The notes under the pieces were generated by a model. It worked only from the letters and a program-made list of their open reading frames with translations. It ran no database searches and was not told the DNA's origin. A stretch of DNA of 64,000 nt, from the NCBI GenBank assembly GCA_038243585.1, contig JBBSQY010000001.1, positions 32,001-96,000 of the forward strand. The letters run 5' to 3'. Positions within the stretch are counted from its first letter, which is position 1; each line of letters begins with the position of its first letter. Made by a program: the position numbers and the translations under genes. Source of the DNA: Candidatus Sumerlaeales bacterium. Its GTDB lineage: Bacteria > Sumerlaeota > Sumerlaeia > Sumerlaeales > Sumerlaeaceae. Shown in pieces: positions 1-64,000 of the stretch.

Positions 1-233
1 GATAGACGCGAGATAAGGGTCAAGCCTTATTATAATTATTATCAATGCTTAGCGCAACTCACAAATATTGGGTGGCAGCCGGACCTAAATTGTTTGAGTA
101 TGGGACGGAGTTAATGGCATGCCGTACGGCAAAACCAAACCATAGCTTACAATCATTTGCAAACTTGGAAACACCACTACATGACAAATTTTTACTTGTA
201 TTGTGAGGCAGCAATTCCAGGCATTTTACTACG

Positions 234-1055
234 TCAGAGCGACTCGGTAGCCTGATCCGTCGCTTCCTCATCTGTCGCTTCCTCACACGGCGCTTCCTCA
301 TCCTTTGGCGCCGCCGGAAGGATCCTCTGCCATGCGGAACAGACTATTACAATATAGCCGATTAGCACAGGAATAGCAAAAAAAAGCGCGAAGAAAATGA
401 TGCCCGTAAGGAATATGTAGCCATCGTCGTTGGGGCTGACAGTATCCTGGGTTAGTCCGCCCATCATGTTAAAAACGACCTTCTCCAGATTCAGGAAAAC
501 CAACGCGGCAATCAGCAGAATTATCGGAAAAAACGCGCCAATTTCTGCCTTCCACGCCCGCATCTCCCCCAACCTTTTCATATACCAGATCAGCAGAGAC
601 AACCGCCAGAGAGATACCACCGCCAGAAAAGCGAGGTTGATTTCATTGGCGGTGTCGAGACCCGGCTCCGGAAAGATCATTTGCACGGGTATGGCGTAGA
701 GCAGGGCTGGCAGGCTGGTCATGGTTATAAAAACCAGTAACCGGAAGTAGGTCAGATTTTTAGGTCGCAAAGGCCACATGAAACAAAACAGGAAAAGAGC
801 CAGGACAAAAACGTAGACCACGCTCCCGACGCCCATTTGCTGAAGCAGTTCCACCCGCGAGTTATCCCAGTAGCGACCAATGCCCACGATCCATGTGACG
901 AGCAGACCCACGATAAGATCGCGGTAGTTCACGTTTCGCAATTCGTCTTTGGTGGCGCGATAGGTAAGCACCCGCAGCATCAGCCGGACCGAATCCATCA
1001 TGGAGAGGGATCCGGCACTTGTTTCCAATTCAACGACACTTTCATGTTTTCTCAT
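234..1055 (-). CDS. Multi-pass membrane protein, function unknown
   Basis: 273-aa ORF with several hydrophobic segments and an acidic EEA(P/T) repeat tail; start overlaps stop of the upstream radical SAM gene. Confidence 0.85.
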   Translation of the reverse strand: MRKHESVVELETSAGSLSMMDSVRLMLRVLTYRATKDELRNVNYRDLIVGLLVTWIVGIGRYWDNSRVELLQQMGVGSVVYVFVLALFLFCFMWPLRPKNLTYFRLLVFITMTSLPALLYAIPVQMIFPEPGLDTANEINLAFLAVVSLWRLSLLIWYMKRLGEMRAWKAEIGAFFPIILLIAALVFLNLEKVVFNMMGGLTQDTVSPNDDGYIFLTGIIFFALFFAIPVLIGYIVIVCSAWQRILPAAPKDEEAPCEEATDEEATDQATESL

Positions 1056-2413
1056 AAGGTCTCTCTGTTGATCGCCGTCGCCGATTCCGATTGCCCGCGC
1101 CGCCTTGCAATGGCGGTAAATAATTGCTTACGGTGGCGGGTGGCCTCGTCGCTGTAAAGCTCTTTCATCAGCCAGGCGAATCCCTGTTCCAGCTCCCGCG
1201 CCGACATTTTAGCGGGCTTGTACATCACATCAAACAGGGTACAGTAGTCCCACGCCGCCGGGCGCAGCAGGCGGCCATCCCGTTGGAGCCGGCGGTATAG
1301 TTCAGTTCCGGGAAACGGGGTCAACAAGGTGATTTGCACCTCGGAAAGACCGCTGGCCTTAACGTATTTCAGGGTGTCCTCAAATATGTCCGTGGTGTCA
1401 CCGTCGAGGCCAAGAGTGAAGCAGCCGTTAACGGAAATGCCGCGGCTCTGGATTCGTTCAATACTGTTCATATAGGCGTCGCGGCGGCGCAGCTTCCAGT
1501 CGCGGCTGTCCACGCCGCGCAGGGATTCGGGCGACGCGCTTTCCAACCCGATAAGCAATTGAGCGCATCCGGATTCGGCGAGCAAATCCAGTAGTTCTTC
1601 GTCGTCGGCGACGGAAATATCCGTCTCGGTAAACCACCGAATCGGATACTGCGCCAGCAGCCGCGCCAACTCCCGCGACCAGGATTTATTGACAAACGTG
1701 TTGTCGTCGGCCAGTTCAATAAAAGGGCGGGGCCATCGGGAAAGAATACTTTCCAGATCGCGTTGGACAAGTTCCATCGGCTTGACTTTATACCGGCTGA
1801 TGAGGCGACTGGCCCCGCAGAATTCGCAGTCGAGCGGGCAGCCGCGACTTGTTTGAATGGTGATGCGGTTATAGCGGGAAGGATCCAGCAGGTCATACCG
1901 GGGCAGAGGCGCATGAGCAAACTCGAACTGCCTGTCCGCCCTGTAACGGGGTTTCAGGCAACCCGCGGCGAAATCCGACAGCAACGTGACCCAGACAGGT
2001 TCGCCCTCCCCCACGACAATGGCGTCGGCGTGGGCCGCGGCTTCCGCCGGCATGGCCGTCACGTGGAGTCCCCCCAACACAACGCTTTTTCCCCCGGCGC
2101 GCAACATATCCGATAGAGCGTAGGCATCAAGAATCCGCGCGGTGAGGGCGGAGACAGCGATCAAGGCGAAACGGGAGCAAACGATAGCGTCAATGTCCGT
2201 ATCAGTCCAGGCGTCCAGCTCCTGGTATTCCACATCCCAGTCGTCCGGCGTAAGCCCCGCAAGGGTCAGCAGTCCCAGCGTCGGCAACTGCGCAATGGTA
2301 TTTCCGCGTTCGATAAAACCGGGCAGCGTCATTCCAAGCGCCAACAATTCTGGCTCACGAACGCGAACGCCGCTGAGGGCTAGGAAGAGGACGCTTTTAG
2401 GGTTTGAATACAC
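1052..2413 (-). CDS. B12-binding radical SAM protein
   Basis: N-terminal B12-binding-like region (LGGLHVT, GEGE) and CxxxCxxC motif SRGCPLDCEFC. Confidence 0.9.
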   Translation of the reverse strand: MYSNPKSVLFLALSGVRVREPELLALGMTLPGFIERGNTIAQLPTLGLLTLAGLTPDDWDVEYQELDAWTDTDIDAIVCSRFALIAVSALTARILDAYALSDMLRAGGKSVVLGGLHVTAMPAEAAAHADAIVVGEGEPVWVTLLSDFAAGCLKPRYRADRQFEFAHAPLPRYDLLDPSRYNRITIQTSRGCPLDCEFCGASRLISRYKVKPMELVQRDLESILSRWPRPFIELADDNTFVNKSWSRELARLLAQYPIRWFTETDISVADDEELLDLLAESGCAQLLIGLESASPESLRGVDSRDWKLRRRDAYMNSIERIQSRGISVNGCFTLGLDGDTTDIFEDTLKYVKASGLSEVQITLLTPFPGTELYRRLQRDGRLLRPAAWDYCTLFDVMYKPAKMSARELEQGFAWLMKELYSDEATRHRKQLFTAIARRRGQSESATAINRETL

Positions 2414-2473
2414 CAGTTTATTATATGCGGCGCCGTTTGGTGTGCCTCAAGAGAAAACGGCGGTCATCTCACC

Positions 2474-2893
2474 TTAATAACGTTTCGTCCGACGCTCTCT
2501 TGGCTTACGCGTCCGGCTTGATCCGTCGTCCGCAACCTGCATTGCAGCTCTGCGCGGCGACACCGCCCTGGGCGGCGGACCGGGAATTACTGGCGCAAGT
2601 GACCCGCCAACAACGCCGCTGGCCATGCTGCCCGCAGCCGGTTTGCCGGATGACAGGCTTCCCGCCTGCGGCTTGCCAATCGTCAGACTCCCCGCTTGTG
2701 GCTTACCTGCTGATGCGCTGCCAGCCGCCGGTTTGCCCGAGCCCAGGCTACCCGCGGTAACCGGCGCAGCCAGGCTGCCCTTTTCCACGCGCGTCTTTGC
2801 AATATCAGCTTCCTGCGAAAATGCACTGCCGCCCAAAAGGACAAACGCCGCAGCTGCTGATGCCAAAATAGTTCTATTTTTTGTGAACCCCAT
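2474..2893 (-). CDS. Small secreted protein with GKPxAGS decapeptide repeats
   Basis: AAGGAG RBS before ATG at 2893; signal peptide (AFS-Q); four GKP(A/Q)AGS repeats; basic tail. Confidence 0.7.
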   Translation of the reverse strand: MGFTKNRTILASAAAAFVLLGGSAFSQEADIAKTRVEKGSLAAPVTAGSLGSGKPAAGSASAGKPQAGSLTIGKPQAGSLSSGKPAAGSMASGVVGGSLAPVIPGPPPRAVSPRRAAMQVADDGSSRTRKPRERRTKRY

Positions 2894-2993
2894 AGCGTCT
2901 CCTTTGAACAAAAAAACTTATTACATCTCGCCACTTAATTGGTTAAATAGGTTCAGATTAAAAGTCCATTCAACGAACTACACCTGAGCCAGA

Positions 2994-4097
2994 TCATCCT
3001 CCGCGCGGCGCTTTGCGGGCGCCCGATTGTATCCGCCGCTGCATTTGAACTTTTTTATCTTCGGCCGCCTGGACTTCTTTTCGCAGCTCCAGATAATGCT
3101 CCAGCCGCTCCTCGTCCAACCGATCTTCCGAAATCGCGAGTTTCACGGCACAATCCGGCTCATTCTCATGTCGACAGTCATTAAACCGGCACTGTGCCGC
3201 GAGCCCCACCACATCGTCAAACGCCTCTTGAAGCCCTTCCCGGTGATCCATAAGAGTGACCTCGCGCATCCCCGGCGTGTCAATGACCAGCGCTCCCCCG
3301 GCCAGGCGAATCAGTTCCCGATGGGTGGTCGTATGGCGACCCCGTTCGTCGTTTCGAATTTCGTTCACGCGCAGACGCTCTTCGCCCAGCCAATAATTGA
3401 TCAACGTGGATTTTCCCACGCCGCTTGATCCAAGCAGCGCCACCACCACCCCCGGCTTAAGATAGGAGTCCAGCTCAGCAAGTCCGTTTCCGGTAATCAC
3501 ACTGACGGAATGCACGGGCGTCGTTGCGTCCAGCGCCGTTGCTTCTTCCAGATAGCCGGCTTCCTCTTCTCCGGCCAGATCGGATTTCGTTAATACGATG
3601 ACCGGCTGCGCCCCGCTCTCACCGGCCAGCGCCAGGTATCGCTCGAGCCGCCGCGCGCTGAAGTCGCGATTAAGACTGGTGACGACAAAAATAATATCCA
3701 TGTTGGCGGCCACCACCTGCGCACGATTCGCGGTTCCTGCCATTTTGCGCCAGAAGGCAGACCGGCGAGGCAGAATCTCCTGCACCAGCCACGCGCAGCT
3801 CCCGGAATTTCCGGGGTTGCGCAAAGCAACCCAATCGCCCACTGCGGGCAAACCAGAACGCACCTGCTTTTGCTCCAGTCTCAGGCGCCCCGCCGCAGAA
3901 AAAGGCACAGAACCTGCCGCCGTCCAGGCGGTTCCGAGGTTCCCGTAAGACACGGCAATCAGTCCAGGTTCCAGCCCCTGCGCACGCAGATCGGCAAACT
4001 CTAATTCCCGCGCCGCAGACCAGCCACATTCGGCCATGTCGTGCTGTATGGGAGCGCTTTGTTTATTTTCAGGCGACGTCATCGGCAAATTCGACAT
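2994..4097 (-). CDS. rsgA: Ribosome small subunit-dependent GTPase A
   Basis: Circularly permuted GTPase motifs TKSD, GSSGVGKST, HTTT, DTPG; C-terminal CxxxxCxHxxxxxC zinc site. Confidence 0.93.
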   Translation of the reverse strand: MSNLPMTSPENKQSAPIQHDMAECGWSAARELEFADLRAQGLEPGLIAVSYGNLGTAWTAAGSVPFSAAGRLRLEQKQVRSGLPAVGDWVALRNPGNSGSCAWLVQEILPRRSAFWRKMAGTANRAQVVAANMDIIFVVTSLNRDFSARRLERYLALAGESGAQPVIVLTKSDLAGEEEAGYLEEATALDATTPVHSVSVITGNGLAELDSYLKPGVVVALLGSSGVGKSTLINYWLGEERLRVNEIRNDERGRHTTTHRELIRLAGGALVIDTPGMREVTLMDHREGLQEAFDDVVGLAAQCRFNDCRHENEPDCAVKLAISEDRLDEERLEHYLELRKEVQAAEDKKVQMQRRIQSGARKAPRGG

Positions 4098-4257
4098 CCG
4101 GTTATTTGTAAAACCTTCGACTGAAAAAAGCGCCGCGTAAGATAGAAAAACTCAGGGCCGACATTCCCACATCCAGGAGTGCGGTGACCTGTCACCGCCT
4201 TGGTTGTGCGCGAAGTGCACCCGTCATTGCCGGAATACCAGGATATGACCTGACCCA

Positions 4258-5208
4258 TCATAACGGCACCTCCACCTGGGCCATCACGTGGCGCAGCGCC
4301 CGGGTTTCCTGTTCATGACTGAATCCCGCGGATTCGAAGCCCTCTTTTACCATGATGCGATGCGCCAGCACCGGTATCACCATTTCTTTAATGTCGTCAG
4401 GAATGCAGTAGTCGCGCCCCTCCAGCCACGCCTTCCCCTGCGCCGCACCGCGCAGCGCCAGAGCCGCTCGCGTGCTTGCCCCCAGCACGATCTCCGCAGA
4501 TGTTCGCGTCGCCTGCACCACCCGCGCAAGATACGTCAGCAGGTCGTCGCTGACCAGCACGCCGTCGACCGCCTCCTGCCATTCTATCATCTGTTCGCCC
4601 GAAACCACCGGATCAAGGCGTTCGGCTGAAAACCCGGTTCTCTGCTCCCGCAACACAGTTATTTCATTTTCGAGGTCTGGATAACCAATATGTAGCCTCA
4701 TCATAAATCGATCCATCTGACTCTTCGGCAAAGGAAATGTCCCATGAAATTCGATCGGGTTTTGCGTGGCCAGCACCATAAACGGGCGCGGCAAATCGTA
4801 CGTCTGTTTTTCGATGCTCACCTGCGCGTTGTTCATGGCTTCCAGCAATGCGCTCTGGGTCTTCGGCGTGGTTCGATTAATCTCGTCCGCCACCACGATG
4901 TTTGCGAACAAAGGGCCGGGCTTGAAATCGAACTCCCGGCGCGCCTGGTCATACAGAGTTACTCCAAGAATATCGCTCGGCAGCATATCGCTCGTAAACT
5001 GGATGCGGCTAAAAGACAGGTTGAGAGATCTGGCCAGACACTGCGCCAGCGTTGTCTTACCCACGCCAGGCACATCCTCAAGCAATAGATGCCCCCGCGC
5101 CAGCACGCAGATCATTGCGTGGCGAACAATGTCTGTCTTGCCCTTGATAACCTTCTCAATATTCTGCTGCAGTTTCATGACTTCGGGGCGCGTCGGCGTA
5201 GTCGGCAT
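4258..5208 (-). CDS. moxR: MoxR family AAA+ ATPase
   Basis: LLEDVPGVGKT, RIQFTSDMLPSD, DEINR, ATQNPIE motifs. Confidence 0.93.
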   Translation of the reverse strand: MPTTPTRPEVMKLQQNIEKVIKGKTDIVRHAMICVLARGHLLLEDVPGVGKTTLAQCLARSLNLSFSRIQFTSDMLPSDILGVTLYDQARREFDFKPGPLFANIVVADEINRTTPKTQSALLEAMNNAQVSIEKQTYDLPRPFMVLATQNPIEFHGTFPLPKSQMDRFMMRLHIGYPDLENEITVLREQRTGFSAERLDPVVSGEQMIEWQEAVDGVLVSDDLLTYLARVVQATRTSAEIVLGASTRAALALRGAAQGKAWLEGRDYCIPDDIKEMVIPVLAHRIMVKEGFESAGFSHEQETRALRHVMAQVEVPL

Positions 5209-5325
5209 AAATTTCCTATAACCGGAATTTCAATTTAAGGCAGCGGGCTAAATGAATCATTTCAACACAATAGCTGTCGAATCGCAGAAGCAATATTCGT
5301 AGCTAATATGAGACTTGGGGTTTCG

Positions 5326-6069
5326 ATGAAAAAGTCAGTTCTGGTTTTGGCCGCAGTTGTAGGCCTCGCCTGCAGTAATGTACAGGGCCAAGGATTTTTG
5401 TCCTCCATAAAAGGCAAGCTCACCGGAGAAGAACAGCAGCAGCCGCCGCAGGCGCCGCCGCAACAGCAGGCTCAGGGCACTCCGGCGCCCGCAGAGGGCG
5501 GTAGAACGGTACAGGGCGAATCGGGAAACAATGTAAGAATTGTGCAGGGAACACCGCCCACACAGGCGCAGAAAACGCCAACTAAAAAAGAAATTCAGGA
5601 AGGCGCCGCCCGCCTGAAAACCCAGATGGCGCCGGAACGAATCCCTGGTAATCTTTTCGATCGCTATGAGGGGGTCTGGAATGGCGATTTTTGGGTTTAT
5701 AGCCCAACAGGTCAGCTGGAAGAGAGCAAGTCGGTAAAAATCGAGTACAAAAAAACCGGCAAAAACACCCTCTCCATGGAAACCTTTTACGCGGATCGCC
5801 TCGGCAAACAGTGGATAGTGGCTGAAACGGCGACTTATACGAACAACGGCGATTCCGTTGACGTTTCGATTCTCCGGCCCAGCAATGACACCGCCACACA
5901 GACCGGACGTTATAACGACGGCCAGTTGTTTCTGGTGGCCAACATCAAGGACGGCGTCGAGCATTATCGTGAACGCATCGACGGCCAGCGACTGCTGGTA
6001 GACGGCTTCGCCGTATACGGCGGCAGCGACAGTCATGTTTTCATCGGCCGATTTGTGCGCCAGCGGTAA
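5326..6069 (+). CDS. Secreted hypothetical protein
   Basis: Signal peptide MKKSVLVLAAVVGL; Q/P-rich linker; beta-strand-rich C-terminal domain. Confidence 0.8.
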   Translation: MKKSVLVLAAVVGLACSNVQGQGFLSSIKGKLTGEEQQQPPQAPPQQQAQGTPAPAEGGRTVQGESGNNVRIVQGTPPTQAQKTPTKKEIQEGAARLKTQMAPERIPGNLFDRYEGVWNGDFWVYSPTGQLEESKSVKIEYKKTGKNTLSMETFYADRLGKQWIVAETATYTNNGDSVDVSILRPSNDTATQTGRYNDGQLFLVANIKDGVEHYRERIDGQRLLVDGFAVYGGSDSHVFIGRFVRQR

Positions 6070-6092
6070 GTTGTTTTAAGTACTATTTAGCA

Positions 6093-6551
6093 ATGCGCAA
6101 CTTCTGGAAATTGATAAGCGGCCGGATTGGAATAATCAGTTCCAGTCCGGCCCTTCCTTTTGCCAACCGCCTGGCTCGCGATCTTCACAGCAAAAGCCTT
6201 GGCCGCCTTGGCGAGGAAGCGTCCGTCCGTAAGCTTGTAGATGAAGGTTACCGAATCCTGGATAGGAACTACGCCTGCCGAAGCGGCGAGATCGATATCA
6301 TAGCAGAGCACGGCGGGCACATCTGCTTTGTCGAAGTAAAGACCCGATCCCCCCGGTCGTGGAACTCTCCGGAATCTGCCGTAACCCCTGAGAAACAGCT
6401 TAGGATCATCCGCGCCGCTAATTTCTACATGGCAGGATTTCGCAATTGCGCTCCTGCCCGCTTCGATATTGTCAGCGTTTTGACGGATGATAACGAGCAA
6501 ATAATGAGCGTTGAATTGAAGAAAAATGCGTTTGCGCCGGTTGCGGGATAG
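6093..6551 (+). CDS. yraN: YraN family protein (UPF0102)
   Basis: LGRLGE...GEIDIIA...FVEVKTR...RFDIV motifs; start uncertain. Confidence 0.9.
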   Translation: MRNFWKLISGRIGIISSSPALPFANRLARDLHSKSLGRLGEEASVRKLVDEGYRILDRNYACRSGEIDIIAEHGGHICFVEVKTRSPRSWNSPESAVTPEKQLRIIRAANFYMAGFRNCAPARFDIVSVLTDDNEQIMSVELKKNAFAPVAG

Positions 6552-6648
6552 GATTTAGGGCTTACTGGTTGATAAATCAGGCCCGCGCGACTCGGTGCCA
6601 CGGCATGAGCGTTACTAAACCAGCAATTTGCAGCGAAGGGGACTCACT

Positions 6649-8178
6649 TTGTTTAAGTTTCTATTTTTTTGGCCACGAGTGCTCCACACGATCCGGCAGA
6701 TATTCCTGTTTTTTTACCTGCTTATCGCAATTCCAATAAGAACCATTTACTGGCAGATCCGCCTGTTGGGCAAACCTGCCGGCGCGCGCAATCCCGATGA
6801 TCCCTACTTCGATGTCATTTGTCTTAGCCATGTGCCCTGGTCTCACATCTGGCAGCGCAATCACCACACAATGATGAGGCTTGCTGAAAACCGCAAGGTC
6901 ATTTATATCCAGCAGACCGCCATTTCATACATCCATTGGTTCGTGCGTCACTGGCATTATGGGATTTCGGAATACAATAACACTTATCCTGGACTTGAGT
7001 TGGAAACGCCCCTGTTTTTCCCCGGCCAGTCTCGCCTCCCGTTTGTCGGCGCTCTGAATCGCTGGGTCATCAGCACCCATGTCAGATGGCTGGAGCACAG
7101 TCACAATCTACGCAACACCGTCCTCTGGTTCTACTATCCCGGTTGCGCAAACGTTCTGGACAGCTTCAAACCGGCTGCCGTAGTCTACGATATTCAGGAC
7201 GAATACACCGCCTTTGACTGGTCGCCCAGAGACATTGCGGAACGCGAGCGCTATCTGCTTGATCGGGCAGATATCGTTTTCGCCGGCACCCATGCTCTTT
7301 ATCAGACAAAAACCGCCGGCTTCGCTGGCAAGGCATTCTTCTATCCGTGCGCGGTAGAATTTTCGCATTTCTACGCGGCAGCCCCCAAGTTTAACGACGC
7401 TTTCTTTGAATCTCACCCGGAGATATCAGGCGAGGCTGTTGAAATAATTAAAAAAGTGGACCACGCATTTCGCGAATCCGGCGAGGATTATGGAACAATT
7501 TCTGTCCCATCCGTTGAAGCGACTAATGCCGCCAAAGGCAAACCCGCCGGCAAGCAGGCCAAAGTCGATACCAAATATATCAAACAATCTGGAGAAACGG
7601 TGGAATTCCGTCAACCTGTGGAACTGAACGATCTTCGCCGGCCCCGCCTGGTATATGTGGGTCTCATTGACAAACGTATTGATCCGACATTGCTGGCACA
7701 CTTGGGCCAGTCTCACCCTGAGTGGGAAATTGTCATGATCGGGCCTGTAGATCACAAGCTGTTCGATCAGCAATCTGTGGAGCAGGCAGCCCCGAATGTA
7801 CGGTTTATCGGATCCGTCCAATACCGCTGGCTTCCAAACTTCCTGGCCCACTGCGATGTGTATCTAATGCCGTGGATAGTCAACGATCTGACCCGTCACA
7901 TCAACCCCACAAAAACGCTGGAGTATATGGCTGCAGGACGTCCCGTGGTCAGCATAAGTCTCCCTGATCTTGAAAATCTGTTTTCTGACAGCGTTAGCTT
8001 GTCCACCACCTACGAAGAGTTCGTGGAACATTGCGAAGCTGCTCTTGCAAACCAGCGCTGGGACAAAGTCGCCCGCGGCCTTGACAGGGCGTGGTCTTTC
8101 GCCTGGAATACTGCCGTTCACGAGATGGAACAGCACGTCAGCGATGCAATAGCGGCACGTAAAACGCCGCGGCATTAA
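6649..8178 (+). CDS. GT-B/GT4-like glycosyltransferase with N-terminal membrane anchor
   Basis: WQRNHH, VYDIQDE and NPTKTLEYMAAGRPVVS motifs; TTG start after GAAGGGGA. Confidence 0.85.
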   Translation: MFKFLFFWPRVLHTIRQIFLFFYLLIAIPIRTIYWQIRLLGKPAGARNPDDPYFDVICLSHVPWSHIWQRNHHTMMRLAENRKVIYIQQTAISYIHWFVRHWHYGISEYNNTYPGLELETPLFFPGQSRLPFVGALNRWVISTHVRWLEHSHNLRNTVLWFYYPGCANVLDSFKPAAVVYDIQDEYTAFDWSPRDIAERERYLLDRADIVFAGTHALYQTKTAGFAGKAFFYPCAVEFSHFYAAAPKFNDAFFESHPEISGEAVEIIKKVDHAFRESGEDYGTISVPSVEATNAAKGKPAGKQAKVDTKYIKQSGETVEFRQPVELNDLRRPRLVYVGLIDKRIDPTLLAHLGQSHPEWEIVMIGPVDHKLFDQQSVEQAAPNVRFIGSVQYRWLPNFLAHCDVYLMPWIVNDLTRHINPTKTLEYMAAGRPVVSISLPDLENLFSDSVSLSTTYEEFVEHCEAALANQRWDKVARGLDRAWSFAWNTAVHEMEQHVSDAIAARKTPRH

Positions 8179-8344
8179 GATCAACTTTCTTCGATGCCTA
8201 TTGACGTACAACACACATTCTTGTCTGTCTCAAACCGTGGCTTCATTTGAGCAAGTGAAGTCTTTTTTGCCCAGATAAATACAACAAATTAAAAAGTCAG
8301 TCCTGCCTTTTTGACAGACATCAGTTTCAGCAAGAAGAGCTTGA

Positions 8345-9535
8345 ATGGAAACCTATGAAAGCGAAAATGGATCGCACTGGAAAGAAACAAAAAACCATCG
8401 TCCATTCGAGTACCTCAGCCGGGGAGACTTTACCTGGTTTGTAATTGGCCACTTCCTGCTTCTCCCACTGACACTGATCTCGTTGCTTCTAACAATCCTG
8501 TGCCTCCCCCTTTACCGGCTTTGGGCAATCTACCGCAGACGCCAGCCGGTGGAACCTGACGTCCATGGTGAAGTAAAACGGATCTCAGAAAACCCTGAGA
8601 TCCAGGCAAACATGACTCTCGGTGCTCAACTCGGTTCTGATGTTATACCAGTAATTTCCGTAGTGATGCCCTTTTACAACCGCGTGGCATGGGTCGACCG
8701 TGCTCTTGGCAGCGTGCTAAGCCAGCAGTTGCACGAAGATTTGACTGCGGAAATTATCGTGGTAGACAACGGATCAACCGACGGCACCTATGAGGCACTC
8801 CAACGCTATCCGGTACGCGTTATTAAATGCGCCGAACGTGGCCCTGGTGCAGCTCGAAACGCGGGCATAGCCGCCGCAAGGGCACCCGTCGTGGCGTTTA
8901 TCGATAGTGACTGCGTTGCCGATGATTACTGGCTCGCAAATATCGTCGAGGCGTTCAACGATCCAGAAATGCTACTGACGGGAGGACAAATCGTCAGTCT
9001 GGATTATGATGGGTTTGTGGCTACCTTTACCATAGAAGAACGAATCCTCAGCAACGACCGCTTCTTTAACAGTTCGGCATACTTCCCCCGATTCTTCGCC
9101 ACCGCAAACGCCGCCTATCGCCGATCCGCCCTGGAAAAAGTGGGTGGGTTCGATAATTCCCTCTGGATGAGCGAGGATGCCGATCTGGCCTTCCGTGTGA
9201 TGGAACTGGGCGGACGCATGATGTATCGCCACGATGCCGTAGTCTATCATCAGCATCGCCACACCCTCGGAGAGCTCTTTAACCAGGCCATCGATTACGG
9301 CGCCGCCTCAGTGGCGATCTTTGAAAAACACCGGTCCAAGCTGGAAGTGACCTCGGCCATTGGCTGGAAAAACATCCGAGATCTTGCCTGGTCGCCCTTT
9401 GAACTAATCTGCGACCAATTTACGGCAGAAAACGATTACGAACGGAAGCGGGAACTGCTCTACGCCCTATGGCGTTTGGGGTTCACCTACGGAACGATTC
9501 GCGAAAGCATTAAACGCCGCGTCCTTTTCATATAG
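8345..9535 (+). CDS. GT2 family glycosyltransferase with N-terminal TM
   Basis: SVVMPFYN, VDNGSTD, FIDSD, GGFD...SEDADL motifs. Confidence 0.9.
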   Translation: METYESENGSHWKETKNHRPFEYLSRGDFTWFVIGHFLLLPLTLISLLLTILCLPLYRLWAIYRRRQPVEPDVHGEVKRISENPEIQANMTLGAQLGSDVIPVISVVMPFYNRVAWVDRALGSVLSQQLHEDLTAEIIVVDNGSTDGTYEALQRYPVRVIKCAERGPGAARNAGIAAARAPVVAFIDSDCVADDYWLANIVEAFNDPEMLLTGGQIVSLDYDGFVATFTIEERILSNDRFFNSSAYFPRFFATANAAYRRSALEKVGGFDNSLWMSEDADLAFRVMELGGRMMYRHDAVVYHQHRHTLGELFNQAIDYGAASVAIFEKHRSKLEVTSAIGWKNIRDLAWSPFELICDQFTAENDYERKRELLYALWRLGFTYGTIRESIKRRVLFI

Positions 9536-9639
9536 CTCCAATATCTAGTGTTTTCTTTTCTTTGCCCCATGGCACCTTGATAGCATTTTTTAGGTATTAA
9601 TGATTGCCTTGCCGTTTCTTGGACCTCAGAACCAGATTT

Positions 9640-10956
9640 GTGACCAAGATAAAAGAGACCCCGACCCAGGTCTGCGACCGTACTCTTAGCCGTCGCGACC
9701 TCCTCAAGCTCACCGCCACGGCGGCCTTGGGATTTACCATAGTCCCGCGCCACGTGCTTGGCGGCCCGGGCTACACTCCGCCCAGCGAAAAACTAACCCG
9801 CGGCATCATCGGATGCGGTGGCATGGGACAAAGCCATATTGGCTATAACTATGGCCCGATATTGGGATTGTGCGACGTGGATAGTAGCCACTTGAACAGT
9901 TCCTTGCAAAAAGCTCATGCTCAGGGTGATACATCCGCCAAAGGCTACCGAGACTTCCGCGAAATGCTGGAGCGCGACGACATCGATATTATCCACGTCG
10001 TCACACCGCCCCACTGGCACGCCGCCATGTCGATTCTCGCCGCAGAAAGCGGCAAGGATGTCTGGTGTGAAAAACCCATGACCCGCACCATTGGCGAGGG
10101 CATTAAAGTAAAAGAGGCCATCCGCCGCACAGGACGGATGTTGAGAGTTAATACCTGGTTCCGTTTTCAAAGCGACTGGTACGGAGCAGGCACCACCGTA
10201 GCCCCGCTTAAAAAGCTGGTAGATAGCGGAATGCTGGGCTGGCCCCTGAAATTCACCCTTGGCAGCAGCACCGGATTTGATTGGAAACAGGACGATTGGG
10301 ACGGACAGGCTGGGCTGAAAGCAGAGCCGATTCCGCCGGAACTGGACTACAACCTGTGGCTTGGCCCAGCGCCGGAGAAGCCCTACAATAGCCTTCGGGT
10401 TCACAAAAACTTTCGCGGATACTGGGATTACGACGGCGGCGGCCTTGGCGATATGGGCCAGCACTACCTGGATCCCGTTCAGTATCTGCTCGGCAAAGAC
10501 GACACCAGCCCCGTTGAAGTTGAAGCCGATTCCGTTCAGCAGCACCCGGAAGTGGTTCACCCTTTCCGCTCCATTCGCATGAAATACGCGGACGGATGCG
10601 AAATTATCCTGGATGGCGGCCCCGCCAAAAAAGGTGTGCCCCTAATCGAAGGGCCAAAGGGCAAGCTTTTCCCGGATTTCGAATCAGATATTCCCGACCT
10701 GCGAGTGAAGCTCGATCGAATCCCCGATCCTGAGTTTCATATTGCAGAATTCTCCGATGCCGTCAGGTCCCGTCAGCCCTTCGCCCTGAACGAGCAGAAC
10801 GGCCATCGCTCCTGCACGCTTATCAACCTGGCAAAGATCGCCACCCGCCTCAGACGGCCTCTCCAGTATGACCCGGTGGCGGAGAAATTTGTAAACGATG
10901 AACAGGCCAACACGCTCGTTGACGAACCAATGCGTGCACCCTGGACGCTCTTATAA
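9640..10956 (+). CDS. Tat-exported Gfo/Idh/MocA oxidoreductase (copy 1)
   Basis: SRRDLLK Tat motif, IGCGGMG, CEKPM, GDMGQH; start uncertain (9604-9640). Confidence 0.9.
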   Translation: MTKIKETPTQVCDRTLSRRDLLKLTATAALGFTIVPRHVLGGPGYTPPSEKLTRGIIGCGGMGQSHIGYNYGPILGLCDVDSSHLNSSLQKAHAQGDTSAKGYRDFREMLERDDIDIIHVVTPPHWHAAMSILAAESGKDVWCEKPMTRTIGEGIKVKEAIRRTGRMLRVNTWFRFQSDWYGAGTTVAPLKKLVDSGMLGWPLKFTLGSSTGFDWKQDDWDGQAGLKAEPIPPELDYNLWLGPAPEKPYNSLRVHKNFRGYWDYDGGGLGDMGQHYLDPVQYLLGKDDTSPVEVEADSVQQHPEVVHPFRSIRMKYADGCEIILDGGPAKKGVPLIEGPKGKLFPDFESDIPDLRVKLDRIPDPEFHIAEFSDAVRSRQPFALNEQNGHRSCTLINLAKIATRLRRPLQYDPVAEKFVNDEQANTLVDEPMRAPWTLL

Positions 10957-10992
10957 TTTCAATAAATACTGATAAGCTCTATTGGAGGATTT

Positions 10993-12279
10993 GTGACCGA
11001 TAACACAATTAGTCGCCGTGACCTGTTGAAGGCGGGCGCCGCCGCTGCTCTAGGCTTTACTATTGTCCCACGCCACGTCCTCGGCGGTCCTGGCTATACG
11101 CCCCCCAGCGAACAAATTACCCGCGCTATTATTGGCACGGGTGGCATGGGGCGCGGACATATCAACTATGACCTTGGTCCCCTGCTTGCGGTTTGTGACG
11201 TAGACAGCAACCATCTAAAAATGGCCCTGGACCAGGCAGGCCAAAAAGGTTATAAAAACGTCGCCTCTTACAAGGATTGGCGCGAAGTAATTGAACGCAA
11301 AGACATCGATCTGGTGCATCTCCCCTGCCCGCCCCACTGGCACGCAGTCATGGGCATAGCCGCCGCCAACGCTGGCAAAGACATCTGGGGCGAAAAACCC
11401 ATGTCCCGCACCATAGGCGAAGGTCTCGCCCTGCGCGACGCCATCAAGCGCAATGGCAGAATCTTCCGCGTAAACACCTACTGGCGCTATGAGCGTGAGT
11501 TCTTCGGCCTCGGCGCACCCGTCAAAACCATCAAAAAGATGATCATGCACGGTATGCTCGGGTGGCCCGTAAAAGCCTATCTCGGCGAAGTTCACGGGTT
11601 CGAATGGAAAACCTTCGCGTGGTCTGGACAGCCCGGCCTGAAAGAGGAACCGGTACCGGCGGAACTGGACTATAATATGTGGCTTGGCCCCGCGCCTTAT
11701 AAGCCATACAACAAGGACCGCGTCCACATGAAGTTCCGTGGCTACTGGGATTATGACGGCGGCGGCCTGGGAGACCAGGCCCAGCACTTCGTAGACCCGG
11801 TTCAGTACATCCTGGGCAAAGACGACACGAGTCCCATCGAAGTGGAAGCCGACGCCTACGAACAGCATCCGTATGCCGTACAGCCTTTCCGCAACGTCGT
11901 TCTTCGCTACGCAGACGGCTGCGAAATCAAGATTGACGCCGAAATGGGCGATCCTGACACCCCAATGTTTGAAGGTCCGGAAGGGAAAGTACTCAGCGGC
12001 TTCCGTTGCTCTATCCCTGATTGGGAAAAGAAACTGGCTCAACTTCCTGACCCCGATCCACAAAATGATGACTTCAAGGCGTGCCTGTTGAATCGCCAGC
12101 CCTTCTGCCTCAACGAACAGGTCAGTCATCGCGCCTGCACCCTGATCAACCTCGCGAAAACCGCCGTACGCACCGGGCGGAAACTACGCTTCGATCCAGA
12201 CAAATTCGAGTACATCGACGATGCACAGGCGAATCTCCTGATTAACGAACCAATGCGCGCGCCGTGGTCGCTGAGCTAA
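10993..12279 (+). CDS. Tat-exported Gfo/Idh/MocA oxidoreductase (copy 2, paralog)
   Basis: SRRDLLK, IGTGGMG, GEKPM; long identical blocks with copy 1; GGAGG RBS. Confidence 0.92.
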   Translation: MTDNTISRRDLLKAGAAAALGFTIVPRHVLGGPGYTPPSEQITRAIIGTGGMGRGHINYDLGPLLAVCDVDSNHLKMALDQAGQKGYKNVASYKDWREVIERKDIDLVHLPCPPHWHAVMGIAAANAGKDIWGEKPMSRTIGEGLALRDAIKRNGRIFRVNTYWRYEREFFGLGAPVKTIKKMIMHGMLGWPVKAYLGEVHGFEWKTFAWSGQPGLKEEPVPAELDYNMWLGPAPYKPYNKDRVHMKFRGYWDYDGGGLGDQAQHFVDPVQYILGKDDTSPIEVEADAYEQHPYAVQPFRNVVLRYADGCEIKIDAEMGDPDTPMFEGPEGKVLSGFRCSIPDWEKKLAQLPDPDPQNDDFKACLLNRQPFCLNEQVSHRACTLINLAKTAVRTGRKLRFDPDKFEYIDDAQANLLINEPMRAPWSLS

Positions 12280-12388
12280 TGACTGGCAAAGCCTCTGTCG
12301 TAAACGGCGGGCGGCCACCATGCGACACCGACTCCACCGCCACCTTAAATTTAAAAGCTTTAGCATCCCAAAAGGACTATCAAACAAT

Positions 12389-15300
12389 ATGAAAAAAGCC
12401 CACCTGTTTGCCCTCACTCTCGGTCTTGCGCCCGCGGCGCTTTCCGCACAGGATTTTAACGTAACTCCACAACAGCAGACGCTGATTGCAGAAATTCCTA
12501 CCAGCAGCGCCGCCACCGCGCGTCAGCTCTTTGGCGAATTAAGCAAAGATGCCGCCGTGCTCGTGCCGATGTTTGCCGCAAAGCTCTCGACGGAAAAAAG
12601 CGACGCCGACACCACCGCCCGTTATGCCCTCGGCGGACTCGTTTGGACAACCGGCCACAGCGGCACGCCGGAACAGAAGCAGCAGCTTGCAAAGCTTATC
12701 GCCGACTCCATAGCAAAAACCACCGACGTCGAACCCAAATCATTCCTCATTGAGCAGCTTCAGTTTATGGGACAGCCCTCCATAGCAGACGTCCTTTACC
12801 CCTTGATGACAGATAAAGACCTCGGCCCCCGTGCAATCCGCACCCTGGCGGCACTAAAGCCAGAAGCGCTCGCGGAGCAGGCACTCACAAAACTAAGCGA
12901 CTCCAACACTACGGAAGTGCAGGCAGGACTGCTTCTCACCCTCGCCCAGCTGGCCCCCGCAAACGCCGTGGCGAAGATCGCGCCCTTGGTCAATGCAACG
13001 GATGGCGACGTCCGCGCAGCCGCCCTGGATGCCCTTGCTGCCATTGCCGACCCATCCTCGCGGGATGCCCTGAAACAGGCCGCCCTTGCCACGGAAACGT
13101 TCGAAGACCTTCTCGCACCGGCACGCTATCTTGATTACGCGAAAAACCTGGCGGCTAAAGATCAGAAAGACTTGGCAGCGGAGATATGTCGCGAAGTTAT
13201 CGCCATGGACCTGACCCCGGCAAATCAACATCTTGCCGGACTTGCCCTGACCACTCTCGCCGACATCGTGGGAGAGCCCGCCGCTGACGATCTGCTGGCC
13301 CATGTGCGCGACGACCAGGAAGATGTCCGTGCCACGGCACTGGATAATCTTAATCGTTTCCCTTCTGAGCCTATGACGGTCCACATCATCAGAGAACTCG
13401 AAACGTCACCAGATCCTGAAGTCACCGTTGCCATTCTGCTTGCTCTTGGCGACCGGAAAGACGCTTCGGCTCTTCCTGCTGTATCGGCAAAATTCGCCGA
13501 CGAAAACGAACTGGTTGCTACGACAGCCGTGGCTTCCGCCGGAGAAATAGACCGGTCTAAAGCGCTGCCTGCATACTTGGACTCGTTGACGACCACTACT
13601 AATGACAACATTGTAAAAGCCGTCATCGATCAGATGCGCAGGGTTAAAACAGAAGAACTCCTGCCCGCCGTAGCTAAGGCGCTGCCGACGTCGAATGCCG
13701 CCGGACAGGTTGCCCTCATAGGCCTGCTCGGAGAACGCCGCGCCGTACAGCAGAAAGACGTTATCTTTGCCGCCACTGAATCAAAGAATTCAAAAGTTCG
13801 CTCCGCCGCCTACGACGCCCTTGGACGCGTTGCAGAGGCCGGCGACCTTGCACGTTTGCGTGATATGATCCTTGCAGCAGACTCTAGCGCCACCCGCAAA
13901 TCTGCGCGGCAGGCTTTTGTCGTAGCAGCAAAAGATTCCGGCGACGCCGCAACCCGCTCGCGCCTTCTACTGGACTCTTTCACCTCCGCCAACCCGGATG
14001 GAAAAGAAGTACTGTTGGAAACCATGGCAGCCCTGGGTGATAAAGAATCACTTCAGATTGTCATCGATACCGCGTCAACAACCGCCGTACCCGAGTTGCA
14101 AAACGCCGCTGTCCGAGCGCTATCTGAATGGCAAAGCACTGATGTGGCGACAGAACTAGCCCGCATAGCACAAAAGTCACCAGTGGAAACCCATCAGGTG
14201 CTTGCAGTGCGCGGCCTTTCCCGCCTCGCCGGCGAAATAAAAGATGCTCCTGCGAAAAAAACCGAAATACTGATGCAGGCCCTTCGCCTGGCCAAACGCC
14301 CTGAAGAACAAAAAACTATCGTATCACAGCTCGGTGACGTAAAAACAACCGATGCGCTCCGGGCTGTCTCACCGTATGTGGATAAAGAGGGCGTAGCCGC
14401 TGAAGCCGCAGCCGCAGCCGTCAAGATTGCGCTGCCAGGCAAGTCCGACACTGGCATTCGAGGTCCGGAAACCGCCGAAACCCTGGGACGCGCACTGCAA
14501 GCTATTCCTGACGAGAAAAAGCGTAAGGAAGTAGAGAAGTTTATCTACGGTATTATCCAGGAAATCAACTCAGCTCCGGTGCAACTCGACAACGAAGGTT
14601 TCGCAATCCTTTTTAACGGCAAAGATCTTTCCGGCTGGTGCGGTGACCTGGATGGATATTCCGTAGAAAATGGCGTGCTCGTCTGCCAAAAAGATGGCGG
14701 CGGCAAACTCTTTACAGAAAAGCAGTATGGCGACTACGTCTTCCGGTTCGAATTTAAACTCGAGGCTGGCGGCAATAACGGCGTCGGAATACGTGCTCCA
14801 CTCCACGGCGACGCCGCTTATGACGGCATGGAAGTACAGATTCTAGACGATAAAGACCCCCAATATAAAGACATCAAGCCATGGCAGGTTCACGGCTCAG
14901 TATACGGCATATCCCCCGCCCAGCCCTCCGATGTGAAGATTGGCGAGTGGAACACGGAAGAAATTTCAGTTGTCGGACGAAACATCAAAGTTACAGTTAA
15001 CGGCAAGGTAGTATCAGATGTAAACCTCGACGAAGCCGCTAAGACGCCATTCCCCAGCGGCAAGGCTCATCCCGGCACCAAACGGAACCGCGGCCACATT
15101 GGTTTTCTGGGTCATCATCACAAGGTTGAATTCCGCAACGTTCGCCTGAAAAACGTCGCGAACACTCCTCCTGCCGGTTATACAGCGTTATTCAACGGCG
15201 AAAATCTGGACGGCTGGAAGGGCCTGGTTGCCAACCCCATTAAAAGAAAAGCCATGCCTGCCGACGAGCTCCAAAAGGCCCAGGCAATAGCCGACGCCAA

Positions 15301-15766
15301 GATGCAGAAACATTGGGACGTAAACAACGCCATTCTGTTTTTCGATGGTGAAGGATCCCACATGTGCACCACAAAAGACTACCGCAATTTTGAGATGCTG
15401 GTAGACTGGTGTATTCCTCCGGGCGGCGACAACGGCATATATCTTCGCGGCACTCCACAGGTGCAGATCTGGGATCCACGTATCTGGCCCCAGGGCAGTG
15501 GTGGCCTGTATAACAATGAAAAGAACACCAGCAATCCCCTGGTGCTGGCGGATAATCCCATCGGTCAATGGAACCAGTTTCGAATTAAGATGGTGGACGA
15601 CAAGGTCACGGTTCACTTGAACGAAAAGCTGGTTGTAGACAACGTGGTATTGGAGAATTTCTGGGATCGCAAACTTCCTGTAGCCCCAAAAGAGCAGATC
15701 GAGCTACAAAGCCACGGCTCTCCCGCCTGGTTCCGGAACGTATATGTTAAAGAACTTCCAGATTAA
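12389..15766 (+). CDS. Secreted HEAT-repeat protein with two C-terminal DUF1080 (3-keto-glycoside hydrolase-like) domains
   Basis: Signal peptide; Ala/Leu helical repeats; two LFNGxxLxGW...NxG...W N...(FLGH/LQSH) domains. Confidence 0.88.
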   Translation: MKKAHLFALTLGLAPAALSAQDFNVTPQQQTLIAEIPTSSAATARQLFGELSKDAAVLVPMFAAKLSTEKSDADTTARYALGGLVWTTGHSGTPEQKQQLAKLIADSIAKTTDVEPKSFLIEQLQFMGQPSIADVLYPLMTDKDLGPRAIRTLAALKPEALAEQALTKLSDSNTTEVQAGLLLTLAQLAPANAVAKIAPLVNATDGDVRAAALDALAAIADPSSRDALKQAALATETFEDLLAPARYLDYAKNLAAKDQKDLAAEICREVIAMDLTPANQHLAGLALTTLADIVGEPAADDLLAHVRDDQEDVRATALDNLNRFPSEPMTVHIIRELETSPDPEVTVAILLALGDRKDASALPAVSAKFADENELVATTAVASAGEIDRSKALPAYLDSLTTTTNDNIVKAVIDQMRRVKTEELLPAVAKALPTSNAAGQVALIGLLGERRAVQQKDVIFAATESKNSKVRSAAYDALGRVAEAGDLARLRDMILAADSSATRKSARQAFVVAAKDSGDAATRSRLLLDSFTSANPDGKEVLLETMAALGDKESLQIVIDTASTTAVPELQNAAVRALSEWQSTDVATELARIAQKSPVETHQVLAVRGLSRLAGEIKDAPAKKTEILMQALRLAKRPEEQKTIVSQLGDVKTTDALRAVSPYVDKEGVAAEAAAAAVKIALPGKSDTGIRGPETAETLGRALQAIPDEKKRKEVEKFIYGIIQEINSAPVQLDNEGFAILFNGKDLSGWCGDLDGYSVENGVLVCQKDGGGKLFTEKQYGDYVFRFEFKLEAGGNNGVGIRAPLHGDAAYDGMEVQILDDKDPQYKDIKPWQVHGSVYGISPAQPSDVKIGEWNTEEISVVGRNIKVTVNGKVVSDVNLDEAAKTPFPSGKAHPGTKRNRGHIGFLGHHHKVEFRNVRLKNVANTPPAGYTALFNGENLDGWKGLVANPIKRKAMPADELQKAQAIADAKMQKHWDVNNAILFFDGEGSHMCTTKDYRNFEMLVDWCIPPGGDNGIYLRGTPQVQIWDPRIWPQGSGGLYNNEKNTSNPLVLADNPIGQWNQFRIKMVDDKVTVHLNEKLVVDNVVLENFWDRKLPVAPKEQIELQSHGSPAWFRNVYVKELPD

Positions 15767-15787
15767 ATAACAAAGCGATAATGACCC

Positions 15788-15827
15788 AAAAAAAGCCGCC
15801 GTCAGATAATTTGACGGCGGCTTTTTT
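15788..15827. terminator. Bidirectional rho-independent terminator
   Basis: A-run + GCCGCCGTCA / TGACGGCGGC + T6 between convergent genes. Confidence 0.9.
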
Positions 15828-15866
15828 ATTAGTCGGTTTCGTAGAGCCAATAGTGGCTAGCGTAAC

Positions 15867-16238
15867 TTAGACATCTTCCTCAGTAAGGATTGTTTCTTTT
15901 TCAGGCTGAGGGATATGTGCCCGCGGGTCGTTTAGTCGATCAAAGGTTTTATCAAGCGTCCGGACCATCTTGTCAATAGCTCCATCCAGTGCCTGCATAG
16001 CATTAGCGGCCTGTTCCGTCACCGTCACTGGATCGCGGCCGGCTGGCCGTGCTTCTAATGCGCAACGCTTGTCATTCTCGCCAGACTTAGTGCTACTGTT
16101 CACATCGTTAAAGTGAACGAGGACCGTAGTAAGACGCTCACTAAAACGCGCCAGCGCGTCTTCTATAACTGCTTCGGCCTGTACAATAAGTTCTTTATTG
16201 CCGGGGATGTGGTGATCAGCATGGACCTGTATGTTCAT
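15867..16238 (-). CDS. HPF/RaiA-family ribosome-associated protein
   Basis: MNIQVHAD...RFSERLT.V.VHF.D...DKRCALEARP...A..GA.DK pattern. Confidence 0.85.
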   Translation of the reverse strand: MNIQVHADHHIPGNKELIVQAEAVIEDALARFSERLTTVLVHFNDVNSSTKSGENDKRCALEARPAGRDPVTVTEQAANAMQALDGAIDKMVRTLDKTFDRLNDPRAHIPQPEKETILTEEDV

Positions 16239-16374
16239 AGATGAATCCTTCAATTTTTATCTTATAAGTTACAGTCGTGCACCTGCGGTATTGCTTAGTA
16301 TTAGCAGGCATACCGTGTTAACAAATGCCTCATGTTGCAACCGTACGCCATGCTATCAGCTTTTCGATTTTGTG

Positions 16375-17544
16375 CTATGCCTCATACCGGTAAATGGCTG
16401 CAACACCGGTCGTCGTCGGCATATGATCTGTCGGAATAAGAAACACCTGGCCGCCATTTCTTTCCACCAGTTCGCCAAGATCATCCAGCATATCATCAAC
16501 GGCCGGATTTGTATCATCCCCAGCCTCAATTTTGCCAGTGCCAGAATCGATCCGCCCACGCAGAATCCTGTTCTCCTCAAGGAAAACCGTATTAACTCGA
16601 CCGGCTACCGCGGCCTTTGCAACGTCAGCAAGCTCATCGCTTCCCAGCTTGCGTGATTGTGCCACTTTAAAGTCATCCTTCATCGCATCAAGCCGCGCGT
16701 GATACTGCGGCTCCATCGCCTGCCAGGCAAGGTCCCGAAGTTGATCTTCCTTCACTGCCTTCGGGTTTATCTTTACACCCTCAGTCTGCAGATAGGGATT
16801 ATTGCTGACCTTATGAAAATGATGATGGTGTTCTGCCAAGGCTACCAGAACCAGCGGAAGCTTCGAGTTTTTGGACACATGCTCATGCACAGCCGTATCA
16901 ATAGCGCGAAAAAAGCGCTCTTCATCGATCTCCCGCTCATCTCTGCCGCCGCCATTTCCCGAGTTCATGATAAGCCGGCCACGCCTGCGAACGGCGAACG
17001 GCGAAGGATTCGGATACTCTTCTTCCACATCCCCGCCAAGGGCTTCCTTAATAGTTTTCGGCATTTCCGGCGCCGTGACTACGGATTCAATGCTGTTGCG
17101 AGTGCCCTGGTAAATTTCGATCTCGTCCAGCGACAACGCCAGCAACTGGTACTGGTCAGTGCTTTGCAGAAACTTCCTCAGGGGCTTAACGTGAAAACTA
17201 TCCGCCACAACGACAAGCTCGCCTACAGTTCGCGGAAATACAAACACCTCAAAGGTTTTCTCAGACATCAGCACGCCGATTCCATCCAGCGTGTGGTTCC
17301 AGAAATCACGGTTCTCTGCCAGGTCGTGAAACGGCTTAAGCAGTTTCGTTCGCGAAGCCTCGTCGTGTCCAGCCTCAAGAGTTTTTTCCAACTGGTTAAC
17401 AAGGTTCTTAAATCGAATCGGGTCTTGATGGTTTTCAGGAGCTCGACGGTGCGTTGGCTGATAGAGCGAGATGCATACAGGCGACTTGTCCGCCATTAAT
17501 TTGTCTAAAGCCTCACGTGTTGGATACTGCGGTTCATTAGGCAT
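16375..17544 (-). CDS. Bacterial aeRF1-like protein (baeRF3-type, Balon-like hibernation factor)
   Basis: CISLYQPTHR, DPIRFKNL, VADSFHVKPL, GRVNTVFL and C-terminal AAIYRY motifs; no GGQ seen. Confidence 0.82.
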   Translation of the reverse strand: MPNEPQYPTREALDKLMADKSPVCISLYQPTHRRAPENHQDPIRFKNLVNQLEKTLEAGHDEASRTKLLKPFHDLAENRDFWNHTLDGIGVLMSEKTFEVFVFPRTVGELVVVADSFHVKPLRKFLQSTDQYQLLALSLDEIEIYQGTRNSIESVVTAPEMPKTIKEALGGDVEEEYPNPSPFAVRRRGRLIMNSGNGGGRDEREIDEERFFRAIDTAVHEHVSKNSKLPLVLVALAEHHHHFHKVSNNPYLQTEGVKINPKAVKEDQLRDLAWQAMEPQYHARLDAMKDDFKVAQSRKLGSDELADVAKAAVAGRVNTVFLEENRILRGRIDSGTGKIEAGDDTNPAVDDMLDDLGELVERNGGQVFLIPTDHMPTTTGVAAIYRYEA

Positions 17545-17827
17545 ATAGAAATTCTCCGAAGGCCCTTGTTGTTATAAGGCGTATTTGAAACCATTGCATT
17601 TGCAATAGTTACATACTATCCGTATAAGGCAAGTTTTCTGCCAAGCATCTTCCCAGGCCACTCCGTCACAGTCCCCACGCGTATTGTTCCCAGTCCCGCT
17701 AGCCCCGCTCAGGCGCGCCACCACGGTATCGAATTGCTATCTTACAGGAAATCACCCGAGAGTTCATCCCGTCCCGTAGGGCCTCATAACTAGCGCACCG
17801 CGCTCTGCCTTAAATGGCAATCCTTTG

Positions 17828-18700
17828 TCAATCCAGTCTCACAATGCGCAGCTGCGCCCCTGCTGCGAGATCGATAATACTAGGCCCCGTTGTAGTCTCT
17901 AAGTAAATACTGACTTGATCTCCCGCCCCCAGGTCCAGCCAGGTCTCACTGTTCAAAGGATTGGGAACCGACAGCGTGCCAAACGTATGAACTTTCACTC
18001 CATTTCGGTACAAGTTAACCGATGCTGTAGAGTCTGGAAAAGCAAACTGTGACATAGAGAGACTGACAGAGACCATGTAATAGCCGGACTGGGTAGGTGA
18101 AAAATTAATCAAGAATCCGCTAAAGCCGGCGTTTTTAACCAGGGTGTCAAAGTTCACAGGCTCATTGCTTAAAACACGTTGTGAAAACGAGCTTTTAGCC
18201 ACCATAATAGGTGTAAAGTCAGCGCTCAATTTGGCGCGGTTTATAGCGCCATCTTCAACTTTTGCGCCGGTTATAGCGCCATCCTTGATCGACGCGGTAT
18301 CAACGCCCGAAGCCGCCACGGACAGCGCAACCGGCGCAGGCGTAATCGGCTGGCGCGGTGTCAGGACCGTGTGAGCGACGCCACTGCCAGACGGCCTCAC
18401 CCGGATTTCCAGATAGCGGGCTTCATTGCCAAACGCGCCAACGCCAAAACTTAGAGGCACAGTAAACAGTCCGTTAGTAACCACAACACCATTCAGCGCG
18501 TTTACGCCACCAATTTCAGAGCCATTCGCCGCCGCATCAAACAACCGGAATTCAAGGTCCTGAGGAACCGTAACAGCTGTACCCCCGTGATCTAAACGGC
18601 CCTGGTAAGTGAAAGTATCGCCTATCGGCGCAGCAAAAGCCTGCGCTGTGAAGCCAAAACAAACCATAGCGACCAGCGCGACTGCCAATTTAAATCTCAT
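17828..18700 (-). CDS. Secreted FTYQGRL-domain fibre-like protein with C1q/TNF-like C-terminal domain (copy A)
   Basis: Signal peptide; FTYQGRL N-domain; DGAIxxAK repeats; FSPTQSGYYMVSVSL C1q-like strand. Confidence 0.8.
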   Translation of the reverse strand: MRFKLAVALVAMVCFGFTAQAFAAPIGDTFTYQGRLDHGGTAVTVPQDLEFRLFDAAANGSEIGGVNALNGVVVTNGLFTVPLSFGVGAFGNEARYLEIRVRPSGSGVAHTVLTPRQPITPAPVALSVAASGVDTASIKDGAITGAKVEDGAINRAKLSADFTPIMVAKSSFSQRVLSNEPVNFDTLVKNAGFSGFLINFSPTQSGYYMVSVSLSMSQFAFPDSTASVNLYRNGVKVHTFGTLSVPNPLNSETWLDLGAGDQVSIYLETTTGPSIIDLAAGAQLRIVRLD

Positions 18701-18853
18701 GTTATAAACACCTCTGTTGTATCGGCTTATATGCTCTGCAAAAAAGCAAGCAGATTGTAAAAAGAACCGCTTTATAAATCGACCTTCGATTTTGGAATCG
18801 GTATTTGGCGTACCAGATTGCGCCGCAGTGTGCGCAGAAAAAATACCCTGTAA

Positions 18854-19732
18854 TCAGTCCACGCTCACAATGCGCAACTGAGATCCAGCGGCCACATCAA
18901 CATATGTTTTTCCATTCACGGCTGTGGCCAGCGTAGTAACAGAAATTTGATCACCCGCCACAATGCCGAGCAAAATCTCCCTGTTCAGAGGATGGTCAAC
19001 TGACAACGGTCCAAGAGTGTGAACTTGCACTCCATTACAGCACAGGTAAACCAATGCTGTAGAACCTGGAAACGCCGACTCTGACATCGTGATGCTGACA
19101 GAAGTCCTAAAATTGCCGGACTTAATAGGAGAGAAATTAGTCCCGAATCCAGTAATGCCGTCACTTTTATCCACGGAATGAAAGTACACAGGTTCTTTCG
19201 CAAAAAGAGTTTGCGAATATATGCTGTGAGCCGCAAGGGTTGACGTAAGATCGTCGCTTATCTTGGCTCGGTTATCAGCGCCATCCTTAACCGTAGCCTT
19301 TTTAGCCCTCGAAACCGTAGCCTTTTTAGCGCTTGAAACCGTAGCCTTTTTAGCCCTTGAAACTGGCACAGACGTTATAGCCTGGCGCGGAGTCAGGGTC
19401 GTGTAGGCGACGCCGCTGCATGATGGCCTCACTCGGATTTCCAGATAGCGGGCCCCATTCCCAAACGCGCCGACACCAAAGTTCAGCGGCACACTATACA
19501 GCCCATGAGTAACCGCAACGCAACTGAGTGCGTTCACGCTGCCAATTTCGCAACCATCATGCACCGCGTCAAACAACCGAAATTCCAGGTCCTGTGGAGC
19601 AGTAACAGCGGCACCCTCGTAATTCAGCCGCCCCTGATAAGTAAAAGCATTCCCCACCGACGCAGAAAAAGCCGGCGCAGTGCAGAAAAAATAAACCACA
19701 GCAGCCAGCACGACTTCCAAACGAAATCTCAT
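18854..19732 (-). CDS. Tandem paralog of 17828..18700 (copy B) with Lys-rich repeat insert
   Basis: Colinear with copy A from MRFRL to QLRIVSVD; ~50 bp of upstream sequence also duplicated. Confidence 0.75.
   Translation of the reverse strand: MRFRLEVVLAAVVYFFCTAPAFSASVGNAFTYQGRLNYEGAAVTAPQDLEFRLFDAVHDGCEIGSVNALSCVAVTHGLYSVPLNFGVGAFGNGARYLEIRVRPSCSGVAYTTLTPRQAITSVPVSRAKKATVSSAKKATVSRAKKATVKDGADNRAKISDDLTSTLAAHSIYSQTLFAKEPVYFHSVDKSDGITGFGTNFSPIKSGNFRTSVSITMSESAFPGSTALVYLCCNGVQVHTLGPLSVDHPLNREILLGIVAGDQISVTTLATAVNGKTYVDVAAGSQLRIVSVD
19289..19360. repeat. 3 x 24-bp tandem repeat encoding S(R/S)AKKATV
   Basis: aaccgtagcctttttagc(c/g)ct(c/t)ga three times. Confidence 0.95.
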
Positions 19733-20032
19733 GTTGAGGAAACCTCTGATATATTGGCTTAATTGCTCTGAAAAAAAACACGTTACCATAACTATTAGGA
19801 GCGGTTATGCAATTATTTAGGTTTTTGCGCCAGATCCGCAGCTTACAATTGATGACAGGAAATGGCTGTCAAACCGGAGCTTTTGCACCCCACGAACTTG
19901 TGGGCATGGAGGGCATTTTCGCACGTTTCAGTTTATCTTTTAATGAGAGGTTGTTGCCAGGAGAAACAGTTTGTGTCGTCCGACGCCGGGCATGGCAGCA
20001 AGATTATCACTGCCATGCCCCCTTTCGCCATA

Positions 20033-21427
20033 CTAGTTATAAAGTTGCCAGTCGCCCACACCGCTACTGGTATCAAAATGAACCCAGTCAAACTCCGCTG
20101 TCATCTGGGGCCCACCGTTATCATTGACTTTCTTGCCCAACAGCTGCACCTGGGTATTCTGAAGCTCCGTGCTGTACGTGTGGCCGCCATTCGGCAGGCT
20201 GATCCAGGTGACATTATCGAAGCTATACTGGGCCGTGTAAGTGGATCCTGCTTTATCGATTCGCAGATAAGCCGGAAGCGGATCGCCACCTAGGTTAATT
20301 TCGTCCACGTTCCATTCATTGGAATCGGCGCGCTGGTAGACGGCCTGAACCATATGAGCACCCGCATCGGTCCGCAAATTTGCGATTGATGCATAATCAT
20401 TCTGATCCTGCCACAGCCACAGACCATAACCGGTCCAATTTTGAAAGTTAAACAGTTCCGTGGGGCCCACTTTTGCAGTAACCTTTAAGTTAGGGACTAC
20501 GGGTGCCTTTTGGAAGACCCTGACTGCCTTATCAATTCCGCCCCACTGATCATTAAAATTGGCGGGAGTAATCCGCAATGCACCGCCTGATACGGCAATC
20601 GTTGATGCTTCAATACCCTCATGTTTCCCCCAGACCAAAGGATCAAGAGAGGTCCCTGCAAACTCATCATTCGTCCCTGCAGACGCCGTTGGTACGGCGA
20701 CAGGACCTGTGCGGATAAAGTCAAACAGACCGACGTCATTTTGCCCGTTGGTGCCGGGCCCCGACTGAATCAGTCTGATTTTTTCGTTAGTAAAATATCC
20801 TGTTGCTGCGTTTTGTGAGTTGCGGATCAAGCGGTTCACCTGTATCCAGGTGGTTCCGTCATAGCTGACCAGACCAAAGTATCCATTCTCCGTTTTCTGG
20901 ATCTTCAGCCATACCGGATTCTGGGTTACATCCCAATAAGCCTGGTCCCCGCCCCATTCATGCCAGTTTTCCGTGCGATTGGCTACGAAATCGGAATTGT
21001 AAGCGCCCTCAACACCCCGTCGCCATGTCGGGTTGCCGTCATTACCCAGCGCCCAGACGCCAAACCAGTGGTCGTTGTCCTGCCACAGCATAAGGCCACA
21101 CTTGTTCCAGTTATTCTGTTTGCCCGCCGCAGTAGGGTCAAAGTCATCAAGTTTGGTAACGATTTCCCAGTTCGTGCCACCCGGCGCGTCCTGTTGAACA
21201 TACGTGTATTTGTCGATAAAAAAGAACAGGTCTGCCCCTTCCATCGCTTCAATGGAAAGGTGGGTTCCCGTGTGACCGATTACGCTGCCCACAGGGTCGC
21301 TATCTTGAAAAGTCCACTGGGTCCCAAGAGATCCCCCGTTAAACTCATCAGCAACGAACTGTCCGAAAGATAATGAGGCACAGGAAAGCGCACTGCCCAT
21401 CAGAAATAATGTTTTCAATCGATTCAA
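20033..21427 (-). CDS. Secreted protein with two concanavalin-like (DUF1349/GH43 C-terminal-like) domains and C-terminal WxLY tail
   Basis: TTG start with GGAGG RBS; signal peptide; duplicated DEF.G.SL...W...GL..WQD.D module; ends SGVGDWQLYN. Confidence 0.8.
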   Translation of the reverse strand: MNRLKTLFLMGSALSCASLSFGQFVADEFNGGSLGTQWTFQDSDPVGSVIGHTGTHLSIEAMEGADLFFFIDKYTYVQQDAPGGTNWEIVTKLDDFDPTAAGKQNNWNKCGLMLWQDNDHWFGVWALGNDGNPTWRRGVEGAYNSDFVANRTENWHEWGGDQAYWDVTQNPVWLKIQKTENGYFGLVSYDGTTWIQVNRLIRNSQNAATGYFTNEKIRLIQSGPGTNGQNDVGLFDFIRTGPVAVPTASAGTNDEFAGTSLDPLVWGKHEGIEASTIAVSGGALRITPANFNDQWGGIDKAVRVFQKAPVVPNLKVTAKVGPTELFNFQNWTGYGLWLWQDQNDYASIANLRTDAGAHMVQAVYQRADSNEWNVDEINLGGDPLPAYLRIDKAGSTYTAQYSFDNVTWISLPNGGHTYSTELQNTQVQLLGKKVNDNGGPQMTAEFDWVHFDTSSGVGDWQLYN

Positions 21428-21472
21428 ACTGTTACCCTCCCATTAAGATATAGTTGATAGATAAAACTTGCC

Positions 21473-21502
21473 TTCTGAATATGCAACTGGATTTATTCAG
21501 AA
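21473..21502. promoter_or_regulatory. Inverted repeat in divergent promoter region, possible operator
   Basis: TTCTGAATA-N12-TATTCAGAA perfect 9-bp arms. Confidence 0.45.
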
Positions 21503-21532
21503 CAGTGAAAACAAAGCAAGAAAGAGGGTCAA

Positions 21533-22207
21533 ATGAAACCTTCCGGATTCACATTAATTGAATTGCTGATCGTAGTGGCAATTATCGCCATTCTTGCTGC
21601 GATAGCCGTACCAAACTTCCTCGAAGCACAGACCCGCGCAAAGGTATCCAGGAGTCTGGCTGACATGCGGACTATCGACACCGGAATCCACACTTACGTG
21701 CTTGATAACGATAAGGTTCCGCCCAGTGCCGCCCCAAACTTCGTGTGGCCTTACGCAGTGGATGGCAATGGTTGGATTCGCAGTTGGCGTCAGCGCCTCA
21801 TCCCCGTCACCACCCCCATTGCCTACCTTTCCACCGTTCCCAGCGATGCATTTGGTATGAACTCGATCCACGCGAAAAAACCACCACCTGGATTCAAGTC
21901 TGGCGATTTCACCGTGCCCCAGTATTGCGAAGACTATTTTGTAAGCCTGCCAACACGCGGGTATCTAAGCCCCCCGGGCAGGCCCGGAGCAGGTTATGTC
22001 AGCTATGATGCAGCACAACAGGATGTTGGTTGGAGACTAATTTCCTGCGGGCCAGACAACGTTTTTAACTACGATGACTCCGCCATTCCAGCAGCGCCAT
22101 TCTGGGAAAAAGATGGAATGCCCTATGACGCCTCCAACGGAACCGTTTCCCATGGGGACGTGTTTCGCTACGGTGGTGCCGACCGCGGCAATCGTAATAA
22201 GATATAG
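21533..22207 (+). CDS. Prepilin-type N-terminal cleavage/methylation domain protein
   Basis: G|FTLIELLIVVAIIAILAAIAVPNF; C-terminal SCGPD...YDASNGTVSHGD. Confidence 0.9.
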   Translation: MKPSGFTLIELLIVVAIIAILAAIAVPNFLEAQTRAKVSRSLADMRTIDTGIHTYVLDNDKVPPSAAPNFVWPYAVDGNGWIRSWRQRLIPVTTPIAYLSTVPSDAFGMNSIHAKKPPPGFKSGDFTVPQYCEDYFVSLPTRGYLSPPGRPGAGYVSYDAAQQDVGWRLISCGPDNVFNYDDSAIPAAPFWEKDGMPYDASNGTVSHGDVFRYGGADRGNRNKI

Positions 22208-22661
22208 AACGCGGTTGTGACATAAAATAAGACGCTGCAATATCGGATGCTACGCTACCCCATAGTATCACCGAGCAGCATCCATTTTGGCGAATCGTGT
22301 TTGTTTTTCCGTCAAATTTCTCCGTCCACAATCTTGCCTAAATGCCCATGCGGGAATACCACACTCATATCCCCCATGGCAGAACCACACCCATGAAAAC
22401 GACAAACACACCCCAGCCAGCCTCGGCCCCAAACCTAAAACTTGCACCAACGCTTTAATTAAGTACCTAATAGAAAAAACTAAAACACTCCAACACAAGC
22501 ACTTGCATATTAATTAATTAAAAAAAACCGAGGGCTGTGGACAAAATTTTCAAACAAAAATCATCGCGGCTATGCTTTAAAGTTTCGCCTTATGCTCTGG
22601 ACATTAACGGTTATGCGGCCCACACAACGTTTATATTTCACACATCCGGCGGTCAAGCTTA

Positions 22662-24017
22662 ATGGATAAAATCAGGCAAATTCTTCTCCAGCGCGGACGG
22701 CAATATCTAACAACCGTGCGTTCATCTCTGTGGCTCATACCAGGGCTCATGATCGGCTTTTCCGTCCTCCTGGCTCTTTTTCTCATCGAAGTAGATGCGC
22801 GCCTGGACCATAAGTGGTACCAGGATTATCCCCACGTTTTTGGCCTGGGTGCGGATGGTTCCCGGGGCATGCTCACAGCCATAGCCGGTTCCATGCTTAC
22901 TGTTGCCGGGCTATGTTTTTCCCTCACCCTCAGCACCATATCACAAGCGTCAGCCCAGTACACGCCGCGCATCTTGCGCAACTTCATGCGCGATCGCACC
23001 AACCAGTTTATACTTGGTTATTTTGTAAGCATATTTGCCTACTGCCTGATGGTGCTGCGCACTATCCGCGGTGCTGATGAAATCAAATTTGTACCGTCCC
23101 TTGCCGTGCTCACCGGGCTAATATTAGCCATCGGGGGCGTCCTCGTCCTTATCTATTTTATCCACCACATCGCCACGTCGCTGCAGGTGAGCCATATTAT
23201 TACGGTCATTGAAGATGAGACAGTGCACGTGATTGACAACATCTTCGAAGATGAGCTGGACTCGAACGCCGAGACTGACGCCCCAATGCCACCCGACACG
23301 GTATCTGACATCATGGCTGACGCTGTGACCAACTGGTATCCGGTACACTCTCTCGACAGCGGCTACGTGCAATATGTTGATATGGATGGCCTCACGGAGT
23401 TCGCTGAAGAGCACAGCTCCGTCCTCCGCATGGAATACGGGGTGGGCCAGTTTGTGGGGGTTGGCACGGCGCTTTTAATGTCATCTGTAGAGCTGGAAGA
23501 TGGTGACGAAGCTGAGCTGAACAGCCTGTTTAACGTCTACCGCTACCGCACTGTCGAGCAGGACGTTGGCTTTGGCATCCGCCAGATAGTGGACATTGCC
23601 CTGAAGGCCCTGTCGCCCGGTATTAACGACACCACCACCGCAATCAATTGCATTGATTACCTGGGCGTCATCGCGGGCCGGCTGGCCAATCGCAAGCTTA
23701 CGCCACCTTACCGCATCGTCGAAGGCGAACTGCGAGTGCTGGTCATGGCACCATCATTTCATGATTACGTAGGCACCGCCTTTGACCAGATCCGCATCAG
23801 TGGCAGCGGCAACATGGCCATCTTCATGCGGCTGGTGAAGGCATTCGCACTAGTAGCAGAACGCACCGTGACGGAAGACCGTTTGCACACCCTGCACAAG
23901 CACATGGAGCTGACCCGCGTGTTTGCCAGTGAGACTCTCGTCACAGATTATGAGAAAGAGAAATTCCAGGAGTACTACGAGCGCCAGATGGAACGCATGA
24001 CATTGTGTAAAGCTTAG
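22662..24017 (+). CDS. DUF2254 family membrane protein
   Basis: ASAQYTPRILRNF and DIALKALSPGINDTTTA motifs. Confidence 0.88.
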   Translation: MDKIRQILLQRGRQYLTTVRSSLWLIPGLMIGFSVLLALFLIEVDARLDHKWYQDYPHVFGLGADGSRGMLTAIAGSMLTVAGLCFSLTLSTISQASAQYTPRILRNFMRDRTNQFILGYFVSIFAYCLMVLRTIRGADEIKFVPSLAVLTGLILAIGGVLVLIYFIHHIATSLQVSHIITVIEDETVHVIDNIFEDELDSNAETDAPMPPDTVSDIMADAVTNWYPVHSLDSGYVQYVDMDGLTEFAEEHSSVLRMEYGVGQFVGVGTALLMSSVELEDGDEAELNSLFNVYRYRTVEQDVGFGIRQIVDIALKALSPGINDTTTAINCIDYLGVIAGRLANRKLTPPYRIVEGELRVLVMAPSFHDYVGTAFDQIRISGSGNMAIFMRLVKAFALVAERTVTEDRLHTLHKHMELTRVFASETLVTDYEKEKFQEYYERQMERMTLCKA

Positions 24018-24088
24018 GGTTTGTAACGCCGAGACGCGGAGGTCGTAAGCTTATATAGCAACCTAAGAACTAAGCGCCCTATCAGAAC

Positions 24089-24119
24089 AAAAAAAAGCCC
24101 CGCCAAAACTGGCGGGGCT
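24089..24119 (-). terminator. Rho-independent terminator
   Basis: AGCCCCGCCA / TGGCGGGGCT stem with T-run on minus strand. Confidence 0.85.
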
Positions 24120-24192
24120 CTAGTGCATCATGCAAATTCTCCACAGCAGTAAGGAAAGGCCAGTTAGAACCAGCCCTATACCGTACGCGTGT

Positions 24193-25719
24193 TTAGTTGA
24201 ACAAAGACCACTCAGCGATCCCCGAAAGAGCGTCGTTAGACGTGTTCGGCGTCGGACGATCCGTCGGTACTAGATCCGTTGGAGAGAATGTGCGAATGGT
24301 GGACGAACCGTCAGGCCTGCGGCCGAGAGACCCGCCGGCTGGGATTGCAGAAACGCCGGAATTGATAAATCCGTCCACGTCAGGAGAATCTTCCCCCCCA
24401 AGAAACGCAACGCCGTCGAGCAGTTGGGTCCCATCGGAAATTCCCACCAAAGACCCCGCATTACGGATTCGCGCAACTGTATAAGTAAACGTCGTGCCCG
24501 GGATGAAGCCCGTTGGGTTGCCCGATGAAAACACAGTGACAAAACCACCTGCAGGAAGAGTAGCCCCTTCCGGGAAAACGTAGCTGTGAAACACCTCGCT
24601 GTCCGAATCTTTACAACGTTGTTCCCATCCTTCAATAAGAATTGGGGCTGCGGTCATGTTGAAAATTTCAACGAATTCATCATTTTGACCAGCAGTGCTT
24701 CCGTCATTGTTATGATCTACTGTACCAGGGTTATAACAGATTTCATTAATCTTTACAGATCCTGCGAGAGCCGGAGTACCACGCACGAGTTCCGTGGCAA
24801 ATTCGATCGACCCGGAAGGAGAAGTCAAACCGTCGGTCGCGTAGGTAACCGACCCGCTATAACTCTTGTTAGTGCTCACGTCAGATTCAACAAACTGAAC
24901 TGTAAGTGTTGTGGATTGGTTAAATTGCAGAGTAACGGGTAGCGCGGGAGTGACTCCATCAAAATAAGTAAAAGCAGTGGATGAAGACGGCTCGAGCTGG
25001 AAACTGCTCACTGTCAAAGGAGCAGTTCGGGTGTTTTTCAAAGTAATAGTTTTGCTTGTTGGCACAACTGCCGTTGCCTGATTCATCCTGGGAAAATCGA
25101 GTTGATTAATAGAAAAACCCGACTGCCGCGAGTTGACGGCTCTGGGCGTAGGCTCAGCGGGCACCCACAATCCACCGTTTCCGTCTGGTATGCGGGATAA
25201 GCCTACAGACGTTGCGTTACCATAAACACCTTCATTGTAGACGGGAGGGGATCCCAACCCGCTCCAGTCAATATCTCCCTGGACACCAACCTTATACACA
25301 AGCACGTCAACAATTCCGGAAGTGGTAGGGAGTGTTCCAGTCGGAAAAGAGGCTGCCGAACCAGTATAAAGAACGACGGCATCGTTGCCGTTTTGGAGTT
25401 TATTGTTTGCCAGCACCACGTCCGCACCTGAAATCGCGCTGTTCGCAATCAGAATATAGCCGTTTGCATCAGCGGTTAACCCGCTGAGGTCGAAAGCGAG
25501 GTAACTTTTAGGACCCACACCCCCCGAAGCAGCACCGTCATAAAGAACCACCACCAAGCCATCGGCCGACTCATTTGGGTCACCCTTAAGCTCGATAAAT
25601 TCTGCGGCATCCGTCCCAGGTGTGTCCGCGTCTATTTCGTTTATTAAAAATGCTGCGGACGCACTGGCACAAAGGCATGAGACCAATGCGATGCCGACCA
25701 AACTCTGTACAAATTTCAT
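24193..25719 (-). CDS. Secreted lamin-tail-domain protein (two LTD-like domains, Ig-like middle) with C-terminal WxLF tail
   Basis: INEIDAD...EFIEL and INEICYNP...DEFVEI; PTP ends; ends SGIAEWSLFN. Confidence 0.82.
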   Translation of the reverse strand: MKFVQSLVGIALVSCLCASASAAFLINEIDADTPGTDAAEFIELKGDPNESADGLVVVLYDGAASGGVGPKSYLAFDLSGLTADANGYILIANSAISGADVVLANNKLQNGNDAVVLYTGSAASFPTGTLPTTSGIVDVLVYKVGVQGDIDWSGLGSPPVYNEGVYGNATSVGLSRIPDGNGGLWVPAEPTPRAVNSRQSGFSINQLDFPRMNQATAVVPTSKTITLKNTRTAPLTVSSFQLEPSSSTAFTYFDGVTPALPVTLQFNQSTTLTVQFVESDVSTNKSYSGSVTYATDGLTSPSGSIEFATELVRGTPALAGSVKINEICYNPGTVDHNNDGSTAGQNDEFVEIFNMTAAPILIEGWEQRCKDSDSEVFHSYVFPEGATLPAGGFVTVFSSGNPTGFIPGTTFTYTVARIRNAGSLVGISDGTQLLDGVAFLGGEDSPDVDGFINSGVSAIPAGGSLGRRPDGSSTIRTFSPTDLVPTDRPTPNTSNDALSGIAEWSLFN

Positions 25720-26021
25720 AAAATGTTTATATCTTTCCCGTATTTAAGTTCATAATTAACTCGTACTCGTATACGTGCAACTCAGCAATATATCGTATAA
25801 AACGCGTTTTTTCAGAATCTTAGTTCGTGCGGGAACGTCTGATTTTCGGTCACCGTTAATTAAGCGTCCTTCAGCGGTATGGGCCGCTGCACATATTCAA
25901 GATACGACCGAGTCCGGCCACAGAGTTTACCGTCGGCAGAGGACGTACAGAGCATGATGGGGAATACCCTACTGAGCCTTATTAGAATGCCTGTAACAGC
26001 GTGATTAACCCACTGCTTTTG

Positions 26022-27302
26022 CTATTCGAACATATCCCAGCCGGCGGCCCTGTTTGTTTGCTGATTAGGATCCAAGAAGAACCCCGCCGGTGCATACGTA
26101 TGACCCGGGAAAAGCGTTGCCAATGTGCTGTCAGAAACCCCGCGTCGCGCCTTTAGGATTTCGCCTATTACGGAACGAAAATCGGTTGTGGCTGCTACGT
26201 CCACAGATTCAAATAGCTGACCCTGCGCCAGTCCCGGCCACGCTCCGTATATCTTTTTCTCAAGCACATTTGAGCTGAGCACCATCATCAATCCGCCGTG
26301 CCCGTGATCTGTGCCCAGGTTATCATTCTCACGCACTCGCCGCCCGAATTCGCTCATAACCACCACGGTCAGTCTGCCGTGATACTCCAGCAGGTCCGAC
26401 CAGAACGCATGAAGACCATCGGCCATTTGCTTTGCATTGTTCGCGAAATAACCTTGGTGCGGGCTCCCGTTGTTGGCCTGGTATTCATGGGTATCCCAAC
26501 CTCCCAAATCAACCGTTGCAGCTTCCAACCCGAGATTCATTCTTATAATCTGCGCCACGGATTTCAAGGTTTCCGCAAAATCTGTATCCGGGTAAACGGT
26601 ACCGTTCCCCGGCACGTAATCCCCAGTGGGGTTCGCATCGATCAGGTCTACGGCATCCAGCGTGCGATTCGCCACACCACTCAGCCGCGGATCAGCGGCA
26701 TACATTTGTCGCAGTGCGACTCGAAAATCATCAAGATGATTATAGTGAGTATGCAGTGTAAAATCCTCCGCCGACTCCATTGTCAGTGCTCCGGGAAATC
26801 CTTCCAGCGATATGGAGGCGGCACCGTTCAGCGATACCGCGCGAAAGACGCTATCCATGGGACTTGACGGTACCAGGTGGCGCGCCAGCCAGCCATCCCC
26901 GGTTTTGGCAGCGCTGCCTGTCAGGCCGCGATCCATGATATCCTGAGCATCAAAGTGGCTTCGGTTTGCCTCCGGAAAACCACACGCCGGAATAAACGCC
27001 AAGTGTCCTGCATTGTACAACGTGGCCAGCTTATCGGCGCCTTTATTTATACCAAAGTAGCCGTTTAAATCAATTACGTTGGCAGCATCCAATCCCAGCC
27101 TGCTCCGCGCCTGGTGGTATTCTGTATCAGACCATGGTGCCAGCAGGCTGAGTGCATCCATTCCGCCACGCAGAAACACTGATACAATTATATCGCGATT
27201 GCCCGGGCCTTGCCCGAACGTCAGATTGCCAAGCCTGGCACCGGCCAAGGCCATGATGCTGGAGCAGCAACCCTGCAAGAACGTGCGCCGTTTCATCTTC
27301 AT
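26022..27302 (-). CDS. DUF1501 family protein, Tat-exported, with C-terminal WxMF tail
   Basis: KRRTFL Tat motif; FLRGGMD, RSHFDAQ, GGWDTH, SEFGR, GTDHG motifs. Confidence 0.9.
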   Translation of the reverse strand: MKMKRRTFLQGCCSSIMALAGARLGNLTFGQGPGNRDIIVSVFLRGGMDALSLLAPWSDTEYHQARSRLGLDAANVIDLNGYFGINKGADKLATLYNAGHLAFIPACGFPEANRSHFDAQDIMDRGLTGSAAKTGDGWLARHLVPSSPMDSVFRAVSLNGAASISLEGFPGALTMESAEDFTLHTHYNHLDDFRVALRQMYAADPRLSGVANRTLDAVDLIDANPTGDYVPGNGTVYPDTDFAETLKSVAQIIRMNLGLEAATVDLGGWDTHEYQANNGSPHQGYFANNAKQMADGLHAFWSDLLEYHGRLTVVVMSEFGRRVRENDNLGTDHGHGGLMMVLSSNVLEKKIYGAWPGLAQGQLFESVDVAATTDFRSVIGEILKARRGVSDSTLATLFPGHTYAPAGFFLDPNQQTNRAAGWDMFE

Positions 27303-27344
27303 TAAAATAAGTACCTTTCACAAAAAGGAGGGTAATGAGTTAAT

Positions 27345-28922
27345 TCAGCGCCACATATATTCTGGCGCTACGGTGCACAGAGCCGCAATGCGTGGGGCCT
27401 TGTCTTCAATCTGCTCTACGGGCAGTGCGATATCAAAGTTTCGCCCCTCAGCAACAAACACCATGATCCCTTCAAAAGTCGCAGTAGAGACAGGACGTTG
27501 GATCACCCGGTTTATCCACCATTGAGCGATCTCACGTGGCGTGCGAAGAGTGCCGGGCATCAACGCATACGCCGGGAAGGTAAGCCCTTTATTAACCCAC
27601 CATCCGGCATCAATGCGAAAGATGAAATTGTAACGAGACAGCATACTTGTCGCCGTTGCCCAGTTATAAAAATCCTTCGGCGGCCCATCGGGCGAATGCC
27701 ACCCGAACATGTAATAGCCCACATCGGCCATCATGTAGGTCATCTGAAAAGCGTCTTCACCCTCGCGATAAATATATGGGATAGCCAGCGCCCGCATTGT
27801 CGAAATGATCCAGTCGTACGGACGCTTCAGCAAACACATCCGCGTCGCTTCACTGCGAAACTCAGATGAGGCAAAGATGTGCGCCAGCGTGAGACGAATC
27901 TGCTGCGCATTGTTGCGGTTCTGATAGAAAACATTCGCCGAACTGGCCACGATAGACTCGGCAGGCGTCTCCGATACAAACCGCTGACACAGCTTTAACG
28001 CAATATGCCGCGCCGTGCCCTGATGATTACAAATAAGGTCAATCACCTTAAGGCCATCAGCCAGGTCGGCCTGATCATTTGGGATGGAAGTACCCAGCAC
28101 GATTTTCTGAAAGCGATCATGATTATCGCGCACGTATTTAAACTTGCCACGGTTGGGTGATGCACTCGAATTATCATACGACCACCCTGTGAAGCACCGG
28201 CTCGATTCGTATACATCGTTGTCTACATAGCCGCCTGGCGCATTGTAACTAATCGCACCAAGCGAATGCAACTCGAACAGCTCGCGCGCGTAATTTTCAT
28301 TAGGCCCCGCGTTCGTGCTCAGGTAATTATCCAGATAATCTAACATCACCGGATGTTTGGCCGTCGCCGTCACAAAATCGCGAAAATTACCCAGCGCATG
28401 CTGACGAATGAGGCGGTCCCATTCAGGAAACAAACACGCGATAGGCGTATCATACGCATATACGTTAAAATGATCGTGCCAGAAGGCCGTCATCACCTCA
28501 AACAGTTGCCATTTGGAATGCAGCATTCGCGCGAGAGTGGCATGGCGAACCTCGTCCGCCGGGCGCATGGCTTCAGCCCAGTTCATGCTGCGCCGATCAT
28601 ATAGTACGGTGGTCGATTCCGCAAACGTCCCGTGGGGCAACGCCGCCAGCATGGCGGCCAGTTCCGGCGTATCAGTCGCCCCCGGATTAAGCTGCTCTGC
28701 TATCCAGGCATCCACCCCCTGGGCTTCCACTGCAGCAATATCACCAGGGCGCGTACCAAACGTAAGCCGGTTCGCCACGTGAGCCGCCAGAGATGGGGCA
28801 GGTGCAGGATTATCAAGAGATAGTGCTGCTGTGTCCTGACCAGGATCACTTTTAAGGGCACTATCCTGACGCATAAAGTATTGCCGACGCGAACTGAGTG
28901 CGGTTGGGGAAGACATGGGCAC
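27345..28922 (-). CDS. DUF1800 family protein
   Basis: RLTFG, FWHDHFN, YLDN, PNENYARELFELHSLG, FTGW motifs; adjacent to DUF1501. Confidence 0.92.
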   Translation of the reverse strand: MPMSSPTALSSRRQYFMRQDSALKSDPGQDTAALSLDNPAPAPSLAAHVANRLTFGTRPGDIAAVEAQGVDAWIAEQLNPGATDTPELAAMLAALPHGTFAESTTVLYDRRSMNWAEAMRPADEVRHATLARMLHSKWQLFEVMTAFWHDHFNVYAYDTPIACLFPEWDRLIRQHALGNFRDFVTATAKHPVMLDYLDNYLSTNAGPNENYARELFELHSLGAISYNAPGGYVDNDVYESSRCFTGWSYDNSSASPNRGKFKYVRDNHDRFQKIVLGTSIPNDQADLADGLKVIDLICNHQGTARHIALKLCQRFVSETPAESIVASSANVFYQNRNNAQQIRLTLAHIFASSEFRSEATRMCLLKRPYDWIISTMRALAIPYIYREGEDAFQMTYMMADVGYYMFGWHSPDGPPKDFYNWATATSMLSRYNFIFRIDAGWWVNKGLTFPAYALMPGTLRTPREIAQWWINRVIQRPVSTATFEGIMVFVAEGRNFDIALPVEQIEDKAPRIAALCTVAPEYMWR

Positions 28923-29425
28923 ACCTTTTATTAGTAAGCCCTTCTGTGCATCCCCCAGTCAGAGAAAGGCGATGCACACAATGGCTATTGCGAGTTTGTA
29001 GAAATGGGTACCCCATCTCGTCCCGTCGTTTCAACCAAAATGATTAGGAAAGACAGTAGAATCAAAAATCCTATAATGCTGATTGTGTACAACCTGGCAA
29101 TTACCGCCTGTAAATAATGGGCGACCTGCTGATAGGAGTTTACGCAGCACGTTCTCTCGTGTTATGTTGTTATGAAGTATTTGCGATACATCGCTTCTGT
29201 TTCTGGAGCGTTATTTTAGTACCTTCGTGCACAAATCAGCCGGCTACCAGCACATCCGGCTAGCCTTATTATGGAATGCAGAGCGCATTGACTTAGCAAG
29301 ACTTTACGCTGTTACAAAAAGTTACCTTTAACACCGTTAGAAGAAGAGGCGGCTGTTTAATTTACCTTGGTGTCGTATCATAGGGGATATAATTACGCAT
29401 CAAACTTTAAGTCGGGGTCTACTAT

Positions 29426-30847
29426 ATGTGGCTGGCCATTCATCTTGCGATAATTTTGGGATTATCAGTTCGCGTACTACTTCGCCCCCATCGCGATCCG
29501 GAATCGCGGATCGCGTGGATTTTATTTATCAGTGCCCTCCCCATCGTTGGCGCACTAGCTTACCTGATGCTGGGTGAAGTAAGACTGGGCGCAAACGCAG
29601 CTCGCAATTTAATGCGTGCTCACCCACCGCGTGCAGATTCCGACTTGGAGCCTGCGACCTCAACAAACGCACTTATTCCAGAGTGTGCGTGGGCTGGGTT
29701 TTCTACCGGCGAATCCATTAGTGGATTTAGGCCGAAGACCGGGAATGTGGGCCATCTGATGGAAAATTCCAATACCACTATTGATGCAATTGCCGCAGAT
29801 ATCGATTCGGCCACAGATCATGTGCACCTGCTATTTTATATCTGGCTACCGGATAATAATGGCCGTAAAATTGTAGACGCCGTAGTGCGAGCCGCCAACC
29901 GTGGTGTGACCTGCCGGGTGATCGTAGATGCTCTTGGATCGCGGGGTTTTATACAGAGCGAGCAATGGCGCGCAATGGGTCATGCCGAGGTACGATTAGG
30001 GAAAGCCGAGTCGATCGATCACATACTTCTTCGCATTCTTAAGGGTCGGGTCGATGTGCGAAATCATCGAAAGATTATTGTAATCGACAACCGGATAACT
30101 TACTGCGGAAGCCAAAATTGCGCTGATCCAGAGTTTGCCGTAAAGGCGAAGTTTGCGCCGTGGGTGGATGCGGTTATAAGGTTCGAGGATCCCATCGTGC
30201 TGCAGAACCAGCAGCTGTTTGTTTCAGACTGGCTGGCATGCACCGGAGAAGATGCCGTTGAATCTTTGTCTTTTGAGTCTGAGTGGCCACAATCCGGCAA
30301 CGTGATTGCGCAGGTCATCGGGACCGGACCGGGAAATTCCCATTCGGCAATGCCAGAGCTATTTGCAACATTGATGTTCAGTGCGCGACATGAGCTAATA
30401 ATCACAACGCCGTACTATGTACCTGATGAAGCGATGCAGGCTGCGCTATGTGCATCCGCTCGACGTGGCGTTGCGACGAAAATTGTGTTCCCCGCAAGCA
30501 ATGATAGCCGGTTCGTTGCCTATGCGAGCCGTAGCTATTACTCGGATCTTCTCGCCGCGGGCGTTAAAATCTATGAGTATAAAGGCGGATTACTACATAC
30601 AAAGTCGCTAACAGTAGATGAAGAAATGACACTAATCGGTTCCGCTAATATGGATCGGCGTAGCTTCGATTTGAACTTCGAAAACAACATTCTGTTTGCC
30701 GATAAGAAACTGACGCTACAGATGCGTGAAAGACAGGAACAGTATATCGCCAACTCACAACTGGTGACAATGGAAGATGTAAACGCATGGAGTCTGGGCA
30801 CTCAGCTTCTCAATAACCTTACCGCTATACTTGGTCCAGTGTTGTAA
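29426..30847 (+). CDS. cls: Cardiolipin synthase
   Basis: N-terminal PLDc_N TM hairpin; two HKD motifs (HRKIIVID, HTKSLTVD). Confidence 0.92.
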   Translation: MWLAIHLAIILGLSVRVLLRPHRDPESRIAWILFISALPIVGALAYLMLGEVRLGANAARNLMRAHPPRADSDLEPATSTNALIPECAWAGFSTGESISGFRPKTGNVGHLMENSNTTIDAIAADIDSATDHVHLLFYIWLPDNNGRKIVDAVVRAANRGVTCRVIVDALGSRGFIQSEQWRAMGHAEVRLGKAESIDHILLRILKGRVDVRNHRKIIVIDNRITYCGSQNCADPEFAVKAKFAPWVDAVIRFEDPIVLQNQQLFVSDWLACTGEDAVESLSFESEWPQSGNVIAQVIGTGPGNSHSAMPELFATLMFSARHELIITTPYYVPDEAMQAALCASARRGVATKIVFPASNDSRFVAYASRSYYSDLLAAGVKIYEYKGGLLHTKSLTVDEEMTLIGSANMDRRSFDLNFENNILFADKKLTLQMRERQEQYIANSQLVTMEDVNAWSLGTQLLNNLTAILGPVL

Positions 30848-30912
30848 AAGACGAGATTCTATGTCCCTTGGTAAACTCACAGGAAACATCACCTTATAAG
30901 TACGTACCGACT

Positions 30913-32718
30913 TCAGCTAAGCAGCCGCACATCCGAAGAATCAACTATCGCCAGTATTGATTCCCACCGCTCCGCCTGTCTGTCCCCGGCGGATTCGTTA
31001 TCAATTTTGATGTTTAGCCGCCTCACAGACCTCGCCAGGTAGTTTAGCTTCAGAAGCACATCATAAAATGGCGAGAGTTTTCTCAATGTTCCGCGGTCAG
31101 TGTCCGGTAATTTGCGGTAATATGAATTATTAAACCTGGCGATTATCTCCGGGTTACCTTCACACATGGTGTCGTGTACCAATGAGATGTCCCGGGCCGG
31201 CACTCCCCACTCCACCGTTGAATTATCCAGCAGACAGTAGCGGCCGTCTGCCATAAACAGTCCGTTTTCCCGATGGAGATTATTGTGGACGAGCGTGTAA
31301 TGGCGCAGCGCGGCAAATGTATCTTTCCAGCCTAGCAGCCAATCGTTTACCTGCTTCTGTCCCTCACTCACGTTCTTCACCCCTTCCAGCTTGCTGATCT
31401 GTGCAACCCGAGCCAGTTGGCGTTTGGCGCGACGAACAATCGTCGCATAATGATCCTCCAGCCTGATCATGTCCGCAGGTCCCCATTTGTTATTATGCAC
31501 AGAATGCATACGCGCCATTTCATCGGTCACGGCCTCCAACTCGCGCTCGGTCATCGATCCGCCCCGCACGAACTTTCCTTCTACAAACTCCTCCAGCATA
31601 AAAAGAGCGCCGGTTCTGCCATTCTTTTTCAGACTCAACACCTTGGGCACCCTAATGTTGTGACTACTCAGCATTCCAGCGGCGGCGTTGTAACGGTGAG
31701 CTTCAAAGTGTCTGTGCGCGGGATACACGCGCAAAATAACACTCTTATCGTTCACAGTAACCTTCCGCACCAGGCTACGCATTCCGTATAGCGGCATCTC
31801 GATTGCAACTTTAAGCGACTCATCTTGCGGATTGTGACCCAGCTCAACAGGGATATTGCGGCGCACATAACGTTTCACTGCAATCTCCAGATGCAGGGCC
31901 TGATTTAAGTCCAGTGGCCATGACCGCAATTGAACAAGCGGCTCTGCCTTTCGCCTTAGCACCCGACCCCGGTCAATGCCCACAACCACCAGATTCTCAA
32001 GCCACGGCAGAAGTTCTGCAAATGGCGTCCGCGTAGCTACCACCGCCAGCAACCACGCCCCTGGCACAGCTCCCAGGTAAATATCAGAAAGCCAGGTAGT
32101 CCCCGCAATACAACGGGCAAGCGATGCTGCAAATCCCAAAACGACAGCGGCAACACCCCACTTGCGAGCCTTCATGAAAATAAGCGTGAAGCCCCACACC
32201 AACATAAACCAGGCTTCGTCCGATGGGAAGGTATGTCTTTCCTTAGGGGTAAAATCCGTCCAGCCATATATCTTACGCAGATTCTCGAAAGACTTTACCG
32301 TAAAGGCGGGGCTCTGCCGATTCACAATAAGGTCAACTTGCTTTTCAATGACCATTGCTATGGCAAGCACCACGACCATAAAAAGGATAAATGCAAAACG
32401 ACGATAGCGATCTAACTGGTCGTTCGCCCGGTAAAGATAAATCACCAGTCCGATAAGTACAGGTATTATAAACTGGAGTCGCCGGTCTTCAACAGCAAAC
32501 AGTCGAATCAAACGATCAAAAACCGGGGAGTTTGCCACCAGCGGATTAAGTTGATTAAACCCAAGATAATCCAGGATAAGAATTTGTTCCACAACAGCCG
32601 GGACACAGCAAAGGGCGATTAGGGCGATGCAAAACATTAGCGGCACCGTGGCATTTTTCCACGCAAGTTCTTTAGAAAAAATCATTCTCGCCAAACCCAA
32701 CAATATCATTCGTTGCAC
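30913..32718 (-). CDS. Membrane PAP2-like domain fused to APH/choline-kinase-like domain
   Basis: TM region with TFPSDEA and ARCIAGTTWLSD; C-terminal LVHNNLHREN...LLD...G.PARD. Confidence 0.75.
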   Translation of the reverse strand: MQRMILLGLARMIFSKELAWKNATVPLMFCIALIALCCVPAVVEQILILDYLGFNQLNPLVANSPVFDRLIRLFAVEDRRLQFIIPVLIGLVIYLYRANDQLDRYRRFAFILFMVVVLAIAMVIEKQVDLIVNRQSPAFTVKSFENLRKIYGWTDFTPKERHTFPSDEAWFMLVWGFTLIFMKARKWGVAAVVLGFAASLARCIAGTTWLSDIYLGAVPGAWLLAVVATRTPFAELLPWLENLVVVGIDRGRVLRRKAEPLVQLRSWPLDLNQALHLEIAVKRYVRRNIPVELGHNPQDESLKVAIEMPLYGMRSLVRKVTVNDKSVILRVYPAHRHFEAHRYNAAAGMLSSHNIRVPKVLSLKKNGRTGALFMLEEFVEGKFVRGGSMTERELEAVTDEMARMHSVHNNKWGPADMIRLEDHYATIVRRAKRQLARVAQISKLEGVKNVSEGQKQVNDWLLGWKDTFAALRHYTLVHNNLHRENGLFMADGRYCLLDNSTVEWGVPARDISLVHDTMCEGNPEIIARFNNSYYRKLPDTDRGTLRKLSPFYDVLLKLNYLARSVRRLNIKIDNESAGDRQAERWESILAIVDSSDVRLLS

Positions 32719-32995
32719 TAATCTCTTTTGGGGACCTTACCACTGCCCCCCATACCAAACGGAATTATTCGGGTTTTACTTTAAGCCTGAAGATAAAAAT
32801 AGCAGCCATACCTGTCTGTCCTGATTTTTCTTTTTCCGAAGTTAAAGAAACTCCAGCTCCTTAACGTTCCATCCAATAGCCATTATTGCAAAGCACCGTG
32901 ATTGCCATTTCAAACCGGCGGACCACGCACGCTCCTATTTACAGGTTGGTCGGGTAATTCTTGCATATGGGGCAGGGGTCTATTCTAATCGGTCC

Positions 32996-34096
32996 ATGAT
33001 GATCGATAGAGCATGGTTTCGCTTGGGTTTTGCATGCTGCGTGGCGGTGAGTTCTGGTTTTTCCGGGGCTTGGGCGGCGGGGTTTGTTTTGGATGGACAA
33101 CTTGTCGTGGCTGATGCGGCGACGTCGCGGGTGGTGGAGCTTTCGGGTTCTGGCGCGCGATCGGTGGGGGGCGAGGCTGAGCGGGTTTCGAAGTATTGGG
33201 GCGCGTTGGGCGATGGCCGTTTGCTGGTTACGCTGGAACATTCTCATGAGGCGGTTGCCGGGACTGCGAATGCCGTGATGGATGCCGTGGATGAGGCTGT
33301 ACCGGGTCATACGTGCTCGACATCATCGCCTGGGGAGGCGGCTGTTCTGGTGAACGCGGACGGGTCTCGAGGGGCGGCGGTTTGTCCGGATGTTTTACGG
33401 GCTTATCCGGCACCGGTGGGTAACCGGATTGCGATTATATCTCCTGAACGGGATTTGCAGCTTTGGGATGATGGCGAACTGACGACGGTGACGGCTCCGG
33501 GGCGGGTGAGTAATGCGGGGTGGTCTCCGGATGGGCAGCGGCTGGTGGTTTCTGTTTATCCGCCGGACTGGTCGGAGGGAGCGGTGAGCAGCGCCCTGAC
33601 TACGGCAGAATTTTTGCGGCTCCAGAATGCGGATTTGTATTTGTATGATGTGGCGCGGGGTGAGTTTGTCTCTCACCTTACGGATAATCCGGGTACGGAG
33701 TATGGTGCTTTCTTTTCTGAGGATGGACGGTCGCTTTTTTATATCTGGCTGCATCTTACAGAGGACATTGGCGGGCTGATGCGGATGGAACTGGACCTGG
33801 ATGATCGGACTTCGGCTTCGACGCCGGCGTTGCAACTGACGCAGGCAGGTGAAGATATTGGCGAGACGCCGCTGGGGCGGGTGGGCACTTATGTGTGGAC
33901 TCGGGACAATAACCAGCTTGTGTTTGAGGCGGGGCGTCCGGATGGGTCGGGGGTTATCTGGGCAATGGCGGCTAATGGCCAGGCCGCTGTAGCTGTGGCC
34001 GCGGGACGAACGCCGCAGCGACTCTCGGACCGGGAGGTCATCTTCCAGGATGGCCTTGGGGCTATTCAGGTCGCCACGCCGGAGGTGCAGCCATGA
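32996..34096 (+). CDS. Secreted TolB/PD40-like beta-propeller protein
   Basis: Signal peptide; WSPDGQRL and FSEDGRSL repeats; overlaps next start (ATGA). Confidence 0.75.
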   Translation: MMIDRAWFRLGFACCVAVSSGFSGAWAAGFVLDGQLVVADAATSRVVELSGSGARSVGGEAERVSKYWGALGDGRLLVTLEHSHEAVAGTANAVMDAVDEAVPGHTCSTSSPGEAAVLVNADGSRGAAVCPDVLRAYPAPVGNRIAIISPERDLQLWDDGELTTVTAPGRVSNAGWSPDGQRLVVSVYPPDWSEGAVSSALTTAEFLRLQNADLYLYDVARGEFVSHLTDNPGTEYGAFFSEDGRSLFYIWLHLTEDIGGLMRMELDLDDRTSASTPALQLTQAGEDIGETPLGRVGTYVWTRDNNQLVFEAGRPDGSGVIWAMAANGQAAVAVAAGRTPQRLSDREVIFQDGLGAIQVATPEVQP

Positions 34097-36153
34097 AGCA
34101 TTTTAACTTAAAACCGGCCACGCTGGCTCCCGCATTTGCGGCGGCGCTTTGGGCTTTTTGTGCCGCTGGTCATGCGGCTCCGGCGGAGACGGCTCCCGCA
34201 TTTGGATGGCCTTTTGGCAGTTCAAACCGTTATGTGACGGCTGCCTTTGATCTTGATCGCGCCACCGGATCGCAAGCAGACTGGACCGGATGGTTTTCTG
34301 GCGAGGCAACGGCGGGCTCTGGTCATGCGTATGATAACCATGCCGGCCATGATTACGGGATGCCGACCGGAAGTGACTTGTATGCCGTGGCCAACGGCAG
34401 GGTCAACGCTATCCGGGAATCGGTTCCCAATGATGATCACAGCGATACGGGCAACTATCTTATTGTTGATCATAAGGCCGCCACTGGCACAGCCGTGGGA
34501 GGAAAAGATTATCGCAGCCGCTATTGGCACCTGGCGCAAAACGGGGTGATTCCGAGTGCCGTTGGCACGGCTGTGACTAAGGGGGCGCAGGTTGCAGATT
34601 CTGACAATACAGGCAATTCCACTGGCCCTCACCTGCACTATGGGATCTCGCTGTTGCCGAGCGACCAGCTGACCTGTGCGTTTTATCATGGATGGTGGGA
34701 AAATGATGAGTTTTTCACCCACACTACGCGGCCTTGCATCGTGTACCTGAACACAGGATCGGATTTTTTGAACTGTCGGGAAGGGGCGTCTGCGGGCTAT
34801 AATATTATCACGTCTTTTCCGCCGAACACTCAGGTTGTGGCCACCCAGCAAAATAACTGGTGGCGGGTGATGCTGCCGCTGCCGCCGGCATCGGTGGGCG
34901 AGTCCAGAACCGTGGGCGGTGGGTTGGCCAGCGGTTACAGTGAGGCAGGCGTCTGGTCGAATTTGGCTGAGAAATCTGGAGCGGTGAGCGCAACCGATGA
35001 CGATCCGAACCGGGTCATTCTCGAAGGGGCGGGAAGCCGGGCTTCGACGTTTGCCACCACAGGGGACGCGGCCGACTTCGCTACGTTTAATTTTACGATG
35101 CCGTACCAGGCGGGTTTGTATGATGTTTATGCGACCTGGCCGAAGCAGGCTAATGCCGCCAATGTAACCTATCGAGTGGCTCACGCGGGCGGAACGACAG
35201 ACGTTCCGGTTAATCAAAATGGTAATTTGCTGCCGGCGGGCATCGGAACGAAAGCGAATCCGTACCTGATCGCAAGAAATCCATTCGTGGTGAATCACAC
35301 CACGGTGGGCGCTCCTGATGAATGGAATCTTTATACGCCGGAGGGAAGCAATCTGCCCCAGCAAGGGCCGGAAAATCTTTACAAATTCACGCTGACAAAA
35401 CCCGGTACCGTAACTGTGACGGTGGATCATGCAGGATATCCGACGAAGGATATTGATCTGCACCTGCTGAGTTCGGCGAACCCGGCAACGTGTTTCCTGA
35501 GGGCGAACTGGACCATGACTACGACCCTGGCGACGGGGACTTATTATCTGGCGTGCGATTCCTATGGCACTGGCGCGGCTGGTGAATTGGCCGCAAGCCC
35601 CTATAAACTGACGGTTTCGTTTTCTGAAGATCAGCCTTTTCCTGATAGCTGGGTTAAGCTGGGACAGTTTAACTATACTGCCGGCGCCGCGGGCAGTGTG
35701 CAGGTGCGAGAGGCGGGGGTAACGGGTCGGATAGATGGGTCGGTTCCCGGGCAGGTCGTTGCGGATGCCATTAAGCTGGTGCCCCGGATTACTCGGCGCA
35801 CCGGCTGGATCAGCAATGGAATCGCAACGCGGATCAACACCGCCACTACTCCGGTGTCCAGCGTGTTGATCAAAACCGACGCCACCAGCCTGGGTGATTC
35901 CAACGATATCAGTGAGTTCGTGGAAGTGCCTATTTATACGCAGGCGGGCATCGGACAGGACAATCCGTCGCCGCTTGCAGGGAAGGCAGTGACGGGCCAG
36001 CGTTTCGTCTGCACGGGGCGCGCCGGGGACTGGTACCGGGTCAGTCTGACTAACGGCACAGCAGCCGCCAGCGGTTGGATACTGGGTGACCATCTTATTG
36101 GCTGGAACATGAACCAAGTGTCCGAAGTCCAGGAGTGGAGCCTCTACGATTAA
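34093..36153 (+). CDS. Secreted M23 metallopeptidase with SH3-, golvesin- and PPC-like domains and C-terminal WxLY tail
   Basis: HAGHD (HxxxD) and STGPHLHY zinc motifs; ends SEVQEWSLYD. Confidence 0.85.
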   Translation: MKHFNLKPATLAPAFAAALWAFCAAGHAAPAETAPAFGWPFGSSNRYVTAAFDLDRATGSQADWTGWFSGEATAGSGHAYDNHAGHDYGMPTGSDLYAVANGRVNAIRESVPNDDHSDTGNYLIVDHKAATGTAVGGKDYRSRYWHLAQNGVIPSAVGTAVTKGAQVADSDNTGNSTGPHLHYGISLLPSDQLTCAFYHGWWENDEFFTHTTRPCIVYLNTGSDFLNCREGASAGYNIITSFPPNTQVVATQQNNWWRVMLPLPPASVGESRTVGGGLASGYSEAGVWSNLAEKSGAVSATDDDPNRVILEGAGSRASTFATTGDAADFATFNFTMPYQAGLYDVYATWPKQANAANVTYRVAHAGGTTDVPVNQNGNLLPAGIGTKANPYLIARNPFVVNHTTVGAPDEWNLYTPEGSNLPQQGPENLYKFTLTKPGTVTVTVDHAGYPTKDIDLHLLSSANPATCFLRANWTMTTTLATGTYYLACDSYGTGAAGELAASPYKLTVSFSEDQPFPDSWVKLGQFNYTAGAAGSVQVREAGVTGRIDGSVPGQVVADAIKLVPRITRRTGWISNGIATRINTATTPVSSVLIKTDATSLGDSNDISEFVEVPIYTQAGIGQDNPSPLAGKAVTGQRFVCTGRAGDWYRVSLTNGTAAASGWILGDHLIGWNMNQVSEVQEWSLYD

Positions 36154-36693
36154 TTAAAGGCGGGCGAATCAAGATCGCGGCGGCGCTGACGGATAGGAAA
36201 TCGGTCGGGCCGCCGCGGTAGCCTGCAAAGGATTTTGCGAATGGCTTTCCGTCGTAATTACGTATAAAAATGACGTCGTAGGTTTTTACGGCGGATTCCC
36301 TTGTTGGTAAAGGCCGAGCGGCGGTTTTACCAAAAGCGGAGGTTTTTGTGCCGCTCAACGTTGTGGGCCGGGGGGTTGCGAGATGTTTTGCGCACGTTTT
36401 TGCATTTTTCTTTTTTTCGTGGTTTTTGCTGTCAAATCTCATGGTACTGGTGTGTCTCATCGTCGTCTGTCTCCTTTGGAATTGGTTGTATTTAAGGGAG
36501 ACATTAGTCGGCGAAACGGGGCTGGGTATTCCCGCACGGGGTCTTAAGTGCGATTTTTGAAGATTTTGACACGACGGCCGAAAGGCACTAAGGAAAGCAA
36601 AAGATTGAACAGCAGATGGCTGGCAGAGAACGGTGTGCGGCTGAATTAACGCATAGGCTATTCAATAATGACACCCCAAGAGGTACCATATTT

Positions 36694-36915
36694 ATGAGCC
36701 TGGAACGCATAACTGTCGACCCGCATCAGTGTGGTGGTCGTCCATGTATTAGAGGTCTACGTATTCGCGTAAAAGACATACTGGAACTTTTGGCCGCAGG
36801 CAATACGCCTAAGGAAATTTTAGAAACATACCCATACCTGGAAGTTGACGACATCCCTGCGGTTCTTGAATATGCTGCCCGACAGGTAGACCATCCGATT
36901 TTAAGATCAGCCTGA
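36694..36915 (+). CDS. DUF433 antitoxin
   Basis: ITVDPHQCGGRPCIRGLRIRV...YPYLEVDDI; GAGG RBS. Confidence 0.92.
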   Translation: MSLERITVDPHQCGGRPCIRGLRIRVKDILELLAAGNTPKEILETYPYLEVDDIPAVLEYAARQVDHPILRSA

Positions 36916-36919
36916 AACC

Positions 36920-37249
36920 GTGGATTTTTTAATCGACGCCCAACTGCCTCCCGCACTAGCGGATTGGCTGGCGGCGGAGGGGCATCACGCCGCGCACGTT
37001 GTTGATCTTGGGCTGATTGCGTCGTCGGATTCGGAAATCTGGAATTACGCTGCCCGCAACAACCAAGTGATAGTGACAAAAGACGAAGACTTCGCCATAC
37101 GCGCCATCCACAATTCCGCTGGCCCGCCGATCGTTTGGGTGAGAATAGGCAACTGCGGCAACAATGCGCTGCGTAAATGGTTGATTCCGCTTTTTCCTCT
37201 GGCTGTCAATGCGTTAGAGTCAGGGGAGAAGCTTGTTGAGCTAGCTTGA
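36920..37249 (+). CDS. DUF5615 PIN-like toxin (VapC45-like)
   Basis: FLIDAQLP...D.EIW.YA...IVTKDEDF...VWVRIGN. Confidence 0.9.
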   Translation: MDFLIDAQLPPALADWLAAEGHHAAHVVDLGLIASSDSEIWNYAARNNQVIVTKDEDFAIRAIHNSAGPPIVWVRIGNCGNNALRKWLIPLFPLAVNALESGEKLVELA

Positions 37250-37277
37250 CAAATAACAAAGATCGCCGATTAGCAAT

Positions 37278-37409
37278 TTAATGACATGTTTGCCGATTAA
37301 CCTGATTGCCATGGCGAGTTATTGTGACACGCTCCCCTTTCTCCACCGGGGCAATAAGACTGGCCAGCCTGGTTTTTGCGTCATAAACACCTACAATTGT
37401 TTCAGACAT
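37278..37409 (-). pseudogene. Truncated Phd/YefM antitoxin (43 aa, not in ORF track)
   Basis: Manual translation MSETIVGVYDAKTRLASLIAPVEKGERVTITRHGNQVNRQTCH*; GAGGGG RBS. Confidence 0.75.
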
Positions 37410-37604
37410 TTCAACACGCCCCTCAAATTGAAATTGTGCCGAGTTATCGGACAGCCGTTTAGTCTTTACGGAATTAGGCTATTCAATTTCCGCCTCCGTA
37501 AGAGGTTCCAACACGGAATTTGGATCAAGCCATTTTTAGGGAATTCTCTATATATATCAACGAGGATCATTATGATCAGGGTAAGCATGTGGGGCTGACC
37601 GCGA

Positions 37605-37708
37605 GGCTAAAGCGGGGGGCAAGCCACGCTAAAGCGCGCTTTGGTTTTCTCTTTCAGTTATACCCCCCACATAAATGCGGGGGCAAAGACTGGGCGGCTA
37701 AAGCCGCC
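37605..37708. repeat. REP-like palindrome cluster (GCTAAAGC family)
   Basis: GGCTAAAGC, CGCTAAAGCG, CCCCCACATAAATGCGGGGG, GGCGGCTAAAGCCGCC. Confidence 0.65.
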
Positions 37709-38059
37709 AAACTGGCTTCTCTAGCGCGGCTAGCAGAATTTCGCAACCGATCTAAAACCTGGTCAGTTCTTTTTGACTGCCCAGTATGGTTCGCGGAGAG
37801 TACGCCGGGGAATAGGAGCGAAGACGCTGCCCCCGGTCGGTTCAAGCACGGAATCCATATAGGCCTCGTCTTCCATCTGTCATAATCACAGAATTGCGAT
37901 GCTATTCTGCTTCAGGATTAACCGCATATTCTCCGCTCTCTGCGCCCCTCCCCGCCTCTGGGCCTCTGCGTTAAATGCTTTTCGTTCTTTTACTTTTCCT
38001 TCGCGCCCTCCGCGCCTTTGCGTCAAATTACTCAGCCCCACATTTACCCCCAGGCGCTT

Positions 38060-39673
38060 TTACTTCGTCTTCAACTCCAGTTCCATTACCACGTCCAGCT
38101 TTCGCAGGCGGGCGGTCAGTTCTTTGGCTGGTAATTCCTGCACGTCTGTGCTGGCTTTGCTTGCCATGGCTGCGGCTACTCCGGCGGCCTCGCCTATTAT
38201 CATGTATTGCGGCTCCATGCGCAAGGTGCTGTAGGCTACGTGGCTGGCTGACATACATACCGGCACGAGGAGATTCCGGGCTTCCTGCTTTTTGGGCAGC
38301 ATCACGCGGTAAGGAATCTGGTACGGCGCTTTTACTTTGACCTGCATGTCGCCTTCGTTTTCTGCATGGCCCTGCGCGTTTTCGAACCGTTGCACGTTGT
38401 GGCTGTCGCTCATGTAGCTGCCCATCCCTATCACGTCTGGCTTGGTGATGCTTGTCTGGATATCATTCTGCGACATCACAAAATCACCCACCATGCGGCG
38501 GCCTTCGCGGACGTAGAGCTGGCGGGGCCAGTTGTCTGTATCTTTAAACTCATTTGCCGCCAGGCCCCAGGTGTTCATCTCGTCGCGCAGGGATTTCGGC
38601 ATCCGCTCATCGTGAGCCAGGAAGTAGAAGAAGCCGGCGGTGTAGTCGTAATGATCCTGCCAGATGGCTTTGCGCCCGGCATAGGTGCCATCGGGATAAC
38701 CCCAGCTTCCGCCAATGTGATCGGTGGAAAACGCGCCGTAGTTGTTGATATCAATTTTGCCGTTCTGGATTTTATCCATGCGCATCAGGTCAATGCACTT
38801 TGGCGGTTTTCCGTCTTTCGCGGTCTTGGCTTCCACCAGGCGCGCCAGCAGATCGAAGCGTTTCGCATCGTAATTATCAGGCTTGGGCCAGGATGTTATG
38901 TTGTCCTCACGCTGGGTCGCTATCACCCGGAAATTGTAAGCCTGCACCTTGTGATCCTGTGCGCCGGTCTCGCCCTTGGGGTTGTCCTGTATGCCGGGCA
39001 TCAGTTTGCCGTTTTGATCGCGGGCTTTCACATCCACAAGAAACTGGTGGATTGGGGTCCGCTCGCGGACGCCGGCCAGCGATTCGCCGTAGGCGGCCAT
39101 GCTCTCGCGGCCGATGGTGTATTTTACGCCCGCCTGGGCCATGAGATCGCCTTCGTAGCTGCAATCTATAAATACATCGCCCTTGTACGCCTTGCCGTTT
39201 TCCATGCGCACGCTCTCGATGATGCCGTTGGCGCTGGTGGTTACGCCGTCGTGCTCGGCCAGGCGACTGTCGAATATCAGTGTCGCGCTCGTCTCTTTCA
39301 GCATTGCATTCATCATGGCTTCCACGGTGTGAGGTTCGGGGAAACGCTCCATTATACGCTTGCCATCATACTGCACGCCCAGCCGGCGATACATCTCGCG
39401 GGCAAACCCGCCTATAGCGTACTTGTTTCCGAAATCGGATTTGCTCAGGCCGCCCGTGGCCATGCCGCCGATGTGTCTAGAGGGCTCGAGTAAAACCACC
39501 GAGCTGCCTTCCCGACTCGCCGCATAAGCCGCAGCCACGCCCCCGGCAGTGCCGCCGTAAATGACGACGTCGAAGGATTGCGTCGTGGAGGTGGTCTCTG
39601 CCGCAAACACCGCCAGCCCTGAACTCAAAACCACTGACGCACAAACAATCGCAAACAGCCTGGAACCAAACAT
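38060..39673 (-). CDS. Secreted FAD-dependent oxidoreductase (FAD_oxidored family)
   Basis: DVVIYGGTAGG, DCSYEGDL, YVREGRR, SASHVAYSTLRMEP motifs; signal peptide. Confidence 0.9.
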   Translation of the reverse strand: MFGSRLFAIVCASVVLSSGLAVFAAETTSTTQSFDVVIYGGTAGGVAAAYAASREGSSVVLLEPSRHIGGMATGGLSKSDFGNKYAIGGFAREMYRRLGVQYDGKRIMERFPEPHTVEAMMNAMLKETSATLIFDSRLAEHDGVTTSANGIIESVRMENGKAYKGDVFIDCSYEGDLMAQAGVKYTIGRESMAAYGESLAGVRERTPIHQFLVDVKARDQNGKLMPGIQDNPKGETGAQDHKVQAYNFRVIATQREDNITSWPKPDNYDAKRFDLLARLVEAKTAKDGKPPKCIDLMRMDKIQNGKIDINNYGAFSTDHIGGSWGYPDGTYAGRKAIWQDHYDYTAGFFYFLAHDERMPKSLRDEMNTWGLAANEFKDTDNWPRQLYVREGRRMVGDFVMSQNDIQTSITKPDVIGMGSYMSDSHNVQRFENAQGHAENEGDMQVKVKAPYQIPYRVMLPKKQEARNLLVPVCMSASHVAYSTLRMEPQYMIIGEAAGVAAAMASKASTDVQELPAKELTARLRKLDVVMELELKTK

Positions 39674-39869
39674 AATTTTCTCACCCATGAACGTATTATG
39701 CACCTTGATTGCCGCCAAAATGCTTATGTGTAAACCCTAAAGGGGCATGGAACGAAACGGGGGGCGGCGTATTCGTATTAGCCGCACCCGGACGAATGCG
39801 TTTGACTCTGTTGGAACAATTTGTTTTCCTTCTATTTCCCATAGCTTGATCATGTCAGGAGGCAGTTTC

Positions 39870-42203
39870 ATGCTGTTACGCGTTTTCGTTTCGTTTGCTA
39901 TTTTTTGTCTCACTTTTACAGGCGGTGCTCAGGATCCCAGAAAAGTGGCGGAAATTTACGAAACAGAGGTATATGGCGTTTCTGGAAACTCCCCTGCAGC
40001 TGGAGAATTTCTGCTGTCTGCGCGGCTTGTAGTTCGCCCGGCGGAGCTGAATGGGGGCACAACAAGCATCACGCTGGAGTTTGACTCGCCCACAACCGCC
40101 GCGCTCATCCGCCTGACCAAGTTTTCGCTCCCGCAGGAATACGAAAGCGTGCTGGAGAATCAGGATGAGGTGTGGCTGGAGACCAGCCGGCGCGGCGGGC
40201 CCCTGGGCAGTGGCCGCTATGACATTACGGCCCTCGCAAAAGGACGCGGCGCATCGGCGGCAGCGTATGATGTTCTGGTGACAAACGCACTGGGACAGCC
40301 GGCGGGGGGTGTGCGGCTGGACGTGCGGGCGGGTATGGGCGATGCCGGTATTTCGCTGGGATCGCAGACGGTGCCTGCGAATGGCCGGGTTCGTCTGCAC
40401 ATCCCGCAGCCGGCAGACAAAGAGAGCGATCACAATCCCGGTTCGTTTGTCTATAGACCGTTTTCAGTTTTACAGATTACCGCCACCGACCCGACAGGGC
40501 AACGGCAGCGCTTGCAATTTCCGGGAGTGCCGCGACCGAACATTCCACCTGATTTCGAAAACATTCACCTGGCGTTGATGCCGAGGGAAACCACAGCCAC
40601 GGCTTTCCGGGGTCGTGTGCTGGGCCCCGACGACCTACCAGCTCCCGAGACTCAAATCACCTACCACTGGCTGGCGTTTCCAGGTATGGGAGGAGCGCAG
40701 TTCCAAGGGTACGGGGTTAGTATTTATCCAGCGCCAGACGGCATCTTCTGCACCGGGGTGCCGCAAGATTTCCTGCAGCAAAACCTGGGTGTACTGGATT
40801 TGCCGGCGTCTTCAACGCTTAACGTAAACGTAAGCGGCGGCTCCGGTATGACATTACGCACTGATAGAGAGAACCTTGTTCGATTGCCGCATGTGGAGCA
40901 GGTGCGTTTGCAACTTCTTGATAGCAGCGGTGGGCCGTTGACCGGGCTCAAGGCTAATAATATTCGTGTGGAAGCACTTACAAGCTCTGAGTCGGGGCAG
41001 GAAGCGGGTACTTCCATTCACCTGGCGGCGAAGCTGACCGATTCTTCGAATGCCCTGTTGACGTTGGACAATGTGCCTGTGCCCCGTCGCTATGCATTTG
41101 AAATTAATGACATAAAGTTCGAGCCGGTGCTGGTAAAGAAGGGCACAGGAGACGGAGTCGTTCAGTTGCGTCCAATGATCGACCGCGCCGAGGTAACGGG
41201 AAGGGTGGTTGCCGCAGAAAACGGCCAGCCTTTGGGTGGGGTATACGTGCTGAGCGCATGGGAATCTAATTCGCTTCACAGTATGGCGAAGCTATCGCCA
41301 GATCTTCTAAAATCCACTTGGGCGGCTTGGGACCCTTCCACACTCACGCTTGACAGTCCCGATCTAGATGTCAATCTGGGTAAAAACGGCACCTTGTTCA
41401 ATGTGGATGCGATGATGATAACCGATGACGAGGGGCGGTTTACGGTGGTATACGAGAACGGCCTCACGCCAAAAACAGTTCACGTGTTTGTGCCGGGCCG
41501 CATTGGCGCAACGGCGCGCGTACTTGACATGGATATGCCATCGGGCACGTCGGCTGTTTACACGGTGCCGGATGTGGCCCTACCGCTTTCGGCTTCGGTA
41601 ACCGTGCCCATTATTCCGCCTGACAAAGTTCCTGATAAGTTTTTGGATGGGGATGGGGTGGTGGGCAGCTCGCTGCGCAACGTGTTTATGGCGCATGTAG
41701 GTTTTGACCGCGAGGGACCCTGGCGGGCGGCTTTGCCACGGGAGAATTCTGGAAAGCAGAACCCGTGGGCACTCTTGACAACCAGCGGCTGGGCCGCGCC
41801 GGGAAACAGGCTGGAGCTCGCCATTCCAGCAGGGGTTAAGTTTCAGGTGACGGTGTCCGCCAGTTATCATCCAACCATCGGAACGGCCAGATGGAACGAT
41901 GTGGGGCCGCTCGCGCCCGGTGAAAACCTGGTGCTGCCAGATCAACCGGTTCCTGCAAAAATTCCTTTCCTGGTTTCAGTGAAAAAGAAAGAGGGAACAC
42001 CGGCCGTAGGAGTCTCCGTAAGAATCGATGGACAGCAGCCCCTTACCACAGATGCTGACGGCAACGTGATCGGTTGGACATCTGGCCACGTCGAGCGAAT
42101 TGAGGTAATGCTTGATAGCGGGTGGGAGGTGGCTGCGGAAAAGCGGGATATTACGGTAAACCCTAACGAAAGCCTGACCCGCGTGGAGATGGTAATCCCA
42201 TAG
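39870..42203 (+). CDS. Large secreted protein with carboxypeptidase-regulatory-like/Ig beta-sandwich repeats
   Basis: AGGAGG RBS; signal peptide; GRVV...GQPLGGV and TDDEGRF / TDADG motifs. Confidence 0.7.
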   Translation: MLLRVFVSFAIFCLTFTGGAQDPRKVAEIYETEVYGVSGNSPAAGEFLLSARLVVRPAELNGGTTSITLEFDSPTTAALIRLTKFSLPQEYESVLENQDEVWLETSRRGGPLGSGRYDITALAKGRGASAAAYDVLVTNALGQPAGGVRLDVRAGMGDAGISLGSQTVPANGRVRLHIPQPADKESDHNPGSFVYRPFSVLQITATDPTGQRQRLQFPGVPRPNIPPDFENIHLALMPRETTATAFRGRVLGPDDLPAPETQITYHWLAFPGMGGAQFQGYGVSIYPAPDGIFCTGVPQDFLQQNLGVLDLPASSTLNVNVSGGSGMTLRTDRENLVRLPHVEQVRLQLLDSSGGPLTGLKANNIRVEALTSSESGQEAGTSIHLAAKLTDSSNALLTLDNVPVPRRYAFEINDIKFEPVLVKKGTGDGVVQLRPMIDRAEVTGRVVAAENGQPLGGVYVLSAWESNSLHSMAKLSPDLLKSTWAAWDPSTLTLDSPDLDVNLGKNGTLFNVDAMMITDDEGRFTVVYENGLTPKTVHVFVPGRIGATARVLDMDMPSGTSAVYTVPDVALPLSASVTVPIIPPDKVPDKFLDGDGVVGSSLRNVFMAHVGFDREGPWRAALPRENSGKQNPWALLTTSGWAAPGNRLELAIPAGVKFQVTVSASYHPTIGTARWNDVGPLAPGENLVLPDQPVPAKIPFLVSVKKKEGTPAVGVSVRIDGQQPLTTDADGNVIGWTSGHVERIEVMLDSGWEVAAEKRDITVNPNESLTRVEMVIP

Positions 42204-42312
42204 AACCAGTCTGCTGTAAGTCTTTTTGTCTCTTCAGGTATTTCAGTTTTGTATGGAGAGTGGCTGCACCCCTTCCCGAGCGGGTGCAACCAACAGACGG
42301 GGCCGCGCGCTT

Positions 42313-43206
42313 TTAGTCCAGCATTCGCTGGGTTATTGGGGCGTAGGCGTCTATTCGGCGGTCTCGGAGGAATGGCCAGTTGCGGCGCACTTCTTCCTGC
42401 CATTTGCGATCGCATTCCGCGTAAAGGGTTTCTTCTGTGTCGGTCCCGGCTTCGGCCAATATCACGCCGAAGGGGTCGCAGATGAAACTCCGGCCCCAGA
42501 ACTCTATCCCGCCGTCCGCAGGGCCTTCGTGGCCGGTACGGTTCACCGCAGCCACATAAACCCCGTTGGCGATGGCGTGGGCCCGCTGGATCGTGCGCCA
42601 GGCATCATGCTGGCGGACGCCGTATTCTTCTTTCTCGGCCGGATGCCAGCCGATGGCCGTCGGATAAAACAGGATGTCGGCGCCTTTCATGGCTGTTAGG
42701 CGTGCCGCCTCGGGATACCACTGATCCCAGCAGACAAGCGTTCCGACTTTCGCCTGCGGCGTTTGAAATGCCTGGAAGTCCAGGTCTCCTGGCGTGAAGT
42801 AATACTTTTCGAAAAACAGCGGATCATCGGGTATGTGCATCTTACGATACTTGCCGATGATTTCGCCGGTAGGGCCGATGACGACCAGCGTATTATGATA
42901 AAGGCCGGCGGCGCGGCGTTCGAACAATGATGCCAGAACGGTCACCTTTTTGTCTTTGGCGACAGCGCCGAGCACGGCTGTGCTATCGCCGGGGATGCTT
43001 TCGGCCAGGTCGAAGGTGTTGCAATCCTGGGTCTGGCAAAAATACTGTGACCGGAACAACTCTGGCAGACAGATGATCTGGGCACCGTTGTCGGCGGCGT
43101 CAATCACACGATCACATGCCTTATCCAGGTTGGCGGCGGTGTCGGTGGAACACTGCATTTGCACGCAACCAATCGTATATTTATCAAGCATCATGGCTCC
43201 TATCAC
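42313..43206 (-). CDS. Carbon-nitrogen hydrolase (N-carbamoylputrescine amidase-like)
   Basis: LPELF, YRKMHIPDDP, VCWDQWYPE triad; RRNWPFLRDRR. Confidence 0.9.
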   Translation of the reverse strand: MIGAMMLDKYTIGCVQMQCSTDTAANLDKACDRVIDAADNGAQIICLPELFRSQYFCQTQDCNTFDLAESIPGDSTAVLGAVAKDKKVTVLASLFERRAAGLYHNTLVVIGPTGEIIGKYRKMHIPDDPLFFEKYYFTPGDLDFQAFQTPQAKVGTLVCWDQWYPEAARLTAMKGADILFYPTAIGWHPAEKEEYGVRQHDAWRTIQRAHAIANGVYVAAVNRTGHEGPADGGIEFWGRSFICDPFGVILAEAGTDTEETLYAECDRKWQEEVRRNWPFLRDRRIDAYAPITQRMLD

Positions 43207-43262
43207 AAGCGGATTTAAATGGGTCTAATGTTTTTCTAAGGTATGCCGGGTACCGTGTAAGT

Positions 43263-43350
43263 CAGGACCTTAGCCCTTGCCTTAATGATAAATAAAATAA
43301 ACCCAGGCCAAAGGCCTGGGTTTATAAGAGTAACCTGCTGCTTCGCAGTA
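43263..43350. repeat. REP-like element / bidirectional terminator hairpin
   Basis: ATAAACCCAGGCC-AAA-GGCCTGGGTTTAT with flanking small hairpins, similar to 48701-48778. Confidence 0.6.
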
Positions 43351-43395
43351 CCTCTGACACCTTCAGTTGTTACTCAGTTATAAGTGGTCAGTAGA

Positions 43396-44607
43396 TTACT
43401 GTACAAATTCCAGTTTGACGCCGGCTTTAACCCGCGATGCCAGCAGTTTTGCGTCCCAATTGGCAAGGCGAATACAGCCGTGGCTGTTATTTTTACTGAT
43501 GTTTTCAGGGTTCGGAGTTCCATGGATGCCCACGCTTTTGCGGGTGGTGCCGATCCACATATTTCCGACTGGGCTGTTGGGTCCCGGCGGAATAAGATAT
43601 TCCCGGCCAAGCTCGTCATCCCACATATTTTCGGGTTTGTACATGAACGGAGGATTTTTTATGGCGGTGGTGATAGCATACGTTTTACCGACAGGGAGAG
43701 GGTCTTTTTCACTTCCCAAAGTGCATGGAAAGTAGAACATCAGGTTGCCGGCGCTATCGTAGGCCATGATCCACTTGTTGTATTTGGAAATGCGGACAAC
43801 GTCTACGTCTCCGCGTTTAGTGTCAATGCCGTCTAATACGTTAAGAACCAGTAGTTTCTGCCCGGCTGTTACCCGCTCTAAATCCACATTTGGATTCAGT
43901 TTTTTCAGCAGGCCCTGGGACAGATGAAACTTTTCAGCCATCGCTTCCGCGCGACTCTCATAGGGTAGCCATTTCAGTTTAGACTGTTCCGGGTATGTCC
44001 TCGGAATGGAGCCCACCTTGTCGCTGACATCTTCACTTTTGAGGGTGTATTCCAACAGGTAGCCATCCTGAAACGCGTCCAGCCGGGAAATCATTTTGCT
44101 ATCCAGCTGCCCGGTAGGGGGCATATCGTTCATTTTCTGATAAACGAACAGACCGCGCTCAGTATTATAGCCCCATTTTCCGTCGATCTCGCCGGGGGAA
44201 AATCCGTTATAGTCCAGGAACACCTGCAAACGCAGCACGTCGACATCGTCGCCGGACTCGCTGGGAAAGTTGATGTCAAATCCTGTCGCGCCCAGGCTGC
44301 CTGCGGAAACTGCGCGGGCTGGCTGTTGCATTGCGCCCGGTGCCTGTTGAATCGGCGGTGCCTGTTGTGCCGGCTGCTGATACATCGGCTGTTGGCCGTA
44401 TGGCCTTGAAGGCGCGGGCTGCTGCTGAGCCGGCTGCTGCTGGGCTCCATAATAATACGATGCTCCGCCGTAGGCGGGCTGCTGCGGATAGGCAGGCGCA
44501 GCCTGCTGGGCGGCAGGGTAACCATAAGACTGGGCCATCGCGCCATAAGGCAGCGCCAGTCCGCAAACTATTGCAACGGCAATGGAAACTTTATCTGAAC
44601 TATACAT
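43396..44607 (-). CDS. L,D-transpeptidase with PG-binding domain and Q/P-rich N-terminus
   Basis: GIHGT...SHGCIRL catalytic motif; LQVFL...GEIDGKWG PG-binding motif. Confidence 0.9.
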   Translation of the reverse strand: MYSSDKVSIAVAIVCGLALPYGAMAQSYGYPAAQQAAPAYPQQPAYGGASYYYGAQQQPAQQQPAPSRPYGQQPMYQQPAQQAPPIQQAPGAMQQPARAVSAGSLGATGFDINFPSESGDDVDVLRLQVFLDYNGFSPGEIDGKWGYNTERGLFVYQKMNDMPPTGQLDSKMISRLDAFQDGYLLEYTLKSEDVSDKVGSIPRTYPEQSKLKWLPYESRAEAMAEKFHLSQGLLKKLNPNVDLERVTAGQKLLVLNVLDGIDTKRGDVDVVRISKYNKWIMAYDSAGNLMFYFPCTLGSEKDPLPVGKTYAITTAIKNPPFMYKPENMWDDELGREYLIPPGPNSPVGNMWIGTTRKSVGIHGTPNPENISKNNSHGCIRLANWDAKLLASRVKAGVKLEFVQ

Positions 44608-44820
44608 CTTGCTCCTGCACTTGAAACATGGTTTATATCCGAAAATCGAACACCCCGGATTAATACGGCGAACATCCGCAAATAGAATGCCACGGACAAT
44701 TACATCGAAGTGCGGAGGAATTCAGCGAAAGACGTGAAATACGGCCTCTGAGATGCGCAACCGGTCAATACGTGACACTTGTCAGGCGGATGCCATGACG
44801 CCGCGGGTTTCGGCTTCGGG

Positions 44821-45681
44821 TCAATCCTCTACCAGAGACCGCAGCACCCGCATATTTTCGACGTCCTCGCTCATCGCCGTATCCTTCTCCGTCTCCAGCA
44901 CCATGGGCACGCTTCGCAGCGATTCGTCGTTCATCAGAAAACGAAATGCTTCAAGGCCGATCTCTCCCTGCCCGATGTGATGGTGGCGGTCCTTTCGGCT
45001 TCCGCACGGCTGTTTGCTGTCATTTATGTGGATCGCCTTGAGATGCTGTTTCCCAATGGACGCGTCGAAATCTGCCCACATCGCGTCATAGCCTTCCCGG
45101 CTGCGGATGTCGTAGCCGGCGGCGAATACATGGCAGGTATCCAGACAGACCCCGACTCGTTCAGGCTGGCGCACCCGCTCAATGATGTGGCCGATTTCGC
45201 CAAACTGCCAACCGAGACAGGACCCCTGTCCGGCTGTCGTTTCCAGCAGGATCTGCGCGGCAAACCCGTCGGTCTTTTCAAACACCTCATCCAAACCTGC
45301 CACGATGGCCGCGAGCCCCGCTTCTTCTCCCCCGCCGCAGTGCGCCCCTGGATGGAGCACGAGCCCCGGAATCCCCAGCGCCTCGCAGCGGCTCAGTTCA
45401 TCGACCAGGTCGTCTATTGATTTGCGCACGAATTCCGGGTTATTGGAAGCCAGGTTGGCCAGGTAGATGGCATGGGCGATTACCGACTTTATGTTGCCCC
45501 GTTTCATTCCCTCGCGAAACGCCGCAATATCCTCATCCTTATGGGGAGGTGAGCTCCAGCGGGTGTTGCTTTTTACGAAAACCTGGATGGCCGTGCATCC
45601 AATGGATTCTCCCCGTTCAATGGCTTTGGCCATTCCTCCGGCCACGCTCATGTGGCTCCCCAACAGCAGATCAGTAGTCAT
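44821..45681 (-). CDS. nfo: Endonuclease IV
   Basis: GSHMSVAGG, HPG, ETTAGQG, DTCH, HINDSK, DRH motifs. Confidence 0.95.
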   Translation of the reverse strand: MTTDLLLGSHMSVAGGMAKAIERGESIGCTAIQVFVKSNTRWSSPPHKDEDIAAFREGMKRGNIKSVIAHAIYLANLASNNPEFVRKSIDDLVDELSRCEALGIPGLVLHPGAHCGGGEEAGLAAIVAGLDEVFEKTDGFAAQILLETTAGQGSCLGWQFGEIGHIIERVRQPERVGVCLDTCHVFAAGYDIRSREGYDAMWADFDASIGKQHLKAIHINDSKQPCGSRKDRHHHIGQGEIGLEAFRFLMNDESLRSVPMVLETEKDTAMSEDVENMRVLRSLVED

Positions 45682-45792
45682 GGCAGGGTTCTAAACACTT
45701 CTCCTGCAAAAAGTTCCAGGAAATCGGCGGTGAATAGGAAACGGTCGCAGGAAACACTGCTTTCAAGATTCTTAAGTATAAGGAAGTTCACG

Positions 45793-46470
45793 ATGCTACG
45801 TCCCGATGAAGCTCTCGAGCGCCTCATGAACGGTAATAAACGGTATGCAAGCAGCACACAGACCCGGCCTAATCAGGATGCTCTGCGCCGTGCGGAAGTT
45901 GCCAATGGCCAAGATCCCTTCGCCATAGTCGTGGGCTGTTCAGACTCCCGTGTCCCTGTAGAGGTTATTTTTGACGTTGGAGTGGGCGATCTTTTCGTCA
46001 TCCGCACCGCCGGAAACCTGATGGAAGATGTCTGCATTGCGAGTGTTGAGTTTGGTGTCGCTGTGTTGGGCATTCGCTTGGTGATGGTTATGGGACATCT
46101 CCGTTGCGGTGCCGTAGGGTCTGCCGTTGAGGCAACCCTCAATAAGGAAAATCGAATTCCCGCCTCGTCGTGGGATGATGAATCGGCAATGGATGAGCCT
46201 CGAAGCTTTGTGGACGGTCTGGTGGACAAAATTCGTCCCGCTGTGGACAATGTAAGGCATCTGCCCGGCGATCTCCTGGATAACGCTATCCGGGCCAATG
46301 CCGAAATGATGGTTTGCCGCATGAGAGACCGCAGCTCGATCATTAATGGAGCGGAAAAATCTGGGAAGCTCCAACTCCTTTCTTCCGTGTATGACCTCGA
46401 TGCCGGGCTTGTGGTTTTAAATCCTGTAAATCTAGATCGCGCCCCCAGAAAAACCGATAAAAATTTATGA
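45793..46470 (+). CDS. Beta-class carbonic anhydrase
   Basis: CSDSRV, RTAGN, GHLRCGA zinc ligands. Confidence 0.93.
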   Translation: MLRPDEALERLMNGNKRYASSTQTRPNQDALRRAEVANGQDPFAIVVGCSDSRVPVEVIFDVGVGDLFVIRTAGNLMEDVCIASVEFGVAVLGIRLVMVMGHLRCGAVGSAVEATLNKENRIPASSWDDESAMDEPRSFVDGLVDKIRPAVDNVRHLPGDLLDNAIRANAEMMVCRMRDRSSIINGAEKSGKLQLLSSVYDLDAGLVVLNPVNLDRAPRKTDKNL

Positions 46471-46491
46471 GCACACAAGGACCGGTTTCCC

Positions 46492-47145
46492 ATGGATGAT
46501 AACAAGCTGCTTTTTGAAGATCAGGATCGCAAACCGGCAGTATTTATGGATCGCGACGGCACCATGACCGTGGAAGGCGGATATATTAATCATCCGTCAC
46601 GGCTGGAGCTGATCGCAGGCACTGCCGACGCCGTGCGCCTTTGTAACGAAAATGACCTGCTGGCCGTGGTAACCACGAACCAGGCGGGGGTGGCCCGAGG
46701 GTATTTTACGGAGGACCTGATCCATGTCGTCCATGGTCGCCTGAGGGAAATGCTGGCAGAAAAAAATGCCGTTCTGGATGCCATTTACTATTGCCCTCAC
46801 CATCCCCACGAGGGCAAGCCACCCTATCGGGCCGAGTGTGACTGCCGCAAACCCGGGCCAGGCATGATTGAACGGGCCTGCCGTGAACTGCCTGTGGATA
46901 AATCACGCAGCTATATGGTTGGCGATAAAATCAGCGACAGTGAATTTGGGCACCGGCTGGGTCTGCGTACGGTGATGGTGCTCACGGGGTATGGACGGGG
47001 CGAACACGAGTATCAGCGCCAGGACTGGAAGGACACTCCGGACTTCATTGCGGAGGACCTGAAGTGTGCGGTCGAATGGATCATTGATGATCTGAAAAAC
47101 AGAGATGCCGAAGCAACACCGCCAAATCAGCAGGCCCAGGTTTGA
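46492..47145 (+). CDS. gmhB: D-glycero-D-manno-heptose 1,7-bisphosphate phosphatase
   Basis: DRDGT, TNQAG, CPHHP...CDCRKP, GDK motifs. Confidence 0.88.
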   Translation: MDDNKLLFEDQDRKPAVFMDRDGTMTVEGGYINHPSRLELIAGTADAVRLCNENDLLAVVTTNQAGVARGYFTEDLIHVVHGRLREMLAEKNAVLDAIYYCPHHPHEGKPPYRAECDCRKPGPGMIERACRELPVDKSRSYMVGDKISDSEFGHRLGLRTVMVLTGYGRGEHEYQRQDWKDTPDFIAEDLKCAVEWIIDDLKNRDAEATPPNQQAQV

Positions 47146-47627
47146 TCGCCAAGTTAAAAACTGTGGAGCAAGCCACGGGCTTTCGCGAGCAACTGCGTGG
47201 CGAACACAAACGGGTCATCTTTGCCAACGGCTGCTTTGATGTTTTGCACGGGGGTCATGTCAGCTACCTGGCCGATTCTCGCGCCCAGGGCGATGTGCTG
47301 ATTGTCGGGGTGAACAGCGACGCCAGTGAGCGGGGCCTGAAGGGTCCGACGCGGCCCATCTACACCCAGGACGAACGTCTGGTTCTTCTTGATGCGATCC
47401 GCTACATCGACTGTCTGGTCCTGTTTGACGAGCCGACCTGTGAGAATCTGCTTCGCGCACTCAGGCCGGATGTTCATGCAAAAGGCACTGACTACACAGC
47501 CGATACCATACCGGAAAAAGAGGTGGCGCGGGAACTTGGAATTGAAGTTTATATCGCCGGTCCGCCTAAAGAAAACGCGTCTCGCGGAGTGATCGCGACC
47601 GTGGTGGAACGCTTTGGCCGTGGCTGA
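47142..47627 (+). CDS. Heptose 1-phosphate adenylyltransferase (RfaE domain II/HldC-like)
   Basis: NGCFDVLHGGH, VGVNSD, KGTDY motifs. Confidence 0.88.
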   Translation: MIAKLKTVEQATGFREQLRGEHKRVIFANGCFDVLHGGHVSYLADSRAQGDVLIVGVNSDASERGLKGPTRPIYTQDERLVLLDAIRYIDCLVLFDEPTCENLLRALRPDVHAKGTDYTADTIPEKEVARELGIEVYIAGPPKENASRGVIATVVERFGRG

Positions 47628-48687
47628 TCCCCAGCGCGCCACATCCCGCAAGCCGCGCATTCTGATCGTTAAACTCAGTGCCGTTGGCGATGTTGTCCAC
47701 ACACTGCCGGCTCTCCACGCCCTGCGCCGCCACCTGCCAAACGCGCACATCGGATGGGTTGCTCATCCGGGCCCCGCCAATCTGCTGGAGGGGCATCCGG
47801 AAATAGATGAACTCATTCTGCTTCCCCGCCGCCCGGCCCAGTATGGCGGACTTTCTGGATTCAGGAGCCTTGTCAAAAAACTAAAATCTGACGGGGCCGG
47901 GTGGGACTGGGCTATCGACTTTCAGGGCCTCACCAAAAGCGGCCTGGTGGCGTTGATCAGCGGAGCCACGGAACGCGTGGGGTTTGGAAACAAGGCCAGT
48001 CGCGAATTAAATTCGCTGCTTATCAATCACCGCGTTTTCACGAAGAGTTCCCAGGTCATTCAAATGAACATGGAACTGCTTAAGCCGCTGGGTGTGCCGT
48101 CGAACACTCCCGCAGACGCCATTTTCCCCTGTACGGATGAGGACAACGACTACATCCGGCGGTGGCTAGCCTCGGCCGGTTTGGTGGGTGAGCGCTTTCT
48201 GATTCTTGATCCGTTTGCGGGATGGGAAACGAAACTGTGGCCGGTAAGCCACTGGACGGAAACCGCCCGGCTTGCACGGGAAAAGCTGGGTCTGCGATCC
48301 ATCATCTTTCATGGCCCGGAAGAGCGCACCCGCGCGGCTCAGCTTCTGGCCACAATACCCGGCTCAGTGCTGCCGCCGGAAACCAGTCTTCGTCAGTATG
48401 TCGCGTTGCTCTGCCAATCTGCCACCGCTATGGTGGCTGCGGATACCGGCCCCATGCACATTGCCGCTGCCCTGGGCATTCCGGTGGTCGCGTTGTATGG
48501 GCCGTCAGACCGCCACCGCAACTCCCCGGTCTTTGCCCGCGCCCGGTTCGTGACCCTGCAGGACGATGCCCAGCCCTGCGCGGGAACGTTTGCCCGCCGA
48601 TGTGCTCACCACGAAAGCGGTCAGTGCATGGCCACCCTGACGCCGGAAATGGTAGCAGAGGCACTTTCGGATGTTTTGAAAAAGTGA
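47614..48687 (+). CDS. GT9 lipopolysaccharide heptosyltransferase
   Basis: IVKLSAVGDVV, DFQGLTKS, DTGPMHIAAA motifs. Confidence 0.9.
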   Translation: MAVADPQRATSRKPRILIVKLSAVGDVVHTLPALHALRRHLPNAHIGWVAHPGPANLLEGHPEIDELILLPRRPAQYGGLSGFRSLVKKLKSDGAGWDWAIDFQGLTKSGLVALISGATERVGFGNKASRELNSLLINHRVFTKSSQVIQMNMELLKPLGVPSNTPADAIFPCTDEDNDYIRRWLASAGLVGERFLILDPFAGWETKLWPVSHWTETARLAREKLGLRSIIFHGPEERTRAAQLLATIPGSVLPPETSLRQYVALLCQSATAMVAADTGPMHIAAALGIPVVALYGPSDRHRNSPVFARARFVTLQDDAQPCAGTFARRCAHHESGQCMATLTPEMVAEALSDVLKK

Positions 48688-48700
48688 CGGGTTATAAATC

Positions 48701-48778
48701 GGGCCTTCAGCCCTTCAACGGCAGGAAAATCCAACCCAGGCCGTTGGCTTGGGCTGGTATAGACCGCACCTTCGGTGC
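48701..48778. repeat. REP-like tripartite palindrome element
   Basis: GGGC-CTTCA-GCCC; ACCCAGGCC-GTT-GGCTTGGG; GCACC-TTC-GGTGC. Confidence 0.65.
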
Positions 48779-48907
48779 TAGTTAAGCTTGCACCTTTGGT
48801 GATTCTTTTATCTCGCATCTTCGATGCTTGGTATCGCTCGCATCCGTGGCGCTGTGATATCCGGCATGGCCCTGTAATATCACGCCACTTTCGGCGCTTA
48901 TTGGGAC

Positions 48908-49966
48908 TTAATCCGCCCAGACGTCTTCTGCGTTTGTTGCTTCCTCGGTTGCCTGTGTTTCTCTTAGAAGCTGCATGTGGCTTTTTATGCCCTCAATCAA
49001 TTCTTCAAGACCCTGACCGGATTCGGCGGAAATCACAAGGGTTTCTACCCCGCGATTTAGAAACTCCGCCTTGATTTCTGCCATGGCTTCCGGCGACATC
49101 AGATCCGCCTTAGTCAGACAAACAATCTGATGTTTGGCCGCGAGCTTGTCTGAGTAGGCGGCCAGTTCCTGATTGATCAGTTCGTAGCTATACCAGAAGT
49201 GTTCGAAGTCCGCGAAATCCACATCTTCGCCCGGTGCCACCAGATGCACAAGAAACCCGGTCCGTTCTACGTGACGAAGAAACCGGTGGCCGAGCCCGGC
49301 ACCTTGATGTGCGCCTTCGATCAGACCAGGAATATCCGCAATCACGCAGCGCGTGTTCATGTCCAGATCCAACACGCCGAGGTTAGGGTGGATGGTGGTA
49401 AACGGGTACGATGCAACCTTAGGGGTCGCTTTTGTCAGGTGACTGAGGAGCGTGCTTTTTCCCGCGTTTGGCAACCCGGCCAAGCCCACATCGGCAATCA
49501 TCTTCAGTTCAAGGATCAACACGCGATGCTCACCGTCTCCACCATACTCCCAGCGGCGAGGTGCCTTGTTGTTTGGCGTGGCGAAATGTTGATTTCCGCG
49601 TCCGCCGCGTCCGGCTTTCGCCGCCATCCATTTCTGGTCCGGCTCCACGAGATCAACGAGGACTTCGCCATCTTCCGTGGATATGGTGGTGCCTTGCGGC
49701 ACACGGATGATAATATCCTCCGCGTCGCGGCCAGTACACTGGTTTCCGCTGCCATGGTCTCCGCGCTTTGCAATGTACTGCGGGCGCGTTTTCACATCCA
49801 GAAGCGTATTAATCTGGGATGCAACTTCCAGATAGATATGGCCGCCCCGCCCACCGTCTCCGCCGTCCGGGCCACCCAGTGGCACGTATTTTTCCCGACG
49901 AAAACTTATGCAGCCATCGCCGCCGTCGCCAGCCTGGACATTAATTTTTACATAATCAACAAACAT
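48908..49966 (-). CDS. obgE: GTPase ObgE/CgtA
   Basis: Gly-rich Obg fold, GLPNAGKST, YPFTT, DIPG, TKAD. Confidence 0.97.
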   Translation of the reverse strand: MFVDYVKINVQAGDGGDGCISFRREKYVPLGGPDGGDGGRGGHIYLEVASQINTLLDVKTRPQYIAKRGDHGSGNQCTGRDAEDIIIRVPQGTTISTEDGEVLVDLVEPDQKWMAAKAGRGGRGNQHFATPNNKAPRRWEYGGDGEHRVLILELKMIADVGLAGLPNAGKSTLLSHLTKATPKVASYPFTTIHPNLGVLDLDMNTRCVIADIPGLIEGAHQGAGLGHRFLRHVERTGFLVHLVAPGEDVDFADFEHFWYSYELINQELAAYSDKLAAKHQIVCLTKADLMSPEAMAEIKAEFLNRGVETLVISAESGQGLEELIEGIKSHMQLLRETQATEEATNAEDVWAD

Positions 49967-49976
49967 ATACTTTTAG

Positions 49977-50133
49977 GTGAGAAAGTGAGAAGGTGCGTAA
50001 GTGAAAAAGTGGGAACGCTGCTTTGCAACATTGGCGCGGAGCGACTGTTCACATCATCGCATGGCGCTTAAATCCGTACTTTGTCACAGTATCACATTCT
50101 CACAATGTCGTTCTCACATTCTCACTTTCTTAC
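49977..50133. repeat. Inverted arrays of degenerate 8-mers (GTGAGAAA / TTCTCACA)
   Basis: Five units at 49977-50016 and about six inverted units at 50081-50133. Confidence 0.75.
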
Positions 50134-50148
50134 GTTTCTAGCTATCTT

Positions 50149-51015
50149 TTACAGCGGAACCCGCTGAAAATCCGGGGGCACATCCATAATTGTTAACGGT
50201 TGATCTCGCGGCGCATTCGGCTGCAGGTCACGGGCTTCCACGGTGGCCACGGCTCCGGTAGGCAGTTGGGCCTCGAAGCGTGAGGGCAGCAGATGGGTGG
50301 TTTTGCCGTTGGGATTGGGATAAAACGCATATCCATCAAAGCGCACGCTGCCCATTGATCGGCGTCCCGAGTTCCGTTCAATCTTATCGACCAGCAGGTC
50401 ATTCATGCGGAGATGGTAATTTTCCGAAGTACCCGTTGCATAATTGACCGTTACAATATAATGGTCCGGCGTCTGCTGAATGGTTGTGCCGGGGTTGCTC
50501 GTCAGGTGGCGATAGAGATTCTGGTCTACCAGAAAACTATACATAAGATCATCGGGCTGAAGTCCGGCCATTAGCGTTGGATTGGCACGAAGAGCGGCGA
50601 CAGTGCCTACATGGATCTTTTTCTCCGGCACCAGCATCACCTGCACCTGGTCGCCTTCCATTTTGAAGTCAAACAGAGTGCCAGCGTCGGCGGCACCGCG
50701 CACCCGCAGGAAATCCGGAGGAGCGAAATACATATTTGCGTCAAACTGAAGGCGGGTCCGGCTGCGGGCTTCGCCGACGATAATACTGAGCTGCCCCAGG
50801 ATGGAACGGGTGTCGGACTGTCTTTGCTTTAACGCATTCGCTATATCCGCGATTGCCATTCCGGGACCACCAATCACCTGTGTAATGGGAGATTGAAATG
50901 GCGGAGGCGGCTCTGCCTGAACGCGACGGGCACGACGGAAAATATCGCAGCCGCTCAGCATCACTACAGCCAAAGCTAAGATGATCAGTAGAACAATGCG
51001 CCGACGATTAATCAA
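50149..51015 (-). CDS. Putative lipoprotein (LolA/LolB-like fold possible)
   Basis: Basic N-terminus, hydrophobic stretch, LSGC lipobox. Confidence 0.75.
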   Translation of the reverse strand: MINRRRIVLLIILALAVVMLSGCDIFRRARRVQAEPPPPFQSPITQVIGGPGMAIADIANALKQRQSDTRSILGQLSIIVGEARSRTRLQFDANMYFAPPDFLRVRGAADAGTLFDFKMEGDQVQVMLVPEKKIHVGTVAALRANPTLMAGLQPDDLMYSFLVDQNLYRHLTSNPGTTIQQTPDHYIVTVNYATGTSENYHLRMNDLLVDKIERNSGRRSMGSVRFDGYAFYPNPNGKTTHLLPSRFEAQLPTGAVATVEARDLQPNAPRDQPLTIMDVPPDFQRVPL

Positions 51016-51574
51016 GATAGATCTCCGGCTTTAACACGCCGATTCCGGAAAGGTTGCGGTAATTTTCATTAAAATCAAGGCCGTATCCAACCACGTACTC
51101 ATCGGTGATCTCAAATCCCGTGTAGCGAAGGGGAATGACATATTTGCGCTCTCTCTGCTTTTTAAGCAGGCAGCAGACTTCTACGCTGGCCGGATCCTGG
51201 ATTTTAAGTAATTCGATTACGACGCTCAGGGTGTGACCGGTATCCAGTATATCTTCCACCAGAAGAATGTCTCGCCCCTGCAGGTCCAGTTCAGTATCTT
51301 TCGTAATGATCACGCGGCCAGAGGATCGCGCACCCTTATAACTGGAAGCGCCCATCAGATCAAATGCATGAGGAATAGTGATTGCCCGGGTCATGTCGGC
51401 AAGAAATAAAATACCGCCCTTCAATATGCTGATCAGCACCAGGGATTTGCCCCGATAATCATCGCTTATCTCTCGGCCAAGTTGGCCAACCCGTTCATGA
51501 ATCTGTTCTTCTGTATATAGAACTCTTTCCAGGTCTTTAGAAAGGTCTTTTTCCTCGTCTTTTGGAAAAGACAA
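51008..51574 (-). CDS. hpt: Hypoxanthine phosphoribosyltransferase
   Basis: ILKGG, VEDILDTGHTL, VVGYGLD; TTG start after GGAG. Confidence 0.93.
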   Translation of the reverse strand: MSFPKDEEKDLSKDLERVLYTEEQIHERVGQLGREISDDYRGKSLVLISILKGGILFLADMTRAITIPHAFDLMGASSYKGARSSGRVIITKDTELDLQGRDILLVEDILDTGHTLSVVIELLKIQDPASVEVCCLLKKQRERKYVIPLRYTGFEITDEYVVGYGLDFNENYRNLSGIGVLKPEIYLD

Positions 51575-51708
51575 TATTATAGCTCCAGGTGTAAGTGAGT
51601 GGATAAAAAGCGCTGCCACTGGTATAACTTTTGTGGCCTGCTTAATTGGTACGATGGGCACGACAAAAAAATCGAAGCTAATCATACAGACAGGTGGAGG
51701 AAGCCAAT

Positions 51709-52299
51709 ATGAAAAGTAACCTATGGATAGCAATGCTGGCCATTTTACTGGCCGCGGCGCCTTCGGCGGGTTGGAGCCAGCGGGGCGTAATTAACTACGA
51801 AGATCTGTCTCAGCGGAAAACGCAGCGCACCGATCGGGATGCCCGAAAAAAGGAAGACGCTAAAAAAGCCGACGACGCCAAAAAAAAGGCGGACGAGGAT
51901 CAGCGACGGGATGAACGTCGCAAACGGTATGAAGAGGAACGAAATAAAGATAGCAAAGACGACAAGAAGCCTGCCGATCCTGCCAAAAACACCGCGTCCG
52001 CCAAGCCTATGGGCGCAACCGGATCTGCAGCAGACGCCATGAAAGCCGCCATCGCAGCCCGTGCCGCCCGCAAAACGGGGGGAAAAGCAGGTGGCCAGCC
52101 TGGAGCGGCGGGTTCAGGATCTGATCCGACGGGCCGCGAAGTTACGGAAGTCATGCTGGACGCCGTCAGAACACAAACGGTGGAATTCAGCGTTGAGACG
52201 GCGAAGGAGGACCCCGGAATGATTATGCTGAACCCCCCCAAATTTACTCCAACTGAGCGAGTGCGCGCCGGGGATTCCGCCATGGGTCAGCCGTTGTAA
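51709..52299 (+). CDS. Secreted highly charged hypothetical protein
   Basis: GGAGG RBS; signal peptide; K/D/E/R-rich coiled region. Confidence 0.7.
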   Translation: MKSNLWIAMLAILLAAAPSAGWSQRGVINYEDLSQRKTQRTDRDARKKEDAKKADDAKKKADEDQRRDERRKRYEEERNKDSKDDKKPADPAKNTASAKPMGATGSAADAMKAAIAARAARKTGGKAGGQPGAAGSGSDPTGREVTEVMLDAVRTQTVEFSVETAKEDPGMIMLNPPKFTPTERVRAGDSAMGQPL

Positions 52300-52354
52300 G
52301 CCGAAACAGGGTAGCATCGGATATTCCCAAAAAGAAATCGAAGCAGGAGTGCAT

Positions 52355-52385
52355 GGACGGGGGAAATCCCCGTCCTATTTTTTTT
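52355..52385 (+). terminator. Rho-independent terminator
   Basis: GGACGGGG / CCCCGTCC stem followed by T-run. Confidence 0.8.
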
Positions 52386-52504
52386 CCGACTTCACGACAT
52401 TTCTCCTAACTGCCTGAATTCACTTGGCCGGAAAAAACTTGACTTGATTGCGCCCCACCCACACATATTTTATATATACATTAACTAGGCGGTTTAATAG
52501 TCAT

Positions 52505-54124
52505 ATGAAAAAAAGGTTTGGTTTCATGCTCCTGTCGTCAATAATTCTGGCCCCGGCCACCCTGGCAGCCCAAAATTCAAGCGTACCCTCACCCTCAGCG
52601 TTTGAAATCCGCGGTCTCAAAGGCCTCTTTTGGGAAGGTATCGATAAGTATTACAAGGCCGTGCCGTGGATGGCAGACCATAATATGAACTGGCTGATGC
52701 TCTGTTATACCGCCTATCCCGAGAGTGGCACAGACTGGCGCGCCGACTACTCAGATCAGCACCTTGCGGAAATGAAGGAACTTGTGACCAGAGCCGGCGA
52801 CAAAGGCATTACTGTCAGCCTTAGTTTTAATCCCGGCATCTGGAGCAAACCGCCTTTATGCCACTCATGTGAGGAAGATTACCAAGCCGCATGGCGCAAA
52901 GTAAAAGACGCCCACAGCATCGGCATCTATTCCATTGCCCTCTGCCTTGACGATATCGCCCGTGAGCTTCTGCCGGCTGATAAAGAAAAATACGGAACGC
53001 TGCAGGAAGCCCAGGTGGATTTCGTTAACCGGATGTGGAGGGACATTCAGAGCCTCTCTCCCCGGCCGCAGTTCATTTTTTGCCCGAGCGCCTATACCAC
53101 TGACGACATGAAACGGCACATGGATTATACCCTAACCATTGGCGAGAAGCTCGCGCCGGGCATTGAAATTTTCTGGACTGGCCCGACGGTGGTGGCGGAA
53201 ACCATTACCGTGGCCGATACCAACCTGGTAGCGGGCTGGCTTAAGCGGAAGCCATTCATCTGGGATAACTATCCTGTTAACGATATGTTCCCATGGCGCC
53301 CATTGCTGGCTCCGATTGATGGCCGCGACGCAAACCTGGCGGGCGCAGTGTCCGGCATACTTTTTAACCCAATGAAGCAATGGGAGGCCAATAAAATCCC
53401 GCTGGTTTCCGTTGCGGATTATCTATCGGATCCCGCTGGCTATAACCCTGCCGAGGCAGATGGAAAAGTGCTTGCCGAGTACCCAGCGCAGGATCATCCG
53501 GCGATAAGGCTTCTGACGAAATACTACGGGTCGTCGTTTGTTGGCGAAAAGAACTACCCGCCGGGTCCCCAGGCAGGTAGTAATAACGCTGAGATTGTAG
53601 CGGACCTGAAAAAGCTGCAATCTCTGATGCGTGATGGTTCGCCTGAAATGCAGGCGTTATGGGCCGATGTGAAAGATACGGTGGAAGCTGATTTAAAAAA
53701 CCTGGAGATCATGGCACAGGCACCGGTTTTCGGCGGTGAGGCCATGAGCGGCGGCGCGATGGATCTGGCCGAAAAGGCCTTTGGCCACAAAGCCGCACTG
53801 GTGTATGCAAAAGCCTCTGGCAAGTCGCAGGCAGAGGTGGTATTGAGTACAGATTCCACCACAGCATCGCCGACCCGCCTTCGGCTGTTTGCGCGTAACG
53901 GCGACGGCAAAAAGCCCAACGTGAAAGTAAGCCTGAACGGCCAGACAATTGTGGAGGGCATAACGGATTTCTCCCAGTCTGCTTTTGAGGCACGGGAATT
54001 CTCGTTGCCAGCGGATAACCTTTCTACTGGCAGTGCCGTATTAAAAATCGAAAATCTGGAGCCAAACGGAGTAGTCGGAAGCCCGCCATGGTTCGCGGTA
54101 AAATGGGTCCAGTTGCTGCAGTAG
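52505..54124 (+). CDS. Secreted GH84 beta-N-acetylglucosaminidase-like protein
   Basis: LCLDDI catalytic DD, FCPSAY, FWTGP, IWDNYPVND, NPM motifs. Confidence 0.85.
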   Translation: MKKRFGFMLLSSIILAPATLAAQNSSVPSPSAFEIRGLKGLFWEGIDKYYKAVPWMADHNMNWLMLCYTAYPESGTDWRADYSDQHLAEMKELVTRAGDKGITVSLSFNPGIWSKPPLCHSCEEDYQAAWRKVKDAHSIGIYSIALCLDDIARELLPADKEKYGTLQEAQVDFVNRMWRDIQSLSPRPQFIFCPSAYTTDDMKRHMDYTLTIGEKLAPGIEIFWTGPTVVAETITVADTNLVAGWLKRKPFIWDNYPVNDMFPWRPLLAPIDGRDANLAGAVSGILFNPMKQWEANKIPLVSVADYLSDPAGYNPAEADGKVLAEYPAQDHPAIRLLTKYYGSSFVGEKNYPPGPQAGSNNAEIVADLKKLQSLMRDGSPEMQALWADVKDTVEADLKNLEIMAQAPVFGGEAMSGGAMDLAEKAFGHKAALVYAKASGKSQAEVVLSTDSTTASPTRLRLFARNGDGKKPNVKVSLNGQTIVEGITDFSQSAFEAREFSLPADNLSTGSAVLKIENLEPNGVVGSPPWFAVKWVQLLQ

Positions 54125-54130
54125 AGGGAC

Positions 54131-54169
54131 AAAAAAAGGTGGTTCCGGACATCGAGTTCCGGAACCACC
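54131..54169 (-). terminator. Rho-independent terminator
   Basis: GGTGGTTCCGGA / TCCGGAACCACC stem with T7 on minus strand. Confidence 0.85.
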
Positions 54170-54191
54170 GATGATCTAGAGACGCCTCTGC

Positions 54192-57100
54192 CTAATCGCC
54201 GTAGGACGCCCAGGCGTTTACTGTCTGTTCATTACCTGGATTATTAAAGACTGTCGTCACTGGCACATAAAAGCTCGCGCCTTCCTTGACATTGTACACG
54301 TACCCTTTACTGTAATCGGCAGAATTAACGAAGCCCCTCGCGAAGGTACCCGGCCCGCAGGTAATCTTCCACAGCTCGCCGTCCCGCTGAACGTCCATGA
54401 TATCGTAGCACGCATTGCGGACGCCGTCATTGGCGAAGATAATTTGCGATCCTTTGATCGTATCCGGATCGCCTTCGGATATCTGCACCCACGCAACCGC
54501 GGGTACATTTACATTTTTTTCAAATCGGACCAGTGTACCTGCAATATTGCCAGTCCCCGCGACTGCTTTGCCTCCAAAGCTGAGATTCGTGCCCTGGGTA
54601 AGGCTGGCGCTGGTGATCTTTCCGTCTGAAACGCGAAGCCAGGCGTAGGCTCCGTCGGTAGCGATTCCGCCGCTTGCCTGCACGCTTTTTCGGGTTGGAT
54701 TGCTGATGAAATAATCTGTCGTTCCGCCGGCCAAGTCCACCTTTACGGCCACCACCTCCGCGGAGTCTGGCGTTGTTATCGGCAGACGCGTTACGTTTTC
54801 CACAAACGGCGTAGCCTTCCAAGGTTCTGCCACGGAGACGAACTGTGACGACAACGCGGTCGAACTGGCACGATGAAGCAGGGCATAACGCATGAGTTCG
54901 GGATTGCCGGGCTTGTTCTGTGCGGGCACTCCGTCGGCCAGGGCCACGTCGGTCAGCGCCCCCACAAAATGAAGGCGCATGTGGATATCATCCGTGGTCT
55001 TTACTCCGCGATAACCTGTGTCCGCTTTCCAATCGACCTTAAACGATGTCGCCGGGGCAACTGAACGCTGGACATTTTTAAGGTAAGAATACCCAAACGG
55101 GTGGGCGGTGGAATTATCGCCATACGCCACAGTTGGTCCGGCATAGGTGCCCGTGGTTTGGCGGTTCAGCGACATCCCGTCTAGTGTAACAGCGCCGGGC
55201 GGCCCATGAAAGCTCATTAAATGGTCTGTGCCGCCAGATACGCGAAAAATGTCCACGGCGTAAGCATTGCCATCCGGCGCCTCAACAAACGAAATAGTAC
55301 GCGCGTATTCCGTGCATTGCGGATACACGTTCTTGCTTTGAACCTCTGCCACGCCGAAACCGGGAGCGGCGCCGTAAAAGCGAGGGTAACCGGTCCAGTT
55401 TTGCGTCTGGATTTTCTTATCAACCACTACAGTGTTATGACTTAGCGTGTTGTTGTTCCAGGCCGCGCGCGGCTTGTATGTCGAGCTGGCGAAATCCGGA
55501 TATCCCAGGTCGGGCGTCAGGTCGGTGTTAAAGGCATAAATGCTATAGTTGAGTCGATCCTGGTGTCCATGGCCTTTGTTGCGGCCATAATACATCCACA
55601 GCGCCTTGCCCGCGGCAGTATTACCAAACTCGAAGCTCGCCAGGCCGTAGCCGGCCATGTTCTCGCCGAATCGCGGCGCGCCGTTATAATTAAGTGCCGC
55701 CTGCTCCAGACGTTCGTTCATTACGTCCGGAGTCGTGCTGCCGACGTCTGTCAGCAGGCCGGTAGATCGACGACCATTTGCTTCCCAGGCATACCTTGCT
55801 GCTGTCTCATCGCCAAAAAACTCATAACCCGCCGCCAGCACATCTGGGCTTATGCCTGGAGTTATGGTTCCGACCGCCCCGGTGTCGCCGATATTAGGCA
55901 TAAAAGTGTTAAGAGCCTGCACCCGCCAAGGCGCGCGAAACGCGTTGCGGAAGTATGGAAAGTCTCGGCTGATTCTGTTTTTTGTGTAGGAAGAATATGG
56001 CTCCAGAATATCCATGATTTCTTTAATTTTCCCGGGCCATAAATAACAATAGCCCGGAGCAGCCTCATCCGCCATACCGTCGCGATCAAACAGCTCGATC
56101 ATCATCTTAGGAATGTGGCCACCGTCGGCTGCGAAAATCCAGTCCAGCCACTGCGACGTCTTCGGCTCCGTGTTCAATGCCAGAGCTGCGCATGCCATGC
56201 TGCTCTGGTGCATGCCTTCGTTTCCCTTAATCTGGCCCGAAATCAGCGCCGCCGCAGCGGTATTCAGAACTCCGGAATCGATGTTGGTTACGAGCGCCGC
56301 GCGGGTGCCTTTGACTCCGGGCAGATTGAATTGTTGATCTTTAGCCTGCAGAAAAGCGTACAACTCGGGGTTTTCCACCGTACCGCTAATAATCCTGTCA
56401 TAGGCGCGGGCCAGTTGCTGGACGGTTTGTGTCTCCCAAATTCGGCCTTCGATTTTACCTACCCGGTTGCCACCATCGCTATGATACCATCCGCGATCGG
56501 CGTAAGGTTTCCAGTCCATCGCGGGATAAACATCCGCGATTCGGTCCATCATGATTGCTGCCTTACGAGCATACATTTTGTCGCCGCTGAACACATAAGC
56601 CTCGCTGAGCAAAGTCAGGCCGGACAAGATATGACGCCAGTATTTCCACGCGTAATAGCCGATGAACTTGTGTTCCCGTCCGTTAACATCTACATAGCCA
56701 TACCCGTCGTCCACGCCATACTTGTGTAGCGGGTCGGCAGGGTTGGGATGGGCCGCGTTAAACAACAGCGAACTGTCCGCCGTTGTCCGATTAAACAACC
56801 CTTGCCCGTCAATACCACTTCGATAATATTGTTCAAAGTCATTGGTGGGAAACACAACAGCGCAATTAGGACAGGTCAGCTTCCACGGCTTGGTTTCAAA
56901 GTCTGGCGTGTATGGATAATTGCCATATTTGGCTATTTCAAGTCCGCAGTTCAAACAGCCGAGTTGCAGTTTCGACGGGAAGTCGTAGTCCCAGGTCACA
57001 TCAATAGTGCGGGGCAATTGCTGCCCCGGTATCATGGCCCAGAGCTCCTCGTCGCTTTTTGCGGCCCACGGGGCGGCAGCGGAGGTAGCGGCGTCGCGCT

Positions 57101-57257
57101 GAACACCAACCCAATCTACCGTATTGGCATTGTTCCTGGTATTTTGCAGCCGTTGTTCCGGATACATCCCGCCGAATTCACGCTGTGCCGTCAGTGCGCC
57201 GGGCATTAAAAATAGAAATAGTAAAACTCCTGATAGTTTATTGCTTGTAAGCCGCAT
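54192..57257 (-). CDS. Secreted heparinase II/III family lyase-like protein with C-terminal W-x-x-Y tail
   Basis: GAGGAG RBS; signal peptide; GHGHQDRL, DLGYP, SHNTVVVD motifs; ends QTVNAWASYGD. Confidence 0.85.
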   Translation of the reverse strand: MRLTSNKLSGVLLFLFLMPGALTAQREFGGMYPEQRLQNTRNNANTVDWVGVQRDAATSAAAPWAAKSDEELWAMIPGQQLPRTIDVTWDYDFPSKLQLGCLNCGLEIAKYGNYPYTPDFETKPWKLTCPNCAVVFPTNDFEQYYRSGIDGQGLFNRTTADSSLLFNAAHPNPADPLHKYGVDDGYGYVDVNGREHKFIGYYAWKYWRHILSGLTLLSEAYVFSGDKMYARKAAIMMDRIADVYPAMDWKPYADRGWYHSDGGNRVGKIEGRIWETQTVQQLARAYDRIISGTVENPELYAFLQAKDQQFNLPGVKGTRAALVTNIDSGVLNTAAAALISGQIKGNEGMHQSSMACAALALNTEPKTSQWLDWIFAADGGHIPKMMIELFDRDGMADEAAPGYCYLWPGKIKEIMDILEPYSSYTKNRISRDFPYFRNAFRAPWRVQALNTFMPNIGDTGAVGTITPGISPDVLAAGYEFFGDETAARYAWEANGRRSTGLLTDVGSTTPDVMNERLEQAALNYNGAPRFGENMAGYGLASFEFGNTAAGKALWMYYGRNKGHGHQDRLNYSIYAFNTDLTPDLGYPDFASSTYKPRAAWNNNTLSHNTVVVDKKIQTQNWTGYPRFYGAAPGFGVAEVQSKNVYPQCTEYARTISFVEAPDGNAYAVDIFRVSGGTDHLMSFHGPPGAVTLDGMSLNRQTTGTYAGPTVAYGDNSTAHPFGYSYLKNVQRSVAPATSFKVDWKADTGYRGVKTTDDIHMRLHFVGALTDVALADGVPAQNKPGNPELMRYALLHRASSTALSSQFVSVAEPWKATPFVENVTRLPITTPDSAEVVAVKVDLAGGTTDYFISNPTRKSVQASGGIATDGAYAWLRVSDGKITSASLTQGTNLSFGGKAVAGTGNIAGTLVRFEKNVNVPAVAWVQISEGDPDTIKGSQIIFANDGVRNACYDIMDVQRDGELWKITCGPGTFARGFVNSADYSKGYVYNVKEGASFYVPVTTVFNNPGNEQTVNAWASYGD

Positions 57258-57320
57258 ATTGATACTCCTCATTTTCACTTAAATCCGGGTGATTCTGACC
57301 CCGAAGGAATGGAAATTTTC

Positions 57321-58175
57321 ATGTCGAAATTGAAAATAGGCTTTCTTGATCACCACCTGAACACGTCACATTCAATGAAGTTCTTAGCTCTTTTGCGGGG
57401 ATGTGTCGGAAATGGGGAAGTTGAGATCGCCGGCGCCTGGGAATCTCACCCGGAAGTGCCCGACTGGTGTGAGACCAACGGGGTTACGCGGATGCACAGC
57501 GCTGCCGAAGTAATCGCCGCCAGCGACGTCATCATGGTGCTGGCGCCCAACAACTCTGAAGCGCACCTTGATCTGGCCCGCCCTGCCCTGGAAGCGGGCA
57601 AGCGGGTGTTCATCGATAAGTGCATCTCTGGCTGCTTAAAAAGCGCGCGGGAAATCGCGCGGCTTTCCGATCGGCATAACGCCCCGGTGATGGCCGCCTC
57701 TGGATTACGCTTTGCCAGCGAAATCGACGCGCTGGAAGAACGGGAGCCGCCACCCTATGAAGCTGTGTATGCCCGTGGCCTGGGCAAATGGAACGGCTAC
57801 GGCGTACACACCATTACCATGGCCCTGCGCCTGTTTGGCTCCCGGGTAACGCGGGTAATCGATACTGGCACTGACGAGGCCCGCTATGTGACCATCGACG
57901 ACGGGACCCGGCGCGCTGTTATCGAAGTACGCGTATCCGAAAACCAATATGAGGCCACGCCATGGCAGGTCGGGGCGCTGGTTTCTAACAAGTATGAAAC
58001 GGCAACAATCGCAAGATTTGACCAATTTTACCAGAATCTGATGCAGGAAGCGTTGGAGTTTTTCAGAAGCGGCATTTCCCCGGTTTCCATGGACGAAATG
58101 ATCATGACCATCGCCATCGAAAAGGCGGCGGAACTCAGCATGGCAAACGGCGGCGTTTGGGTGGAACTGGATTGA
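57321..58175 (+). CDS. Gfo/Idh/MocA family oxidoreductase
   Basis: H...A...LEAGKRVFIDK and YGVH motifs. Confidence 0.8.
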   Translation: MSKLKIGFLDHHLNTSHSMKFLALLRGCVGNGEVEIAGAWESHPEVPDWCETNGVTRMHSAAEVIAASDVIMVLAPNNSEAHLDLARPALEAGKRVFIDKCISGCLKSAREIARLSDRHNAPVMAASGLRFASEIDALEEREPPPYEAVYARGLGKWNGYGVHTITMALRLFGSRVTRVIDTGTDEARYVTIDDGTRRAVIEVRVSENQYEATPWQVGALVSNKYETATIARFDQFYQNLMQEALEFFRSGISPVSMDEMIMTIAIEKAAELSMANGGVWVELD

Positions 58176-58294
58176 GAAGTTGCACAGACATAAGTTGAAC
58201 CCGCGCAGTCCAGAAAGTCGTTTTACGTAAATGCTGGCCGATTCCACTGAGAACCTTGTCGACCTCGTCGGTGAGGCTCTTGTGGAAGATAATG

Positions 58295-58384
58295 TGGCGG
58301 AGGGACAGGGATTCGAACCCTGGGGACCCTTTCGAGCACACACGCTTTCCAAGCGTGCTCCTTAAGCCACTCGGACATCCCTCC
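58295..58384 (-). tRNA. tRNA-Ser (anticodon GGA)
   Basis: GGAGGGATGTCCGAGTGG...CACGC-TTGGAAA-GCGTG, long variable arm, GGTTCGAATCC, TCCCTCCGCCA. Confidence 0.96.
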
Positions 58385-58504
58385 GCACAGCGCCAAATGG
58401 CCCAAAATCACCAGTCAGCAGCGATTCAATCTTAGCGATGCAGTATCGATTTATTCAACAGCCCGGCATTGGGCATAGCTTCGCATACAGCCGTAAGGCC
58501 TGTG

Positions 58505-59503
58505 CTACTTGCTGACGTCGTGGAGTTCCTGCATTGCCGTTTTGTATTCCAAGGTCAGCGTTTTGTTGATCGCGACCGCCGCCACAGCTCCTTCTGCCGC
58601 TGCGACTATCACTAACTGCGCATTATGAGACGCATCTCCACAGCAATACACGCCCTCTATATTCGTCATCTCATGCGCCCCGACCCATATGCAGTCCTGC
58701 TCTGTCATCCGACACCCAAGTTTCAGGGGCAACTCGCCACAATGCAGTTTCTGAGGTCCGCAAAAAAACAGGGCATCCCGCTCCAGATGCGTTCCATCGC
58801 TCAAAACGACTCTCTCCAACTTGCCATTTTCACCTTCCAGAGCGGTTACACATTCCTGTTTCACAGAGATGCGCATCTTTTCCAGGTAAGCGATTTGCGA
58901 CTCGGCGAAGTCGCACTTTCCATCGGTTAGCAGTATAAGATCCCGCGTCCACGCGGTCATCTCCTGGACCAGACCGAATCCACTACAATTTTTCCCGTAA
59001 ACGGCAATGCGCTTGTCGCGCCACTCATACCCGTCGCAGATTGGACAATGATGAACACTGGTGCCATAAAAATCATCTATGCCTGGGATGTCTGGAATTT
59101 CGTCAACAACCCCTGTGGCAACGAGTAGTTTTCGCGCCAGGTAGCGGCTGCCGTCTTCCAATAAGACAACAAATCGGTTGTCGTCAGTACAGAAACCGTC
59201 CACTACCAAACCATCTATCGAAGTCACGGTAGGATACGCGGTCAGTTCCTTTCGGGCGATTTCTTTTAAATCCGCAGGCGACATGCCGTCACGGGTCAGG
59301 TACCCGTGCATGGATTTCGACCGCCCGTTGCGGGGCTTGCCGGAATCCACCATGAGAACCTTGCGCCGACACCGACCGAGGATAAGCGCTGCGCTCATGC
59401 CTGCGGGACCGCCGCCTATAATTATGACGTCAAAAGCATCAGGATCTGTGAGCCTGGGAAAGGTATATAGGGTCTGTGGGGCGAGATTTTTCATACTATC
59501 CAA
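58505..59503 (-). CDS. Thioredoxin reductase-like NAD(P)/FAD oxidoreductase
   Basis: IIGGGPAG, ATG, CPICDGYE, GD motifs. Confidence 0.9.
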   Translation of the reverse strand: MDSMKNLAPQTLYTFPRLTDPDAFDVIIIGGGPAGMSAALILGRCRRKVLMVDSGKPRNGRSKSMHGYLTRDGMSPADLKEIARKELTAYPTVTSIDGLVVDGFCTDDNRFVVLLEDGSRYLARKLLVATGVVDEIPDIPGIDDFYGTSVHHCPICDGYEWRDKRIAVYGKNCSGFGLVQEMTAWTRDLILLTDGKCDFAESQIAYLEKMRISVKQECVTALEGENGKLERVVLSDGTHLERDALFFCGPQKLHCGELPLKLGCRMTEQDCIWVGAHEMTNIEGVYCCGDASHNAQLVIVAAAEGAVAAVAINKTLTLEYKTAMQELHDVSK

Positions 59504-59558
59504 TAAGAGTTAGAGTACAATGTCTGGCGAGTTGGGTACACCAAGATTCGGCGGTGCA

Positions 59559-60131
59559 CTATTCGATGCTGGTCGCGCCGGCCAGTTCCACCAGCGCGCA
59601 AAGTTCTTCAAATGCAACGCGGCAGGCAGGGTCGGTCTGGTAAATTTCCCGCACCTTTGCCCTTCCCGCTGAAACATCGCCAATGGCTTTGCCTTTGGCC
59701 ACCCACAGGCGGCAATCTGCCTGCATCGGACCCCAGTTCCCACATTCTACGAAGGTCTCGTTCAAAAATATAAATTTAGGAATCGCCTCGCCGCCGTTGG
59801 TGAGAAAACGCGCGAACACCTCGGGATTGTCGCTCCGGGAAATGAACCGGGTCTCTATATGCGGGCTCGAAGTAGAGATTCGCGCCATTACCGGCGCGTG
59901 ACGAACTACGTCGCCACACCAGTCTTCCGCAATGGCGATCACGTGAACCGGGGAAGAAATCTGGCCGATCAGCTTGGCACATTCCTCCGGCACCTCCAGG
60001 CTTTCATACCGCTCACGCATCCGTGTCGCTTTTTCATCGCTCTCGGCGGCTTCCAGCCAGTCTTCCCATGTCTTGGCGCTGCTATAAATACTTTTCCAGT
60101 CAAGAACCGGCAAGGTCGGTGGGCGGGGCAT
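59559..60131 (-). CDS. Thioredoxin family protein (single-Cys WCGD type)
   Basis: AEDWCGD, TNGGEAIP, WGP motifs. Confidence 0.85.
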   Translation of the reverse strand: MPRPPTLPVLDWKSIYSSAKTWEDWLEAAESDEKATRMRERYESLEVPEECAKLIGQISSPVHVIAIAEDWCGDVVRHAPVMARISTSSPHIETRFISRSDNPEVFARFLTNGGEAIPKFIFLNETFVECGNWGPMQADCRLWVAKGKAIGDVSAGRAKVREIYQTDPACRVAFEELCALVELAGATSIE

Positions 60132-60246
60132 GAATTAACTCCTGTAAGAATTTTGACGCAATGTCACAAAAGAGTACGAAGATACGCGGCAGCAACAAAA
60201 GCAAATGATACAGGCAAAAAGCATACCGGGAAGAAGTTTGCCAGCC

Positions 60247-60888
60247 TCACCGCCGATGTTTCAATCCTTCGCGGACCAATTCCGCGGTGGTCGCTTCCGC
60301 ACCGAGTATGTCAGACGCAGTGCGCACCGCTCGTTCGGCGGTTATGGGCTTGCAGCCGAGAGCGATAAGCGCTTCGACGGCCTCGCTTTTCTCATTTGTC
60401 ATTGGGCCCGTGGCGTACCCACCGGCTCCCGGTTCTCCATCTGCGCCCGACTGTCCGTCAGTGCTTCGCGGAGCCTCAAATACCATGTCCTTTAGCTTGT
60501 CCTTGAGTTCAAGCGAAAGGCGTTCTGCCGTCTTTTTTCCAATGCCCGGAATTCGCGTAAGGGTTTTAAGGTCCCCCTGCAATATGGCCCGTACGAATGT
60601 CGGCATCTCGATATTAGATAGAATGGCCACGGCCGTGCGAGGGCCTATCCCGCTGGTGTTCAGGAATATCTCAAATACTTCCCTCTCCTGCCGGCTTGCA
60701 AACCCGTACAGACGCAGCACTGCCTCTTGAACATAAAGGAACACGTGCAGTTCGCCGGTCTGGCCAATCTCAGGAAGCGACGTGGCCGCGGCAGCGGTTA
60801 TTTCAAGGCCATAGCCCACGCCGTTGACGTCAAGCACGACTCGTCCGCCGGATAGGCTGATCACTGTCCCACGCAGGTACTCAATCAT
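60247..60888 (-). CDS. ruvA: Holliday junction branch migration protein RuvA
   Basis: DVNGVGY, LYGF, SGIGP, IPGIGKKTAERL, ALIALG. Confidence 0.96.
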   Translation of the reverse strand: MIEYLRGTVISLSGGRVVLDVNGVGYGLEITAAAATSLPEIGQTGELHVFLYVQEAVLRLYGFASRQEREVFEIFLNTSGIGPRTAVAILSNIEMPTFVRAILQGDLKTLTRIPGIGKKTAERLSLELKDKLKDMVFEAPRSTDGQSGADGEPGAGGYATGPMTNEKSEAVEALIALGCKPITAERAVRTASDILGAEATTAELVREGLKHRR

Positions 60889-60944
60889 TTCGGGCTCTGA
60901 AACCCACTATCTATTTTCAAGCTGCGCCTGCGCTCTTCATAATT

Positions 60945-62123
60945 TCAAGCCGCAGGGGTGGCAGCTTCCGCAACCGGCTGAGCAACTACTGGAAACAGCG
61001 ATTCAATCCAAGCCTTCAAGCCAGCCAGTTCCAGGTCAATTATCACAGTCATGCCCCTTGCGGCCGCTGTGCCCTTTAGCTTAAACATTGTCGCTGCGTC
61101 GTCGCTGGAGAGTCTAGGCAACACCTCTGTAAACATTGCGGCCAGTTTGACCGCCGCATCCGCGCTGGGGCAATACAAGGTCAGTTGGCCGTTTACCACG
61201 TCTGCCGATACAAGGTCCGCAGTCAGTTTCATTCCCGAGATATCCGAAAACGTCAACTGCTTCGCGGCAAGGGATGCCGCAACACGGTCTGAAATCCCGG
61301 AGATACCCACAAAATCCTCGAACACAAATATCATGTTCGTAATACGGCTCTCCTCGTTGACCAGGGCGACAGCCAGTTCTTCACCCTCCGGCGGCTCGTC
61401 CAGGGCAAGCTGATCGACGAACCATTGCAAGTCATCAGACGGCGTTTCGCTGCGACCCACTTCTTTGGCGTAGGCAACGCCTTTCGTCATTAGCTTCTGA
61501 CTATCAGAAATAATGATTTCGGTCGGATCCAGAGACAACACGGTTGATGTGCCGGTTTCAGACACGTGTAGGGGGTAGATTTCCGCTACGCCCGACGTGC
61601 TTACCGGTTCCTTAGCAATATTTTCTTTGATAAACTGCCGCACGAGCATCCACGCCATCCGGTTTTTCAGCGGTGCGGATATGAGCACGCTTTCGTCCGC
61701 GGTCTCAGGATTATACTTCGTGTACATCAGGACTTCCGGCTGGATAATCTGAGATAGCAGGTTCTTGGAATACTTAACGAGAACTCCCACAACTTTGGCC
61801 CTGCCGGAATCCGCCTCTGAGCTTGTAGCCACGGGCTCGGATTCCGACCCTGACGACTTTTCAATACGCTGGGCAAAAAACTTAATAAATTCTTCAGATC
61901 CTTTATCATCGGGGTTTATCCGCAATATTCCAAAACCGTCCATCTCAGGATCAATCATTGAATAGCGAGCCACCTCTGGATGAGGCTTCAGGCCAAAATA
62001 AGAAAACACGGCTCCGGCGATGATCACAACAATCAGGATCATCACGCACCCGCAGGTACATCCCCAGCGCCGGCGCTTGCGGGTTGATTCATGGGCAGGA
62101 AAGTCATAACTCATGAGAACCAA
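60945..62123 (-). CDS. Membrane-anchored hypothetical protein
   Basis: RKRRRWGCTCGC followed by TM helix and acidic soluble domain. Confidence 0.75.
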   Translation of the reverse strand: MVLMSYDFPAHESTRKRRRWGCTCGCVMILIVVIIAGAVFSYFGLKPHPEVARYSMIDPEMDGFGILRINPDDKGSEEFIKFFAQRIEKSSGSESEPVATSSEADSGRAKVVGVLVKYSKNLLSQIIQPEVLMYTKYNPETADESVLISAPLKNRMAWMLVRQFIKENIAKEPVSTSGVAEIYPLHVSETGTSTVLSLDPTEIIISDSQKLMTKGVAYAKEVGRSETPSDDLQWFVDQLALDEPPEGEELAVALVNEESRITNMIFVFEDFVGISGISDRVAASLAAKQLTFSDISGMKLTADLVSADVVNGQLTLYCPSADAAVKLAAMFTEVLPRLSSDDAATMFKLKGTAAARGMTVIIDLELAGLKAWIESLFPVVAQPVAEAATPAA

Positions 62124-62224
62124 ATCTGGAGACCACGATCAGGCAGTAAAGAGGAATCTGCATTGAGAAGAAAAAAGGGTGCATTGACCACAATTATTAT
62201 ATGCTGCCTACGTCAGCGTATAAC

Positions 62225-62254
62225 AAAAAAAGGCGGTGTCCGAAGACACCGCCT
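62225..62254 (-). terminator. Rho-independent terminator
   Basis: AGGCGGTGTC-TTCG-GACACCGCCT + T-run on minus strand. Confidence 0.9.
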
Positions 62255-62285
62255 GATTGGAATTTCAAATGAACAACAACTGGAG

Positions 62286-62969
62286 TTACTTGGTGCGGTA
62301 AGTGTCACCGGTAGAAGCTGTTCCATTAGTTGCATCATACGTGTAGGATTCTGAGCCACTTGGCGTACCAGCTCCACCAGTCGGAGCTGTTCCGACAGTT
62401 GGACCAGTGATCAGGAACGAAGACGGCAATGATTGGCTTCCACGAACGAAGGATTCAGCAGATTTACCCTGGTCAAGCTGATCTTTGGTGTCTGGGCCTG
62501 GGCTCCAGATAAGAAAACCAGCAGGGCCTGATGCGTAGCTGAAAGTTGCCTGCTTAATCTGTCCAAATGTGTCCGGAACATAAGTATTTAGATATGACAC
62601 AGGAGTCGTCAGACTGATTGGCGGAACTGTACCGGCAGCATTTTTCTTAGCAAAGCTAGGAAGGGTCGTATACGGATTTGGACTTGGGACCGGGTTTTGC
62701 AAAGCGGCTATAGCTGAGTTATAAGACTCAGAAACACCAGCTGGAGCTACGTATCCTGCGGCAGCGGTGAAAGGATAGTGCAGCGGATAAGTGCTGTTAT
62801 CAATCTGATACGTTTCCAACGCCGTAGCATAGGTTCTCTGATCGCTCAGCACGCGTGCGATTTTCGCGCGGGTCTGGGCCTCCAGGAAGTTTGGTACTGC
62901 TATGGCTGCCAGAATCGCGATGATTGCCACCACGATTAGGAGCTCAATGAGCGTGAATGCTTTTTTCAA
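62286..62969 (-). CDS. Prepilin-type N-terminal cleavage/methylation domain protein
   Basis: A|FTLIELLIVVAIIAILAAIAVPNFLEAQTRAK; WSPGPD...YDATNGTASTGD; AAGGAGG RBS. Confidence 0.9.
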   Translation of the reverse strand: MKKAFTLIELLIVVAIIAILAAIAVPNFLEAQTRAKIARVLSDQRTYATALETYQIDNSTYPLHYPFTAAAGYVAPAGVSESYNSAIAALQNPVPSPNPYTTLPSFAKKNAAGTVPPISLTTPVSYLNTYVPDTFGQIKQATFSYASGPAGFLIWSPGPDTKDQLDQGKSAESFVRGSQSLPSSFLITGPTVGTAPTGGAGTPSGSESYTYDATNGTASTGDTYRTK

Positions 62970-63085
62970 TTTAATTCCCTCCTTCCACTGGGAAGATATC
63001 TAATTTATTAGAGTCGCCCGTGGTTACATATATATTTTGAATTACGAATACGTTCCGCTCTTTAACCGTGTCAATGAGAAAAAAA

Positions 63086-63277
63086 TCATATCAGGCTAAA
63101 AAAGAAAACCACCACGGCCAGGGCAGCCAGAACGCCAAGAAGCCGCATAAACCTGTATAACATCGACCGGACCAGCTTTTTGCCGTCGGCATGGACCTCC
63201 ACAGCCATAGTATATACCGAACAAACCACCAACGACAAAAAAATGAGGGACGGCAGAAAAATGAGGCCTGACATCAT
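63086..63277 (-). CDS. Small two-TM membrane protein
   Basis: 63 aa, two hydrophobic segments, translationally coupled to upstream gene. Confidence 0.65.
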   Translation of the reverse strand: MMSGLIFLPSLIFLSLVVCSVYTMAVEVHADGKKLVRSMLYRFMRLLGVLAALAVVVFFFSLI

Positions 63278-63759
63278 GCGTGTTTTTCCTCTCGAGCCGG
63301 GACTACAAGGGGGTCAGCGTCTTCGGAATAGAAATTATCCCAGGTTCCGATCATCACAAAATAGTTCATTCCGCCGCTGACCAGTAGATAAAAAGCTCCC
63401 AGATCCGCCCATGTCGCAGATTCTTCGTACGGCAACACTGCGCCGGACGGTCCCGTTAATTCCGGTAGCATACTGAGCAGGCCCAGCCCGCCATTGAACA
63501 TCTGGGTCATGAAGGTAAGGATATTTACAAGATTAAAGCCGGGGCTCCGGAAGTTAAACTCTGGCACCAGAACGGTGCCGCGCAGCCACGCCCCCAGCAG
63601 AAACGTAACCTGGAGGATGACAAAGAAAAAGATTCCTCGCCCGACAAAACCGTTCCGCATGAACCCGTACCCGGGGATAAGCCAGCTAAGCAACATAGGC
63701 CAAAATGCGGATTTCTTCTTTCGGGCGTAACTGCGGGTTTTGTAGGTAGGGGTGCTCAT
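63274..63759 (-). CDS. Membrane protein (DUF6677-like)
   Basis: LSWLIPGYG...RGIFFF and YLLVSGGMN pattern. Confidence 0.7.
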   Translation of the reverse strand: MSTPTYKTRSYARKKKSAFWPMLLSWLIPGYGFMRNGFVGRGIFFFVILQVTFLLGAWLRGTVLVPEFNFRSPGFNLVNILTFMTQMFNGGLGLLSMLPELTGPSGAVLPYEESATWADLGAFYLLVSGGMNYFVMIGTWDNFYSEDADPLVVPAREEKHA

Positions 63760-64000
63760 TTGAATTAGGGATTCTCCTGTGACGAAACTGGTACAGTTCT
63801 AAAGGGGAAATAAATTCTCATGGGACCGTCATGGCCCAGACAGATAAAGAGCAACTAACAACAACGGTTTTTCATCCCGGTGCAATGCGGCTTGGAAAAC
63901 TGAGGTGGCGTAATTACGGGTTTCTCCTCTTGCATCGCGCGCGGACGATCACCCACCGTTGATTATGATTACAATAAGACGCTTAAAGCTCTCCAACCAT

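Follow-up and report, generated by a model that had tools for sequence, protein, structure and literature searches.

A short Trp- and Tyr/Phe-containing tail on unrelated exported proteins of Sumerlaeota as a candidate C-terminal sorting tag

Introduction

Why do five exported proteins, encoded in a single window of DNA (the whole stretch analysed, 64 kb) from a MAG of the uncultured Sumerlaeota (BRC1), end in nearly the same few residues, and what might read such an ending? The explanation that serves best as a whole, and in which our confidence is somewhat better than even, is that these endings act as a sorting tag, ultrashort, C-terminal and specific to the lineage.

Results

Five tail genes in the window

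The five open reading frames translate as originally predicted, and all five tails are found where they had been placed. The features of the window are as follows:

20033-21427, minus strand: P0001 gene, exported double ConA-like/DUF1349 protein (Pfam)
20033..20068, minus strand: P0001 tail with stop codon, SSGVGDWQLYN (translation, genome-wide motif match)
21533..22207, plus strand: pseudopilin-family gene with prepilin N-terminal methylation motif (Pfam N_methyl)
24193-25719, minus strand: P0002 gene, exported lamin-tail-domain protein (Pfam)
24193..24228, minus strand: P0002 tail with stop codon, LSGIAEWSLFN (translation)
26022-27302, minus strand: P0003 gene, DUF1501 protein with twin-arginine N-terminus (Pfam; twin-arginine by eye)
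26022..26057, minus strand: P0003 tail with stop codon, TNRAAGWDMFE (translation)
27345..28922, minus strand: DUF1800 gene, directly upstream of P0003 (Pfam)
34093-36153, plus strand: P0004 gene, exported peptidase M23 with SH3 and Golvesin_C (Pfam)
36118..36153, plus strand: P0004 tail with stop codon, VSEVQEWSLYD (translation)
54192-57278, minus strand: P0005 gene, exported heparinase II/III-like protein (Pfam)
54192..54230, minus strand: P0005 degenerate tail with stop codon, EQTVNAWASYGD (translation)

Pfam assigns five distinct domain sets to the carriers, in keeping with the claim that their folds differ. The tail of P0005 is the weakest of the five (S for L, two extra residues, outside the strict core pattern); since most P0005 homologues stop right at the fold and two of 120 among the matches listed have the W-tail, we read this ending as an add-on of about 15 residues with a degenerate motif. 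For P0003, Tat export had been proposed: a twin-arginine motif is visible by eye in its N-terminus and three homologues score above the cut-off of the Tat-signal HMM TIGR01409, but P0003 itself gave no match in that search. The DUF1800 protein encoded next to it, DUF1800 being the usual partner of DUF1501, showed no tail when its C-terminus was inspected. The pseudopilin gene is divergent from the adjoining P0001 gene, with a gap of 106 bp.

The tail across the genome

Among the 2567 proteins called in the genome by home-made heuristics, 77 (about 3%) end in W-x-[LIVMSA]-[YF] plus zero to two residues, and the fuller consensus of the tail is [STA]-[AS]-[VAI]-x-D-W-x-[LIV]-[YF]-(E/D/Q/N)-stop. 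The original prediction had one or two residues after the aromatic, which is true of 31 of the 77 tails (one residue in 30, two in one, mostly polar or acidic), whereas the other 46 stop exactly at Tyr or Phe; the residue after the aromatic is optional, and the motif also extends upstream of Trp. That the pattern is not random was borne out: in its original form it is matched by 29 of the 2567 called proteins against about 0.9 expected from its internal frequency, and by one of 3289 shadow ORFs, while the core [VAI]-x-D-W-x-[LIVM]-[YF] occurs 45 times terminally vs three times internally in the genome. A short linker, somewhat rich in N, T, P and G, joins the tail to the last domain. All six Leu and all four Val codons are used in the tails, as are both Asp and both Tyr codons, and because synonymous codons vary so freely, we take selection to act on the tail peptide and not on the DNA. 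The tail is a terminal, conserved add-on, enriched on exported proteins and present beyond chance.

The carriers are mostly of secretome type

A signal-peptide-like N-terminus with no further TM segment was assigned by a crude, home-made hydropathy heuristic to 65 of the 77 tail proteins vs 821 of the 2490 others (odds ratio 11, p 6e-20), an enrichment of the kind that the original prediction implied; one of the 77 has a twin-arginine N-terminus. According to Pfam, the carriers are mostly proteases, glycosidases, nucleases and binding modules, i.e. types typical of secretomes; among them are subtilases, trypsin-like and M12 peptidases, GH43, GHL10, NAGPA, BNR sialidase-like, polysaccharide deacetylase, endonuclease/phosphatase, lamin-tail, ice-binding-like and FG-GAP or Kelch propeller proteins; the same search gave no match for 27 of the 72 carriers beyond the five of the window. 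Some carriers come from families usually regarded as periplasmic or cytoplasmic, namely dehydrogenases of GSDH type, a single PnrA-like binding protein and a protein of the PIG-L family. The statement that no cytoplasmic ORF has the tail holds genome-wide except for a few cases: the PIG-L protein has a canonical tail although no signal peptide is visible in it, and the ending of an NAD synthase falls outside the core pattern and is likely a chance match.

The tail is an exchangeable add-on

The tail of P0002 is kept by 19 of its 20 best matches (19 full-length matches at 35-63% identity). Elsewhere, orthologues of tail proteins have no tail, or carry a T9SS domain, a YLP-box or other short tails instead. 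In DUF1501 orthologues the ending depends on the family: the W-tail in f1, G-[ILMF]-x-[LVM]-[RYN] in f15 and f2, and no tail in f7 and f14; in Chloroflexota a YLP-box takes the place of the P0003 tail. GSDH orthologues have the W-tail in f1 and different tails in f8 and f15, and lamin-tail homologues of Flavobacteriia bear a T9SS type A domain at the tail's place. In f15 and f7, orthologues have long Pro/Thr linkers followed by short acidic loop tails of the form D-x-N-x-D-G; Pfam did not recognise these tails as dockerin and returned only sub-threshold EF-hand matches (E 0.03-0.04). Close P0005 orthologues are without any tail, so the tag is dispensable for some cargo. In an AlphaFold2 model of P0003, pLDDT exceeds 90 in the core and falls to 64 and 49 over the last 16 residues, which places the tail outside the confidently predicted fold. 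Both the model and the orthologues, which stop before the tail or swap it, agree with the original view that the ending is no part of the fold.

Phyletic range and secretion machinery

The tail is present in 49 of 75 genomes of Sumerlaeota and in 34 of 35 genomes of a second small phylum; the Sumerlaeota families f2, f4-f8 and f16 are free of it. The genome studied here encodes Omp85, 25 pseudopilin paralogues and a complete gsp-like cluster (E, F, H-like and K-like genes, a PilM/N fusion, an M-like gene, a 222-aa gene at the PilP/GspC position and an 836-aa secretin), as well as a second, giant secretin of 1692 aa with TPR/coiled-coil. Across the 75 genomes of the phylum, Omp85 was found in 74, a T2SS-type secretin in 68, the giant secretin in 70 and the pseudopilin family in all 75, and all of these also occur in the tail-free families. 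Phylogenetic profiling, suggested earlier as a way to a co-occurring reader, failed in this respect, as secretins, Omp85 and pseudopilins do not track the tail. A search for the T9SS cargo domain PF18962 gave no match in this genome, and the domain occurs in only three of the 75; a search for SprA gave no match, and neither did its controls. No exosortase turned up in this genome, and within the phylum f8 is the one family in which it is universal; tail-pattern matches in f8 are at background level (two vs three in the control).

A tail gene is the immediate neighbour of eight of the 25 family pseudopilin genes vs 1.36 expected (20000 permutations, p <= 1e-4), and a family pseudopilin adjoins eight of the 77 tail genes vs 19 of the 1145 tail-less genes with a signal-peptide-like N-terminus. 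Elsewhere (20 stretches from eight other genomes, with five pilin-like among 194 genes), one of 26 tail genes has a pilin-like immediate neighbour, and the signal is not clearly reproduced there. The adjacency is the only mechanistic lead to a reader. The earlier reading is upheld in so far as the peptide is lineage-specific and is attached to exported proteins that are unrelated, whereas no machine that reads it could be singled out; both candidate secretins and the pseudopilin family are also present in tail-free relatives.

Discussion

A sorting tag and its possible reader

The tail is probably a sorting signal. The carriers would cross the inner membrane via Sec (P0003 probably via Tat) and fold in the periplasm of a diderm cell, where the exposed tail may mark them for passage through, or display on, the outer membrane. 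Against this reading stand the carriers from families usually regarded as periplasmic or cytoplasmic and the close P0005 orthologues that have no tail. That the marked step is outer-membrane translocation rather than retention we hold a little below even. The preferred reader would be a type II secretion/type IV filament apparatus, perhaps through one of the many paralogous pseudopilins encoded beside tail genes, but we hold a role of pseudopilins or the T2SS as reader well below even. The T2SS route fits in that a pseudopilus drives folded Sec or Tat cargo out of the periplasm via a secretin, in that the gsp-like cluster is complete, and in that pseudopilin genes adjoin tail genes; it differs in that tail-free relatives possess the machinery too. 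The pick-up of the tail would resemble that in the toxin-coregulated pilus of Vibrio, in which a minor pilin reportedly picks up a secreted protein by a short terminal peptide; in TcpF, a short terminal peptide is reportedly the secretion signal. No T2SS cargo proteins that share a C-terminal tag are known to us. According to PMC7949064, T2SS signals are regarded as structural, not linear. If the tail is indeed a sorting tag, about 3% of the proteins of this organism would carry a label, not described before, that addresses them out of the periplasm.

Alternative readings

The tail could instead serve docking or retention, binding a receptor or scaffold of the surface or envelope after tag-independent export, so that degradative enzymes stay on the cell, in the manner of dockerins, SLH domains or that half of the T9SS domain which anchors. 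We consider this possible but rather unlikely. What replaces the tail in orthologues is mostly of an anchoring kind (the T9SS type A domain, the acidic loop tails), some carriers have weak NCBIfam similarity to MYXO-CTERM or LPXTG-anchored families, the conserved Asp beside Trp and the near-terminal aromatic suggest a specific binding groove, and a tag that some orthologues can dispense with is easier to reconcile with retention than with an export signal that is obligatory. However, no receptor candidate was found, the acidic loops are not recognisable dockerins, nine residues are few for a stable anchor, and this reading does not predict the pseudopilin neighbourhood, except if the scaffold is the pilus.

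It is improbable that the tail is a ligand of a housekeeping periplasmic PDZ protease (DegS/HtrA-like or CtpA-type S41), whether for processing, as a degron or to sense jams in secretion. DegS is activated by C-termini of outer-membrane proteins, the motif is found at the free C-terminus or one residue away from it, with hydrophobic and aromatic residues at its end, and the genome has genes for an HtrA-like protease with one PDZ domain, a DegP-like protease with two and a CtpA/CtpB-like S41 peptidase; on contig C19, the HtrA-like gene comes immediately before a tail gene on its upstream side. Yet such proteases are near-universal, whereas the tail is limited to two small phyla, in one of which whole families lack it; PDZ ligands need a hydrophobic last residue, which makes the 31 tails with extra, mostly polar or acidic residues poor ligands; and a degron on 3% of the proteome, kept at 35% identity, is hard to rationalise.

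Mimicry of a C-terminal beta-signal, by which the tail would engage Omp85/BAM and hand soluble cargo to the outer membrane, is very improbable: Tyr or Phe is last in 46 tails and Omp85 is present almost throughout the phylum, but beta-signals have hydrophobic third and fifth positions from the end, which in the tails are polar and Asp, 31 tails lack the last aromatic, the carriers are soluble enzyme folds and not barrels, and Omp85 does not track the tail.

We reject chance, composition, a DNA repeat at gene ends or a part of the fold as the origin of the shared ending. The degenerate P0005 tail and a few probable chance matches, such as that of the NAD synthase, speak for it, but the counts (observed vs expected, shadow ORFs, terminal vs internal) already refute it; the freely varying codons, the orthologues that stop before the tail or swap it and the low pLDDT at the tail also speak against it.

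Relation to known sorting signals

PEP-CTERM/exosortase, LPXTG/sortase, GlyGly-CTERM/rhombosortase and MYXO-CTERM signals resemble the tail in being C-terminal, lineage-specific and placed on unrelated exported proteins; these tripartite signals, however, need a motif, a TM helix, a basic tail and a membrane-embedded processing enzyme, whereas the W-tail has neither TM helix nor basic end, as had been noted from the start. The T9SS type A domain (Pfam PF18962/TIGR04183) likewise occurs on dozens of unrelated Sec-exported proteins per genome, both enzymes and adhesins, and serves outer-membrane crossing and attachment, but it is folded, with a Pfam profile of 75 positions against nine residues in the W-tail. 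T9SS C-terminal domains have about 80-100 residues, and the tail is far too short to be one, in line with the earlier remark that these are whole domains.

No Pfam or NCBIfam model was found to cover the W-tail in profile searches of the tail carriers, and a literature search found no paper on it. The earlier remark that no described family was known holds to this extent, but an analogue, the YLP-box (NF050076 sort_motif_YLP; NF053834 ultrashort_CTERM), is already in NCBIfam as a 'putative sorting motif' of 10-11 residues. Neither model matches W-tail proteins, NF053834 is without a match in the whole genome, and a literature search found no paper on either motif. The two differ in sequence ([YF]-L-P-x-[VI]-x-[RK] vs D-W-x-L-Y) and in phyla. 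Like the W-tail, the YLP-box forms the very end of exported proteins and comes without a TM helix; in the Chloroflexota homologues of P0003 it follows the DUF1501 core and a linker, in the exact place of the W-tail; because NCBIfam catalogues such an ultrashort, helix-free motif, the W-tail is not wholly unprecedented in kind.

A conserved tail at the C-terminus of exported proteins

The genome of Candidatus Sumerlaeales bacterium (G000; GCA_038243585.1) encodes a conserved peptide, here called the W-tail, that is fixed at the extreme C-terminus, enriched on exported proteins, appended to unrelated folds as a module and found in two phyla. Translation of the window ORFs reproduced exactly the five endings reported in the original prediction, and the five folds were unrelated as claimed, their Pfam domains being all different.

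Tail-bearing proteins of the window (domains from Pfam)
20033-21427, minus strand: P0001, double ConA-like/DUF1349 protein, tail SSGVGDWQLYN
24193-25719, minus strand: P0002, lamin-tail-domain protein, tail LSGIAEWSLFN
26022-27302, minus strand: P0003, DUF1501 protein, tail TNRAAGWDMFE
34093-36153, plus strand: P0004, M23 peptidase with SH3 and Golvesin_C domains, tail VSEVQEWSLYD
54192-57278, minus strand: P0005, heparinase II/III-like protein, tail EQTVNAWASYGD

All five also have the export signals ascribed to them, with hydrophobic, signal-like N-termini and a twin-arginine motif at the start of P0003; P0001 and P0003 fall just below our hydropathy threshold, though their N-termini resemble signal peptides. 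Of the five tails, the one on P0005 (about 15 residues, degenerate) is the weakest and was gained sporadically, because only 2 of the 120 listed homologues possess a W-tail, and even homologues with 60-67% identity stop at the fold.

For a genome-wide census we called 2567 non-overlapping ORFs of at least 100 residues with a simple home-made caller in the G000 assembly (3.43 Mb in 99 contigs, 90% complete, 3.6% contamination), in which the window corresponds to C1:32001-96000. The pattern of the original prediction matched 29 of these proteins vs 1 of 3289 discarded shadow ORFs, about 0.9 being expected from its internal frequency. When W-x-[LIVMSA]-[YF] followed by 0-2 residues was searched at the end of proteins, 77 carriers were found, in which the aromatic residue is the last (46), or is followed by one residue (30; E, D, Q, N, H and others) or by two (1). 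With the Trp as the anchor of the alignment, the column composition is [S35 T20 A17]-[A22 S16 D10 G9]-[V46 A22 I7]-x-[D47 G8 N7 E5]-W-x-[L51 I11 V7 M5]-[Y64 F13]; Pro is commonest 2-3 positions further upstream (19/77 and 12/77 tails), and N, T, P and G are somewhat enriched in the preceding linker. The core [VAI]-x-D-W-x-[LIVM]-[YF] occurs 45 times at a terminus vs 3 times elsewhere in the approximately 1 million residues of G000. Synonymous codons are used without restriction at the conserved positions (six for Leu, four for Val, both for Asp and both for Tyr), and it is therefore the peptide that is conserved, not a DNA repeat. An origin of the tail by chance, or as an intrinsic part of the folds, is excluded.

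Tail genes favour the stop codon TAA (53/77 vs 1139/2490 other called genes; odds ratio 2.6, p 7e-5), which is used by 36 of the 46 tails that end exactly at Y/F. Either selection for clean termination where the free end has a function, or nothing more than high expression, might lie behind this preference.

Carriers of the tail

A signal-peptide-like N-terminus with no later TM segment was present in 65/77 carriers vs 821/2490 other proteins of G000 (odds ratio 11, Fisher p 6e-20, from a crude home-made hydropathy test), which bears out the predicted enrichment among exported proteins. The rule that no cytoplasmic protein has the tail, originally stated for ORFs of the window, is broken by a few proteins genome-wide. 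The 12 carriers that failed the signal test include P0001 and P0003, at least one protein truncated at a contig end (C1:183268-184362), an NAD synthase that is a probable chance match, and a PIG-L/LmbE-type deacetylase (G000:C65:12821-13591), which has the canonical tail TTDVTDWELY and no visible signal peptide. The gene of this deacetylase (locus L234) sits 2 kb from a tail-bearing endonuclease/phosphatase gene.

A Pfam scan of the 72 carriers beyond the five window proteins identified proteases (two subtilases, one trypsin-like and one M12 peptidase), sugar-active proteins (two GH43, several GHL10 and NAGPA glycosidases, a polysaccharide deacetylase and about seven BNR/sialidase-like proteins), endonuclease/exonuclease/phosphatase and metallophosphoesterase proteins, two GSDH-type dehydrogenases and binding-type proteins (lamin-tail-domain, ice-binding-like, FG-GAP and Kelch propellers), while 27 had no Pfam match. 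The make-up of the carriers is that of a secretome or surface proteome. The biggest single family among them consists of ELWxxDGT-repeat proteins (TIGR04534), represented by five large carriers with up to 17 repeats (L219, L220, L226, L228 and L244, on contigs C46, C56, C57 and C98).

The tail is an add-on that other endings replace

Compared across three orthologue series, the tail is a modular add-on whose place other tags take. The conserved core of DUF1501 proteins extends to a Pro-Leu-Gly-x-Phe stretch, beyond which the sequence differs by lineage: members of family f1 and close metagenomic relatives add a 10-20-residue extension with the W-tail at its end, five f15 genomes and one f2 genome end in G-[ILMF]-x-[LVM]-[RYN], one f7 and one f14 genome stop at the core or one residue beyond, another f7 genome has an acidic D-x-N-x-D-G loop tail, and homologues in Chloroflexota end in [YF]-L-P-x-[VI]-x-[RK], which NCBIfam lists as the 'YLP-box putative sorting motif'. 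The lamin-tail protein P0002 keeps the W-tail in 19 of its 20 best matches, the full-length orthologues among them being 35-63% identical, and more distant homologues in Flavobacteriia end in a T9SS type A domain. For GSDH, six f1 copies show the W-tail 8-14 residues past the propeller; outside f1, an f8 copy has another 16-residue ending, and in two f15 copies a long Pro/Thr linker is found together with an acidic loop tail. When P0003 was modelled with AlphaFold2 (68-row alignment; mean pLDDT 87.8), the core scored above 90 and the last blocks 64 and 49, with one low-confidence helical turn across the W-D-M-F residues. That the tail is distinct from the folds, as originally proposed, is supported both by the orthologues that lack or swap it and by this low pLDDT.

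The acidic loop tails of the f15 and f7 orthologues were considered as dockerins and rejected, as they had no Pfam dockerin match and only sub-threshold EF-hand matches. The G-[ILMF]-x-[LVM]-[RYN] ending, which substitutes for the W-tail on the DUF1501 proteins of f2 and f15 (L009, L013-L017) and of many metagenomic relatives (P0019-P0050), is possibly a sister tag; only 4 endings of this type occur in G000, all on cytoplasmic-looking proteins. A search for other shared tags in tail-free relatives gave nothing consistent in 160 kb of G069 and about 60 kb each of G002, G011 and G046, G+C-rich DNA being poorly served by the ORF caller.

Phyletic distribution

As a DNA-level proxy we used D-W-x-[LIVMF]-Y followed by TAA or TGA (27 matches in G000 vs 0 for the reversed control), and the counts below rest on this pattern, which catches only a subset of the tails. 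It was found in 49/75 Sumerlaeota species genomes, being frequent in f1 (11/12), f9-f13, f15 and two genomes of other classes (f17, f18), and at background in f2, f4-f8 and f16; because only part of the tails is caught, low counts are no proof of absence. A stricter pattern, run on one genome per species across all prokaryotes and informative on occurrence, not absence, matched at least 116 stretches. Among the 80 loci listed, 21 were labelled Sumerlaeota or BRC1, and several others recurred in a few genomes labelled 'Candidatus Omnitrophota' or 'bacterium'. Five such genomes (5.7-7.3 Mb) had 14-25 matches vs 0-4 in the control, and all of them fall in one further, small phylum, in which 34/35 species genomes have the DNA pattern; in this phylum, Phe or Tyr sometimes stands in for the Trp, and His for the last Tyr.

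Comparison with known sorting signals

No Pfam model matched at the tail in any of the 77 carriers, nor did NCBIfam models match there in P0001-P0005 (E <= 1) or in the other 72 carriers (E <= 0.001), so that the database comparison suggested earlier found no model covering the W-tail. The accompanying remark that no described family was known, though one could exist, agrees with these searches for the W-tail itself, but a signal of similar kind is already catalogued, namely the YLP-box on DUF1501 proteins of Chloroflexota. The W-tail resembles this YLP-box/ultrashort_CTERM type in lying at the extreme C-terminus of exported proteins without a TM helix; unlike it, the last 10-11 residues give no match above cut-off to the YLP-box models NF050076 and NF053834. 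These two models did not match P0001-P0005 (E <= 1) or the W-tail homologues P0006 and P0016 (E <= 10), whereas the last ten residues of the Chloroflexota homologue P0074, the positive control, scored 15.2 (cut-off 15) and 14 (cut-off 10), respectively. NF053834 had 0 matches in G000 and matched in 10/14 control genomes. The W-tail is to be grouped with the YLP-box, and sorting signals in the form of ultrashort C-terminal tags without a helix may be widespread, as a class that has been overlooked.

The original prediction that the tail fits neither PEP-CTERM or LPXTG signals nor the T9SS C-terminal domain was confirmed by the lack of a TM helix or basic tail and of any match to the T9SS domain PF18962 in Pfam scans of the 77 carriers. 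The C-terminal domain of T9SS cargo, about 80-100 residues long, is a folded beta-sandwich (Pfam profile of 75 positions), unlike the W-tail add-on of 10-20 residues with low pLDDT. PF18962 had 0 matches in G000, T9SS cargo domains occur in 3/75 genomes of the phylum, and the SprA/Sov models TIGR04189 and PF14349 did not match in G000, the control genomes being equally silent. In PEP-CTERM the motif precedes a TM helix and basic tail, whereas W-tails end 0-2 residues past the aromatic residue; LPXTG/sortase features (LPXTG-like motif, TM helix, basic tail) are likewise absent from W-tail sequences. The 48 signal-peptide-like proteins of G000 with a C-terminal hydrophobic helix have no shared tag, and exosortase (PF09721) had 0 matches in this genome. 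Exosortase is present in 9/75 genomes of the phylum (7/7 of f8 and two of f1), and f8, the only family with universal exosortase, has tail-pattern matches at background (2 vs 3 in the control), the complementarity between exosortase and the tail being only partial.

Another reading would make the tail an outer-membrane-protein beta-signal, which likewise has a terminal aromatic residue, together with alternating hydrophobics on a beta-barrel. This fits poorly with both the distribution and the residue pattern: 31/77 tails continue past the aromatic residue, the third residue counted back from the end is polar and the fifth is Asp, and the carriers are soluble folds. What would be expected of type II secretion substrates is present, namely signal-peptide-like N-termini on the carriers and T2SS genes in G000, T2SS-dependent secretion itself being predicted only. 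Full-text literature searches retrieved no prokaryotic paper on such a C-terminal tag, and the parts of a Sumerlaeota genomics study available to us mention signal peptides of chitinases but not C-terminal tags (PMC8092238).

Candidate machinery and readers

The G000 cell is diderm, Omp85 being present in G000 and in 74/75 genomes of the phylum. G000 has two full-length Omp85 genes (C95:392-1270, on a 3.3-kb contig, and C2:113550-114428). The extra gene, on C95, was rejected as a dedicated translocase: a single copy is the rule in nearly all relatives, and the short contig means that the gene may derive from contamination or a second strain. Three secretins were found: one of pilMNOPQ type, one of 836 aa in a gsp-like cluster, and a giant of 1692 aa. 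The gsp-like cluster on contig C45 is complete, comprising ATPase E, platform F, H-like and K-like pseudopilins, a PilM/N fusion, an M-like protein, the 836-aa secretin and a 222-aa protein in the PilP/GspC position.

Giant secretin of G000
G000:C32:28553-33631 (L003:10554-15632), minus strand: 1692-aa secretin with TPR-like units, coiled-coil and N0-type domains

Within its N-terminal 800 residues, several TPR-like units and a long Lys/Ala/Glu coiled-coil precede the N0-type domains; a PilM/PilN fusion gene lies near the gene. The type II/type IV-filament route appears to be the only known path seen in G000 for folded Sec/Tat cargo, because PF18962 and exosortase are absent (the SprA models being silent, in the controls too).

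The suggested phylogenetic profiling for a co-occurring receptor or secretin did not single out any candidate. The conserved part of the giant secretin (residues 780-1150) occurs in 70/75 Sumerlaeota, the T2SS-type secretin in 68/75 (each also in 5/5 genomes tried of the second phylum), and the pseudopilin family in 75/75 Sumerlaeota genomes; across the 75 genomes neither these secretins nor Omp85 nor the pseudopilins separate tail-bearing from tail-free families, since all are also found in the latter.

The adjacency of tail genes to pseudopilin genes is the one positive lead to a reader of the tail. The genome encodes 25 pseudopilin paralogues, each about 200-260 residues long and nearly identical to the others in the N-terminal helix, and a tail gene is the immediate neighbour of 8 of the 25 genes vs a mean of 1.36 for random gene sets (20000 permutations, p <= 1e-4). 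Six of these eight pairs are on the same strand, with gaps of -7 to 179 bp, one of the eight adjoins P0001 in the window, and two further pseudopilin genes adjoin variant tails. Seen from the other side, 8/77 tail genes have a pseudopilin gene as immediate neighbour vs 19/1145 other signal-peptide-like genes. In eight other genomes (20 windows, 26 tail genes), five of 194 genes were pilin-like; only one of them lies immediately beside a strict tail gene and two more beside variant tails, which speaks neither for nor against the link.

Interpretation

For its role, and for each functional step, we infer an ultrashort sorting tag at the C-terminus of folded periplasmic intermediates. Its most probable effect is to direct their passage across the outer membrane, or their display on the surface, by the type II secretion/type IV filament machinery, perhaps with pseudopilins as adaptors. 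The chief competing reading, a docking or retention label, would be favoured by the anchoring-type modules that take the same place in orthologues. A ligand of PDZ proteases, in turn, would match the distribution and residue pattern of the tail poorly.

The tail bears on a broader question, namely how diderm bacteria select the folded periplasmic proteins that cross the outer membrane, both in type II secretion and in most phyla that lack cultured members. In this context, a bolder version of the sorting-tag reading, to which we give a rather small chance, is that the W-tail represents the first linear, portable secretion signal of type II/type IV filament systems: pseudopilins of the expanded family, often encoded beside cargo genes, would recognise folded periplasmic proteins by binding their free D-W-x-L-Y end and would then take them through a secretin or show them on a short pilus. 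If true, a nine-residue tag would decide the exit of folded proteins from the cell in two whole phyla. As a nine-residue, position-fixed tag on about 3% of the proteome, the tail would offer a simple rule for secretome prediction in Sumerlaeota and the second phylum, a handle for finding the machine that reads it and, possibly, a small portable export tag.

Other proteins of the window

Tandem GFO/IDH/MocA oxidoreductases (9604-10956 and 10993-12279, plus strand; the second with a twin-arginine-like N-terminus) both end in the family-conserved E-P-M-R-A-P-W-[ST]-L-[LS], which has a near-terminal Trp but is not a W-tail. An archaeo-eukaryotic release-factor-like protein of baeRF family 3 (16375-17544, minus strand; E 2e-44) is encoded with a small ORF upstream. 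Two tandem exported paralogues with a weak BclA_C (C1q-like) C-terminal domain (17828-18700 and 18854-19789, minus strand) share the ending Q-L-R-I-V-[RS]-[LV]-D.
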